Positions 1 to 64,000 are shown, counted from the stretch's first letter. The stretch: 64,000 nt of DNA from Rhynchobatus australiae (GCA_034780895.1 JAUZTB010000118.1:7634655-7698654), one strand, 5' to 3'. Numbers and translations are program-made. Notes: generated from the sequence alone by a model not told the origin.

Positions 1-470
1 TAGGTAGATGCAGGGGAGGAGGGGAGAGCAGATCCACTGGGGGATGGGTCAGGGGTAAGGAGGCAGACGGCCCACAGGGGAGGGGAGGAAAAGGAAAAGG
101 AGAGAGAAGAAAATTGGTGAGAAAAAACAAGAGAGAGAGGCTGGGAAAAGGAAGAAAAGAAGCAAGTTGTGTGTGTGTGTCTGTGTGTGTGGTTGGGGGC
201 GGGGGTGTTTGGTTACTTAAAGTGGGAGAATTCAATGTTCCTGCCGTCAGGCTGCAAGGTTCCCAGACGGAAAATGAGGAGCTGTTCCTCCAGTTTGCGC
301 TTGGAATTCTCCCGGCAGTGGAGGGGGCCGAGGGCTGATGTATCGGTGACAGTGTGGGAGGGGGAGTTGAAGTGACCGGCAACAGGGAGATGCAGGTCGT
401 GGTTACAGACGGAGTTCAGTTGTTCTGTGAAATGGTTCCTCCAGCACCTGCAGTCCTTTGTTTCTCTCTG
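1..470 (-). mobile_element. Penelope-like element (PLE) remnant: C-terminus of GIY-YIG endonuclease plus 3' UTR
   Basis: ORF 213..497(-) reads HFTEQLNSV...LPVAGHFNSPSH...C...RKLEEQLLIFRLGTLQPDGRNIEFSHFK*, the characteristic PLE GIY-YIG C-terminus. Purine-rich UTR at 1-210. Short oppositely oriented pLTR end at about 438-468. Confidence 0.85.
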
Positions 471-673
471 ATGTTGTTTGACTGAAGTCAGACTCATCCG
501 AGGAAACCGATTTTGTTGGGATGATCTGGCAGTCTCACAGTGAACTTGTGGTCATCACGGTTGATTCTGTCTGTTTTATTCCAGACTTATTTAACTAACA
601 GAGTTCCCAGCGTTGCCAAGGTAGGAATCAGGCACGAGGCTCTGGATTACTGGTACAGGTCTCTGGATTACTC

Positions 674-928
674 ATAGAACCATAGAAAACTACAGCACAG
701 AAAACAGGCCATTTGGCCCTTCTAGTCTGTGCTGAAAGTTCATTCTGCTAGTCCCATTTACCTGCACCCAGCCCATAACCCTCCAGACCTCTCCCGTCCA
801 TGTATCTGTCCAAACTTATTCTTAAAACTCAAGAGTGAACCTGCATTTACCACATCAGATGGCAGCCCATTCCACACTCCCTCCACTCTCTGAGTGAAGA
901 AGTTCCCCCTAATGTTCCCCCTAAACCT
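674..928 (-). mobile_element. CR1 LINE 3' end fragment
   Basis: ORF 758..940(-) contains RGNFFTQRVEGVWNGLPSDVVNAGSLLSFK (CR1 ORF2 C-terminus). Typical CR1 3' UTR and catagaa-type tail at about 674-700. Confidence 0.85.
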
Positions 929-1759
929 GATTGACAGCACTTAGTTGATGATTGCAAGTTGACTGATCAGCTGCATTGGTGTCCCTTTTTATGAGATTTC
1001 CCACTTTGTCACATGATATCAGTATTGTAATCAAACTGGAACACTTAAGGAACAGCTAGTTCTGATGGACAAATCTTCAGTACTACAGCTTGAATGTTGG
1101 CTGGTCCCATGGCCTTTTTTTTGCATCCATTTCTCAGCCATCTCTTAATACTACTTGGACTGACTCAAATTAGCTGAAGAATGGAGTCTCTGATGGTGGA
1201 CATCTCACAGGAAACTGATGGACCATCCACTTGGCATTTGAGCCCAGCTTGAAAGCTACTGCCTTGACTTTAGCACTCATTTGCTTGACCCTGCCATTGT
1301 TGAAGGAGGGATTGTTCTCGGAGCCCTTTCCTTCCATTACCTGTCCATCATCATTCAAGGCTCGATGTGCTGGAACAACAGATATTTGATCTGATATACT
1401 CGTCGAGGGATTGGTTAGTTGTGCGTGTGTGAAAGTGCATACTGTTATGGTACTGACTGCGAGAGGATGGTTAAGATCAGTGAATGACATAAAGAATGTC
1501 AGGAGAAGGTTTCAATAGGAGAAGATGATAGAATCTGATATTACCAACAGAAGGAAGAAAACAAATGCTGCAGATGTGAGTTGCACAATTGTTATAACTG
1601 ATTATCTGAAACCACTGAATTGAGTGCTGAGTTCCAAAGGTTAATATTGTGCCTTGTCTGAAGCTGAGGTGCCTCAAGCTTATGAAAAGCAAAAATCTGC
1701 AGATGATATAAACCTGAAATAAAAACAGAAAACTGCTGTCTGACCTGTTGAGTGCAGAA

Positions 1760-2210
1760 GAGATTCACCAGAGTGTTGCTTGGAATGGAGGGCGGCAGTA
1801 ATAAAAAGAGATTGGATAGGCTGGTTCATTCTTACTGGAACGTAGGAGGCTGAGGTGTGACCTTGTGGAGGTTCACAAAAGCATGAGGGGCGTAGGTAGG
1901 ATAGGGGAGGATAGTCTAGCACGAGAGGGCACAGGTTAAAGGTGACAGGGGAGAAATTTAAAGGAGGTCTGAGGGGTAAGTTTTTCACACGGAGCGGTGG
2001 GTATCTGGAACGAGCATCAGAAGAGGTGGTGAACACAGATACTATTGCAAAATACACAAGGTATTCGAAGAGCCAATTGGATAGAGAAAGACTAGAGGGA
2101 TATGGGCTAATGCGGGCAAATGGGATTAATGTGGATTGACATTGTGGTTGGCATAGATGAGGTAGGCCATAAGGACCAGTTTCTGTGTTGTATGTTTCCA
2201 TGATTCTGAT
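1760..2210 (+). mobile_element. CR1 LINE 3' fragment (degenerate)
   Basis: Translates to RGHRLKVTGEKFKGGLRGKFFTR; followed by CR1 3' UTR ending ...tttctgtgttgtatgtttccatgattctga. Confidence 0.8.
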
Positions 2211-5200
2211 ATTTCTCTAGCACCTCCATCCCCATTCAAGACTCAGCATAGATCGGATTCCTGAGCACCAACAAATGAATATTATTCAATGTCCATTGAA
2301 TGAAGTTACCATTTCACAAACCTGGCAGCTATAAATGATTGACTGGAAAACCTGAAGGAGTATTCTTATCACTGTTTGTTGAAAGCTTTCTGTTTTCAGT
2401 CATCTTCTATCCAATTCTGTTGAAGTTGATAGCTTTATAAATCACATTATCTTCCTTGTGAACAGCTTAGCTTGTCAATTTGGATTTGAATCAGTCTATG
2501 ATTGCACTGCAGTTTAATGATTACTTAGATATCAAAAATAGCAAAATTGTAGTGGACTTGTTTCACCATGGAAATAACTAAATTTTAAACGTTTTCATCA
2601 CACATTCCACATGTGTGCTGACAGCATCAAATTCTCACATTGCACATTGACTAAGGTTCACATTATAAATGAAGGGACAATGGTGCATCTAACTGCTCTG
2701 TGGTGAAGCTGTCATATAGAACAAAACTGGAAATGGATTACATACTTTGCAGATTAATGACTAACACTATCCATTCCTACAAAAGCATTCCCGCTCCATC
2801 TGCCTTCCCATTGGTGGACATAATTTCAACAGCGAGGATCCCAAACTCTAATATTATATTCCCGCTGGTCTTAGTAACAGCATGAAACCACTGATTATCA
2901 TAAAATCCCAATTGGTTCTCTTGTTTGCTTCGGGGAAGGAAATCTGCCATCCTTACATTATTTTGTCTACTTATGATTCCAAATCCACTNNNNNNNNNNN
3001 NNNNNNNNNNNNNNNNNNNNNNNNNNNNNNNNNNNNNNNNNNNNNNNNNNNNNNNNNNNNNNNNNNNNNNNNNNNNNNNNNNNNNNNNNNNNNNNNNNNN
3101 NNNNNNNNNNNNNNNNNNNNNNNNNNNNNNNNNNNNNNNNNNNNNNNNNNNNNNNNNNNNNNNNNNNNNNNNNNNNNNNNNNNNNNNNNNNNNNNNNNNN
3201 NNNNNNNNNNNNNNNNNNNNNNNNNNNNNNNNNNNNNNNNNNNNNNNNNNNNNNNNNNNNNNNNNNNNNNNNNNNNNNNNNNNNNNNNNNNNNNNNNNNN
3301 NNNNNNNNNNNNNNNNNNNNNNNNNNNNNNNNNNNNNNNNNNCAGTTTGGGACCCTGAAAATCTTCAGACTGAAAATGACAGAGAGTATGCTTGTATAGC
3401 CAGCCAGTTACATTCATGGTAGGAAGCAGATCTCCTTTTCCAAAGCTTCACCTTACCTGCCAGCTTCGATTGTCATTCTTGTTTTATTCCTTTATATGAA
3501 TCCATTATGGTGAGCACTTCTCCACCGGAGGTTTGAGGATGTGGGTGACAATCACTGCTTGCTGCAAGTGAGCCCACATCTCAGCACCAAACAACTTTTG
3601 ATAGAAACTTTGGATATAAGCACAGCCCAGGCTACTAGGTTTCTCATTCCTACCCTGCAGGAACTAATGGGCTGAAAATATAACTATAAAAAATGCACAC
3701 CAAGATGTAAATCTGCAAAAGTATTTTGGCACTAGTGGTGCAACATGATGGAGGAATCTAAAACATACACTCGTACCCAATTGGAATGAAAAAAAAAATC
3801 GCATGAATTGCAAACCCTCAGCTAGAAGGAAATAAAAAGAAACAGAAGGACTTAGATTTATAAACCACCTTTTACAAAACTATTTATTGCTAACTACTAC
3901 TTTGGCAGTGTTGGTCACTATTATAAAGTGGGAAATATTCANNNNNNNNNNNNNNNNNNNNNNNNNNNNNNNNNNNNNNNNNNNNNNNNNNNNNNNNNNN
4001 NNNNNNNNNNNNNNNNNNNNNNNNNNNNNNNNNNNNNNNNNNNNNNNNNNNNNNNNNNNNNNNNNNACTGCCATCCATTTAGCTCCTGGATGACATATCT
4101 CTGAACTTCATTTACCCACATTTGATGCATATCCCTGAGCACCCTAACCACACATTTCACCCAATCTAAATAATTTCAATTGACCCAACATCCACAGCCT
4201 TTAGGAAAGGAAAATTCATGAGTAAATGAACAACCCTTGACCTCTTGATCCTCTTATTAGCCATTAACAGATGTAAAAGCATTTCTATGAACAGAATTTC
4301 ATACAGTGATAAGGGAAATACAGCTTAATCTGCAAATTACTTCCTGACTTATTCATGATCTCTGGTGGTTAATGTGCACAAGGTAAATGCATCTCAATTG
4401 TTAGTGAAAAAATATCTATTTATTACACATCTCCTGAAACAAACATCCCCTGAGTGAGATCTTGATCTTTTATCTAACAATTTGTATTTGTTCTTGTCAT
4501 AATATATGCAAACAAGCTATCATTTGTGTGCCATCATTCCTAAAATGACTGCTCATCATGGATAGACCAAAGTCTATAAAATGGCAGTGATATTCAGCAT
4601 GATTGTAAGCCCATATTCAAGCTGACTGCTTCCATCAGACCAGTGCTCAGTCAGTCCTTGTGAAAAACTGCTACAGGGATACCCAGTGAAGGCTAATTAC
4701 TGTTGTTTGGATTGGTTCCTGTTCATAAATCTCCAGCAACTCTCTTCCCAGAGAAGACACACTATTTACAACAGAAGAAATGAGTAGGAAATGACAGCAT
4801 ATTTTCATTTTCACCTTCTAATGTATTTTCTTAAAATTATTCAGTGTAAAAGAAGTTCAGTTTTACNNNNNNNNNNNNNNNNNNNNNNNNNNNNNNNNNN
4901 NNNNNNNNNNNNNNNNNNNNNNNNNNNNNNNNNNNNNNNNNNNNNNNNNNNNNNNNNNNNNNNNNNAGTGTAAAAGAAGTTCAGTTTTACAAATGGAACG
5001 AAGCTTCAACAGTCACAATCATTTTGCCTGTAAAATACTTTCAGGTGCGACACCTTTTGATGTGAAATGCATGTTAAACGTAAGACTTTTATTACATCCA
5101 ATTGATAGGAAAGTAGTTGTGAATTACTTCAATAATCTGCCATTGCTTAAATATTCTGGTGCAGTAGTGCACAATTGTTTAATAAATCAATATATATTTT

Positions 5201-5269
5201 ACTGCACTCAAACATTTTATTAGATACCACATCACAAGAAAAGTTAAATTCTCAAGATGTTGACATATA

Positions 5270-5880
5270 CTAGGAACAGAATAGGAACTGATCCTGCTCC
5301 ACCATTCAATAAAACCATGCTCCTTATTTGCTCTTCAGTCAAATCACATGTCCCTCGAATCACTGAGAGTACAAAAATCTATCAGTCTAAGCTTTCAGTG
5401 TACTCTGTGACTGCGCAGCCTTAACTGTCTAGGGTAGAAAATTCCAAAGATTTACAATACTCCAAATAAAGAAACTTCTCCACATACGAGTCCTAAATGC
5501 CAAGCTCCTTACTTTGAGATTATGCTTTCTAGTCCCATATCCTTCATTCTAAGCAAACAGCCTCTCNNNNNNNNNNNNNNNNNNNNNNNNNNNNNNNNNN
5601 NNNNNNNNNNNNNNNNNNNNNNNNNNNNNNNNNNNNNNNNNNNNNNNNNNNNNNNNNNNNNNNNNNCAGCATCTACTCTCAGAATCGTGCATGTCACAGA
5701 AATCTTACCTTTCATTCTTCTAGACTCGCAAGAATATAGGCCAAACTTTCTCAATCTCCCTTCAAAGGACAATGGTCTAATTCCATCAACCAATCTAATG
5801 AATCTGTCCTGATACCTTAGGTAAGGAGTACTCCAGGTGTGGTCTCCCAAAACCTTGTAAAATGGTAACAAGGCTTCTTC
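5270..5880 (-). mobile_element. CR1 LINE 3' fragment (old, gapped)
   Basis: ORF 5509..5997(-) contains QDRFIRLVDGIRPLSFEGRLRKFGLYSCESRRMKG, matching the CR1 pattern 'QRRFTR.I.G...LSYEERL..LGLYSLE.RR.RG'. Confidence 0.7.
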
Positions 5881-6306
5881 ACTACTGTGCCTCCTTGCAA
5901 AAAAAAACAGTCCTGACCAGAGCGATGCTTGATGCATCTTGATTTCATCAACTCTCGAAGTAAGAACATAGACATTTTCCTCACTTAGAATGGGCATTTA
6001 TATCATTGCCTTTACAATAAATATTTTGATTATCATTTTTTTTTATTCATGTGCTATAACTGGAATCAGAACAGTACGAAAACCGATAATTTGCCCCATC
6101 ATGTCTGGATCAGGTTTTGGCTCCATATGAGCTACCTAGGAACATCCTTTCAAACTGTTTGCTGGCCACATTTTTAGGCAACTTAAAGGGACATAGTTGT
6201 AGCCAGCCAGAGGGTAGATGATTGGATAACACTGCTGTCAGTCAAGTCTAATGGCCACATTGCTTTCTTGGCTGAGATTTTATGCACATGTACTTCATGT
6301 GCAGTG

Positions 6307-6525
6307 AAGAATCTGCTGAAGGAACTCACTGGGCTGAGCAACATCCGTGGGGGGAGAGGAATTGTCAACATTTCAGATCAAAAACCTGCATCAGGATTTA
6401 TCCCAATGCATGGTTTCAGCCTGAAATGTCGACAATTCTTTTCCCCCTCAGATGCTGCTTGACCTGTTGAGATCCTCCAGCAGATTATTTGTTGCTCCAG
6501 ATTCCAGAAACTTCTTGTTTCTCTG
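6307..6525. mobile_element. Fold-back (inverted) Penelope pLTR remnant with two degenerate hammerhead motifs
   Basis: About 90-bp arms (6307-6397 vs 6400-6490) are reverse complements, e.g. aatctgctgaaggaactca/tgagatcctccagcagatt and gaattgtcaacatttcag/ctgaaatgtcgacaattc. The minus strand reads ctgatgcagg...ctgaaatgttgac. Confidence 0.8.
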
Positions 6526-8089
6526 CATTTCACTTGTATCTATCCTCTACTTGCAGCATTTTTCTGGAGAAATCACCTTCCTTTTATTGGTAAAAGCTTC
6601 TGTAGTTTTTTGTTCCTTTTCTATTTGGACTGACTCATTTGAGTTTGTTGTAGAATCATTTATTTGGTAAGGTCATATGTCATCCATAAGACTCAGTCAC
6701 AGCCTTCCTTGCCAAAGAATTTTGCAAGGTTAGCCAGGGTTATCACCATTTTCTCCCTGGTAATCCTATACTGTTACAAAGATTTTGCAGAGATTTATAT
6801 GGGTCTCATATCAAAAAAGAGAAAGAAAAGTTTGAGAAGTAATATTCCTGATTTTTTTTAATACTTGTATAAGAAACAGTTCTACATAAGTTCAAAAGCT
6901 ATCAGAAAGCTGGTAAATTGTAAAGGCAGTAATTCATGTGGAGAAAACATTCCTGTCGAGTTTGCAGTTTAATAGCATTCACTGAAGTTAGCACAAATTG
7001 TAGTGAGATATACCTGTAGTATAAGTTTGTTTGAATCTTGTCATTTCNNNNNNNNNNNNNNNNNNNNNNNNNNNNNNNNNNNNNNNNNNNNNNNNNNNNN
7101 NNNNNNNNNNNNNNNNNNNNNNNNNNNNNNNNNNNNNNNNNNNNNNNNNNNNNNNNNNNNNNNNNNNNNNNNNNNNNNNNNNNNNNNNNNNNNNNNNNNN
7201 NNNNNNNNNNNNNNNNNNNNNNNNNNNNNNNNNNNNNNNNTCCATTGTTTGTAACCAAACAGGACTGACAGCTGAATCATGACCTCTGAAAGAATTCATG
7301 CAGCAAACCAGATTTGTACAGTATACATGAAGGTTCCACTTTTTGAGGGTGCTTGTAGATATGGGAGGATAAGCAAAGTAATTATTAGATAAAATAACTT
7401 AATTGTAAGCCTGTAGCTTAAACCTGAAATTGTTTCAAGTTCAGCCTGTCACACAAAGGAGAAAAGAACTTACAGTCCATGTTGTTCTAATCACAACCTC
7501 AAGACATCCTGGATAGCTTTCCAACCAATTAAATATTTGTAAGATGTTGGCACTATTGAAATGATGGAACCAATTTGCATAGAGACCAACTTTATCAAAA
7601 ATTCAATTCCAGTCCTGGCAACTCCTCAACAGAGTGTTTACAATCCAGACCCTGCTGATCTTAATCCTAGATGAGGGACAATAACAACACCCAGACTCAC
7701 GTTGCTCAGGAGTTTGCAAGTAGTGACAAATGTAGTTGCCCAATGCTCATATCAAGGCATAAATGTATGGTCTGTTCAGGGGGATTAAGTGAACAAGAGA
7801 TTACAATTGCAGGTGGCATGCTTGATTCCTGCTGGCTTGAGACAGATGGTGATAGCTGGAGGCAAGCAATTATCTTCTGAGAAGAGGCTAGAGACACATT
7901 TGCCCCGTTTTAATGATGCCACATAATCTCCAACACAACAGGCAAATGTTTCTGGTTTTCTCCTCAACAGTGGGCGAAAGCATCATGGCTTCACTCTGAC
8001 ACAATCTTCGTGGCAATATTTCAGCATGGCTTCCAAAGGCAGCAAATTGCCCCTTTTTGTGATGAATTAATTTTTCAGGATCTGGCCAT

Positions 8090-10020
8090 TGCCAACAAGG
8101 AGAGCACATATTGTCCATCCTCGACCGCCTTTGATTAGATGATTGTGAGCCCATCACAATATCTTGAACCACTGCAATCCTTCTGGTGAAGGCACTCCCA
8201 CAGTGCTGCTGGGAGTGAATTTCAGGATTTAGATGAAGTGATGATGAAGGATCAGCAATATACTTCCAGTTTAGGACCATGTACAATTTGGAAGATCCCC
8301 ATGTATCTGTTGCTTGTGTCCTTCTCAGTGATACCATTCCAGAGTGTGGAAGGTGCTTTGGAGTCATCTGAGTAACTGCAGTACGTTTTGTAGATGGTGC
8401 ACACTGCAGTCACAATGCACCAGCAGTGGTGGGAGTGAACACTTAGGGTTGTGGATGGGTTGAATTTCAACTGGGTTCCTTTGTCCTAAATAGGATTAGA
8501 ATTCTTGAGTATTGTAGGAGCTACACTCATCCAAGCAACACATATCTGATTTGTGCCTTGTAGTCTGTCACGCTAAAGAGAAAGACCTACAGTTATGTTC
8601 ACATCACAATCTCAGAAGTTCCCAGATAAATTTCCAACCAATTAGGTATTTGTGAAGGATCATCACATATCTGACTTGTGCCTTGTAGATAGTGAAAAGC
8701 CTTTGGGGTCTCAGTAGATGTGTCACTCCCACAGGATACCCAGCCTCTGATCAACTCTTGTAGACACAGTGTTTATGTGGTCAGTCCAGAGGAATCTTTG
8801 CTCAATGATGATGTGGAATATTGATGATCGGGGGGTACTCAGCAACGGTATTGGCATTATATTCGAGGATTAGGTTCCATCATACAGGATATCATCTTTA
8901 CCTGTTAATTTTGCAGTGTAAATGTTATTTGCCTGGTATCAACCTATACCCAAGTGTTGTCTAGGTCTTACTGCTTATGGGCATGGGTGGCTTCATTTAA
9001 AGTCATAAANNNNNNNNNNNNNNNNNAGCATGGAAACAGGCCTTTTGGCCCAACATCCATGCTGGCCAAAATGCCCATCTAAGCTAGTCCCATTTGCCCA
9101 CATTTGGCTCATCTCTTTTTAAACCTTTCATATCCATGTGCCAGTCCAAATGGCTTTTAAGTGTTGTCATTGTACCCTCCTCAACCACTTCCTTTGGCAG
9201 CTTGTTCCACATACACACCACCCTCTGCGTGAAGAAGTTGCCCCTTCAGCCCCTTTTTAATCTTTCCCCTCTTACCTTAAACCTATGCCCTCTAGTTTTT
9301 AATCTCCTTTCCATGGGAAAAAGACTGTGTGCATTCACCCTATCTATGCCCCTCATGTTTTAAACACAGTTTTCTATGATCCAGTGAATAAAGTCCTTGC
9401 CCACCCGAGCTTTCCTTATAATTCAGGCCCTCGAGTCCTGGCAACATTCTCGTAAATCTTCTTTGCACTCTTTGCAGCTTAATAACATCTTTCCTGTCAC
9501 AGGGTAACCAAAACCAATTCCATGGAAGGGATTACCAGATGTCACTTACCTTCATTTGCTGAAGATGTGCGAATGGAACTCCACATTGTGCAATCATCAG
9601 CAAATATCCTCACTTCTGATTTTACCGTGGAAGGACAATGATTAGTGAAGCAGCTGAAGGTGGCTGGGCCTAGGACACTGCCCTGAGGAACTCCTGCACT
9701 GAGGTTCTGGGGTTGGAGTCAACCACAACAACTTCAGTTGTGTGAGGTATGAGTCCATCCACGAGAGTGTTTTCCTTTGAACACTCGTTGACTTCACCTT
9801 TACCAGGATGCCTTCACGCCACATTCAGTCAACTGTTACCTTCTTGCTACCAGCAGTCACTCTCACCTCACCTCACCTCCATTATAGCTCTGGCCCAATA
9901 TTTGATTCACACTTGGCCAAAGCTATGAAGAGATCTGGACTCATGTAGACCTGGGAATCAATTCTTAGCACTGTCGATGATACCTTCCATCGCTCTGTTG
10001 GTAGACTGGACAGTAATTAC
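8090..10020 (-). mobile_element. Old CR1/L2-group LINE remnant with RT core, split by younger insertions
   Basis: Minus strand of about 9560-9700 translates to AGVPQGSVLGPATFSCFTN...EVRIFADDCT (non-LTR RT motifs). About 8665-8690 gives YKAQVR. Interrupted at 8564-8663 and 8999-9549. Confidence 0.8.
8999..9549 (-). mobile_element. CR1 LINE 3' fragment nested in older LINE, 8-bp TSD
   Basis: CR1 3' UTR and ORF2 end (minus strand RGHRFKVRGERLKRG.RGNFFTQRVV). Flanked by cttcattt at 8991-8998 and 9550-9557. Confidence 0.85.
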
Positions 10021-10309
10021 TTGGACTAGATTATGTTTAAACAGTTAACCAGCATCTGTTTGTGATACCTTTTGATAATTGAGAACATAATCTAATAGTA
10101 AACCATATATTAACTCTAAATTAAAATGAAGGCGTAAAGCCAGTGGATTTGTGTCCAAGCCAGTAACTTTGGGACAGTCATCAAGATTTATTCCAACAAA
10201 GAGTTATCACTGTGGAATGAATTTTCAGAGAATAGCAATTTTAATTTCTAGAGATAGATCAATTATGATTGGCTGAATGGCCTTCTATATTCTTGCAAAG
10301 GATAGGGTT

Positions 10310-10745
10310 AGATTAGTTTATTGTCATATACACCACTGTGCAATGAAATTCCTTGTTTGCATGAAGCTCACAGAGTAAATAGTATACAGGGTAATAAATA
10401 AGTACAACAAGAAGAATAATGAGTGTAAAACATTAGAATGGTGTAAAGATTGTAGTGCAATCTGAAGTAGTGCAACAAAAAATAAAGTGTCAGTAGTGGA
10501 ATAACCAAGAGCGGTAGAGTTCAGAGTACGAGAACGTGGCAGCATCGTCAGGAAGGAAGTGTGAAAGGGGTGATTGGTTCAGAAGTCTGATAGCAATGGG
10601 GTAGAAGCCGTTCTTAAGTCTGGACAGACTTCCAAGCTCCTGTATCTTCTCCCAGAAGGTAGAAGAGAGAAAAGAAAATGGCCAGGGCAGCAGGCACTCT
10701 TGATGAGACCACTCGTCTTCCTGAGGCAATGCACCATGAAGAGAG
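10310..10745 (-). mobile_element. Rex1/Babar LINE 3' fragment
   Basis: ORF 10579..10788(-) contains HCLRKTSGLIK...PGHFLFSLLPSGRRYRSL, the Rex1-type C-terminus. 3' UTR similar to other copies in the window. Confidence 0.8.
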
Positions 10746-11979
10746 AAAGAACTCCAATGATGAGAATACACAGATAAGGCCAGGCCACTTCCAGTCTTAT
10801 GATTTTGATATAACATTGCTCAGAGCTGTTTCAGGATGACCTGCCTTTGTTCAAGTAAGAAATCTTTCTCACGCTGAAAGGCACTGAATGAAGCAAAGGT
10901 TCTAATGAAGTTGTTTAAGCAGGCTGCAGGTCAGCCTGGAGATATTAACAGGTCAGGTCTGCCTATGTCAACAAAAACAGAACTCCGGCTTCACTATGAT
11001 AGAAATGTAAGTGTTTGTGGCTCCAGAATACTCAAACATCAGAATAATTATCTTCAGCGGCAACCACTCAGGATCCAATGATGACTTGCTTCCACATAGT
11101 TTTGTGGTGACTGATGAAGGCAATAGGGAGACTGCAAACTCTACTGTGATGATATTGAGCGTACCATCTGAGAGCTCTAAACTTAAGTCAAGACTTTAAG
11201 TTCTATCTGGCATAAGTATCTACGAATACCCTCACGATAGGGAGATTATACTGTATCAACCTACATTTCAAGGACCAGTTCACTTCACTACTTTAGTCTC
11301 TACGGAAAGGTCGAGCTGTCAATATTCATTAATTCAAGTGGTGGTTCCCTCCTCCCATCCAAGGAGAAAATGCTTCCAGTTAACGAAGCAGTTTAACCAC
11401 AATTTATTTTATTTTAAGAGAGACACGTTTACTTCTAATAAGTAATTCTTAACGATGACTTGCAATGTACAAAGGATTTCCAAATGCAAGTACAATTCTT
11501 ACAAGCTAAAAAGTCAAACCAGCAAGTTGCAGATGGACAAGTCGTCCATCACAAAAACCAAAAGCTGAGGAATGAATTCTAGGTCTTTGTTCTGCAACCC
11601 CTTCCCTCCGACATTCCCCCTACCCTGACTGCTTTCTAACATTTATACTGTTTTTTCACTTAGTTGACATCATTGGCGTGTGATGTTTTTTCAACCACAT
11701 TTTCAGCCCAGGTGACTGGAGTGTTTAATTAAGTAAACATGGATCACATTTTCTCTTGTTTATGTTGAGAGGCTGAACAGGGAATATTGGTTAGAAGTTT
11801 AACTGAGCAAACAACAAACATCTTGAGTTTTGGGCAATTTCTGTTATTTTTGCAAAAAGGATTTTAGCTTAATGAGCAACCACTTCTTAACCTTTGAACA
11901 GGTTATGCTGATGTTCTAAAAAGCTGAAGTTAGCAATAAGCCTTTTTGGGGTCCGGAAGGTGAATATCCATCACACTGC

Positions 11980-12240
11980 CACAAAGGTGACAGGAGGTGA
12001 CTGACAGGGCAGTCTGTGAGGTGGCCCACTCCTTTGCTGTTTACACAGGGTTTCTCAATACCATCCTGAATACTCCTTCTCCACTTCGAATGGTCATATA
12101 TTCTCAGAACTCAGTGGGGATATTGTACTTTTCCCAAGGCTTTAAGCACATGTTTAAATCTTTTCCTCTGTCCACCTGGTAACCTTTTCCATGAAATATA
12201 ATTATAGCCCTCAGTGGGATCTTGTGTCATTTAATTGATA
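11980..12240 (-). mobile_element. RTE/BovB-type LINE fragment
   Basis: Minus strand around 12140-12195 encodes GKRLPGGQRKRFKHVLK, matching the RTE C-terminal GGQ.KRFKD.LK motif. Confidence 0.65.
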
Positions 12241-12960
12241 CAGCAGTTACCAAGGTAAAACAAGTAAAGAGGAGATACCATCATGGAAAATTGATAAATT
12301 GCTTGGCACACGAAGGTAACTCTGAATAATACTGGGTTACTTTCTTGTNNNNNNNNNNNNNNNNNNNNNNNNNNNNNNNNNNNNNNNCTGATTAGCTGGC
12401 AAATAGATTCAGAGTCATAACCTTATTTTAGAAAATACTTCATCAAAGTATTTTCTGAAATAAGAGCTATCAACATGTGAAAAGAAATTGTTAATATATA
12501 TTGTTAATAATAATTTCAATTGATTGTTCCAGTGTAAAGCCCCACTTATCCAATGGATGCAAAATGCGTTCAAAGTAAAATTTGAGCTGATGTGGTTCTT
12601 GCTGAAGAGCTGTATCTTTAAATTATTACATCAAAGTTCCACGGGAAGTCGCAGAGCCGTGTGTTTCACCGTGCAGACTGTGATGTAGCTTGACTGTTCT
12701 GTAAACATTAGTCTGGCAACTGGCCTGTGGCTGGAGACAGTGCCCGAACCTATTCCATAGTAAATGAGCAAAAGGGATTAGCAAAAGAAGCAGAAACACA
12801 AAAGCAAAGGTTAAAAGGTCTTGGGCTCTTAAACTTTGCCATACTGGTATTTCCCTATGCTTGTTTGTCACTAAGGTCTGTTTATCTGTTGATCTAAGGT
12901 CTGAAACCTATTGTTTTGAAGGTCAAAGTAGCATGAGTCCTACATACAAATGAAACTTAC

Positions 12961-12998
12961 TGAATCTTGTTCCCTCCTTCTGGCAAGTTGCTTTCCAT
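12961..12998 (-). CDS. Candidate first coding segment (MESNLPEGGNKI-) of an unidentified spliced gene; lies in candidate exon 12961-13172
   Basis: Minus strand has aaaatcATGG (Kozak-like) at 12998, then 38 coding nt and a consensus donor CA|gtaagt at 12960. Upstream acceptor ttatccAG|ctc at 13173-13174 is preceded by an ~80-nt pyrimidine tract (about 13190-13272). Unique, non-repeat sequence. No homolog recognised. Confidence 0.5.
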
Positions 12999-13544
12999 GA
13001 TTTTATCCGTCCAAGTCAACAGACTTTGCTTGCTCCCAGCAAGTGGTAGGTTAAGCATATTTCATGGTGAACAACCTCTTTGCCAGTCAGAGGAGGTTCA
13101 GTCAATACACTTTGCTTTTGAGACCCTTTTCTCGGCTGCGGGCCAGCTGAGACCCTGTGCAGTTAGAGGGAGCTGGATAAAGCCAGTAAATGGGGAAGAA
13201 AAAAGAGAGGAATTTAAAGCAAAGAACAAAAGAATTTTTGAGAAATGAAAGGGGGAGAGAAAAAAAACAAAAGGTCCACTATTATAAGCTTTTCTTCCCT
13301 CTACGCTTGTGATACCAACCTTTCTGCTACTCCCACTTGATTAACACAGTTGAGACTTTGATGGATCAGATGGCAGATGGATGCTCTGATGTATTGCTCA
13401 CTTTTTTTATCTGAGTAAAGCACCAAAGCAAATACTTTCATATCCTCCAGCAGGAGGCTTGCTTCATTCCTTTTCTTTGGTTAAAAGTTAACAGTTTCTC
13501 AGGACGCTGGGATTTCTGTTACTGTGCACTGAGAAAGAGATAGA

Positions 13545-14110
13545 GAACTTGCATTTGGCTAAGACCCTTCACAAATTCAGGACTTACCGAAGCACTTTAC
13601 ACAAACAAGGCACTTTTGAAACGTTACCATCGTTACTCTGCAGAAAGTGCAGCAGCCACTTTGTTCACTGCGGGGTCTCACAAGCAACAATTGAACAAAC
13701 TGTCTGTTCCTTGAGAGATACGAATTGGCCATTGCACCAGAGAAACTCTTAATCTGCTCTCCAACTAATTGGTAATTGGTTTATTATTGTCACATCTACC
13801 AAGATTCAGTGTAAAGTTTAGTTTGCATGCCATCCAGACAGATCATTCCATACATAAGTACATATACATCGAGGTAGTACAAAAGGAAAACAACAACAGA
13901 ATGCAGAATATAGTGTAACAGTTACAGAGAAAGTGCAGTGCAGGTAGACATAAAGGTGCAAGGGCCATGACTAGGTAGGTTGAGAGATCAAGATTTCATC
14001 TTTATTGTTCAAGAGGTCCATTGAGAGAACAGATAGAGCCCTGGATTAATGTCCTGTCCAAAGGCAGCATTCCAAACCTCAGCAATGCAGGGAAGATCCA
14101 CCCTAGGTTA
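13545..14110 (-). mobile_element. Deu-domain SINE (SacSINE1/AmnSINE1-like), interrupted by Rex1 fragment
   Basis: Deu-like blocks (ttcacaaattcaggac...aagcactttac...cacttttgaa; gagagaacagatagagccctggattaatgtc...aaaggcagca) lie on either side of the 13766-14022 insert. Confidence 0.6.
13766..14022 (-). mobile_element. Rex1/Babar LINE 3' UTR fragment
   Basis: aattggtttattattgtcacat...gagaaagtgcagtgcaggtagaca..aaggtgcaagg, near-collinear with the Rex1 copy at 47770-48293. Confidence 0.7.
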
Positions 14111-14124
14111 TTCAACTGTCTTTA

Positions 14125-14670
14125 AGCTTCCAGCTGCCCATCACGATAATTGCCCACCACACTCCAATCTCTCTTGTCATTGACTGTTTCAGTGAAGTTC
14201 AACATGTGCTCAAGGAACAGCACTTCATCTTCTCTCTGGACCTATTACAGCCTTCAGAACCCAACAGTGAATTAAATATTTTCAGATTACCATCAAATTC
14301 AGTTCACTACCACATTTTCAGAGTTCAGTATTTTTCTGTCTCCTCCTCTGGCCTTTGAAGTTTCATTTGTCTCTCCCATTCACTCCTCTCCCTGACAGAA
14401 CTTTTGTTATCCACAAGCCTCCATCACTCTCTTTTTGCTGGTACCACCACAACTTATGTTCTTCAATCTCTCCTGGTCTCCACAATACCACAGTTCCATT
14501 TGTTCTCTCCAACCCTCCCCCCTTAACCTTCAAGTTCAAATTTGTGTTACTTTCACCTTTTCTCAGTTCTGATGAAAGGTCATTGACTTGAAACGTCAAC
14601 TCTGTTTCCCTCTACATAGACATTAACTGACCTGTTGAGTATTTTCACAATTCTCTGCTTTTACTTCAGG
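14125..14670 (+). mobile_element. Penelope-like element 3' remnant (GIY-YIG tail, UTR, pLTR)
   Basis: About 14190-14290 translates to CFSEVQHVLKEQHFIFSLDLLQPSEPNSELNIFR (degenerate PLE C-terminus). A pyrimidine-rich UTR and pLTR follow. Confidence 0.75.
14563..14603 (+). ncRNA. Minimal type I hammerhead ribozyme motif (PLE-associated)
   Basis: agtt-CTGATGA(14569-14575)-a-aggtc att gactt (stem II)-GAAAC-GTC-aact. Core boxes are intact, stem I is agtt/aact, and the palindromic ACGT forms a minimal stem III with a GUC cleavage triplet. Confidence 0.7.
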
Positions 14671-14754
14671 GAATGAAATCTTGGATTTGGGGAGAAGCAT
14701 TTGCTGATCTTGGGAATGGGTGGAGTCAAAGATTATAGAAGGTAGTTGATATCT

Positions 14755-15190
14755 CGCAGAGCAACACACAAGATGCTGGAGGAACACAGCGGGTCAGGCA
14801 GCATCTGTGGAGGGAAATGGACAGTTGATGTTTTGGAATGAGACCCTTCATCTGGACTGAAAGGTAGAAGGGAGATCGCCAGTATAAAAAGATGGAGGGA
14901 AGGGGTAGAGCAAGAGCTGGCAAATGATAGGTAATCCAGGTGAGGAGGGGTGATAGGCAGATGGAGGAGGGGTGATTAGCAAGGGGGTCAGAGAAAATCA
15001 GAGAGTGAGCTTGGGATCATGGGAGGTTGAAGNNNNNNNNNNNNNNNNNNNNNNNNNNNNNNNNNNNNNNNNNNNNNNNNNNNNNNNNNNNNNNNNNNNN
15101 NNNNNNNNNNNNNNNNNNNNNNNNNNNNNNNNGGTCGAAGAGAATCAGAGGCTAGGAGTGAGTATTGGTGATCAAAAGGGGAGATAGAAA
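14755..15190 (-). mobile_element. Penelope pLTR/UTR remnant with degenerate hammerhead
   Basis: gatgctggaggaacacagcgggtcaggcagcatctgtggagg pLTR signature. Minus strand reads cagatgaagggtctcattccaaaacatcaac (mutated core). Confidence 0.75.
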
Positions 15191-15729
15191 GGAAATTAAA
15201 AGAGACTCGCATTTAACTAGCACCATTCATGCCTCTTTCAAGGAATAATTATTGGCCATTACGTCTTCTGCCTCTTGGTAAATACTGCTACATGATCACT
15301 TATGCACACCGGAGAGGATGTAGAGTGCCCTGAATTAACATTTTGCCCGCAGGCAGCTTTCTGACACCTCTTTCTTCAGTGCATATTTTGCAATATAGAT
15401 CATGGACCTTGTCCTTCCTGCTTCCCTTCACCCTTTCCACAGCCCTGAGAAAATGAAAAGAGCTCTGGGAACCCCACTGTTGTTCTTCTCAGATAAACAT
15501 ATGTTCATCAGCAATCTTGGCCTCTTATTATTTATCCAATTACACACCCAACTTACTCTGCCCCTTTATTCCCATATGATGTTGTTTACTGAATATAATG
15601 TGGTTCCTTATCTAAAACCTATTTAAAGTTGATGTTTTCATCTACTCCATTTCTTTCATCTACTTTCTCAGTTGTTTAAGCAAAGCATCAGGCTAATCAG
15701 AACACCATATGTCTTCAGTATAATTTTTG

Positions 15730-16330
15730 CACTCGTTTCCAGAATGTGGATGTTGCCAGCAAAGCCTGCCTTTGCTGGCTATCCTTAATTGCATTTAATG
15801 CCATTCCCTTCAGCTTCAGTCCTGGTGAAGGTGTTCACACAGTGACACGATTTAAACCCAGCAACAATGCAGGAGTAGCCATAAAATTTCCAACTCAGGA
15901 CGTCATGGGACATGGTACCTGGAGGGGATGCTCTTCCCATGTAACTCCTGTGCTTGTCCCTAAAGGGGGCAAAGGTCACTGGTTCGCCAAGTGCTATTGA
16001 AGAAACCTTGGCAGACTGTTGTAGACTGTGCACACTGCGGCCTTGGTGCACTGAAGGTGCCAGTCAAGTAGACTGCTTTGTCCTGATGTTGTGAAGATTC
16101 TCAAAGGTTGTCAGTGTTGCACTCATCCAGGCAAGTGAAAAGTATTCTATCTTGTCTCTGACTTGTGCCGCACAGAGGGTAGAAAGGTTTTGGAAATCAG
16201 GAGGTGAGTTACTCACTGCAAGATACCAAGCCTCTGACCTGCTTCCGTAACAGCTTCAGTCACATTTCTGGTCAAAAGTGTCCCAGAGGATGTTCACAGG
16301 GGGCTTGATGATGGTAATCTCCATGAAAGA
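15730..16330 (-). mobile_element. Old CR1/L2-group LINE 3' fragment
   Basis: Collinear with 8090-8900 (ggtgaaggt..cacagtg; gcactcatccaggcaagtg; tgacttgtgcc; ccaagcctctgacc). Confidence 0.7.
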
Positions 16331-17184
16331 CTCTTTCATCCAATAATCTTTTTGAACAATGCACCATGAAAAAAATACTTTTCAAAGAAATGTATTTTAA
16401 TCTCTGATGACTGCTTCCTTTATTTCAAGTATTTCTCTTTCATTTCATTTCTCGTGCTGTTTCTTTGCATTAATTTGCTTTTATATAAATCCAGCTATCG
16501 TTAAACTCTTAGAGAAAGCAGTAAAAACCTGCTGTGCGTTCCACAACATCTCTGCAGCAATATGTAATAGTTAAGGGTTAATTGATAGTCTGAAAGGATT
16601 CTATCCCATTCATAGCAGGAATAATGGTGCAGATTTCATTTCATTGAAGGCTTATTCACACTGTGTAAATTGTATATCAACCCTTGTCATGAAAATGTAT
16701 CCCCAACAATAATAGGCACATTTTCAGTGTCTCCTGTAAAGTTCACATCATAGGTTTTCATGGATTGAAAGACATCAGGCNNNNNNNNNNNNNNNNNNNN
16801 NNNNNNNNNNNNNNNNNNNNNNNNNNNNNNNNNNNNNNNNNNNNNNNNNNNNNNNNNNNNNNNNNNNNNNNNNNNNCGGATATATTTAGAGTCCGGGAAA
16901 GAGGATTTCCTGGAAGAGGATTCCCTATATTCCAGCACCTATGGCCCTGGGTGGAATGTGAATTAGCACCATCACAAAATAAATAGAAGGTTGCTGAGGC
17001 TGAACCCATCACTTCCAATTGGACCTGGCAAACTCCTCCTGGTTGGTCACCTGGGCGTCACAGTGGTGGTCTTCACCTTACGGTCTTAAGGATCACTGGT
17101 GGACGGCATTGACCCTCTGGACTTGGAAAATCCTCATGGATTTTCCACGTGCTCATACCAAATGAGCTCTTGTGGAAATCGAAA

Positions 17185-17318
17185 AGCAAAATAAAAACTG
17201 CTGATACTGGAGATCTGAAATAAAAGTAGAAATGCTGCAGATACATAGTTGTCAGGCAACATCTTGTGGACAAAGGATCAGAATTAACATTACAAGTTGA
17301 TGACATTCCATCAGAACT
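17185..17318 (-). mobile_element. Penelope pLTR remnant
   Basis: aaaactgctgatactggagatctgaaataaaag...gtcaggcaacatc; minus strand agttctgatgg...ttgtaatgttaattctg is a decayed hammerhead. Confidence 0.65.
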
Positions 17319-18140
17319 CTCAAGATGTAACATAACGGGAGCAGGGACAAAATGTAGTCCTCAGATGAAGAAGCGTTCTATAAATGGTGTCAGCTCAGAA
17401 ACAGCATTGGAGAGAATTTCTCTACACTATGGGTGATCAAGACAGATACTTGGGCAAGGATTGGTTGAGACGTGGAAATCAGGCTCATATATAAAGCAAA
17501 ACAACCAAGTATGTTCTTTCAGTTGGGTGTACCCGCATTCTGTGAAAAATTACCCCAAATTTTGTGACAGCATTTCCCAATTACCTCATTAAAAGTTTTC
17601 CAATGTTGAATTGATTCTACTTTAATTGATAATTATAATCAAGGCAAGCTGCAAGGAGAAATTAAGTGTTAAACTCACCTGTCTCATTCAATGGATTGGA
17701 AAGCCTGAATTCTTTCAGCGTTTCCCTAAGTTCTCCTGGCACTGTTGCTTTGTTTTTATTATCAATTAAAGTAGANNNNNNNNNNNNNNNNNNNNNNNNN
17801 NNNNNNNNNNNNNNNNNNNNNNNNNNNNNNNNNNNNNNNNNNNNNNNNNNNNNNNNNNNNNNNNNNNNNNNNNNNNNNNNNNNNNNNNNNNNNNNNNNNN
17901 NNNNNNNNNNNNNNNNNNNNNNNNNNNNNNNNNNNNNNNNNNNNNNNNNNNNNNNNNNNNNNNNNNNNNNNNNNNNNNNNNNNNNNNNNNNNNNNNNNNN
18001 NNNNNNNNNNNNNNNNNNNNNNNNNNNNNNNNNNNNNNNNNNNNNNNNNNNNNNNNNNNNNNNNNNNNNNNNNNNNNNNNNNNNNNNNNNNNNNNNNNNN
18101 NNNNNNNNNNNNNNNNNNNNNNNNNNNNNNNNNNNNNNNN

Positions 18141-18290
18141 GATGCTGGAAATCTGGAGCAACACACAAAGGAGCTGGAGGAACTCAGCGGGTCAGGAGCG
18201 TCTATGGAGTGAGATGGACAGTTGACGTTTCGGGTCGAGACCCTTCCCAAAATGTCAGCTGTCCATTTCCCTCCATGGATGCTCCTGACA
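18141..18290. mobile_element. Fold-back Penelope pLTR remnant
   Basis: Arms 18191-18234 and 18246-18289 are reverse complements. Minus strand keeps gaagggtctcgacccGAAACGTC (hammerhead stem II plus GAAAC/GUC), but the CTGAT box is lost at the inversion. Confidence 0.8.
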
Positions 18291-19674
18291 AGCAGATAAG
18301 AAAGATTTGTTGTTATATGGTGCTGTTAATGGATGCCAAAAAGTGTTTTACAGCCTGTTATGTACTTTTACAGTGTGATCACTTAGCACATTGTAAGTTC
18401 TCATTGAGACCAATTTAATAATGACAAGATTGCCTATTGGAGCTTGAAGAATAAACATTGAGCAAAACTTGACAGATTACTCTCCCTATCTAACTTTCAC
18501 ATTGATGACTCATTTGACAGTATTCTTGCTTTTGATTCAGAAGGTTGTGGGATGTAGCTGCATTCTACGCTGCAAAAAAATCTAGCCAAGCCAATTACTG
18601 CCCCAAAAGCCTCCTCCCAGTAATAGAAGGCGCAGTCAATCGCGTACTGAAGTAATACCCATTCCTTATAACCTGCTCTTTGTAAAGTTCAGTCTCTACC
18701 ACTCATTTCCTGACAGACAGAGCAGGGGATGAGGGCCAAAGGAGAAAGTAATTACATGTGATATCAAGGCAGGATTCAACTAAGTCTGTCACCAAGAAGT
18801 TCCAACAATACTGAATTCACAACTTTCTGTAGTTATTCCCCCCATTTGTGTATTGCCCTGAATTGCAGGACTTATTTTCCCATGGCAAGCTTTTGAGGAG
18901 CTTATGAACTGTTCTCTGCAGTAGGTAGCTTCTCTGTCTCTGAACTGAGGAGAAGGATATAGGAAAGAGGGAAGTAGATCAATATTAAGGGTTCTGGCAA
19001 TTCATTTACCCTTGATCCTCCATTACCTGAGAGATTTACCTGGAAATTGGATTGCACAGCATTGTTTTTCTCTCAAAGTGCCCCACAATCCAAAATTGAT
19101 TTTAGCAATCATTTGCAGGCAAAATTACACCAAACGCAAAATTACACCAAACACAAAATTGGACTGATGATCAGTCCATAAAAGCACGATCCACTTATCA
19201 TCTACAACACGTTTCCATGAGGGAAAAGGGAGGCTGCATGTGAGAAGTTCTTCATAACACGTATTTCTGTGCTTCCAACTGTAGAGTCAGTAATCCTCCT
19301 GAAATCACCTGGGCCATGCTTGTGCTATGATACAGGATAATCAATGAGCCAAACGTGTGCTTTTAAGGACTAGCCATTAGTTCCAAGTACTGCACAGAAA
19401 AGTGGCAAAAGTTGTGTAACACTGATGCTGCTCCCATCAGAACTCACGTAGGTTGCAATTCAATGAATCTTTTGAGGCAATCCCACGTGAACACTGTTAT
19501 ACACTTGCTTTTAACCGATTTTGGAGAGATCCATTTTGGCTCTATTTCTAGCACACCTATTAAGGTATAAAGTAATTTCTAGACGTTTAATCTTTGTTGC
19601 ATGACTATACAGAGACATTAATTGGAAATCATATAGTCCTACAAAGGGAACTAAAAGATTTCAGACAGACGTGG

Positions 19675-20010
19675 GGAAGGAGAGAGGTAAATGAGGAGGT
19701 CATATTGTGGGGGGGGGGGGGGTGAAGAAGAGAGGAGAGGAAAGAAAAAAAGAAAGAGAGAGAAGAGAGAATGAGAGAACAGGGAGAGACTGAAAGATGA
19801 AGAGAGAGCAGGGGAAAGAGATAGAGATGGGGAGAAAGAGAACAAGGAGGAAGAAAGAGAGAGAAAAAGAGATAGATAGAAGAAGAGGGGGGTATGATAG
19901 ATGGGAGGAGAAAGAGATGGCAGGATGAGGGGGAAAAGGAAGAGAGTGAGGAAGACAGGGAGAGAGGGGAAAGAGAAAGAGCAGGGGAAGGAGAGAAATA
20001 GAAAAAGGAA
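19675..20010. repeat. GA-rich low-complexity tract with G-homopolymer
   Basis: Almost purely purine sequence (gagagaga, aagaaaga) with a poly-G run at about 19709-19722. Confidence 0.9.
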
Positions 20011-20044
20011 AATGTTGATTGATTGGTTGATTAATTTATTTGAT

Positions 20045-20225
20045 TTATTGGTCTTCACAACCTCAGCACCTACCAAAGCACTTCATAGCTAATGAAGTAA
20101 TTCTGAGGTGCAGTCAGAAATGTGTTAACCAATTCGTAGGCAACAAGGTCTCACAAACATGAATGTGATAATGATCAGACTTTTTATTATTGAAGTTGTT
20201 TGAGGGATAAATAGAGGCCATGAGG
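20045..20225 (-). mobile_element. Deu-domain SINE fragment
   Basis: ttcacaacctcagcacctaccaaagcacttcatagctaatgaagta...gtctcacaaaca..atgtgataatgatcaga...tgagggataaatagaggcca. Confidence 0.6.
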
Positions 20226-21064
20226 GAAAGTTGCTGCAGACTGCTTACATGTGTCTGCTTATAAAAATGTTATGTGGCAAATGGAGGTTCTGAATGTGCT
20301 TTTGTATGGCAGCTGGCATTGCAAAGCCACTATGGACCTTCCAAATTGAGAAAATTTATATTGAGTGCAGAGCCAGCCAAGTACTAAGAATACAAGCCAA
20401 AATTAAGTTGGCTGAAAATTCAATGGTAAGGCAATGCTGTGAGACATCCATGTATTATGTTTGATAAAAATATGCATATGAGGTAGATATATAGATCAAT
20501 GTAAATTATCAGCTGCCACATTCCCCTCATCGGCGTTCAAATGACGTTAGGGGCAGCTTGGAAATTTAAGGACATGATATATGACATCAGTATTAAGGTG
20601 AATGCCAGCATCAAGAATCTGCATCTTATTTAAAACCTAAGGATAATTATTCAGTTTCGGTCGTCATCAAAATCAGAGGAGTTAGAAGGGCTGTGGGTTT
20701 ACATTTTATAGATTACACACCAGCCAGAACTCTTTAACTAGAGTTCCAACAGGACCTCTGGAAGAACACCATGGAAAATGACCAAGCTTCTGCTAATCTG
20801 TCTTAATCAGTGGACAGCTCATTCACAGGTGGTTCCAAATAGCTGGTTATGAATTCCACAGGTGGGGTCCAGGCCAAATCTGAACTCCCATGCATGGAAC
20901 CATCATTGGCGAGTGTGCCTTTAGTTGTCTAGGTGCTAAGCTCCTTCTGGAAGCCTCTCAAACTCCTTTGACATTGTATGAAATCTTATTTCCATGAACA
21001 AGCTTTTGCTCACCTGCCTCCTGTGTGAAAACTTCTTTCATATCTCTTTTGTGAGGCTCCTGGA

Positions 21065-21102
21065 GTTGTTGTTGTTGTTGTTGTTGTTGTCATCGTCGTC
21101 AT
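21065..21102. repeat. (GTT)n/(GTC)n microsatellite at CR1 tail
   Basis: gttgttgttgttgttgttgttgttgtcatcgtcgtcat directly abuts the CR1 3' end. Confidence 0.9.
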
Positions 21103-21439
21103 CGAATCACAGAGTCATACAGCATGGAAACAAATCCTTTGGCCCAACAGGTCCATGCTGGCCAAGATTCCTATTTAAGCTCGTCCCATTTGCCCACGTT
21201 AGGCCCACATCCCTCTAAACCTTTCCATATCCATGTACCTGTCCAAGTACCTTTTAAATGTTGTTGATGTACCTGCCTCAACTACTCCTCTGGCAGCTCA
21301 TTCCACTTACTGACCGTTCTCTGGGTAAAAAAATTGCCCCTCAGGTTCCTAATAAATCTCTTATCTCTCACCTAAAACCTATGCCCTCTAGTTCTTCATT
21401 CCCCCAACCCTGGAAAAAGACTGTGCTCATTTGCTCTAT
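21103..21439 (-). mobile_element. CR1 LINE 3' fragment (runs into gap)
   Basis: Collinear with 8999-9360 (cagcatggaaaca..ggccc; aaacctatgccctctagtt). Confidence 0.85.
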
Positions 21440-23089
21440 NNNNNNNNNNNNNNNNNNNNNNNNNNNNNNNNNNNNNNNNNNNNNNNNNNNNNNNNNNNNN
21501 NNNNNNNNNNNNNNNNNNNNNNNNNNNNNNNNNNNNNNNNNNNNNNNNNNNNNNNNNNNNNNNNNNNNNNNNNNNNNNNNNNNNNNNNNNNNNNNNNNNN
21601 NNNNNNNNNNNNNNNNNNNNNNNNNNNNNNNNNNNNNNNNNNNNNNNNNNNNNNNNNNNNNNNNNNNNNNNNNNNNNNNNNNNNNNNNNNNNNNNNNNNN
21701 NNNNNNNNNNNNNNNNNNNNNNNNNNNNNNNNNNNNNNNNNNNNNNNNNNNNNNNNNNNNNNNNNNNNNNNNNNNNNNNNNNNNNNNNNNNNNNNNNNNN
21801 NNNNNNNNNNNNNNNNNNNNNNNNNNNNNNNNNNNNNNNNNNNNNNNNNNNNNNNNNNNNNNNNNNNNNNNNNNNNNNNNNNNNNNNNNNNNNNNNNNNN
21901 NNNNNNNNNNNNNNNNNNNNNNNNNNNNNNNNNNNNNNNNNNNNNNNNNNNNNNNNNNNNNNNNNNNNNNNNNNNNNNNNNNNNNNNNNNNNNNNNNNNN
22001 NNNNNNNNNNNNNNNNNNNNNNNNNNNNNNNNNNNNNNNNNNNNNNNNNNNNNNNNNNNNNNNNNNNNNNNNNNNNNNNNNNNNNNNNNNNNNNNNNNNN
22101 NNNNNNNNNNNNNNNNNNNNNNNNNNNNNNNNNNNNNNNNNNNNNNNNNNNNNNNNNNNNNNNNNNNNNNNNNNNNNNNNNNNNNNNNNNNNNNNNNNNN
22201 NNNNNNNNNNNNNNNNNNNNNNNNNNNNNNNNNNNNNNNNNNNNNNNNNNNNNNNNGAGGGCTCAGATGGTTTTAGGACTGGAGGTGGTTACAGAGATAG
22301 GAAGAGGGAAGGCCTTGGAGGGATTAGGAAAGATGGATAAGAATTTTCATATCTTTACTCAGATGAAAGGCTGTGCAGGAAGGAAGGAGCAACAAAGGCA
22401 GAGATTCAGCTTGTTGGAGGATGGGATGAGTAACCACAGAAATCATTGCTTTTCGAAGGGAAAAATAAATTAAATAGGAACCTTAGAACTTTGGAATAAA
22501 AGTATTTACTGCCTCAGGGCTGCTGTGTCATAGAATGAGATGATAGATGCTCTGTGAGCTCACTCATAACAAATGCTTTTCTCGATTTCCCTTAATATCT
22601 TTGGTTAACAAAACTCTATCAATCTTGGATTTAAAAGCAACAACTGACCAGTGTTTGCAGCAAACAGCTTCAAACTTCTATCACCATTTGCAATAGAAGA
22701 ATTTCCCAACTCCACTCCTGATAAGACTGGCTCTGATAACCAGGCTGTGCATCCTAGACTTAGACACCTTCATCAGCAGATAATGTTTCTCGATATCAAC
22801 CTACCTCATCTGCTTCTTCCTCCGCTAATACTCTGAATACTTTGATCAAATTATCCCTATGAAATCCAGGTTAATTTGCATAATATATCATCATAATTTA
22901 GCCCTTTAAGTTTGGGAATCTTTCTGGTAAATTCACACAGTCAGAACCAAAGATCAGAATTGAACCTAGGTCACCGGAGCTGCAGGCCGGTAACTCTAAT
23001 TTGCTGCAGCAAGCAGCCACCATGGACATAATGGGCTGCGTGGATTCCTTCTGTACTGAAAACATTTATTGTCCTGGAGTTCAGATTCA

Positions 23090-23880
23090 TACATAGAAGA
23101 CAGAACAGTACAGCACAGGAACAGGCCATTCAGCCCACGATGTCTGTGCCAAACGTAATGCCAAATTAAACTGAATCTATCTGCCTGCATATGATCCATA
23201 TCCCTTCATTCCCTCAATGTTAAAATCCCTGTCTAAGTGCCTCTTAAACATCATTGTCACGTCTGCTTCCACCGTCACCACTCCTGGCAGCATGTTCCAG
23301 GCACCTGCCACTCCCTGTGGAAAAAACTTATGCAGTACTTTCTCTTTGAACATTCCCCATCTCACCGCAAAGCTATGTCCTCTAGCTTTTGACATTTCTA
23401 TCCAAGGAAAAAGAATCTGACTATTTATCCTCCCTACACTTCTCATAATTTTATAAGCCTCTATCAGGTCTCTCCTCAGCCTCTGATGCTCCACAGAAAC
23501 CAATCCAAGTTTTTTCGATTTCTCCTTATAGCTATTATTCTCTAATCCAGGCAGCATCCTGGTGAACCTCTTCTGCACCTTGCCCAGAGCCTCCACATCC
23601 TTCCTGTAGTGCGGCTACCAGAACTGCACACAATACTCCTCATGTGGCCTAACCAAAGATTTATACAGCTGCAACATGACTTTCTGATTCTGATACTCAA
23701 ATGTCCCAACCAGTGCAGGCAACCATGCCACACACCTATCTACTTGTGTTCATGCTTTCAGGGAGCTATGGACTTGGACCTCAAGATCCCTCTGTACAAC
23801 AATGCTTCTAAGTGTCCTTCCATTAACTGTGTACTTTCCTTTTACACTTGACCTCAAGTCATCATCTCGCACTTGCTTCA
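23090..23880 (-). mobile_element. CR1 LINE ORF2 C-terminal fragment and 3' UTR
   Basis: ORF 23177..23596(-) reads ALGKVQKRFTRMLPGLENNSYKEKSKKLGLVSVEHQRLRRDLIEAYKIM...RGHSFAVR...FFPQGVAGAWNMLP. Confidence 0.9.
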
Positions 23881-23914
23881 TAAGAACATTACCTTCCCCT
23901 GTAGCACAGTATAA

Positions 23915-24033
23915 GGACATTGAGTATAAGAGTCAGAAAGTCATGATGCAGCTGTTTCAAACTTTGGTTTAGCCACATTAGGAGTTTTTGTGCAGTTCTG
24001 ATCGCCAGTGTACAGGACGGATGTGGGGGCTTT
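23915..24033 (+). mobile_element. Short CR1 fragment inverted relative to the neighbouring CR1
   Basis: Imperfect reverse complement of 23590-23706 (IEYKSQKVMMQLFQTLV). Confidence 0.7.
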
Positions 24034-24665
24034 CAATTATCATTCAGATGAATGAGTTTCTCTCTATATTTTTCCAATCTGTTTACCTGCCATGACATAT
24101 AAATGGAGCAGTTCTATTATCAAATAAAACAATAGATACTGTATGAGAGCTCATCCAAATCAGATTTTGGCATTAATCATCACTGGGTATTTGAGTCAGC
24201 TGCCAATCCCGATGCAATATGTTTTGGTGCTTAGTGCTAAAAGTGTGTAGTCTGAGACTATTTTTACTGCTGTACTTAATCTTTGTTCGCACATGGTCTC
24301 AAAACAGATGGTTCATGGCACTTGTAGATATCTAGTGCTGTAAAGTTCCTGGTTATGTCTCAAATCTATGCAGTGCTCAAAATGTAGCCTGAGAGAACCT
24401 TTCACAGCTCTACAGCATTGACATCAAATATAAGTCAGAAATCTTGAAAGAGAAATCAATTTTCCTGGCTGCTTACATGTTCACTACTCAGTGTGAGGAG
24501 GGATGGGTGGGGGCAGCGGGATGAGCATATTATGGAGTCACGGAGAGAGTNNNNNNNNNNAGGCGATTTGGGACGGGGGAGGTGGGATGTGGGGGAATAA
24601 AAACTCTCAGTAAAAGAAGAAAGCTGCAAATGTTTCTCATGTAAATCTCCTGTTGTTTACTGCAG

Positions 24666-24745
24666 AAAGAACAAAGAAGAACTGAAGAGCTGTGTAAAAG
24701 AGGCTGAGCAGAGAGATTCCAGAGCAAGGCAACATCAAGCAGAAG
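24666..24745 (+). CDS. Candidate internal coding exon (80 nt; KNKEELKSCVKEAEQRDSRARQHQAE), coiled-coil-like, gene unidentified
   Basis: Branch-like ttctcat (about 24634-24640), acceptor ctcctgttgtttactgcAG, donor AAG|gttagc. Only one of three frames is open. Contains purine-rich GAAGAA enhancer-like motifs in unique sequence. Confidence 0.45.
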
Positions 24746-27374
24746 GTTAGCTTCAAATTACTTTCAGGAAATAAATGTGCAGAGCTATCGAAAACACCTT
24801 CACTCACCTACAAAAGTCATGTTCTGTCCTTGGAGAGAGAGATGCTTATACAGATGCTTAAACTTGAGCTGAAACCTCATTCAGAAAATAGGTCGTGCAC
24901 TGAGTGTAATACTGTCTCCTTTTAATAAGGACACAATGAAGAGAGGAATGTTGCAGATTAAATGGGATCTATGTAAGAATTTTTTTTGAACATTTTGGGA
25001 AGCTTGCTAGTTAAGATTCTTTTCTTACCCCGAGCCTGTTACCATGCAACAGGAGAAGGCATAAGAAGGTGAAAGAAATTTTAGTTGGAGACTGAAGACA
25101 TGGCTTAATTCAATTCATGGTAGACTTATGAAAGAAAGAGACCAGGAGACATGAAATACTGTGTTCAGAAAGAATTCCAAATAGCTCGGGTGTAGTGACT
25201 GAAAGATAAGCTTCTGGCGTGGTGAATTGGAGCAAGCTGCAGGAAAGTGGATGGTTTACACAGGGATGTAAGATCATTCAGATCCTGGGAACGGGATCTT
25301 AAGCTAAGCATAAAGACCTGGATGCTAATTGGCTGCTTAGAGCCTATCATTGCACCTGGGGTCTCAGCAGCTTTGGAGGAGAGTTGGGACAAAAGAAGAG
25401 AGTGTATTGGAAGTGAAATTATGTGGACTTAGTGATGAAGGGGAAGACAGAATTAGACAGCATCTTTCACTTGCTCAGGACAGTTCAAACCACATTCCAG
25501 CCATGAAGTAGTTTTAAACTGTACTCATTATTATCACATCAGGACACATGTAACGGAAACAGATGTGGGACACGTTGAAGTGAACAGAGTTGCTACCTTC
25601 ATGAAAGGATGTATTTGAAGGTAGGATGAGATACATATGGACGCTGGCAGTGGGCTCTGGGATAGCTTTGGTCTGACAATGTGAGTGAAAGGAAATTTCT
25701 ACCCATCCAGCATGTTCTGTTATTGAGGCAGGTTAATTATGTAACGGTGATAGTATAGTGGAAGTGCCAGGGTAGTCATTGTCGGGTACATGAAAGTTGA
25801 TGCATTGCTCACACTGGTAGTCACTGGTTGTATTGGAGATCTGACACAGCATCAAACCTCTTGCATATGCAAAGTGACAGACTTCATAATTTGGACATGG
25901 ATAAAGGGCTGCCCCTATTTTTTCTCTTACCTAATATGGTAGATCAAGTACTTTTCATTAGAAGTTCACACACATTTGATGCATTTCATTGGAGTCTCAC
26001 CAGGTCATGTAGCACCTGAATGTTGGGTACCCTGTGGCACAATGTTACCCTCAAAGTACCTAAAGTGGATCTTCTATTTCTCTCTCCACAAATGTCACCT
26101 GACCTGCTGCGTGTTTCCAGCAATTTCTGCTTTTATTTCGGATTTCAAGCATTTGTGTTTTTTTTTAAATTTTCATTGTTTGTGGATTTATGTACCTGCA
26201 TTCAAAGAGAGTAAGCAGTCAGATGGAATCGGATGTATTTCTACAGCAGCAAATGGTAAAAATCTGATATGACAGTGAAAGTGGTTTATCTTGTTAAGAC
26301 TTAATTAAATTAAATTTTAGTTAGTAACTTAATTAGAGCTTCAATTTTGCAATTTTCTTGGATTAGAGGAGCCATGTGTTCAGGAAACTGTGTTGGAAGG
26401 GTGAAGAGTGAAAACATACATGCTTTGTCTAAATATATTTATTTCCCCCCTAATCTATACAATATAAACTATATAGGTTCAAACAAGCTTAGAAACATAT
26501 AGGGGTAATTTCATTCATCAGACTGTGCTGCTTCAATGAAGTAACCATTCACAGAGACTCATTTCTCTTACTTTCCAATGCATTTTATTTTTAAAATTGC
26601 TTTTGTGGAATGGGGACCCAGATAAATGCACATTATTTTTGTTACCTTGAGAAGTTAAAGGTGATCTTTTTTCTTAAGCTGAAGTCCTTGTGCTGATGCT
26701 ACTCCCATGATTATGTTAGGTCAGCTGTCCCAGAGTTTTGTTTCAGTGACAATGAAGGAACATGATAGATATCCAGGTCAGGAGGAGTGCGTGAATGTGA
26801 GCTTGCTATCCTTTTTCTTCTTGGATGTTATGGCTGAGAGGTCTGCAGGAGCAAACTATTCATTGTATGAAGTGAATATATTTCATATCAAGAAATTATA
26901 AATAGCAATACATAGAGATCAATGTGATTGTGAGTTAATAATCTAATCAACAGCATCATACATTGCATCATAAATCACAAGTGAAATTCATACAATCTGA
27001 TAATCATTCAAATCTGCAGAATGTAATCTCCTATTCCAGTATAGCTAATAAATATATACCCACATATCTCGATATGTTTAATAAGAAAGGCTTCTCAGAA
27101 AGTGCTGCATCTCTTGGGTAAATCAAAATGGAGCAGCACCTCACAACATGACAGGTTCCTTCAGGTGGAGAGATGTAAGGAATTAATTACTTTCAGATAA
27201 AATAAAATGAANNNNNNNNNNNNNNNNNNNNNNNNNNNNNNNNNNNNNNNNNNNNNNNNNNNNNNNNNNNNNNNNNNNNNNNNNNNNNNNNNNNNNNNNN
27301 NNNNNNNNNNNCCTCTTGATTTGGTCCTAATTTGATATTAAATTCATTTTTTTCTCTTTCTTTTGGGATTTGAG

Positions 27375-28325
27375 GATGACTTTCTTCCATTTCAGTGGGC
27401 TCAGAAGTGTTAGACCAGTGTGGGACATATAGACTCTGCCACAGGTGGGGTGGGTGTTGCTTGAAGGGACAGGTACTGTGGGAGATATTGTGTTCCTTCT
27501 GCTGTGTTTGATGGGTTTCAACGTTCTCCTGGCATGGAGACTCAGTGCCATCTCAGACAGAGGCTTCTTCTCCATTTTGATAAATCATGGGCTGAGGATT
27601 CTCACAATGAAGAGGATGTNNNNNNNNNNATTTTTCCCAGGGAGACTTTGAGAACATCCTTGAAGTGTCTTCTCTGTCTTTATGATAATCTCTTCTCATG
27701 ATGTAGCTCAGAGTAGAGTGTCTGTTCCAGGAGTCTGATGTTGGACATGCAAGTGATGAGGCCAGTCCTTTGGAACTGGCTGATTGCAATTAGGACCTTG
27801 ACATTGGTGATGTTATCCTGAGAGTGGACACTGCTTATCCTGCCAGAGAGCTTGTTAGATTTTGCAGATATACTATCAGTAGCATTCGTTTACTTCTTTC
27901 ACCTTACAACAGGCTTTGACTCTGATAACTGAGAGTAATTGTGGAAAATCCTTCACAAATTTGGTTGCCCTCAGAAATTTGTTTCCATTCTACATCTGCT
28001 AAGTGGCAGTATTATAAGTAGTTTCTGAAGTACATGAGAGGCCAGGGAGAACAACTTGGTTCTGGAGTCTTGGTTTGTCTTCTCCAGAAGGCTAAAATCT
28101 ATGCTGGAACACCGGAGCCAGTGTGTAATTATTACCTTCACCAAGTGGTGGGTCTTATGATGCGGAAAGTGGTCCACATTTTCCAGGGTCTAGTCAAGGA
28201 TCTTCATTGCTGGGGTACATTGTGGACTGGTTAGGTGAGAAGCTTTGTTTTGCAGATGTTTAGTGTAAGCCCCATTCTCTTGAACATTTCAGTGAATGAG
28301 TTAACAATGACTTGAAGTTTCGCCT
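27375..28325 (-). mobile_element. RTE/BovB-type LINE 3' remnant
   Basis: Minus strand of about 27640-27770 gives TGLITCMSNIRLLEQTLYSELHHEKRLS*RQRRHFKDVLKVSL, matching the RTE pattern 'WAGHV.RM...RLPK..LYSEL..G.R..G.Q.KRFKD.LK.SL'. Confidence 0.8.
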
Positions 28326-28404
28326 CAAAATATGCTTTTCATCCAAGTGCCTTCTGTGTACTACAACTTGATGGCTGAGCTTGGAATGACCTTAGCTCTG
28401 AAAC

Positions 28405-28580
28405 AGAATCAGGTTTATTATCATTGGCATATGTCATGAAATGTGTTGTTTTGTGGCAGCAGTACAGTGCAAGAAATAAAAATTACTACAAGTTACAAAA
28501 ATAAATAAATAGTGCAAAAGAGCAATAATGACATCGTGTTCATGGACCCTGCAGCTATCCACACATCTGAAGAAATCTTC
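28405..28580 (-). mobile_element. Rex1/Babar 3' end fragment
   Basis: cagaatcaggtttattatca...ataaataaatagtgcaa...gtgttcatgg, collinear with 42862-43040. Confidence 0.7.
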
Positions 28581-31500
28581 ATGAGCTTTTAAGGTGCAAT
28601 GGCCCAGAACTGGACCTAGTTGTGGCCTCATGCCCTTATTTGCACTATTTCAAGTGCTAAGCCATTTATTTTTTATATTGTATTGAACTTTCCTGTATCT
28701 GCAAAGTGTTTGTTATTTCTAAGTACATCTGCTCTAAAACTCCTTTAATTGTTTTACTATTATATGTAAATAAATGAAACAAAAAAATCATTCATAAACT
28801 GCCTTTCTTATTGGCAAGGATATCCCTTTCAAAGGTCTTGTCCAAATAATGCAGAAACTCTGCCGTGCTACCACTGTGTTTGAAGTTTGTCTGTACTGCA
28901 GGCAATTCTGTAAATACCACAGGATGAACTTTTGCAATGTGATTCTGCTATTTAACATCAGATTTTATCTTAATTTAATAAATAAATCAATGCCAGATAT
29001 GGTTTATGGTTGAGCGGCTCCATTATAGTATAGCATTGACTATTATTTATGAATAGTCCAGACTATGTTCAATCTGGCCTGTTCTCTGCACATTCCCACT
29101 CCCTCAGTTACCTTCTGCAACCCCAGGGGTCCAACTTTGTGGAGGTCTATCCACTGCAGCCATCCCTTGAAGTGAAACTATGGGTCGTGGCATGACATCA
29201 GGTGGTAGAGACATTTAAAAACCCTGCAAAGCTATTAAAAAATAGTTTATTTCGCACAAAGTGTCTGAGATACCTTTAAGTCCTTTAAATTAATTAAACA
29301 CATCAAGGTTAAGTAAAATAAAAATGATCACTTACCCCTGCACTTACCTGTTTAATTAAGGTTTATCAATCCCATTCAAGTGAATGCAGTTAGATTGTAT
29401 GCACTAATTGTTCCTGGAATCAAGCCTGTGGGACCAGATGCAAAGTCCATCTGACCTCTCAACAAAGGATGTTTTGTGTTCTGCCTTTGAACTGAGTCCA
29501 GTGCTCGAGTTTAGGATAAAGTCAAGCTGACGTTGAAGAGTACCTTGTTCCCTGTGGGACTGCCTGCAAAAGATAAGTACATTTCTGTCCAACCTGTTGC
29601 TCAAATCAATTAATCGGAGAGGAATGCCCTTTGAACTTGAGTTGAATGCTGCTGCTCATTACTGATTTAGTCAGCAAAATATTTGGTGGGACTTCAAATC
29701 TACCTTCTTTGAAATGAAGATTGAGATCACAAAATGTTCCAGATAATTGTCATACTTTTAGAGAAAGACACAAGTTCCACAATGGAAGAGAAATTTGCCA
29801 TTTTTAGCCCACCAGTAGTGAAAACCCTTGACTAATTTGAAGTAAACTTTGTGAATGAGCTTAAATTACAGCAGCTTTACACCAATCAATCCTTATTTCA
29901 ATTTAAACAGAAAGCATTCCAAAGTTATGGTCGCAAGATAAAGAATGACTTAAATAAAATAAAGCAGTACTTTTTCTTAACATGTCTTCTGCAGAAAGAT
30001 TTCAAATAAAGGTGCTTCAAAGCAGATTTTCTTTTTGTATCCCTGTTGGAATAAAATTACAATTGTTTATTTCTGGTTGCTTGGTTTGCTTCACCATCTG
30101 TTTGACAGATCGGAGGTGAGGTGAAGGGAAAAGCGTGATCTCTCAGTAAAAATAAATAGCTTGCCAGCTCTTACCTTGCACAAGAAGTAATCTGCAATCA
30201 GCCCGCTTTCTGTTATGGGTGAAGAGTAATGCAATGTGAAAAGCTGACTCACGAGATTAAACAAGGATTTTCTACCCTTAGTGCAAAAAATCAAAGCAGC
30301 TGCCTGAATAACATTGCCTTGCAACAGCTGCTGTGATTTATGATTTGAAATTTTGTTTGAATTGGATATCGTACCCAATTTACAATGCATTAACTGCTGT
30401 GTGTAACAGACTTTTTTTCCTGAGGAATTTGTGCAACTTTCTGAAGGGCAAAACCAGCAGTAAATAGAAGTGATTGCATTTGAAGAAACTCGGTGAGTGC
30501 CACAAGCTGCAGGGATCACTGTGTATGTGTCTTTCCACTGAATATATTCAGTCCTGTATTTGTTTTAGACCATCTCTTTATCCCTGGCATCGATCTGTTA
30601 ATTTGGCAACAAAAATACGATGAATAGATTTTCTTTTCTTTTTGCCATTGAGTTCCATTGGTTCTGTGACAATATTTAACTGTTGATCTTGTGCATGGGT
30701 CCATTGCAGCCGAGGTCTTTACAATTATAACAGAACTGGTAACCAATCTGGTCCCTTGAGGAATGTTTTTCTGGTTGGATGTGTAAGATACTCTACTTCT
30801 CAGTTGTTGCCATTGGTTTAGAGCTGAAAAGTTCTCACTGCTCAGTTGAGGTGAACTGCTGACCTATATTCCAATTTGTCTATTAAAAAGAAAAGCAGAT
30901 CCCCCTCAGGTTCTGTGGCATTTTAATGTGGAAGAATCCCACCCAGCAGAAGGTGATGATAAGCTTGCACTTTTTGCATTGTTAACACCTGAAACAATTT
31001 AATGGCAGCTATTGTGACACAAGATGAGAAACATTCCAGCTATTCATCTGCAGTTATTAGGCACACTGGTTATCAGAAGTTTATACATCAAGATTTTGAC
31101 CTTTGAACAAGCTGTCTCTATTTAATGGAAAGATTGAAATACTTTCATTAATAATAAAGTGACTTCCCTTTGTAAAAAAAGAATCTGAATAGTCACAAAG
31201 TTTGCATCATGCAGTGGGTAGATAGTTGTGAATGCACTCATCATTAAACAACACTTGAATGAAAGGAGAATATCTCAGCAAGGATAATTCTCCATTATGC
31301 TCTTCTAAGTCATTCACAATCATTGAGTACAAGGTATCTGTAAATTGAAGAAATGTCATGTGGATTCATCTTCATGTGCATCTGAAGTTAGCACAGGAGA
31401 AATAAAGGATGAGAGTGAGACCACAGTCCACTGTTGGAGCTGAAGGTGATTGGTTTGGGAAGAAAGCTTTCTCAATTTAGTAATGGCATGACCTGACCCC

Positions 31501-32009
31501 AATCTGGACAGAGTTTGTTCTGCTGAATTTATGGGACCCTATATATCAGGCTGCCAGAAATATATTTGACCTCCTCTTTGATCAATATTTCAACATTTCT
31601 AGCACCCACTTACAGCAGATGTTTGACCCCCAAGGATGTTAATTAGGGGCCTAATGCTTGTTGAAGATTCCACTTACAAATTTGTTATCCTCAGCGCTTT
31701 AGCCACTAGTCACACAAATAAAAGTCAAAGCCAAATGGCTGCCTATGATGAAAATGTTGTCTCCGTCTCAGTGGAGCTGTTTGGGTAATTTCCTTGTCAA
31801 TCAAGCTTGATGACAACATTGTTCTTTATGACTGAGACTGATCTGTGTACATTACTATCCTCTATTTACTGCATTTTCTGAGAATGATTATATTGTTTTT
31901 AGTATGAGAAGTTGCTGCAGTTCCAATTTCCTCCACTCTAAAAAGACCCTGTTTGCTGAGTAATTTGACTGCTTCGCAGCAGACTACATGCAGATAAACA
32001 GGCAAGTTA

Positions 32010-32350
32010 AGGATAGGATTAGGCTACTCAGCATCTCAAACCTGCTCCACCTTATAATAAGATCATGGCTGATCAACCTGTAACCTTACTCCACGCTCTG
32101 ACTACCTACAGTAAGCTTTCTCCTTGCTTCTCCAGATCCTATCTACCACTGCCTCTACAATATTCAAATTCTGCTTCCACCATCCTTTGAAGAAGAAAAT
32201 TCTAAAGACCCGCAACCCTTTTAGAGATAAAGTTTCACCTCCATTTCCAGATTCTCCCTCAATAGGATACCTCCTCTTCACATCCATACTGTTAAGATGG
32301 CTTAGGATCTGATATGTTTTAATCAGGTCCTCTCTGTCTTTCTCCTTCTG
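32010..32350 (-). mobile_element. CR1 LINE 3' fragment (degenerate)
   Basis: ORF 32102..32476(-) contains REDLIKTYQILSHLNSMDVKR; 3' UTR cctgctccacc..aataagatcatggctgatc. Confidence 0.7.
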
Positions 32351-33303
32351 AACAAGTTCAGGGAACCCTTGCCTCCTGCGTTCCCTCCTCTCTATCTCCC
32401 CTTCGGATCCACATACGGTTCTCCCAATTTTGTCCCCTTTCCCATACCCCTCTGTCCAGCAGCCCCCCCCCATCACGTTTTAATCCACCGCCCCCTCCTG
32501 ATTCCATCCATCTACCAGCCACAGCCCCATTGGACACACCCCCCCCCATCTGGTTCTATCTGCCCTTCACCTCCAATTGTTCCCATTAACACCTTTCTTA
32601 CTTATCAGGTTCCAGTCTTTATGTCCCCGCTTTCACCATCCAGCCGTTGTCTCCCCCCTCACCCGCCCCTCCCCCCAGCGGGGTCGNNNNNNNNNNNNNN
32701 NNNNNNNNNNNNNNNNNNNNNNNNNNNNNNNNNNNNNNNNNNNNNNNNNNNNNNNNNNNNNNNNNNNNNNNNNNNNNNNNNNNNNNNNNNNNNNNNNNNN
32801 NNNNNNNNNNNNNNNNNNNNNNNNNNNNNNNNNNNNNNNNNNNNNNNNNNNNNNNNNNNNNNNNNNNNNNNNNNNNNNNNNNNNNNNNNNNNNNNNNNNN
32901 NNNNNNNNNNNNNNNNNNNNNNNNNNNNNNNNNNNNNNNNNNNNNNNNNNNNNNNNNNNNNNNNNNNNNNNNNNNNNNNNNNNNNNNNNNNNNNNNNNNN
33001 NNNNNNNNNNNNNNNNNNNNNNNNNNNNNNNNNNNNNNNNNNNNNNNNNNNNNNNNNNNNNNNNNNNNNNNNNNNNNNCCCTCCCCCTCTCCCACCTTGC
33101 TTCATCTGCCTGTCATCTTTCACCCCTCCTCCATGCACCTATCACCGACTGGCCCCTAATCTCACACCTCCTCCCCTCCTCTTTATACTGGTGACTCCTC
33201 CTTCAGTCCTTTCACCTCACAGATGCTGCTCGACCTGTTGAGTTCCTCCAGCAGTTTGCTTTTTTGCAACGGATGCCAGCAACTGCAGTCTCTTGTGTCT
33301 CTC
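32350..33303 (+). mobile_element. Penelope 3' UTR/pLTR remnant(s) spanning a gap
   Basis: C-rich UTR ending in cacagatgctgctcgacctgttgagttcctccagcag...gcagtctcttgtgtctc (pLTR end). Confidence 0.7.
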
Positions 33304-35394
33304 ATCTTGGTGATGGTCATTATCTAATGCCTGTTTTCCTGATTATGCTGCATTCAAGCAAGGACTTCTTTGGTAATGGAAGAGTTGTGAAAGGAACTAA
33401 AAGGTCACTAGTTACAGACGTCATGGTGTAATCTAGGACCAGATTAATGCTCTGCTCAGCAGCCATAAAAATGACATGATGCAAGATCAATGGGAAAAGT
33501 GGATAATAACAGAGGATAAAATCCAGTAGGCAGTTTCTTTGGGAAAATTGAATTGCTGTGTAGTGCGGAAGCCTGTTGACAGTCACCAAATATTTTTGAG
33601 ACTACAAAGTACAGTCAATTGATGTGGGTTCATTGTTTTGACATCGCTTGCGTCCCTAAATTTGTTGCAGCCTTCATAAACTAATGCTTTTCTGTCTCTG
33701 TTGCCAATGTCCTACCAGTAAGGTATTCAACAAACTTGCTTCAGTTGCCACCCTTAGTAAACCATGTGTATGTTTTTATCTTTCCAAATGTCCTCCAAAC
33801 TGGCAAGCCATCCAGTGGTGTATCTGTGTATGCTGAGCAGCCTCAAATAGTGATGAGGTGTTCCACTCAGTAACAGCAGTAATTGTTGTTTATATTCTGT
33901 GGCATCCTCTGGGACATCAGAGCTTGCTTGTGTAACACTGATGTTAATCCACTGGCCGACAAACAAATAGTCTGGGAATTCAGAAGAAATGCGAGTGAAT
34001 GAGAAGCAGATATTCTGTTGAAGCACACAATGACACTAGTTGATATCCTGAATACAAGTGGCAGTGCCCCTGTTCAAAGGCATTTGTCTGAATTTAAAAT
34101 ATACAGGGCACATAAAAAATGTTGCAAAACATTTCTTTATCAGACCCCTGTAACCTTCTGTCTGCACTGGAAGTGCACATTCTTCAAATGTTACTGGTAA
34201 ATCACAATAGTCGATAACATCAGAATCTTGTGATTTAATTAAGATAAAGATGCATTTCAAGAATATTAAAAGCCAGTAACTAAAGAGAACCACAGTTTAC
34301 ATTGATCACAATAACATTGATCTTCTGTTACTAATGTCCTTAGAGTGACTGCATTTTCTATAAAACAGGGTGTAAAAAAATCTACAATGAGAATAATTGA
34401 AGCCCGACTGCTGTATTCAGTAGTTTAGGATTATTTGCTTCCCAAGTCCCTTCTGGTAAATAGCTTAGGTGACATTAATCAGGAGTATTAGTCCTCAAAA
34501 TTTGCCTAACAAATTAACTGAGCACTGTTTTGTGGAAGATATATCTGCTCTGGAGGAGGATGCTGTTGGTAAATTTCATCAGTTATTTCCACTGATAAGC
34601 ATTCAGTGACATTAAATTCAGATGCTTCAGGAAAAAGTTCACGCCAATGCAACACAGAAAAGCAAAAACTGGATCCCTTTGTGTAGTCGAGTGGATGATT
34701 CACCAGTGCTTCTAGCTGAACTTATACCCTTGTTGAAGGTATTTGTCAGATCAACACAGCAGGCAACAGAGGCTTAGAGATTTCATGTGGAAGAACGTGT
34801 CTGAAGAACTGTCTATCACGGATGCTTTTAATACTGACAGCCGTGCCTCTGTGAAATGCTTTACCACCTGAGTGCCTTATGACTAATGATCATCTGAAAG
34901 AAGAACACNNNNNNNNNNNNNNNNNNNNNNNNNNNNNNNNNNNNNNNNNNNNNNNNNNNNNNNNNNNNNNNNNNNNNNNNNNNNNNNNNNNNNNNNNNNN
35001 NNNNNNNNTGCTTTACCACCTGAGTGCCTTATGACTAATGATCATCTGAAAGAAGAACACGTCGTCTCTACCACTGTGTGCAGCTGTCTGACTCCTTAGA
35101 TACTTGCTGAAGTAGAACCTCTCCTTCCAGTCAATTCACACTCTCTATATTTGTAGTTCTGGTAGCTGGTGTTAAATCTTGAAAACCTGTAGCATAAGGC
35201 TAATGATCAAATGTTTCATGTTAACTCGATGGTTTGTGGACAGTTGGTCTTCAGTTTGCTCTCTACATTGGGCCCTTTCTCACTGAAATACTTCACAGAG
35301 GCTCAATTATATACTTTACCTGAAAACTCCCAAAAGACAGAGTTGTAGAGGACATAGGACTCATGCATCAAAATCATGGATCCCTCTTTTGTCA

Positions 35395-35590
35395 GAGTCA
35401 CAAATTCATACAGCATGGAAACAGGCCATTTGGCCCACCATGTCAATGCCAACCAGTGTGCACCAATCTGTAGTAATCCCATCTTCCAGCACCTGACCTG
35501 TAGCCTTCTATGCCGAGGTGATTCAAGTGCTCATCTAGACACCTCTGAAATGATGTCATTAATTCTGCTTCTGTCACTCTCTCAGGCAGT
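35395..35590 (-). mobile_element. CR1 3' tail fragment
   Basis: catacagcatggaaacaggccatttggccc is the CR1 3' terminal signature. Confidence 0.7.
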
Positions 35591-36092
35591 TTAGTGGAGG
35601 TGATTACAACAGTATTGGGTTACTCAGTGAACGGTAATCACAGAGTCAGCAGTCAGGGCTGAGATGTGGAAACTCCTGCTGTGGCCCATCTTTGCCTGTT
35701 GAAAACCTATTGATTACTGTTGAAACTTTTAACTTATCCAGCATCCACTGGGTCTGAGGGCTCATGATAACCAACACCCATTTTCACTTTGCTCCAGTAA
35801 GTCAATTATGCTGCTCCCTTTATTACAGTGATTCTAAGACAAGCGCTGATGCTTTGGAGACTGAGACAGAATTTGTTGGTGTGAATTTCACTTAACCAGC
35901 CAGTGTTTGAGCAGTTTCAAACTCAGGCTTTAATTAAACCACACCAGTGAGTTGCACACCCTCACTGCAGCTTACCAGCTCTGCTTCAACACGATCTGCA
36001 GAGCTTTAGGGGGAGAATTATGACACTGGAGCAAATTAGCATTATCGGAGAGCCAGCACAAGTACAATGGATCAAATGGCTCCCTTCAGTGC

Positions 36093-36320
36093 TCAGAATC
36101 AGAATCAGGTTTATTATCACTGATATACATCATGACATGTATTGTTTTGCGAGACATAGAAATTCCTAGTGTTCATGCACCGTTCAGAATTCTGATGGTG
36201 GAGGGGAAGAAGCTGTCCCTGAAACATTGAGTGTGGGTCCTCAGGTTCCTGTACCATCACACCGATGGTAGTAACATGAAGAGGGCATGTCCTAGATGGT
36301 GAGGGTCTAAACAGTGCTGC
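36093..36320 (-). mobile_element. Rex1/Babar 3' fragment
   Basis: (tcagaa)n tail; minus strand encodes DPHHLGHALFMLLPS; collinear with 42862-43160. Confidence 0.75.
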
Positions 36321-36824
36321 ATCATTTTATGATCAAATGCCTCATAAAGCCCTAGCATGGCATTTGAAACTACAATCACGAAGAGGTATGGGGAGTTCAT
36401 GGGAAATTGTTGTTGATCTTGAAAATGGTCAATTAGCCATGACATTGAATAATGATACGAGGTCAAGGGGTTGAATGACCAACTGTTACTCCTGTTTCTT
36501 ATGTTTCTTACAAGACTGTAATAAGATATTGGGTTAAATCTTGCTACCTTGTGACCGCTCCTTGAATTGCCATCCATGTTAACCCTACACCTGTATTTAG
36601 TTCGGCTTGGATACAGAAGGCCTATCTTGCTGGTGAAGTGTTCTGGATTCTAGGGGAATGGCATGAGTGACAACAAGACCTTTGATGGTGCACTGAGGGA
36701 GCCCCATCCCAAAACCTTCAAAAGATTCCGCAGTTGGCAAAACTCAGTCGCCTTGCCTTGTCAGCTGTCAAAGCCATGAAGGGATTTAAATATCCTTGAC
36801 ACAGATTAAATTTAAAACTACTAT

Positions 36825-37035
36825 AGATAGACCATAGACCATAAGAAAGATAGAGGAGCAGAAGTAAGCCATTCAACCCATGAGTCTGCTTCGCCATTCA
36901 ATCATGGTTGATTGTTTCAATCTCATTATCCTGCCTTCTCCCCATATCTCTTAACCCCCTTACCAATCAAGAACCTATCAATCTCTGGTTTAAGTACACC
37001 CAATGACTTGGCCTCCACAGCCCTCTGTGGCAACT
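36825..37035 (-). mobile_element. CR1 3' UTR fragment
   Basis: ccataaga..taggagcagaagt..gccattca..gccattcaatcatgg..ttggcctccacagccctctgtggcaa. Confidence 0.75.
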
Positions 37036-38232
37036 AAATATAAATGAAATTATGTAAAAACAGTAATAAATAATTAAAAACATGCAACTGGATAAAAATA
37101 ATTTTGAAAAGGGAATAGGCTTTTCCCTTCCTTTCTTTCCTGGATACCAGCAAGCCCCTTTGAAATCAATGGGGTTGTGGATCCGGCAACAGATTAGACA
37201 TGGGCAGTATCAGAACGGCAGTTTCCCAGGGCTGGGGGTCTCGGCCAAATGGATCACCACTGCCGGACTGCAGCAACAGAGCATCCTGACAGGGGAGGAT
37301 GAATAGTCAGGTGGTTGTCTGATCAGATAGGCAAAAAGAGGGATGCAGATCTGCAGCTGGGAAAAATGTTAAAGCAGGATGCTAAAATGTAATAACATCA
37401 GGATGACCCCAATGCCATTTGCTAACATGTACAAAAAAAAGTTAGAAATGGCTGGACAAATGATGTAGGAAGGCTTTAAATCTGAGGATGTGGTACCATG
37501 TTTGGGGCAGGTGGGGTGTGTACATATCAGAATTGGTTGCATCCTAGGAGCCAAGAGGGATAACCTGGGGATGGGGTGGGGTTCACTTTTGCTACTCTCA
37601 AGTTTGTACAAATTATTCCAGAATCCATATAAGATTGCTAACCAGTACATTGACCAACACTTTCAAAAGTCAGGATGTAGATCATCACATCCTTGGGATT
37701 TATCAGCTTTCATTTTCAATCTCTATTGTATCTTTTAAAAACTAACATCAATTTATTTTGGTCCCTTATTCTGTAATATTACTGTTAGTTTTCTTCCCAT
37801 CTTCCATAAAGATAGACAAAGTATTTGTTTAATTTTTTTCTATCATTTCCTTATTCCACACTACAAATTTTCCCATTGCTATTTGTAAGGGTCCAAAATT
37901 CTCCTGTGGTAGTCCTTTCCTTTTTACATACCTATAGAACAACTTGCCCATTTTTAAGTTTCTTGTCAATTTGAGCATCATTCCTTCCTGTTTTTGGAGA
38001 TACATCGTTAAACTGGGGCAGGGCAGAGAAGATTCAAGAGGATGCTACCAGGACCCCAAGGGCCTGAGTTATTGAAGGCTGGGCAGGCTAGGACTTTATT
38101 TCTTGGATTGTATGAGATCAAGGGGTGACCTNNNNNNNNNNNNNNNNNNNNNNNNNNNNNNNNNNNNNNNNNNNNNNNNNNNNNNNNNNNNNNNNNNNNN
38201 NNNNNNNNNNNNNNNNNNNNNNNNNNNNNNNC

Positions 38233-38455
38233 TATTCACTACATTTATTATAATCATTCTACTCTTTTAAATCTTATTTCTATGACTTTAAGAATTACCA
38301 ACAATGTTCTCTTAAATCTGCTACTATATTCTGCATTCTGTTATTGTACTACCTCTCGATGTACTTATGTTTGAAATGACCTGTCTGGATGGCATGCAAA
38401 CAAAACTTTTCACTGCATCTCTGAATATGTGACAATAATAAACCAATTACCAATT
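38233..38455 (+). mobile_element. Rex1/Babar 3' UTR fragment
   Basis: Reverse complement of 13766-13920 (ctgtctggatggcatgcaaac...gtgacaataataaaccaattaccaatt). Confidence 0.7.
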
Positions 38456-39908
38456 CAAATGGCTTAAATGCAGGTGGAATTCTAGTCAATACCACCAACA
38501 TTTGCCAGTGAGATCCAGTCCAAGATTTCACTGCTTTTGCAGCCTTCAAAAGTGACAAGAGAAACCTCTGATATAATCTGTTAAATATCAACAGCTTTCT
38601 CACTTCTACAGACACCAGCAACAAGAGCAGTGACACATCAGACTTTATCTCCGCTTTGGGACAGGAAAAATAAGTAAGGGGTAAATCATACCTTGTACAG
38701 TACAACTGAACCATTGCCAATCTACCTCGGTATTGATTATACCAAGACTATCGTGATCCCAGCTGATCTTCTGAGTTTTGCTTAGTACAGCCCCATATTG
38801 AAATTTAGTATGGGTCAGTTCTTCATGCCTGTGAACTGATTTGTTTTAAAGACATAATAGAAGTCTATGCAAATTCTATTTAAACAACTATACTGCCTGC
38901 ACACTTCAACTGTTCATGAAAAATCTGCACAGCACTCATCACAGAGGTTACACTGTTTAATTAATTACATGCAAATGGAGCTTTGACTGTTGCTTTTGCT
39001 GAAACTGCTTATATCTGCAAATCCATGNNNNNNNNNNNATCATGCTTATAAATCAATAATACTTTTTTTCCCTATGAACCAATGTTTATTCAGAATGTAT
39101 TGGAAATCCATGCCTGGCTAAATTTTCTCTTTTATCATTAATTGGTTTGCAATGTATTTTATTCAAGTTAAAAACACTTAATTGGCTTATGCACTTAAGA
39201 AGAGTGCATAAGAATGTATGAGAAGTGAACCGCAAAAGATCATTGATGTTCTTCAGGTCCCTATGTTTGGAAATACTATCCTTCCCTTCCATCTCACAAT
39301 CACTTTGTTGTGATATAAGAAAACAAAATTCTCACTTCTGTTTTGAGTGCAAGATCATTGAATTATCCCAAGACAGTCCAGTTAAAGCGTTGAGTATTTT
39401 TGTGAATAGATACAAATAAATACTGCTTTAATTCATGTTAATTTGGAGAAATGCTGTTCTGAAGAGCTTTTGCAAAAACAAAATAACTTGTCTTTCAAAC
39501 CTGCCCAGGCATTCATGACAGAACAAGGCATTGTGACTTTGCCACAATGAATTCAAGTTCTAACCCAATGGCAGTCTCTGGTCAGGTAACAAAAATAAAA
39601 TCTGTTTTCCAATTCAGATCAGATGTAGAAAATCTGGCAAAGTTCTTTTAAGATTTCAAGAGGAGCAAACTAATGCATACTTCCCACCCTCTCACCTCAT
39701 TTTATCAATGAGCCATGTCCTCAAATTGCTGAAGCTCATTCCTGAATTTTCATTGTGATTCCATACTCAGCATAACATGGTGATTTTTCCAAGTTTAAAT
39801 AGGCCACTGTGTGAAGTAAAAAAGCTCTAGACCTTCAACCTGGCATTGGGTATATACATAACATCTAAATTCATATGCCTATTTAGTTCAAAAAGTCTAT
39901 TCAAACAT

Positions 39909-39947
39909 GTACACACGCACACACGCACGCACACACACACACACACA
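39909..39947. repeat. (CA)n/(CACG)n microsatellite
   Basis: gtacacacgcacacacgcacgcacacacacacacacaca. Confidence 0.9.
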
Positions 39948-41067
39948 AACTTCAATTGATCATCCCAATGTCTTCATAAAAACCAGTAGAAAAATTTCAT
40001 CCCATATCTTCTTCAGCATTTGGAAATGTTTGTTAAATGGATGGGTTGCAATACTTCTTTCAAGTTTCTCTACTTCAAGATTCCAATTGTGCTTGAGAAC
40101 CAAAAGACTGTGCTCAAAATGATGGGCCTCACATGCTTGACACACTCAAAGACCTATCCTAAGATTCCTTCACAATAGTAATGGGAGAAAGGAAGTAGTT
40201 CTTGGGCCTGGGGTGCCATTTCTGTGGGATTGTCTAGTAGGTTGGAAATGGACTTGAAAGATTGGATTGAGGTATCATGGTGAATGAGAGGAGGTGTGGC
40301 AGTACAATTGAGATCAGCTGGTGGGGAGGAAGGTACATCGGAGAAGCAATTGGAGTTCGGGACCACAGGGAGGGCCCCAAGGGAGAACAGTGATGAGGGT
40401 CAAGTTTTTAAGTTAAAGTGGACCTACCGGAACCTGGTTCACTGTGTGGGTTGGACTCCATGTCCCAGAACTGGCCTCATCTAAATTATGTGGAAGCAGG
40501 TTTGTGCTGAGAGGGCCTGCACCTACAGGTTTAGGCAGGTGTTACATACCAGCAACAACAGAAACACACCAAGACATGTATACGTGTTAAAAACTACTTT
40601 ATTAATAACTACTTATGATAATANNNNNNNNNNNNNNNNNNNNNNNNNNNNNNNNNNNNNNNNNNNNNNNNNNNNNNNNNNNNNNNNNNNNNNNNNNNNN
40701 NNNNNNNNNNNNNNNNNNNNNNNCAGAGGAGTGGCTTGCAGCAGTGTGCTGCACACTGTTGAGAACACTGCTAATGTCCAGGCACTGGCAGATTATGGAT
40801 CTTCACTAGTCAATCAAGGACTTCACACTTTAAGTTCCCAATTCCATTTAAGGTGCAATTTTCTTGGAAATTCAATTATGTAGCAAAGATAAACACTGCA
40901 CTACATTATAAAACTTTTGGGATCCTCTTCCCTCAGCCTATAGTGATAACTAAGGGTTTCACAACTATGGTTTGTTTTAGTCATCACTCTTTGAGTCGTT
41001 GTACAGATTCTGTATCATCCATAAGATGAAAGACCTAAATATCTGCATTGTATCTCCAAATGGACAG

Positions 41068-41430
41068 CAGAGTGGTGCAGCGACAAGAGTTGCTAGGGAC
41101 ACTGGTTCCCAGGGTCACTGGTTCAATCCCGATCTTGGATGGAGTTTGCACGTTCTCCCTGTGGCCGCATGGGTTTCCTCCAGGTGGTCCAGTTTTCTAT
41201 CACATTCGAAAAATGTGCATATTGGTAGATTGATAAGCCACTTTAAATTGTCTGTAGCGTATAGATGAGTGGTAGAATCTGGGGGGAGTCAAGCAGAATA
41301 TGGGGAGAATAATAAATGGGAGTTGTGTAGTGTTAGTGCAAATGGGTGATTGATGGTCAGTGCAAACACAAAGGTTCGAAGGGCCTGATTTTGTACTCTG
41401 TGGCTCCATTAATTGACATGACTATAGACT
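41068..41430 (+). mobile_element. V-SINE (HE1-like) with tRNA-derived head and CR1-derived tail
   Basis: A box tggtgcagcg and B box ggttcaatccc (41120-41130); V-domain ggagtttgcacgttctccctgtg..gggtttcctcc; tail gaagggcctg..tgtactctg resembles the CR1 3' end. Confidence 0.85.
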
Positions 41431-42861
41431 TACACACATAATCTAATTCTTTTTGTTTTATGTAAAATAGCAATAACCATCTATTCAAATCCCAAGGATG
41501 CCATCAGATTTGAGGCATGTTATTTCTCACTGGATTGATCTGTATCCAATATTGTTACTGAGGGAGTACATTGAGGATAACGCTGCAGGAGTGAAGGCCT
41601 TCCAGGGAGTAAAGTTTTGAACCCCCCTTTACAGAGAGCAATGCAGGACACTAATAGTTACTTTGTGGATGCCATCTACTTTCTTGTCCACTCATCAACT
41701 AAACTGCCATTGGAATCTCAACCTGTGAAAGCACTGAACCTTCACCACCACCCAATTCCTATACACCACACATATTTTCAAACCTGCTGCTTTTATATTC
41801 ACAGTAAAAAAACGTGTATGTCATAAAATATGTTCAAACCCACTTCATAATGATTCTGTTCAGATCTGGGAAGAAGAACCTCCTTTTAACAGCTGGGTTT
41901 TGATGCATAATATGGTTTCAAAGCAACACCAGATAAACAGGATGGGATCCCCAGGTTTAGCTCAGATAATGATCCAGTTTATGGGGATCAGAATACTACT
42001 GTTGACAACTCAACCTACAGAGGAACTATGTCCCATTGCCATTGACTCTGCTCCTGTAACATAAAAGCAGTCTGTGTGACCTTCGAAACACCTTTAATAG
42101 GGTAAATCGCCGCATCTTATTATATTGGAGGTCAATTTATTTTCCCTTCATTGTCAGATAGCACACATCAAAAGACTAAAAAATACATCTAATTTAAGCT
42201 CTGCTTAAATGGGAGTCTCTTAGGACAATTACAACTCCTTCGTTACATTAATGATCTCCCTTAGATGTATCCACACTCCAAATGTCTTTTCTAGCGTACT
42301 GATTCCTATTTACAAAATCTGCTAAAACTATTAGAAGTATCTGAAATGAAAATGCTGGAAGTTTTATAGCCACCTTGTTTTCAATGTCAAATTAATAATC
42401 TAATTTTACTCAGGCTTTTTGACTGTCTTCCTGAAGGAGGCCTTTCAGTAATCAGCAGAAATTGCATTCAATTTTAAAAACATGGAGGTATCCAGGTTAC
42501 AGGTAACCAGTGGACTGCCCTTCAGTGGTCACACCTGCAAACAGATTGCCAATTCATTGTGTGCATTTATAAAATGAGTCCAAACCTACTCTGCGGAGAA
42601 ATTTCAATTACCACGTAACTACATGAAATCTGCTTCACTCTGATTGAAATGATTCTATCTGGAGATACCCAGCTGCTGCCAAGTGATACATAATTATATA
42701 AAAGTAAGTAAGCAGAGCTGGATTAAATTACAATGCAGAACCTTAAAGGGACTACCACAAATCACACACAAGAAGCTTCCATTATCAATGAGAGACATCC
42801 ATCTTGAAGTGTTTCCAAAGCTGAATCCCACTTTCCCATTTGGGTGCATTGTTCTTCCTTT

Positions 42862-43495
42862 GAATCATAATCAGAATCAGGTTTATTATCACTGGCATAT
42901 ATCGTGAAATTTGTTCTTTTGCAGCAACAGTACAGCGCAAGACATAAAGACATAAAAGTTACTATAAGTTACAAAAATAAATAAATAATGCAAATGAGGA
43001 ATAATGCAGTGTTCATGGGTTCATGGACCATTCAGAAATCTGATGGCGGAGGGGAAGAAGCTGTTCCTGAAACATTGAGTGTAGGACTTCAGGCTCCTGT
43101 ACCTCCTCCCCGATGACAGCAATGTGAAGAGGGCATGCCCTGGGTGGTGAGGGTCCTTAATGATGGATGGTGCCTTCTTGAGGCACCGCCTCTTGAAGGT
43201 GTCCTCGATGGCAGGGAGGGTTGTGCCCGTGAAGGAGCTGTCTGAGTCTACAACCTTCTGTAGCCTCTTTCGATCCTGCACATTGGAGCCTCCATACCAG
43301 GCGGTGATGCAACCAGTCAGAATGCTCTCCACTATATATATGTAGAAATTTGCAAGAATCTCTGGTGACGTGCAAAATCTTTTCAAACTCCTAATGAAGT
43401 AGAGCTGCTGGCATGCCTTCTTCATGATTGCATCAATGTGTTGGGCCCAAAATAGATCCTCTGAGATGTTGATGCCCAGGAACTTGAAGTTGCCT
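42862..43495 (-). mobile_element. Rex1/Babar LINE 3' fragment (best-preserved copy)
   Basis: ORF 43021..43425(-) reads KKACQQLYFIRSLKRF...VESILTGCITAWYG...RKRLQKVV...IIKDPHHPGHALFTLLSSGRRYRSL...RNSFFPSAIRFLN; tcagaatcagg tail. Confidence 0.9.
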
Positions 43496-43869
43496 CAATT
43501 TTCTGCATTTTTATCACCTGTAATCACTTTTGGAATCTGAACATTCATGCTCAACATGGAAACTTTCAGAAAAAATATCAATGAATAGGCAAGGAATAAT
43601 GGTAGATGGAGTGGAAAAATTAAACTATGTGTAGCTTTGAGAGGATCAGTCTAAATCAATATAAAATGAAAGTCAGAAAAGATAAGTGAACATTTAGCCA
43701 TATATTTAAAATTAAACTCAATCTGCATGCTAAAATTTAACCAACATTGCAGTTAGTAGATGACAACTATATCTAACTAGTTACTTAACAAAGTTGAATA
43801 TGTGTATGGATAAGGAATATTTGAGTTTTTTCTAAAAACCAATGTAAAATGACCAAATCTACATCCACT

Positions 43870-44330
43870 CAAGGTTATAAGAGCAGGATTAGGCCACGAG
43901 CCTCTCAAGCCTGCTCTACCACCAATAAGATCATGGCCATTTTATTCCTGAGTATTTCAGCATATTTTTATTTCAACTCCATTTTCCTGCTTGGTCACCA
44001 AACCTCTTGACTCCCTTACAGTCCAATAGATATTTAACTCAGCTTTGAATCCATGCTCTGATTCAGTTTCCACAGCTCTCTGAGGCAGAGCATCCTAAAG
44101 ACTCATAACCTACCAGATGAAGAAATTCTCCTTCATCTTGTTATTATACCAATGAGCCTTATTTTGAAATACGTCTCCTCATTCTAGGTTCTCCTGCAAG
44201 GGAAAAGTTCTCTCAACATTTCATTAAGAGCACTCCACGTTCTTCTGAATTCCAATAATTCTCAGCCTAAACCTGACAACATTTCCTCAGGAGCAATACT
44301 TTCATTCTAGAATCAATCCAGTAAACTGCT
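43870..44330 (-). mobile_element. CR1 3' fragment (old)
   Basis: taagagcaggattaggcc..gcctgctctacc..aataagatcatggc..gaagaaattctccttcatc. Confidence 0.65.
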
Positions 44331-44654
44331 CTGATGTGGGAAAAATTAGTTTCAATTTATGGAGCACCAGTACTAGGGAAAGAGGAAATTGATTCATTGG
44401 GATGTGCTTCATTTGAACTGGACCAGTGAACTCACAATCAAATCACTCAGATCTCAGATGTCGATAAGGGTCTAAACTAAATAATTTGTGGGGGTGGAGG
44501 AGGGAAGGAAGTGTTCTCATGGGGGCACATTCAGAAATTTAAGGAGAAGAGCCAAAGTGATAGTAGGGTAGCAAAATGATTAATGCTGACCTGAGGTTGA
44601 CAGGAAGGGACATTACAGACAAACAGAAGAGTACAGCTCAGAACAGAATAAAAG

Positions 44655-44880
44655 GGGGAAACTTAAGTCTCTTTATCTGAATGCGTGCAGCTTTTGCAAC
44701 AAGAAAGGTGAATTCATGGCATAAATAGAAATAAATTGGTTTAATCTAATAACCATTCCACAGATGTGGTTGCAAAGTGATCTGTGTTGGGAGTTAAATA
44801 TTCAGGGATTCTATTTCTTTTCAAAGAGAGACGAGAAATGGAAAAGGAGGTGGGGTGCTTCTGACATTAAAGAATGGGAC
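44655..44880 (+). mobile_element. CR1 ORF2 APE endonuclease N-terminal remnant
   Basis: Translates to LKSLYLNACSFCNKKGEFMA*IEINWFNLITIPQMWLQSDLCWELNIQGF, matching the CR1 pattern 'LYLNARS..NK..EL......I.ETWL....WELNIQGY'. Confidence 0.75.
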
Positions 44881-45354
44881 ATAGATGCTGGATTAAACCC
44901 CTTCAAGATTTTTACACTGTCCTTCTATGAGTCCTTGTCAGTGATCCATGACGCTGACAGCCTCACCAATATGTCGCTGGGCCTACCACAGTCCTCTTTC
45001 CTGTGTGACCCTGTTGCTCTGTTCTGTGTCCTCTCCAGGAACCTCAATGATATTTTTGCCCTCACTCACTTTATATGCAGTACAAATGGCTGTCACTGGT
45101 CATAATTCTCAACCTCACTGACATATCAGCCACATCTCCTGCTCGACTTCACATTGGTTCACTACCCTGCTATTTCATCAAGCAGCAGCTCCCGAACATA
45201 ACACCAGTCCACTCAAGACCATATGTAAGCTCTTTAGCATTGATACTAAGCAAGGCAGATAATGGAGGTAAAGCTACATCCTTCGTTGAAGGTCAAAAAT
45301 ATCTTCTCAACAAAGATGGTCACTGTCATCGGTAATAATATGCTTTTATTTTAA

Positions 45355-45915
45355 CTTATGGTGACGTGATGGAAGACTATTGAGCCCATCAGGTCCATGC
45401 TACCCTCAACAAAGCAACCCCACCAGTCCCAATCTTCCTCCGTCCTCACTTCCCTGCAGCCCCGTAACTTGTTCTATCACGCAAGCCCATCAACTTCCAT
45501 TTGATTCCTCTGCTATTCAAGGGATAATTTACAGTGAAAAATGTGATGATGCTGGAGGAACTCAGCAGGCCAGGCAGCATCCATGGNNNNNNNNNNNNNN
45601 NNNNNNNNNNNNNNNNGGCAGCATCCATGGAGAAAAGCAGGCAGTCAACATTTCAGGACCCAAAACTTTGACTGCCTGCTTTTCTCCACGGATGCTGCCT
45701 GGCCTGCTGAGTTCCTCCAGCATCACAGTGTTTTTCATCTAGGTTCCAGCATCTGCAGTCCTTTGTATCTCTCGGATAGTTTACAGTAGCCAATTAAATT
45801 ATCAGCACATCTCTGGAATGCGAGAGGTTACACGCAAACTACACGTGGTCAGTAGGGTCAAACCCAGGTCCCTGGAGCTTTGAGGCAGCAATGTTATCTG
45901 CTGCACCATTATGCT
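45355..45915 (-). mobile_element. Degenerate V-SINE interrupted by Penelope fold-back insert
   Basis: Head (minus strand tggtgcagcag...gggacctgggtttgaccc) at about 45855-45910; body and tail resume left of 45535. Confidence 0.7.
45536..45773. mobile_element. Fold-back Penelope pLTR element with 14-bp TSD
   Basis: Near-perfect arms gatgctggaggaactcagcaggccaggcagcatcc...gagaaaagcaggcagtcaa / ttgactgcctgcttttctc...ggatgctgcctggcctgctgagttcctccagcatc. Flanked by ggataatttacagt (45522-45535) and ggatagtttacagt (45774-45787). Confidence 0.85.
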
Positions 45916-47769
45916 ACCCCTTCACTGGTCCTCCATACATACAGGAAGTGTTACAATAGGAAGAAAGGGTACAATAGACTCTCAGCATGGAGAAAGGGGA
46001 ACGAATGTAGAGATTATGCTGGAGACACAAGGATGTGGAAAGAAAGGGGGATTATTGAAGTTATTGAAAATTATAGTGACAGACCAGAGGGCATTAGAGA
46101 GTGAATTTTGAAGAAAGATAAAGATGATATTTGATTACTCAGTTTTCAGATGAGGTAGCCTAACTGCAGCAACTATAATGATTGTAAAAGAAATCAACAG
46201 GGCACCTGGGTATTTTAAAAGAGCAGCAAATGCCCAGCAGAGTACTCCATATTTGTTAAGAGAAAAGAAGTGTTTGAATTTCAGCAGTGCACCTGATTTT
46301 CACAAAATTTTCACAATGGTATTTCTAGATGCTGACAGGTCTGTGCACATTTCCAGTACTTTCAATTCATTCTTCCAACTTCCAGTATCTTGTTTTAAGC
46401 TGATAACCCATGATACTGTAAAGGGAAGAGCAGGAATGCATTCTTTCTGGATTCTCTGGAATGTGCCAAATGGATCCCCCCTTCCAAATCAACCATGTCG
46501 TCGAAGCAAAAAACTGCAGGTGCGGAAAATATGAGACAAGTCAGGCAGCATCTATGGAGAGGGAAACAATTCCAGTCATTGGCTCCTCATTAAGTAGCTG
46601 CCGTATCACCTGCAGAATGATTCTGGCATTTTCTGGTTTTATTTCAATCATATTATTATATCACCTAGTCTGAAGGAAGATCACATGGAGTGGGTGTTAT
46701 TTTATCTGCAGCACAGAAGCCACACACCTCTTAATTTTCTTTTCCTCCAGTACACAAAGTAGATTGCTGTAAACCTCAGTGCAAGACTCCAGCAAGTCTG
46801 CCTGTTTATATAAAAATAATTAAGGATACAAGTAAAAGGGAAAAATTGGCTTCACTCCAACACCTGGACCCAAACTCCATATGCACTGCTACAAAAGACA
46901 TTTCGGTTGTTGTGCCAACAAAGATATTTCCCCCAAGAGACATAGCCATCTGCACCGATCCTAAACAACATTATGTTAATACATTTTTTTTTAAACATCG
47001 CAAAATTGCATTCAAATGGAGGGCTGAATGGGTAATAACATGAACTGCGTTGCTGCTGTGTTCCCAGTTTAAGCTGTTTAAATGACTGTTTAGAATGCAT
47101 AGTTCCCCATGGATAACAACTATGGCATTAAGTACAACAAAATGTAGACCAAAACACAAATAATTCAGCCGCTTGGACAATGTATTGATTGCTTGGACTC
47201 GTGTGTACCTGAGTCATGGAAAGTTAATGATGCACATTAATGCTGATTGGTTTAATAACTTCTGAATCCTGTATTTGTGTAGTCCCAGTTGGCATCGTGA
47301 TCAAATGAGCCTTATGACTGACAAAGCCATTGACTGAACTGAGGCAAGTAAATCTGAAGTTACAAATTGTAATTTTTAAAAAAGTGATCCAGGTTTTCTC
47401 AATCAAAGGTCTTTGGTGGATTTGAACCAAGGTGTGGTCCATCTGTGCACCATGTTGGTGTCTCTGATTTGGATCCAGTAAGGAGTGACCACTTGATTTT
47501 CTGCCTCATGGATTACTTAAAGGTCTTCCACTGCTTATTTATGTTATTTTTGAATAGATAGGTGAATATACTGTGTTGCAACACATCAAGGTGCTTGAAT
47601 AATATAAAGTAAAGCTCAATGGTTGCTAAATTTATATGTTGTATTGCTTCAAGCAGGGATGACCGATCTGCATTCCATAGCTCCCTGCAGCCCCAAATCC
47701 TTGCAAATATGGCTGTCGACTAAACTGTCCTGTTTACATTCTTGTGTGGTTTGTCATGTCTGAAGTGCA

Positions 47770-48293
47770 TTGGTATTGGTATTGATTTATTATTGTCACT
47801 TACCGAGGTACAGTGAAAAACTTGTCTTCATACCATTCGGACGGACCAATTAATTACAGAGTGCATTGAGGTAGTACAGGGTAAAAACAATAACAGAATA
47901 CAGAGTAAAATGTCACAGATACAGGGAAGTGCATTGCGGGTAGACAATAAGGTGCAAGGTCAAACGAGGTAGCTTACAAGGTCAAGAGTCCATCTCATCG
48001 TATAAGGGAACCATTCAGTAGTCTTATCACCGTGGGACAGAAGCTGTCCTTGAGCCTGGTGGTATGTGCCCTCAGGCTCCTGTATCTTCTGCCTGATGGG
48101 AGAGGAGAGAAAAGAGAGAATGACCTGGGTGGGTGGGGTCTTTGATTATGCTGGCTGCTTCACCAAGGCAGCGAGAGGTATAGACCGAGTCCATGGAGGG
48201 GAGGCTGGTTTCTGTGATGCGCTGGGCTGTGTCCACAACTCTCTGTAGTTTCTTGTGGTCCCGGGCAGAGCAGTTGCCATATCAAACCGTGAT
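47770..48293 (-). mobile_element. Rex1/Babar LINE 3' fragment
   Basis: (ggtatt)n tail. Minus strand encodes HKKLQRVVDTAQRITETSLPSMDSVYTSRCLGEAASIIKDPTHPGHSLF. Confidence 0.85.
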
Positions 48294-49439
48294 GGTTGTG
48301 GTTGTTTAAAACGATTGGTTAATGTCAGTGGATAAATTCCAAATGAGAGTACCAAGATCTGATAACATCAGAAACTTGACACAGGTGCAAATGGACAGAA
48401 ACACAAATTCATATATTATGTGTGGCCCTGGAGACTTCACATTGTGTGCCTCAGCAATCAACAACACACTGTTTGCAGAGAGCAGCTTAAAAAAAATACT
48501 GTTTACTGTATAAATACTGTGTGTAAAACATCCAGAAGCACTTAGAAGTAAAATGAAAAAAATAATAGCTTGGTGTTTCAGTGCTTTTGCAAGAGACATC
48601 TTGTATTGCATCTCTTGGGTGCAGCTCAAAGCACTTAGCTTACAATACATTAGTTGGTTTTGTTCTTATTTAGACAAGTACAGCAACCACTTTGTATATA
48701 CCAAGCTGTCACCTCGAACAGTGTGACCAGTTGAAGTATCAATGGGTTGATTAGATGTAAGCCAGTGCAATTTAGTTATGCATCAGTGTATGCTGCACTC
48801 ATTGGTGGAATTATTAAAGAGTTCCCTCAGTTGTTTCTGCCAAAATTAAACTGGAAATAAACAACTGGTTGTGTCCTCACAAATGTAAGTTAAGCTGTAA
48901 AGTTTCCCCTTTCCTCAAATATAACAGTGCTGTATATTGTCATGTAAATATGTCAATATTATCCTGCAATACACCTCAGGTGGACAGGTTCAAATTTACT
49001 CCTATATTGAGGTATTTTGGAAAAGGTAGGAGAAGGGAGCTAAGTGAAGAGCATTTTCATCACGTTTGTGTGCACAAAATNNNNNNNNNNNNNNNNNNNN
49101 NNNNNNNNNNNNNNNNNNNNNNNNNNNNNNNNNNNNNNNNNGGAGTAATCAGTGGAGAGGTTTTTTTGCATGGAAGCTATGCAAGGCCTTTCTCTTGCTC
49201 ACCAGGCTTCTAATCTGTGCAAAATCGGTGTGCCTCTCCATGCAGTGCCACCTTAACTGTTGCTTTTTTCAGTGCTGAAGAATTTCTAGTCTTTGGTCTG
49301 AAGAGCAGGAATTCTCAAGCAATGCTGTCGAGATTCCCCAATCTATGGGAAACACTGTGGTAAAAAAGAGTGAGAAGGGCTGAATCCAATTGCATGTGGG
49401 CCCATCGGAAGCATCTCTTGGCTCATAAGCTACAAGCTA

Positions 49440-49620
49440 TGAGCAACCATCTGCTGGAGGCAATCAACGGGTGGAACAGTAACTGGGAGGGGAGGCGTGC
49501 AAAGAAACTGTCAATGTTCCGGATTGAAACCCTGCATCAGGACTAAGAGTGGAGAGGGAGGTAGCCAGTGTAAAGGGGAGAGGGGGAGTGGTGAGACAAG
49601 GGTCAGAGGTGATTGCAGAC
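49440..49620 (-). mobile_element. Penelope pLTR remnant with degenerate hammerhead
   Basis: Minus strand reads gtcctgatgcagggtttcaatccggaacattgacag, followed by a ctccagcagat pLTR end. Confidence 0.65.
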
Positions 49621-49734
49621 AGTGGTTTGGGTGAAGGTCAACAGGCAGATCTGCCCACGCAATGTGTTGAGGTCTCGCAAACTTGGTTTGTTTTCTCTGT
49701 AGTGTCAGATGCTGAGAGATGACCTGACAGAAGT

Positions 49735-50075
49735 AGTTCATATTATGGGAGGTATAGATAGAGTAGATAGTCTTTTTCTAGGGTGGAAATATCAAATACT
49801 AGAGGGCATAGGTTTAAGGTGAGGGGGGATAGTTTAATGGAGATTTATGAGGCAACCTTTTTACACAGAGAATGGTGGGTGCTTGGAATGTGTTGGGGTG
49901 GTGGAAGCAGGTATAATAGCAAAGTTTAAGAGGCATTTAGACAGCCACATGGATGGGTAGGGAAAGGAGGGATATAGACTATATACAGTCAGATGGGATT
50001 CATTTAATTTGGCATAATGGTTGGCACAGACGTGGTGGGCAGAAGGACCTGCTCCAGTGTCATACTGTTCTATGC
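49735..50075 (+). mobile_element. CR1 3' fragment
   Basis: Translates to SNTRGHRFKVRG...GNLFTQRMVGAWN, followed by the CR1 3' UTR. Confidence 0.85.
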
Positions 50076-51799
50076 TGGTGTCTTTCCAGTACCTTAAGAT
50101 GTCTGCTGGAGGTAGTCAGATCTCAAAAGCACAAAGGAGGGCAAAGATCACAGCTTCCCGGTAGACCCTAAGTTTTGTGCCAGGTCTGAAATCTTAATCT
50201 TCAAATACTCTTNNNNNNNNNNNNNNNNNNNNNNNNNNNNNNNNNNNNNNNNNNNNNNNNNNNNNNNNNNNNNNNNNNNNNNNNNNNNNNNNNNNNNNNN
50301 NNNNNNNNNNNNNNNNNNNNNNNNNNNNNNNNNNNNNNNNNNNNNNNNNNNNNNNNNNNNNNNNNNNNNNNNNNNNNNNNNNNNNNNNNNNNNNNNNNNN
50401 NNNNNNNNNNNNNNNNNNNNNNNNNNNNNNNNNNNNNNNNNNNNNNNNNNNNNNNNNNNNNNNNNNNNNNNNNNNNNNNNNNNCCCAACACAAGCATTGT
50501 CTGCACACTGCAGATGAGTGATTGAGGTTTGGGTGTCTTCGGTTCTGGAGTGTAGTTGCCACAGCTTGAACAGTTACCCATTAGTTCTGAAGACTTGCTC
50601 CATTTTGATGGTTGAATAGCTCATTGACCCCACTCTCCCATGAAGTAGACAGGCACTGATCCAACCTATAGTGAGAACTATTAACATGGCAGTATATTTG
50701 CAACTGTAATGATAGGGCAATTTTACGAGTCAAAGTGCTTGGACCTGCTCTAAGTTTTGACATGAACTTGGCTTTAATTGGACAAAAAAAATTGGATAAT
50801 TATGTGGTTATAAATTAGATATGGTTGGATGTTTGGTCTTGCAGTAGAATGGGATTGGAATATAAATTGCTGGAATAATAAGTGGGTGTCACTGAAGTAA
50901 CTGAGATAGAATATGCAAACATGTGATTGCATACACATCAGCAGACATTTAAATATTGAACACAGTGCAGGCAGTAATATAAAATTCATGTGCCATTCCT
51001 GGTTACTTGATTTCATTCCTTTTTCTTCCATCGCATTCTCTACCAAAGGTGTTCAACCTGGGACGGGATCTGTCAAATGCATGTCAGCCTGCTGACAAAC
51101 CTCAGCAGCTAGATTCCAAACACACTTCAATTATTAGACCCCATATTCAAGTCCATGTCCAGTTTCCCACTGATGGACTGCAATTCAGAGCTGGATATCA
51201 GGGAGTTAACTCTGGGTGAGACAATGGCACAGAGGAACATCGCTGGCAATAAAATCAGTCGATCAGTGAGAATAGTGGTCTCGGCATTGGTCCAGGAGGA
51301 AGTGGGTCACACATTCAGTGAAAAATAGTGGAAATTCTTTACTTCTTGGGGGTCTGTGGAATACATTTGGTAGAAAAGCCACTTCCCCACACTCCCCTGC
51401 AGTCAAAGTAGTAATTCAGACCCCCAATGACACCGTCATGGATATTTAAAGAACTGTTCCTCCCCACCCAATTAAAACCCTAGGTTTCAAAGAGATGACC
51501 CACNNNNNNNNNNNNNNNNNNNNNNNNNNNNNNNNNNNNNNNNNNNNNNNNNNNNNNNNNNNNNNNNNNNNNNNNNNNNNNNNNNNNNNNNNNNNNNNNN
51601 NNNTGCTTATTCAATAGAACTGATTAACACTGTAACTTGTAGAATCCATGGATAATTGTATGGAGCGAGTCAGCAGACAATTGTAACACTCATCTGCCCA
51701 CTTCCCCTGTTTTATTCCAAATGAATATTAGCTCATTCTGAGAACCACTTTATAAATATTCTCAAACTTCAGGGGTGCACTATTTTTGTGTGAATTATT

Positions 51800-52038
51800 T
51801 TCAGTAATTGTTACCTTAACAACTTTGGTTTGCACCCTTATCATAGTCATTCCCCTGTTCTTTCTACCTTCCCCCCTCCGCAAATTAAAATTTATATCTT
51901 TTCATTTTGAGTGCCAATGAAGGGTCGTTGATCCGAAGCATTAACTCTGCTTCTCTCTCCACTGATACTACTTGATATGCCAACTCTTTCTAGTATTCCC
52001 TGTTTTATTTTGGATTTCCAGCATCTGCAGTTTTTGTA
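51800..52038 (+). mobile_element. Penelope UTR/pLTR remnant
   Basis: ccaatgaagggtcgttgatccgaagcattaactctg (decayed hammerhead) ... ttttattttggatttccagcatctgcagttttt. Confidence 0.65.
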
Positions 52039-52564
52039 TTAGCCAGTTCTAAAGGTGTAAGTTGTGACCATGAATTACAATTTGAAATGACACAGGCAAA
52101 CTTCGCAAGGCAAACATATAAGTGTACACTGGTGATTAAGATATGTCCAGAAAGACTTCAAACACTGAATGTTATTTTATGATCCTTCCAACTCCATTAA
52201 GATACTTCTTCTCAAAAACTCTGACAATGAATCTGGGCATCACTGACAAGTGTAACGATTATTGTCCACCTCTAGTTGACCTTGTAAAGTTGGTGGTGAG
52301 TCATTGTTGTGAAGGTATGCTGAACTACTAGACTGCCATAAAAAAAAGCACAACTTTCTCACTAAAACCCTTTTAAGGAAAAAGTCAGACACTGTCACCC
52401 ACTTTGACCTATATTTGACTTCACATAGAGCAATAATTTGATTCTTTATTGCTTTCTGACATGGTATCAGAAGCCATTAAATTCAGGAGTTATCAGAGAT
52501 GGACAATAAATGTTGGTCTTGCCAGCAAGGCCCTTGCCAGAGGAACAAATTAAGAAGAAGTCAT

Positions 52565-52920
52565 ATTATAGAAAGGTACAGGACAGAAACAGGCCCTTCA
52601 GCCCACCGTCCATAGTGACCATCAACCGCCCATTTATACTAATCCTACATTAATCCCAAATATTATTCTACCAACATTCTCATCAACTCCCCCGATTCTA
52701 CCACTCACCTGCACACTTGGAGCAACTTACAGTGGCCAATTAGTCTACCAACTCGCACATCTTTGGGACGTTGGAGGAAACTGGAGAACCAGAGGAACCT
52801 ACACTGTCATAGGGAGAATGTGCAATTCTCCACACAAATCGTATCTGAGGTCAGGATAGAACCCAGGTCTCTGGCACTGTGAGGCAGCAGCTCTACCAGT
52901 TACACCACTTTGCCACCCTG
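52565..52920 (-). mobile_element. V-SINE (HE1-like), CR1-type tail
   Basis: Reverse-complement homolog of 41068-41430. Head ggtggcaaagtggtgtaactggtagagc...agacctgggttctatcc; tail acaggacagaaacaggcccttcagccc. Confidence 0.85.
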
Positions 52921-54189
52921 ACTTCCATGTGGAAAGTGGAAAGGCTTCAGGATCATGAGGTAAATCATAGACTGAGGGATCCCAAGGCCCTGACTCATTA
53001 TTGCACACTATCTCTCATTGGGCACAGTCATTGGACACGTGCTGTTTTTCACTTACCAGTCCCTGGTCTTGTTGCATGTGGGCACAAATCAGTATCTGAA
53101 TAGTTGCAAATGGACCAGAATAGAGTCCAGAACTTAACAAGCTCATCAGCTTCTTCACTGACTGATATCAGTCAGTGCACTGACCAAGGTGAGTGGCCAA
53201 GGGTCTGACATTGGACCTGACCTTCCAAAGAGTCAATCTGCATCTTGACTTGCAGTAATTCCGAAGAATAATTCCTCCTAGTCAATTAACTTTTCAGCTC
53301 CTTTTCCCGAAAAAGAAGTACAACCAGGAAACAACAGGGCAGAATTAGTTATGGCCAATCTTTCCTGTGAAGCATGTTTCAAGCACCTGTTTTGTTTGGC
53401 TCAGCAATAAGATGGAAGGAAGCAACATCATTTCACATTTCAATGAGAAGGCATTTCCTCCATCTGAATTCCCCTGTTGTTACCTGGCCTTGGCACACCA
53501 GGTGGGAAAGGGCCCACCACACTCCCTCTGATCCCTAACTTACATAATATATCTGCTGTCATTCACAAAATTGCCTGTGAAATCCAGAATTGTTAGCAAG
53601 CTGCCAAATATCAAACTTTCATTTAAAGTGACACAGGAATGCAAAGCATAAGCTGCAAAAGATGTTCTTTGAGTATTTCCTGGTTTGCATTGGGATTCAT
53701 TTTGCCGCACACAGTTGCTTCGAATAAGCTTCTTGACACATACAACTAATCCTGCTTTGCCCACACTGGCTTTATGTTGAGTCAATAATTATTACCTACT
53801 ACTCTGCTGTATGGATAGGAAAGTTTCAGAGGGATATGGGCCAAATGGGACTAGCTCAGGTTGGTATCTTAGCATGGACGAGTTGGGCTGAAGGGCCTGT
53901 TTCCATGCTGTATATTTTTATGACCTTTGTAACAGGTAGGCAGCCTCCCAGCTGACATCAGAAAGCCCTGTTCAAGTTATTGCACAACTACATATTGTTC
54001 AGGGCATGGAAAATGTACGTGGAGACTTTTTCTCATAGAAGGGACTTCTACCTTTAGAACGGGCATCAATGGGCATCTTGGCTGGCATGGACAAGTTGGG
54101 CCGAAGGGCCTGTTTCCATGCCATATAACTCTCTGAAAGGATGCATCTTCTGAAATGAAAGCAACAAAAACTCTGGAATTGATTTCCTC

Positions 54190-55437
54190 TTACTGAAGCA
54201 GAGAATAAAAGGAGGCATTAGATGTCCTTGTGGATATGTAGGTGGATAAATTGATGGGCTTGATGAGATGTATCCCAGTCTGCTATGGGAAGCATGGGAG
54301 AGTATTGCCGGGGCCCTGACCTTTGTTTTCAAACCTTTGCTTGCCAAAAATGAGATATCAGATAACTGGAGGACAGTAAATGTGGTAGCCTCATTCAAGA
54401 AGGGCAGCAGAGATAAGCCAAGTAATATTGGGCCAGTAAGTCTATTGTCAGTACTAGAGTATTGGAAAAAAAATGTTTCCTCCCACATTTCAACCTCCTA
54501 CAGGTTAGGAGTTGTGGGCATACTATTTTGGCACCAAAAGAGTGGCAACACTTGTGGGCTGCCCCCTACACGTCAGTAATGCAAAAAGACTCATTTCACT
54601 GTGTGTTTTGATGTACGTGTGACTAATGAATAAATATCTTCTATCTTAGAACTCTTCAGAGATAGCCAGCACAGCTTTCTTGGTGGGACATCCTGCCTGA
54701 GTAATTTGATTGAGTTTTTTGAAGCAGTAAAATACATTGATGAGGGCAGTACATTTGAGGTAGTGTACAAAGGCCTTCAGTAGGCCTTTGACAGGATTGG
54801 TCCTAAAGATTAGACCTCATGAGATACAAGTTGACAAATTAGATCCAAAGTTGGCTTGGTAATAGGAAGCAGACTGATGAGGACGGTTGTGACTGGAAGC
54901 TGGGATCATGAAGATTGGTGCTCAGGTACTTGCTCTTTGTTATCGATATTAATGATTTGGATATGAATGGAGGAAGTATGATTGGTCTCAAAGTAGGGAG
55001 TAATCTGGAATAAAGAAGTAGTGACACATGGAACTCAGAACAAAGGCCACCAATGAGGGGCCCTGAGTGGACCAGGTTGTATGCCAGAGCTAGACTCAAC
55101 CATGTACTGTCAGCAGAACAAAGAGAGACCAAAACAAAGCAAGATCAAAAGCAAGAGAGCACAGGTTTAAGCTGAGAGGAAGGAATTTTAATGGGGATTT
55201 GAGGGGAAAGTATTTTATACAGAGAGTGTTTGATATCTGGAACTTGCTGCTAGGGGAGATGGTGGAATCAGACACAATGACTGTGTTTAAGAGACATTCA
55301 AACAGGTACTTAGATAGGCAAGGCATAGAAGGATTCTGGCGTAGTATGGGCAAATGAAATTAGTGTAGATGGGCACAAGGTTTCGCATGGACCTAGTGGT
55401 CTGAAGGGCTGTTTCTGTGCTGTTGAACTCTATGAGT
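54190..55437 (+). mobile_element. Degenerate CR1 RT/C-terminal remnant with nested inserts
   Basis: ORF 54268..54579 reads GLDEMYPSLLWEAWESIAGALTFVF...DNWRTVNVVASFKKGSRDKPSN..PVSL. CR1 3' end at about 55145-55437. Confidence 0.8.
54497..54648 (+). mobile_element. 3' half of V-SINE with Rex1-like tail, inserted in CR1
   Basis: Reverse-complement homolog of 57399-57550 (ggttagga..gggcat..ttggcacc...catttcactgtgtgtttt.gatgtac.tgtgactaat...tatctta). Confidence 0.7.
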
Positions 55438-55745
55438 CCACATTTTAAGGAAGGAAAGGGAAATCTAACCTCTGATGCCAAAGGAATTCAGAAAAGGTGT
55501 ATGGAATTTTATATTTTGTTATGTTCGTCTCAGATTCCCAGAGCATCTCACTGACTTCCTGACAGACATCTATAGAAACAGATTTGGTTTCTATCCTGTA
55601 ATATCTCACAGGTTAAAACATAGTTGCCTGGATTAGAGGAATTTGGTCAGGGGAAGAGATTGGATATGCTGGAATCAAGGAGACTGAAGGGTGACCTGAA
55701 TAATTAGGAAAATTGGATTATTCGGAAAATTGAGGAAATACTCAC

Positions 55746-56050
55746 CAGGCGTCATCTTCAAAAAAAGTAACAGAAATGATCATCTTTTGTCATTAACTTT
55801 TCGTCAGATCAGCGAAAGAGCAGTTGATGAAACAATAACTCAGTTCTTCTCACTGCAAACGATGCCTTTCCAGCACTTTCAGATGTCCATGATGTGTGCT
55901 GTTTTGTTTTTAGAATGCCTGGGATTGCTAACTTTTAAACTGATATGTTCAGTGGCCCTCAAAAGCTCCATTCCTGTTCCTCTCTCGACCGAACCTTCCA
56001 GTCTTGCTCTGATGCAAACGGCGAAACAAATGCTTCCATTCTTATCCAGA
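55746..56050 (-). other. Candidate upstream (probably non-coding) exon or promoter-proximal exon
   Basis: Strong donor CTG|gtgagt at 55745. About 8 CpGs in roughly 285 bp of unique sequence against a CpG-depleted background. 5' boundary unknown. Confidence 0.3.
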
Positions 56051-56694
56051 TTTTCACTCCAAGAAATGTTTGCCTTAAACCAAAGAAATTTTCATGGGAT
56101 TAGTCCAGGATCCTCACTCTGTGCAACATATCCACTTTCACAGGGGGAGAGTCAATCATGAAGGATAATCTCCCATTCCAATTATATTCACAGCATTTGG
56201 GGAGAACGTGCTAAAGAACAACAGAAAGAGATTTTCTGTTGAAACATAACAATAAATGAAGCATATAATAATGAAGGCTTTACAGAAAAGTGAAAAATAA
56301 AATTCAAATTTTACATTATAAGAACATAAATGAGGGAAGAGGCTATTCAGACCCTACAGACTGTTTCACAATACAACCAATTTGGAGAGGAGTGAAGTTG
56401 AAATGGACTGCTGTCCAAACAAGAAGGTGGAAATACTCTTGTATTGTCCGTGCTGCTTGTAGGCTGTTTGTTGAGTGACACAGACAACTCTGTTGTAAAG
56501 GCAATTACAATGCTGGGAACTGCTGGCTTGTAAGTCTATTAACTCTATTTAGAAATAATCCAGCAGTGTATCCAAAGTGGATGGAAAAGATGTGCATTTA
56601 CATAGTGCCTCAGGACATCCCAAAGCATTTGAGCATTAATGAAGTAATGGTTGAGCGATCATCACAGTTAAAATGGAGGAATTAATGTCATTGT

Positions 56695-56830
56695 TGGTGT
56701 TTCAGGTCAATGACCTTTCATCTGATGAAAGATTATCGACTTGGAACATTAACTCTGTTTATCTCCACAGATGCTGTTTGACACCTCCAAGATTTTCAAA
56801 TTTCCATCATTTACAATATTTTGCTTTTCT
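56695..56830. mobile_element. Fold-back Penelope pLTR remnant with back-to-back hammerhead cores
   Basis: tgtttcaggtcaatgacctttcatc-t-gatgaaagattatcgacttggaaca: symmetry axis at 56723 lies inside CTGATGA (56722-56728). Confidence 0.75.
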
Positions 56831-57398
56831 TTTGTAGTGTTGTAATGAAAGATTAAAAATAATGTAGTGGTTTGCCACACAAAGTGTTTCAGCCAGCTTC
56901 AAAGTTCAATTTCTAAATTACGCCTATTGTAAAATCACTGCAGTCTTAAAATGACCCCAACTATCCACTTTAGAAAGGCTGAAGCAAAACTTCATTTTAT
57001 GCTGCGACTTAAGAGTTTGACTGTATCAGCATCTTCTGTTCTGCACTGACTTTTTGTTCCTATTGAAACCGTTCAACTCTTACTCAACAAGAGGGAAGTT
57101 CACCTCCCTCAGTTTACAATCTGATCTGTAACACCCTGTTAATTGGTAACTTGCTACTCTTGGCTTTCACGTGATTGAAATGGCCTCAAAGTGGACTTAA
57201 AAAGCAAAAGCAAAATTGCGGATGCTGCAAATCTGAAATAAAAACAGAAAATGCTGAGGATACTCTGCAGGTCAGGCAGCACCTGTAGAAAAAAAAATGA
57301 TGAAGCAGTATCTTTTACATTGAAGAGAGAGCTGGGTATGAACAGTAAATGCCAGAAACACCTAACAGAACGACTACTTTGTGTTGGTCTTCACGGTG

Positions 57399-57680
57399 GA
57401 TAAGATAAGATAAGATTTCTTTATTAGTCACATGTACATCGAAACACACAGTGAAATGTCTCCTTTGCGTAGAGTGTTCTGGGAGCAGCCGCAAGTGTCA
57501 CCACACTTCTGGCGCCAACATAGCATGCCCAGAACTTCCTAACCCGTATGTCTTTGGAATGTGGAGGAAACTAGAGCACCCTGAGGAAACCCATGCAGAC
57601 ACGGGGAGAACGTACAAACTCTTTACAGACAACAGCCAGAATTGAACTTCACTTGGCACCGTAATAGCGTTACGCTACCA
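57399..57680 (-). mobile_element. V-SINE with Rex1/Babar-like 3' tail and (TCTTA)n end
   Basis: V-domain (minus strand gagtttgtacgttctccccgtgtctgcatgggtttcctc) joined to tail tttattagtcacatgtac..acagtgaaa that resembles Rex1 3' ends; taagataagataaga terminal repeat. Confidence 0.8.
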
Positions 57681-57689
57681 TGAGAACAT

Positions 57690-58299
57690 GTCCAACATGC
57701 CAAAGAGAAATATTATGGATGCGATGGGAGGTGAGGACCTCAATACAATCGCTATCACTAAAGAGATAGTGATGAGCAAACTAGTGGTCCTAAAGGTAGA
57801 CAAGTCCCCTGGTCCTGATGGGATGCATCCCAGGATACTGAAAGAAATGGCAGAAGTTATGGTAGAGGCGTTTGTGATAACTTACCAGAATTGTCTGGAC
57901 ACTGGGCAGGTCCCGGCAGATTGGAAGGCAGCGAATGTCATGCCTCTGTTTTAAAAAGGATGTGGGCAAAAGGCAGGTAACTGAAGGCCAGTTAGGTTAA
58001 CATCTGGAGTCAGGAAAATGCTTGAAACTATCATTAAAGAAGAAATAGCGAGACATCTGGATAGAAGTGGTTCCACAGGCAGTCACAGCATGGATTCCGG
58101 AAGGGCAGGTCCTGGTTGACAAACTGAGTAGAATTCTTTGAGGATATAATGAGCACAGTGGATAGAGGGGGACAGGTGGATGTTATATACTTGGATTTCT
58201 AGAAGGCATTCAAAAAGATGCTGCATAAAAGACTTATCCATAAGATAAGGATGCATGGAGTTGGGGGTAATGTATTAGCATGGATAGAGGATTGGTTAA
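57690..58299 (+). mobile_element. CR1 ORF2 reverse transcriptase remnant
   Basis: LKVDKSPGPDGMHPRILKEMAE...VPADWKAANVMPLF*KG...VDVIYLDF*KAF..HKRLIHKIRMHGVGGNVLAWIEDWL, with in-frame stops. Confidence 0.9.
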
Positions 58300-58399
58300 N
58301 NNNNNNNNNNNNNNNNNNNNNNNNNNNNNNNNNNNNNNNNNNNNNNNNNNNNNNNNNNNNNNNNNNNNNNNNNNNNNNNNNNNNNNNNNNNNNNNNNNN

Positions 58400-58463
58400 T
58401 GGGAATTGAACCCGGGTCACTGGCACTGTAATAGCGTTACACTAACCGCTACACTACTGTGCC
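58400..58463 (-). mobile_element. tRNA-derived SINE head (V-SINE family), truncated by gap
   Basis: Minus strand reads ggcacagtagtgtagcggttag...gacccgggttcaattccc (A and B boxes). Confidence 0.75.
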
Positions 58464-58479
58464 TGTCCACTGTTTGCTG

Positions 58480-59230
58480 TCATATACATCAGGGTGCAAT
58501 GAAATTCCTTGCCTGCATGAAGCTCACAGAGTAAACAGTAGACATGGTAATAATAAATACAACAATAAATACAGGAATGAGCACAAAGCAATAGAGTGGT
58601 GCAAAGATAGTAGTGCAAACTGAAGTAGTGCAAAAAGAAATGCTAGGGTGCATGGACAGGAAAGGATTAGAGGGATATGGGCAAAATGCAGGCAAATGGG
58701 ATTAGCTCAGATAGGTAACTTGGTCGGCGCGGACAAATTGGGCCAAAGGGCACATCTCCGTGCCGTATAACTCGATGACTTAATGTCCGGGGTCAAGGGA
58801 TATGAGGAGATGTTGGGAACAGGCTAATGAAGTGGATAATCAGCCATGATAACATGGAATACTGGAGCAGGCCCAAGGAGTCAAATGGTTGACTTCTGCT
58901 CCTATATTTCAGGTTACTGTGTTTTTATGACTTCGAATGGAACCTGCAGGTGGTGGCCTCCCATGTACCTGTTACCCTGTGTGGTAGATCTCTCGGGTTT
59001 GGGAGGTGCTGTGAAACTAGCCCAGGTAGGTAACTGCAGTGCAATTTGTCAATGGTGCACACTGCAGTCGCTGTGCGGTGGTGGATCGATGGGTGGCATG
59101 TCAGCCAAGGGGCTGCTTTCTCTGGATGCAGCTGAGTTTCTTGAGCGTTAATAGAGCTGCACTTCTCCAGACAAATGGAGGGTTTTCCATTGCACTCCAG
59201 ACTTCGTGCCTTCAATGATAGAACAGAAAG
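58480..59230. mobile_element. Cluster of short LINE remnants (Rex1 UTR, two CR1 tails, old CR1/L2-group fragment)
   Basis: 58480-58637 matches 10325-10480. 58645-58780 and 58800-58915 are plus-strand CR1 3' ends. 58930-59230 is collinear with 8290-8540. Confidence 0.65.
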
Positions 59231-60234
59231 CCAGCTATCCAAGTATTCCAATGACATAAAGATAGGCACGAGTATGAACAGTGTACCTGGAGTAATACAT
59301 ATAATTCTAATGAGATCCTGATCAAATGCCCCATGTTCTTTGATCCTTTGGTTCACAAAAACTTATTGATCTCCTGTTTAAAAGTTGACTTAACTCGAAT
59401 TATCTTTCTTGGAAAGGAATTTCTACACTTCTCTGTGTGTATAGGAGCTCTCTGAAAGCCCTGTCCTCTCAATTTTAGACTATTTTCCCCAGTTCTGGAC
59501 ATCCCAGCCAGCTGAAATAGCTTCTCTCCATCCATCCTGTCAGCTCTCCATAATATCCTGAAAGTTAACCCTCGACCTTCGAAATTCCAGGGAATGTAGT
59601 CCTAGTTGCTGCAATCTCCTCTCATTTAATATCAGGAATTTAAGCATCACTGTGTTCAGTTCATGCTGTACTGTCCTCAAGGATAAGGTGCACACCTCAT
59701 TGTGTTCCCACCATCCCCTCTTTCCACCAACCACCACCTCTCCTCACATGCCCAACAACTCCCCTCTGATACTTTTTTACCGTTAACCAATACTGGGAGG
59801 TTCGAGGTATTGGGCTTGGTGGAAGAGAAAAGATGAGTAAGAAATTTAGGAAAGGCATAGTTTGAGGGTTAGAATCAGAAGAAGTGATGAGGTCAGAGGG
59901 CATAAGGACTGATGGAGATAGGATGCCGGGGGTTTAATTTAAAAATAATTGAAGCTATTGTTGGGTCAGGAGCTACTGTAAGCTAGCAAACACTGAGGTT
60001 GAAAGCTGAGTGGGACAGTCACAAAAAAATTTCCAGTGCAGGATGTTGGGGCTAAAATCAAGGTTAGTAGTATGGTCTGGGCGAGTGGTGAGATAGACCT
60101 GGGTGTCAACAAAGAACAAGCATAACAGATGTTACTTTGCCTATGATTGCTGAGATCCTTACAGAAGGGAAATTAGATGGGAACAAGACAAGAGAGCAGG
60201 ACCAGAAAGACAAGCTTTGTAGGTAATTTGATGG

Positions 60235-60507
60235 CGGGGGGGATAGATTTAGGACAGAAATGAGGAGAAACTGCTTTTCCCAGAGAGTAGTGAATCTGTG
60301 GAATTCTCTGCCCAGGGAAGCAATAGAGGCGACCTCATTAATCATATTTAAGACATTAGATTTTTACATAGTAAGGGAATTGAGGGTTACAGGGAAAAGG
60401 CAGGTTGGTAAAGCTGAGTCCATGGCCAGATCAGCCATGATCTTACTGAATGGTGGAGCAGGCTCAACAGGCCAGATGTTCTACTCCTGCTCCTATTTCT
60501 TATGTTC
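60235..60507 (+). mobile_element. CR1 3' fragment
   Basis: Translates to FRTEMRRNCFSQRVVNLWNSLPREAIEATSLIIFK, followed by the CR1 3' UTR. Confidence 0.85.
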
Positions 60508-60510
60508 ACC

Positions 60511-60657
60511 CAGCAAGTTAGGCAGCATCTGTAGAAAGAGAAACAGAATTAATGTTTCAGTTCTGACAAAGTTTCTTTGACCTGAACTTTAACCCTGTCT
60601 CTTTCTGCAAGTGCTGCCTGATCTGCAGAGTGTTTTTATTTCAGATTTCTCGCAGTT
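60511..60657. mobile_element. Fold-back Penelope pLTR remnant
   Basis: aggcagcatctgtagaaagagaaacagaattaatgtttcag versus ctgaactttaaccctgtctctttctgcaagtgctgcct, with decayed ctgacaaa core between them. Confidence 0.65.
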
Positions 60658-60827
60658 CTATTGATTTTAAAGGTGATGTCTGTGATAAGGTCACATAGTG
60701 ACAGTATGGATGTTGATGTCATCAAAGAGAGGGTGGTGAGTTCTTGTTAATCACAACTAATCCGTTTGGAAGTGTGTTGACAGAAGGAGATGAATGAGGA
60801 CAAAAGAAATGTAGGAACTCTGACATA

Positions 60828-61560
60828 CAGAACACAGCAGTTGCTAGAAATTTGAAATAAAAGAGAATACTGGAAATACTCAGTAGATCGGGTAACATCT
60901 TTAGAGAAAGAAAAAGTGAATTAACGTTACAGGTGGATAACCTTACAGAAATTGCCGGATTCAGTATTGAGTTCTGAGTGCCTAGACAAGTGGAGATGAT
61001 GTTCCTCAAACTGGTATCGGAAGCAAAACACAGAAACAGATGTCCCTTGTGGACCGAATGGAGTTATCCTGCAAAGTGGTCAGCAAATCTATGTTTGGTT
61101 TCTCCTTTATCAAAGAGACCACATGACAAGCATGAAGACAAAGCTTAAGTTGAAAGAAACGCAAGTAAGTTGCTGTTTCACCCAGAAGGACTGTTTGGGT
61201 CCCTCGGAAGGGAAGAAGTAAAATAGCAGGCATGACATCTCCCAAGATTGTATGAGAAATTCCTGTGAGAAGGGGAGTGAGTGGTGGAAAAGGAGGAGAG
61301 AATTAGGGAGTCATAAAGGGAATGGTCCTTTTGGAATGCTGAAAGGGGAGGGGGGAGGAATTGTGTCTGCTGATAGAATCTCACTAAAGGTGGCAGACAT
61401 TACAGAGGGAGACCTATTGATTGTGGAAGCTGGTGGAAGGGAGGAAAGTAACTCTGTCTTTGCTCTGGTTGGAAGGAGAAGGGGTGGAGCAGAAGGGTGG
61501 TAACAAGATCTGACATGGCTGAGTACTCCTTCAACCATTGCAGAGGAGAAGCCATGGTTA
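60828..61560 (-). mobile_element. Penelope-like element remnant (linker Zn-knuckle, GIY-YIG, pLTR)
   Basis: ORF 61178..61384(-) reads PPPLSAFQKDHSLYDSLILSS...GRCHACYFTSS, matching PLE 'PPLSAFRRD.SLRDSLV.S...C..C.TC'. Downstream GETKHRFADHF and EEHHL; pLTR at 60828-60945. Confidence 0.8.
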
Positions 61561-63269
61561 AGATAAAAAGGAAGAGGTAAAGTTGAAGCAGCAATCTCAA
61601 AATGTGGTTGGTGTCTTTTCTGCTCGTTGAATTACAATAATGCAGCCAGCAACATTTTGAAAGGGATTGCAACAAGTAAACTAACCCATTCAGCTCATGA
61701 ACCCCATTTTAATATGCAAGTTGTGTGCGATTCAAATTTGTCTCCAGATCAATCATCCAGGTTCCTGAATACGAGTCCAGGAACTTAATCACTGTATTAC
61801 CATGTTCACACCTGCATGCCATGTACTGTATACAACAGAAAACATTTTGGAATGCTATTAGGTACAAAACATCACAAATTACTTTACAGAATAACAACGA
61901 GGAATACATATCTTGGGAAAGCCTGGGCAACAAGTTAGGCTCTGTAAAGGTTTTTACAAGTGAAACATGGTATTATGATGTTCAACCTCAATAATCTCAG
62001 AATTTGCCTCTGCAAAGAAAGTAACGAGAAGGACAAATATGTAAGATAACAAGTTGCTTAACATTGGTATCTCATATACAGACACCCACAAGATGGTGAT
62101 TTTCAGAATTGTCAGTTGACTTTGTAAAAGTGATTTTTTTGTCACAATAAACTTGCTGGACTGAAATAAAAAATGACACTCAGACAACACTTTCTCTGCT
62201 TTGGCCTACAGCAGAAGAAAGACATTTGTTTTCTGCCCTGTGGAAGTGACTGTTTCCTTCACTGACATCTCTAATAGTTAAGGTCTTTAACATGTCCTAA
62301 CGCTGCACCACATGAAAGCTGAAATAATTAGATCACTGTTTTTATGGAGATACTTAGTGCTTTAGCGTACCAATTAACATCAGCTCAGTGAAATTGCAGC
62401 ATTCTCAGGAAGAAAGGATACTTGCTGGAGGCATTGTTCTGGCCACTTGCTAAGAAAATGAGGGGGCCACCAACTTGCCTGTAGTTATTGGATGGATTTA
62501 CATATAAAATAGCAAACTCTGTCCAATCTTATTACACAAGAGGTTTTGAGCAGCAGAACGTGCAATAAGAGGGCCAAGGGCAGATTGACTGATTGTTCAC
62601 TGCTGACATCACTACTCATGACAAGGCTCTAATGGTTTTAATAATCAGTTTAATGAAATGTGTTTTTGTTTCAATCTGAATTGAAGGAACTGTGTTCAGG
62701 CCATCCATGTCAAGTATTCAAGAGAATGAATTAACGCTGAACTATATGGCTTCTCCCATTTTTAATTCCCCAGCAGAAATCTGTGCACATTCCGCACTGG
62801 TGATTTAAGCAATGTGCATCGTGTGGAAGTATTCAAAATGATTTGAAGAGAAATTTCTCCAAGCACCTGGGGCAGAAGGTGATTCAATCATATCCACTCA
62901 ATTTAAATCTTTTGATGAAGTGGCTTAAAAAAACAATATTCTTTTTTTTTGCATTGCAGAGCTATATTTGAAAGCTATAAAAACATTATTCGTATCCATA
63001 ATTCTTTTCAAGTGTAGGCTTTTTCACACTAAATTCCCTGGCTATTTGATATGGAATTAATCACAGAAAATAATAGTGGCTTTAATTGCTTTTATGATTT
63101 TTCTACCTTTTTGCAGATTTCATTATACATTTTTTTTCTTTTGCAAATTACTAGCTTCCAGTGTTTTGTGTAGGGCACCCATCATCAGACATTACCAGTC
63201 AGGTGCAATCTCCTTTATCTGAAGCATTTTTCTGAACAAAAATAGAAACAAATATCACATGTATGTATT

Positions 63270-63633
63270 GTCTTTCTCATCGTCCCAAAGCACTACGTCG
63301 CCAGTGAAGTACTTCTACAGTGCAATTATTGTTGTAAGAAACAAGGCAGTCGTTTCTGCACAGGAAGCTTCCATAAACAGCAATTGGTAACATCCAGGTA
63401 ATCTGTTTCCATAGTAATGAGGGTGAAGATTGGCCAGCACACTAGGAGTAAAGCACCTTTCCTTCAGAGATTGTGACATGGGTCCTAGCCTCCCAAAGTA
63501 TGTGAAGGATGGCATATCCCACTCAGCTGGAGTGTTGAGCCTGGATTTATGTGTTCAAGTTTCTGGAGTGGTCCTGAACCTTGAAGTTTCAGAATTATAG
63601 ATGAGAATGATGTCAAGTGAACCAGAGCTGACA
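63270..63633 (-). mobile_element. Near full-length Deu-domain SINE (SacSINE1/AmnSINE1-like)
   Basis: cgtcccaaagcactac..ccagtgaagtactt...gagggtgaagattggccagcacac...gagtgttgagcctggatttatgtgttcaagt..ctggagtgg; tRNA-like head ends at gagctgaca. Confidence 0.65.
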
Positions 63634-64000
63634 GGTGAGGGATACCAAGTAGAATTAGAGAGCACAAAGAAACAATGGTCCCTATTTTCTGGTCAGTGAC
63701 TTTGAGGAAAGCTGCCCACAAGTATGCAATGGACTCTGCATCATAGATTTTGGCGTGTTGCTCCAATGGGCTTCCAGACCAAGTAGAAAGTACTGACTTG
63801 GAAGTACCTTATTAAATATTTTACACACAATACAGTGAAGATTGGGACATACACATGGAATTAGGGCAGTAGATTAAATATCACAAACTTTCAAAAAATA
63901 TTATAAAAGTCATGGACTTTCCCAAAGTCATTCTGAGTGGATGATATTAATGAGTGAATGAACATATGTAATTTTTTTCAGGCCAGAGAGGTTGTTCATC

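Follow-up and report, generated by a model that had tools for sequence, protein, structure and literature searches.

Head-to-head pLTR palindromes of an endonuclease-bearing Penelope-like element in Rhynchobatus australiae, joined near a hammerhead motif

Introduction

In the parts of the published accounts drawn on here, the endonuclease-bearing (EN+) Penelope-like elements (PLEs) represented by Pen2a_Av of Adineta vaga (PMC3846280), by the PLE scheme of PMC8557442 and by Penelope of D. virilis (PMC2377424) are described with a pLTR inverted head to head, a one-sided tail of 30-40 bp, a target duplication round the unit and a palindrome at the junction, as are the Rhynchobatus insertions considered below; the layout of inverted pLTR, single tail and target duplication is already published. 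Studies in vitro of an Anolis PLE further demonstrated that its protein, a predicted dimer, cuts and extends both target strands, and that reverse transcription starts at two sites bounding the tail, hammerhead cleavage not being needed (PMC11167929); the main text of that report contains no discussion of inverted insertions. In D. virilis, the 3' boundary of an intron has been mapped to the 5' end of hammerhead helix I (PMC4209133).

The present analysis concerns a window of 64,000 nucleotides of Rhynchobatus australiae (GCA_034780895.1 JAUZTB010000118.1:7634655-7698654), in which each of five palindromes is composed of two 3' ends (pLTRs) of an endonuclease-bearing PLE, arranged head to head.

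Palindromes and solo pLTRs in the window

All five inverted repeats that the initial annotation had placed in the window were recovered as head-to-head pLTR matches (an inverted-repeat listing at a minimum of 20 bp held four of them), and its axis positions agree with the mapped junctions. The extents that it had given were too short, those mapped here being 6301-6523, 18141-18289, 45536-45773, 56693-56782 (or further) and 60508-60654. Positions within a pLTR are counted from the C of CTGATGA as +1, with the hammerhead at -4 to +33 and its predicted cut after +28/+29.

6301..6398, minus strand: palindrome 1, left arm; F2 pLTR, -3 to +94, short 3' end
6401..6523, plus strand: palindrome 1, right arm; F2 pLTR, -1 to +128, long 3' end with tail
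18141..18246, minus strand: palindrome 2, left arm; F5 pLTR, +6 to +110, entering an assembly gap
18247..18289, plus strand: palindrome 2, right arm; F5 pLTR, +19 to +62, without the 3' part
45522..45535, no strand: palindrome 3, left copy of target-site duplication; 14 bp, 13/14 identical
45536..45657, minus strand: palindrome 3, left arm; F4 pLTR, +18 to +96, short 3' end
45658..45773, plus strand: palindrome 3, right arm; F4 pLTR, +17 to +130, long 3' end
45774..45787, no strand: palindrome 3, right copy of target-site duplication; 14 bp
56693..56722, minus strand: palindrome 4, left arm; old F1 pLTR, +3 to +32
56723..56782, plus strand: palindrome 4, right arm; F1 pLTR, +2 to +63, with a weak extension to +124 at 56822
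60508..60560, minus strand: palindrome 5, left arm; F1 pLTR, +20 to +72
60561..60654, plus strand: palindrome 5, right arm; F1 pLTR, -1 to +111

The arms of palindrome 1 meet at 6398/6401 (-3 joined to -1, with a 2-nt spacer at 6399-6400), those of palindrome 2 at 18246/18247 (+6 to +19), of palindrome 3 at 45657/45658 (+18 to +17), of palindrome 4 at 56722/56723 (+3 to +2, axis microhomology 2 nt) and of palindrome 5 at 60560/60561 (+20 to -1, axis microhomology 3 nt). The best target duplication for palindrome 1 scored 5, which is not significant; as RNA, this palindrome is predicted to form one whole-length hairpin (-109 kcal/mol, z -9.6). The left arm of palindrome 3 contains a 30-N scaffolding gap (45587-45616) with an identical 14 bases on either side. 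No host gene or exon was found, with 0 Pfam matches in 70 of the 118 unmasked window ORFs, and the intronic placement mentioned in the initial annotation is a supposition. The window also holds solo pLTRs:

14556..14669, plus strand: solo F1 pLTR, -12 to +101; whole minimal hammerhead motif from 14569
14759..14960, minus strand: solo F5 pLTR with upstream 3' UTR; short 3' end
17194..17318, minus strand: solo F1 pLTR, -3 to +122
26073..26155, plus strand: solo F1 pLTR fragment, +33 to +115
33207..33301, plus strand: solo F2 pLTR fragment, +35 to +128
46504..46590, minus strand: solo F1 pLTR, +4 to +99
49443..49592, minus strand: solo F2 pLTR with upstream 3' UTR, to +90
51899..52034, plus strand: solo F1 pLTR, -14 to +122
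57214..57297, minus strand: solo F1 pLTR fragment, +37 to +120
60827..60946, minus strand: solo F1 pLTR, +6 to +126; separate insertion, 176 bp right of palindrome 5

Identity of the element

The attribution of the palindromes to PLE pLTRs, made in the initial annotation, holds: decayed remnants of reverse transcriptase (RT; L180, L184) and of GIY-YIG (L189, L197, L200) lie 5' of F2 and F3 pLTRs in the same orientation. Their Pfam matches (RVT_1, E=0.0019; GIY-YIG, E=0.0056) both fall short of the curated cut-offs, and the upstream consensus of F1 and F4 extends, as judged by eye, to the same ORF end. The EN+ PLE traits of 5' truncation, inverted 5' copy and target duplication are all present, and the pLTR 3' ends are bimodal, lying near +97 and near +129, with an optional tail as in EN+ PLEs. 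A cluster of cysteines is found in the linker before GIY-YIG (L200 and L184), and would make the palindrome-forming element Neptune-like by the portion of PMC8557442 used here. No intact ORF of this element was found, and the 25 long loci in the gappy assembly included no copy that was full-length or had the order pLTR-ORF-pLTR. Intact-looking PLE ORFs on small contigs (L171-L173 and L175, from a GIY-YIG family search) were assigned to other PLE families because they are without a match to the palindrome-forming pLTR.

Frequency and structure of the pairs

In a sample of 1,142,487 non-N bases (1.14 Mb), spread evenly over the genome and drawn from an assembly so gappy that the sample was 18% N, 316 pLTR matches were found, compared with 0 in a reversed control. 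Neighbouring pLTRs no more than 50 bp apart formed 43 head-to-head pairs but only 1 tail-to-tail and 6 same-strand pairs, with no arrays; since the matches exceed the control and the orientations are so unequal (43 versus 1), the palindromes stand above chance. Their rate of 37.6 per Mb extrapolates to tens of thousands of head-to-head pairs genome-wide, and the window, with 5 pairs where 2.3 are expected at that rate (P=0.08), shows no clear excess. The palindromes account for about one insertion in six (43/273) at about 170 bp each, ranging from 87 to 239 bp in the random set, and the copies are decayed, with 81-93% identity to their subfamily consensus.

The clean set comprised 38 of the 43 random pairs; left out were L143, which joins two subfamilies and was judged to be two insertions, and L068, L073, L108 and L111, in which the spacer exceeded 14 nt or a gap lay at the junction. 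Because leave-one-out BLAST extension overran into the inverted arms, some of which were present among the references, long-arm pairs outside the 38 (L085, L103, L108, L111, L153, L068 and L154) were identified by eye, and upstream-extended HMMs were discarded as overfitted to their own training flanks. The arms had initially been said to come from different pLTR subfamilies, which is correct between loci, the five palindromes representing four subfamilies, but not within them: the two arms of one pair normally share a subfamily (in 34 of 38 pairs, the arms being classified independently by HMM; chance expectation 0.34).

Each pair combines, almost without exception, one long with one short 3' end. 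This arrangement was observed in 28 of 29 classifiable random pairs, where about 50% would be expected from the solos (89 long, 81 short; P=5e-8), and in 15/16 and 17/21 pairs of sets chosen by pattern. In 19 of 28 long/short pairs the 5' reach of the short arm exceeds that of the long arm by more than 3 nt, so that each arm has sequence that the other is missing and cannot have been copied from it; the 19:6 asymmetry is partly detection bias, as very short 'short' arms escape detection. Non-consensus variants common to both arms number 1.5 per pair, compared with 0.7 for unrelated copies, a degree of sharing equally compatible with a single RNA, a single source lineage or copying.

Target duplications of 9-15 bp surround 10 of 35 whole pairs but 0 of 400 shuffled flank pairs; by age, they were present in 10/21 younger (F2-F5) and 0/14 old (F1) pairs. 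Inverted copies of host flank were found in 0 of the 35. The junctions are distinct in all 38 random pairs, and are mostly blunt or carry short fillers; decay blurs them and masks short microhomology, which at 2 nt or more was seen in 1/10 spacer-free random pairs and in 5/9 of a hammerhead-restricted set. Certain junctions do recur, as 44 exact GGAC/CC joins and as stem II palindromes, which number at most 29 (of 15 inspected, about 9 are true pairs), and at a minority of recurrent junctions 2-3 nt of microhomology derive from the hammerhead's own stems; the GGAC junction is found in either polarity and in several subfamilies, each locus having its own target duplication. Given the target duplications and the 38/38 distinct junctions, the palindromes are single insertions rather than members of a mobile hairpin family.

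The hammerhead motif and the 5'-end hot spot

The hammerhead motif initially reported in the pLTRs is supported by comparison of 19 natural copies, in which the predicted helices I and II pair and covary (82.6% of cells paired across subfamilies; covariation score reached in 1 of 500 shuffles); an Rfam search at E<=5 returned no hammerhead, and only hairpin-shaped microRNA models under their gathering scores. The axes do cluster at this motif, as had been claimed, with at least one arm ending within -8 to +33 in 35 of 38 pairs and both arms in 19. Solo copies stop there as well, 62 of 184 solo 5' ends lying within -9 to +3; for F2-F5 solos, 25/77 fall in that interval, compared with 3 and 4 in the adjoining 26 nt on the upstream and downstream sides, respectively. 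A peak at the cut site was absent among the solos (8 ends in +26 to +33, versus 16 in +8 to +25). Because the solos share the stopping point, and do not stop at the cleavage site, the palindrome axis is in the main a hot spot for 5' ends, lying at the 5' edge of helix I.

The hot spot is unchanged where the core consensus is altered, to CTGATGC in F2/F3 and to CAGATGA in F5. Ends inside the hammerhead, relative to ends at its edge, are more frequent among pair arms (31 versus 23) than among solos (28 versus 62; P=0.003). A pyrimidine tract and CAG lie at the 5' end of helix I in the palindrome-forming family. A spliced template is a weak candidate for the cause of the hot spot: the 5' ends have no shared preceding exon sequence, the target duplication adjoins them directly, and many retain the AG of the predicted acceptor.

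Origin of the palindromes

The palindromes probably arose from two separate target-primed cDNAs, one from each PLE start site, that were end-joined where they had stopped. The RT-GIY-YIG protein would make a staggered cut of about 12-14 nt; reverse transcription would then be primed by both freed 3' ends, starting near +129 from one and near +97 from the other, some 32 nt apart. The cDNAs would often terminate within -9 to +3, most likely because many template RNAs begin or are trimmed there, or otherwise through RT stalling, and the cDNA ends, once trimmed, would be united in one of three ways: blunt, with a small number of filler bases between them, or by 2-3 nt matches supplied by the hammerhead stems. 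Priming by one end only would yield a solo copy with either 3' end, and the hammerhead would serve as a landmark rather than a cutter. This scheme is reconstructed from decayed genomic copies. A more specific and tentative version invokes asymmetric double priming by a dimeric RT-endonuclease, with one start site per strand and mostly short, helix-edge RNA templates, the hammerhead acting as a protein-bound end cap; if true, it would account together for the inverted pLTR, the one-sided tail and a conserved but weakly active ribozyme.

Fold-back, suggested in the initial annotation, would instead have an antisense RNA or first cDNA fold at the hammerhead and prime itself, giving a hairpin longer than both final ends, of which the endonuclease trims one arm so that the tail is lost. 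Palindromes at the inverted junctions of Adineta PLEs led to a proposal of self-priming (PMC3846280), and the tail was interpreted as a result of endonuclease resolution (PMC8557442), at least in the sections of those reports considered here. The recurrence of stem II palindromes (29) and GGAC/GTCC joins (44) as exact matches, and the excess of pair arms stopping inside the hammerhead (P=0.003), are in its favour, and a minority of cases fits snap-back well, namely the stem II palindromes and L028, which has two long arms and an inverted host flank. As the main route it is nonetheless unlikely, because arm sequences are mutually exclusive in 19/28 pairs and inverted host flanks number 0/35. 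A loop with microhomology is absent at most junctions, where offsets run from 0 to about 90 nt; the arm reaching further 5' may be long or short even at one junction (7 versus 5); solos, whether long or short at the 3' end, share the 5' hot spot and have target duplications of their own; and both 3' ends serve as RT start sites in vitro (PMC11167929). Two primed cDNAs fit the Rhynchobatus pairs better than the self-priming proposed, in the part of PMC3846280 drawn on, for Adineta.

The annotation's other suggestion, a non-autonomous hairpin derivative, taken here as a palindromic mini-element (hairpin SINE, MITE or retrozyme) amplifying as a unit, is already largely refuted and highly improbable. 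The pair density of 37.6 per Mb, the target duplications, the recurrent exact junctions and the copy L002, which is nearly identical to palindrome 2 and shares its junction, would suit such a family, but L002 adjoins a gap and is possibly an assembly duplicate, the 38 random junctions all differ and lengths vary from 87 to 239 bp, the junction matches listed (the first 100 of 743 and 100 of 196) are highly varied, and the recurrent GGAC junction lacks a fixed polarity, subfamily or target duplication. Breakpoints set by ribozyme cleavage, with cut RNA ends determining cDNA stops, agree with axes in or beside a hammerhead whose helices covary; there is little probability of this either, since ends, those of solos included, gather at the helix I 5' edge, the core upstream of the cut is retained in most copies, no peak exists at +26 to +33, and subfamilies with an altered core (F2/F3, F5) have the same hot spot. 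Two successive insertions, the second into or beside an older pLTR, might be expected where pLTRs are so dense (316 in 1.14 Mb), L143 does resemble such an event, and the Anolis protein cleaves its own pLTR-ORF junction in vitro (PMC11167929); that account is hard to credit in general against the 43 versus 1 orientation bias, the single target duplication enclosing both arms, the common subfamily in 34/38 and the pairing of long with short. Least probable of all is a short-read assembly artefact: the assembly has many gaps (N being 18% of the sample), which reach two of the five loci, but the arms differ by about 17% and have unlike 3' ends, target duplications lie on the flanks, and the palindrome at 56693 is spanned whole by another organism's contig, with 2 differences in 436 bases, its axis being crossed also by a contig of a third organism. 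For the element at 45536, contigs of the best-matching organism and of related ones cover the outer junctions, and none among the matches listed spans the axis.

The abundant stubs constitute a countable genomic footprint of how PLEs form inverted ends: nearly always a long and a short arm, arms that are not copies of one another, and a helix I stopping point common to solos. This footprint connects the two RT start sites seen in vitro with the inverted pLTR. The elements themselves are decayed and ordinary. With palindromes of some 170 bp making up about a sixth of the insertions, the genome holds tens of thousands of possible RNA hairpins, if they are transcribed.

Comparison with known systems

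In L1 twin priming, cDNA synthesis likewise starts from both ends of the cut target, and the two products are united head to head within a single target duplication. The 5' inversions of L1 involve an internal second primer and non-overlapping pieces, whereas Rhynchobatus pairs have fixed 3' sites and duplicate the same end. Literature searches for a long-plus-short rule, for double priming by PLEs or for a clustering of ends at helix I found no such report; these features may appear in Arkhipova 2006 and 2017, in Repbase entries or in supplements. Unlike insertions of the Pen2a_Av type, the Rhynchobatus unit is two pLTR ends of 40-130 bp, without an ORF, in tens of thousands, with the junction at the hammerhead. 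The element characterized in vitro from Anolis carolinensis (PAc, PMC11167929) shares the minimal hammerhead at the pLTR end and two 3' ends bounding the tail, and hammerhead cleavage does not set its product; PAc is a Poseidon element, whereas the Rhynchobatus PLE has a cysteine linker before GIY-YIG and appears Neptune-like by the relevant part of PMC8557442.

The minimal type I hammerheads of metazoan PLEs (PMC4209133) have the same motif, with the extra base before helix II and a palindromic helix III; there too most copies are solo and truncated, and opposite-strand pairs occur 100-700 bp apart. Self-cleavage and circles were proposed for those elements, whereas Rhynchobatus ends lie at the helix I 5' edge and not at the cut. 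Non-LTR retrozymes (bioRxiv 10.64898/2026.07.22.740005) are likewise short, non-coding, hammerhead-bearing and PLE-derived, but form head-to-tail tandem arrays, whereas the Rhynchobatus copies, which have no unit common to the family, stand alone or in head-to-head pairs.

Palindromes of the window

The five inverted repeats of the window each comprise two arms of a single repeat end of approximately 130 bp, fused at their 5' ends, and the axis positions proposed for them in the initial annotation agree with the junctions obtained by joint alignment of both arms. These are listed below, numbered from the C of CTGATGA (+1), with the minimal hammerhead spanning -4 to +33 and its predicted cut following +28/+29.

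6301-6523, head to head on both strands: palindrome 1, junction -3/-1
18141-18289, head to head on both strands: palindrome 2, junction +6/+19
45536-45773, head to head on both strands: palindrome 3, junction +18/+17
56693-56782 or further, head to head on both strands: palindrome 4, junction +3/+2
60508-60654, head to head on both strands: palindrome 5, junction +20/-1

Ten solo (single) copies lie elsewhere in the window. Judged from sequence, the repeats are the 3' ends (pLTRs) of an endonuclease-bearing Penelope-like element (PLE): upstream of the pLTR, and in shared orientation, long copies retain decayed coding sequence for reverse transcriptase (RT) and GIY-YIG, whose Pfam matches (RVT_1, GIY-YIG) are weak and score below curated cut-offs. 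Clustering of 149 matches gave five subfamilies (F1-F5) with 81-93% identity to the subfamily consensus, and in 19 copies hammerhead helices I and II were paired in 82.6% of cells, with compensatory changes. Among 25 long loci, none proved intact or showed a pLTR-ORF-pLTR layout. The core consensus reads CTGATGC in F2 and F3, and often CAGATGA in F5, altering hammerhead positions regarded as invariant; despite this, all three subfamilies amplified widely, and their 5' ends concentrate where those of the others do.

The assembly that contains the window is gappy, spans 2.2 Gb and, to judge from its repeats, is probably that of a cartilaginous fish. Palindrome 4 is contained whole in a contig of a second organism, and its axis is crossed by a contig of a third (flank divergence approximately 5%), so that it is real and older than the split of those lineages. 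Palindrome 3 is bounded by a 14-bp target duplication (45522-45535 and 45774-45787); its left arm is interrupted by 30 Ns (45587-45616) with an identical 14 bases on either side, likely an unmerged contig overlap. A 118-bp copy of palindrome 2 (18141-18259; 99% identity, same junction) was found at a second locus (G000:C64:130320182-130320299), with a gap to its right, a gap to the left of palindrome 2 and no flanks in common; the two may be a single locus split by assembly, or a duplication. Palindrome 1 is predicted to fold as RNA into a single long hairpin. No host gene was found in the window (no Pfam matches among 70 of the 118 unmasked ORFs).

Two other inverted arrangements were observed. 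One (23588-24031, 444 bp) is a fragment fused to a shorter inverted piece of itself, from an abundant repeat (78 BLAST matches in the genome sample) that presumably resembles a LINE; the other (17616-17775) is a 49-bp AT-rich inverted repeat that adjoins an assembly gap and is unmatched in the 1.14-Mb sample.

Pairs across the genome

A sample of 140 stretches of 10 kb, taken at fixed round positions on large scaffolds (1,142,487 non-N bases), yielded 316 pLTR matches, and its reversed control none. Neighbours within 50 bp were head to head in 43 cases, tail to tail in 1 and on the same strand in 6, corresponding to 37.6 pairs per Mb and, against 230 solos, to about one sixth of insertions. 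After exclusion of five pairs (for arms of two subfamilies, a long spacer or a gap), 38 of the 43 remained. Approximately seven further pairs with one long arm were recognised by eye alone, and their other arm mostly ends at the hammerhead too.

All 38 junctions are distinct, and may be blunt, carry a few bases of filler or share 2-3 nt, a classification blurred by sequence decay. Direct repeats of 9-15 bp flank 10 of 35 pairs (31 random and 4 from the window; 10/21 in F2-F5, 0/14 in F1), versus 0 of 400 shuffled flank pairs. Exact-pattern searches returned 44 joins of helix I to stem II, 29 stem II palindromes and 1,028 intact cores, a rough ratio given patterns unequal in length and degeneracy. 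In 30 fetched copies of the helix I-to-stem II join, several subfamilies and differing target duplications are represented, and among well-scored pairs the arm reaching -2 is the short one in 7 and the long one in 5. Recurring joins are thus reused microhomology, and the non-autonomous hairpin family envisaged initially is contradicted by junctions that all differ and by a recurrent join of no fixed polarity, subfamily or duplication.

Ends of arms and solos

The clustering of axes at the hammerhead, as initially claimed, is genuine, since at least one arm ends within -8 to +33 in 35 of 38 pairs (both arms in 19). Ends concentrate at the 5' edge of helix I, a hot spot common to pairs and solos: 62 of 184 solo 5' ends fall within -9 to +3 (25/77 in F2-F5, with 3 and 4 in the adjoining 26-nt windows), and no peak was present among them at the cleavage site. 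Of 30 copies selected for an intact core, 11 end within -7 to 0 and the remainder at -13 or beyond. Ends inside the hammerhead are commoner in pair arms than in solos (P=0.003), which suggests trimming or annealing during joining. The hot spot overlaps a pyrimidine tract and CAG, and in Drosophila virilis an intron end maps to this same point (PMC4209133); a spliced template is nevertheless unlikely as the whole cause, because the target duplication directly abuts the 5' end and AG is frequently retained.

The distribution of 3' ends has two modes, near +97 (short) and +129 (long), the segment between them being the PLE tail. Solos divide into 89 long and 81 short, but a long and a short arm occur together in 28 of 29 classifiable pairs (P=5e-8), as they do in 15/16 and 17/21 in pattern-chosen sets; the exceptions in the second of these sets suggest, by eye, internal deletion or wrong scoring of a target duplication. 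A predicted stem near the short end (+45 to +54 with +107 to +116; F1, F2, F3 and F5 consensus folds) may be a stem-loop bearing RT start sites.

Mechanism of inversion

The protein of a lizard PLE, a predicted dimer, cuts and extends both target strands; its RT has two internal start sites bounding the tail, and hammerhead cleavage is dispensable (PMC11167929). The favoured and likely reading here is that a staggered cut of 12-14 nt lets both target ends prime cDNA, each beginning at a different start site; both cDNAs would often halt at or within the hammerhead, and their ends would be fused by end joining.

The main rival is a self-primed hairpin, as proposed for Adineta PLEs (PMC3846280), with later endonuclease trimming (PMC8557442). 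It could account for the stem II class and for one locus (L028:1470-1720, from a biased search) with two long 3' ends and approximately 17 bp of host flank repeated inverted, the only clear cDNA fold-back candidate. Joins lacking a loop, homology-free offsets of up to 90 nt, and the occurrence of both polarities together with solos bearing either 3' end are hard to explain in this way. Among 28 long/short pairs the short arm reaches more than 3 nt further 5' in 19 and the long arm in 6, with 3 level (a ratio inflated by the escape of very short arms from detection); in those 19 each arm holds sequence missing from its partner and hence was not copied from it, and inverted host flank was found in 0 of 35 pairs. 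Fold-back, initially suggested, is therefore not supported as the main route.

A long-arm inversion with its axis far from the hammerhead was noted by eye elsewhere (L184:1-370), where part of the GIY-YIG end of the same element lies inverted on the 5' side of a long RT-bearing copy and is fused to it. Four small contigs (L171-L173, L175) hold open RT-GIY-YIG frames of other PLE families, up to 595 aa or more, followed by telomere-like repeats, one (L172) with its own hammerhead-like motif; these contigs may represent young PLEs, or may be foreign to the genome assembled.

Comparison with known elements

The palindromes are a real and ordinary by-product of PLEs, and the pair statistics bear on the open question of the PLE inversion mechanism. 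Neither the long-plus-short rule nor a hot spot of ends at helix I was found stated in the literature searched. Inverted pLTRs, a single tail, a junction palindrome and target duplication are already described (PMC8557442, PMC3846280, PMC2377424 and PMC8969392), as are opposite-strand hammerhead pairs (PMC4209133). The non-LTR retrozymes described in bioRxiv 10.64898/2026.07.22.740005 form tandem arrays, unlike the head-to-head pairs observed here.
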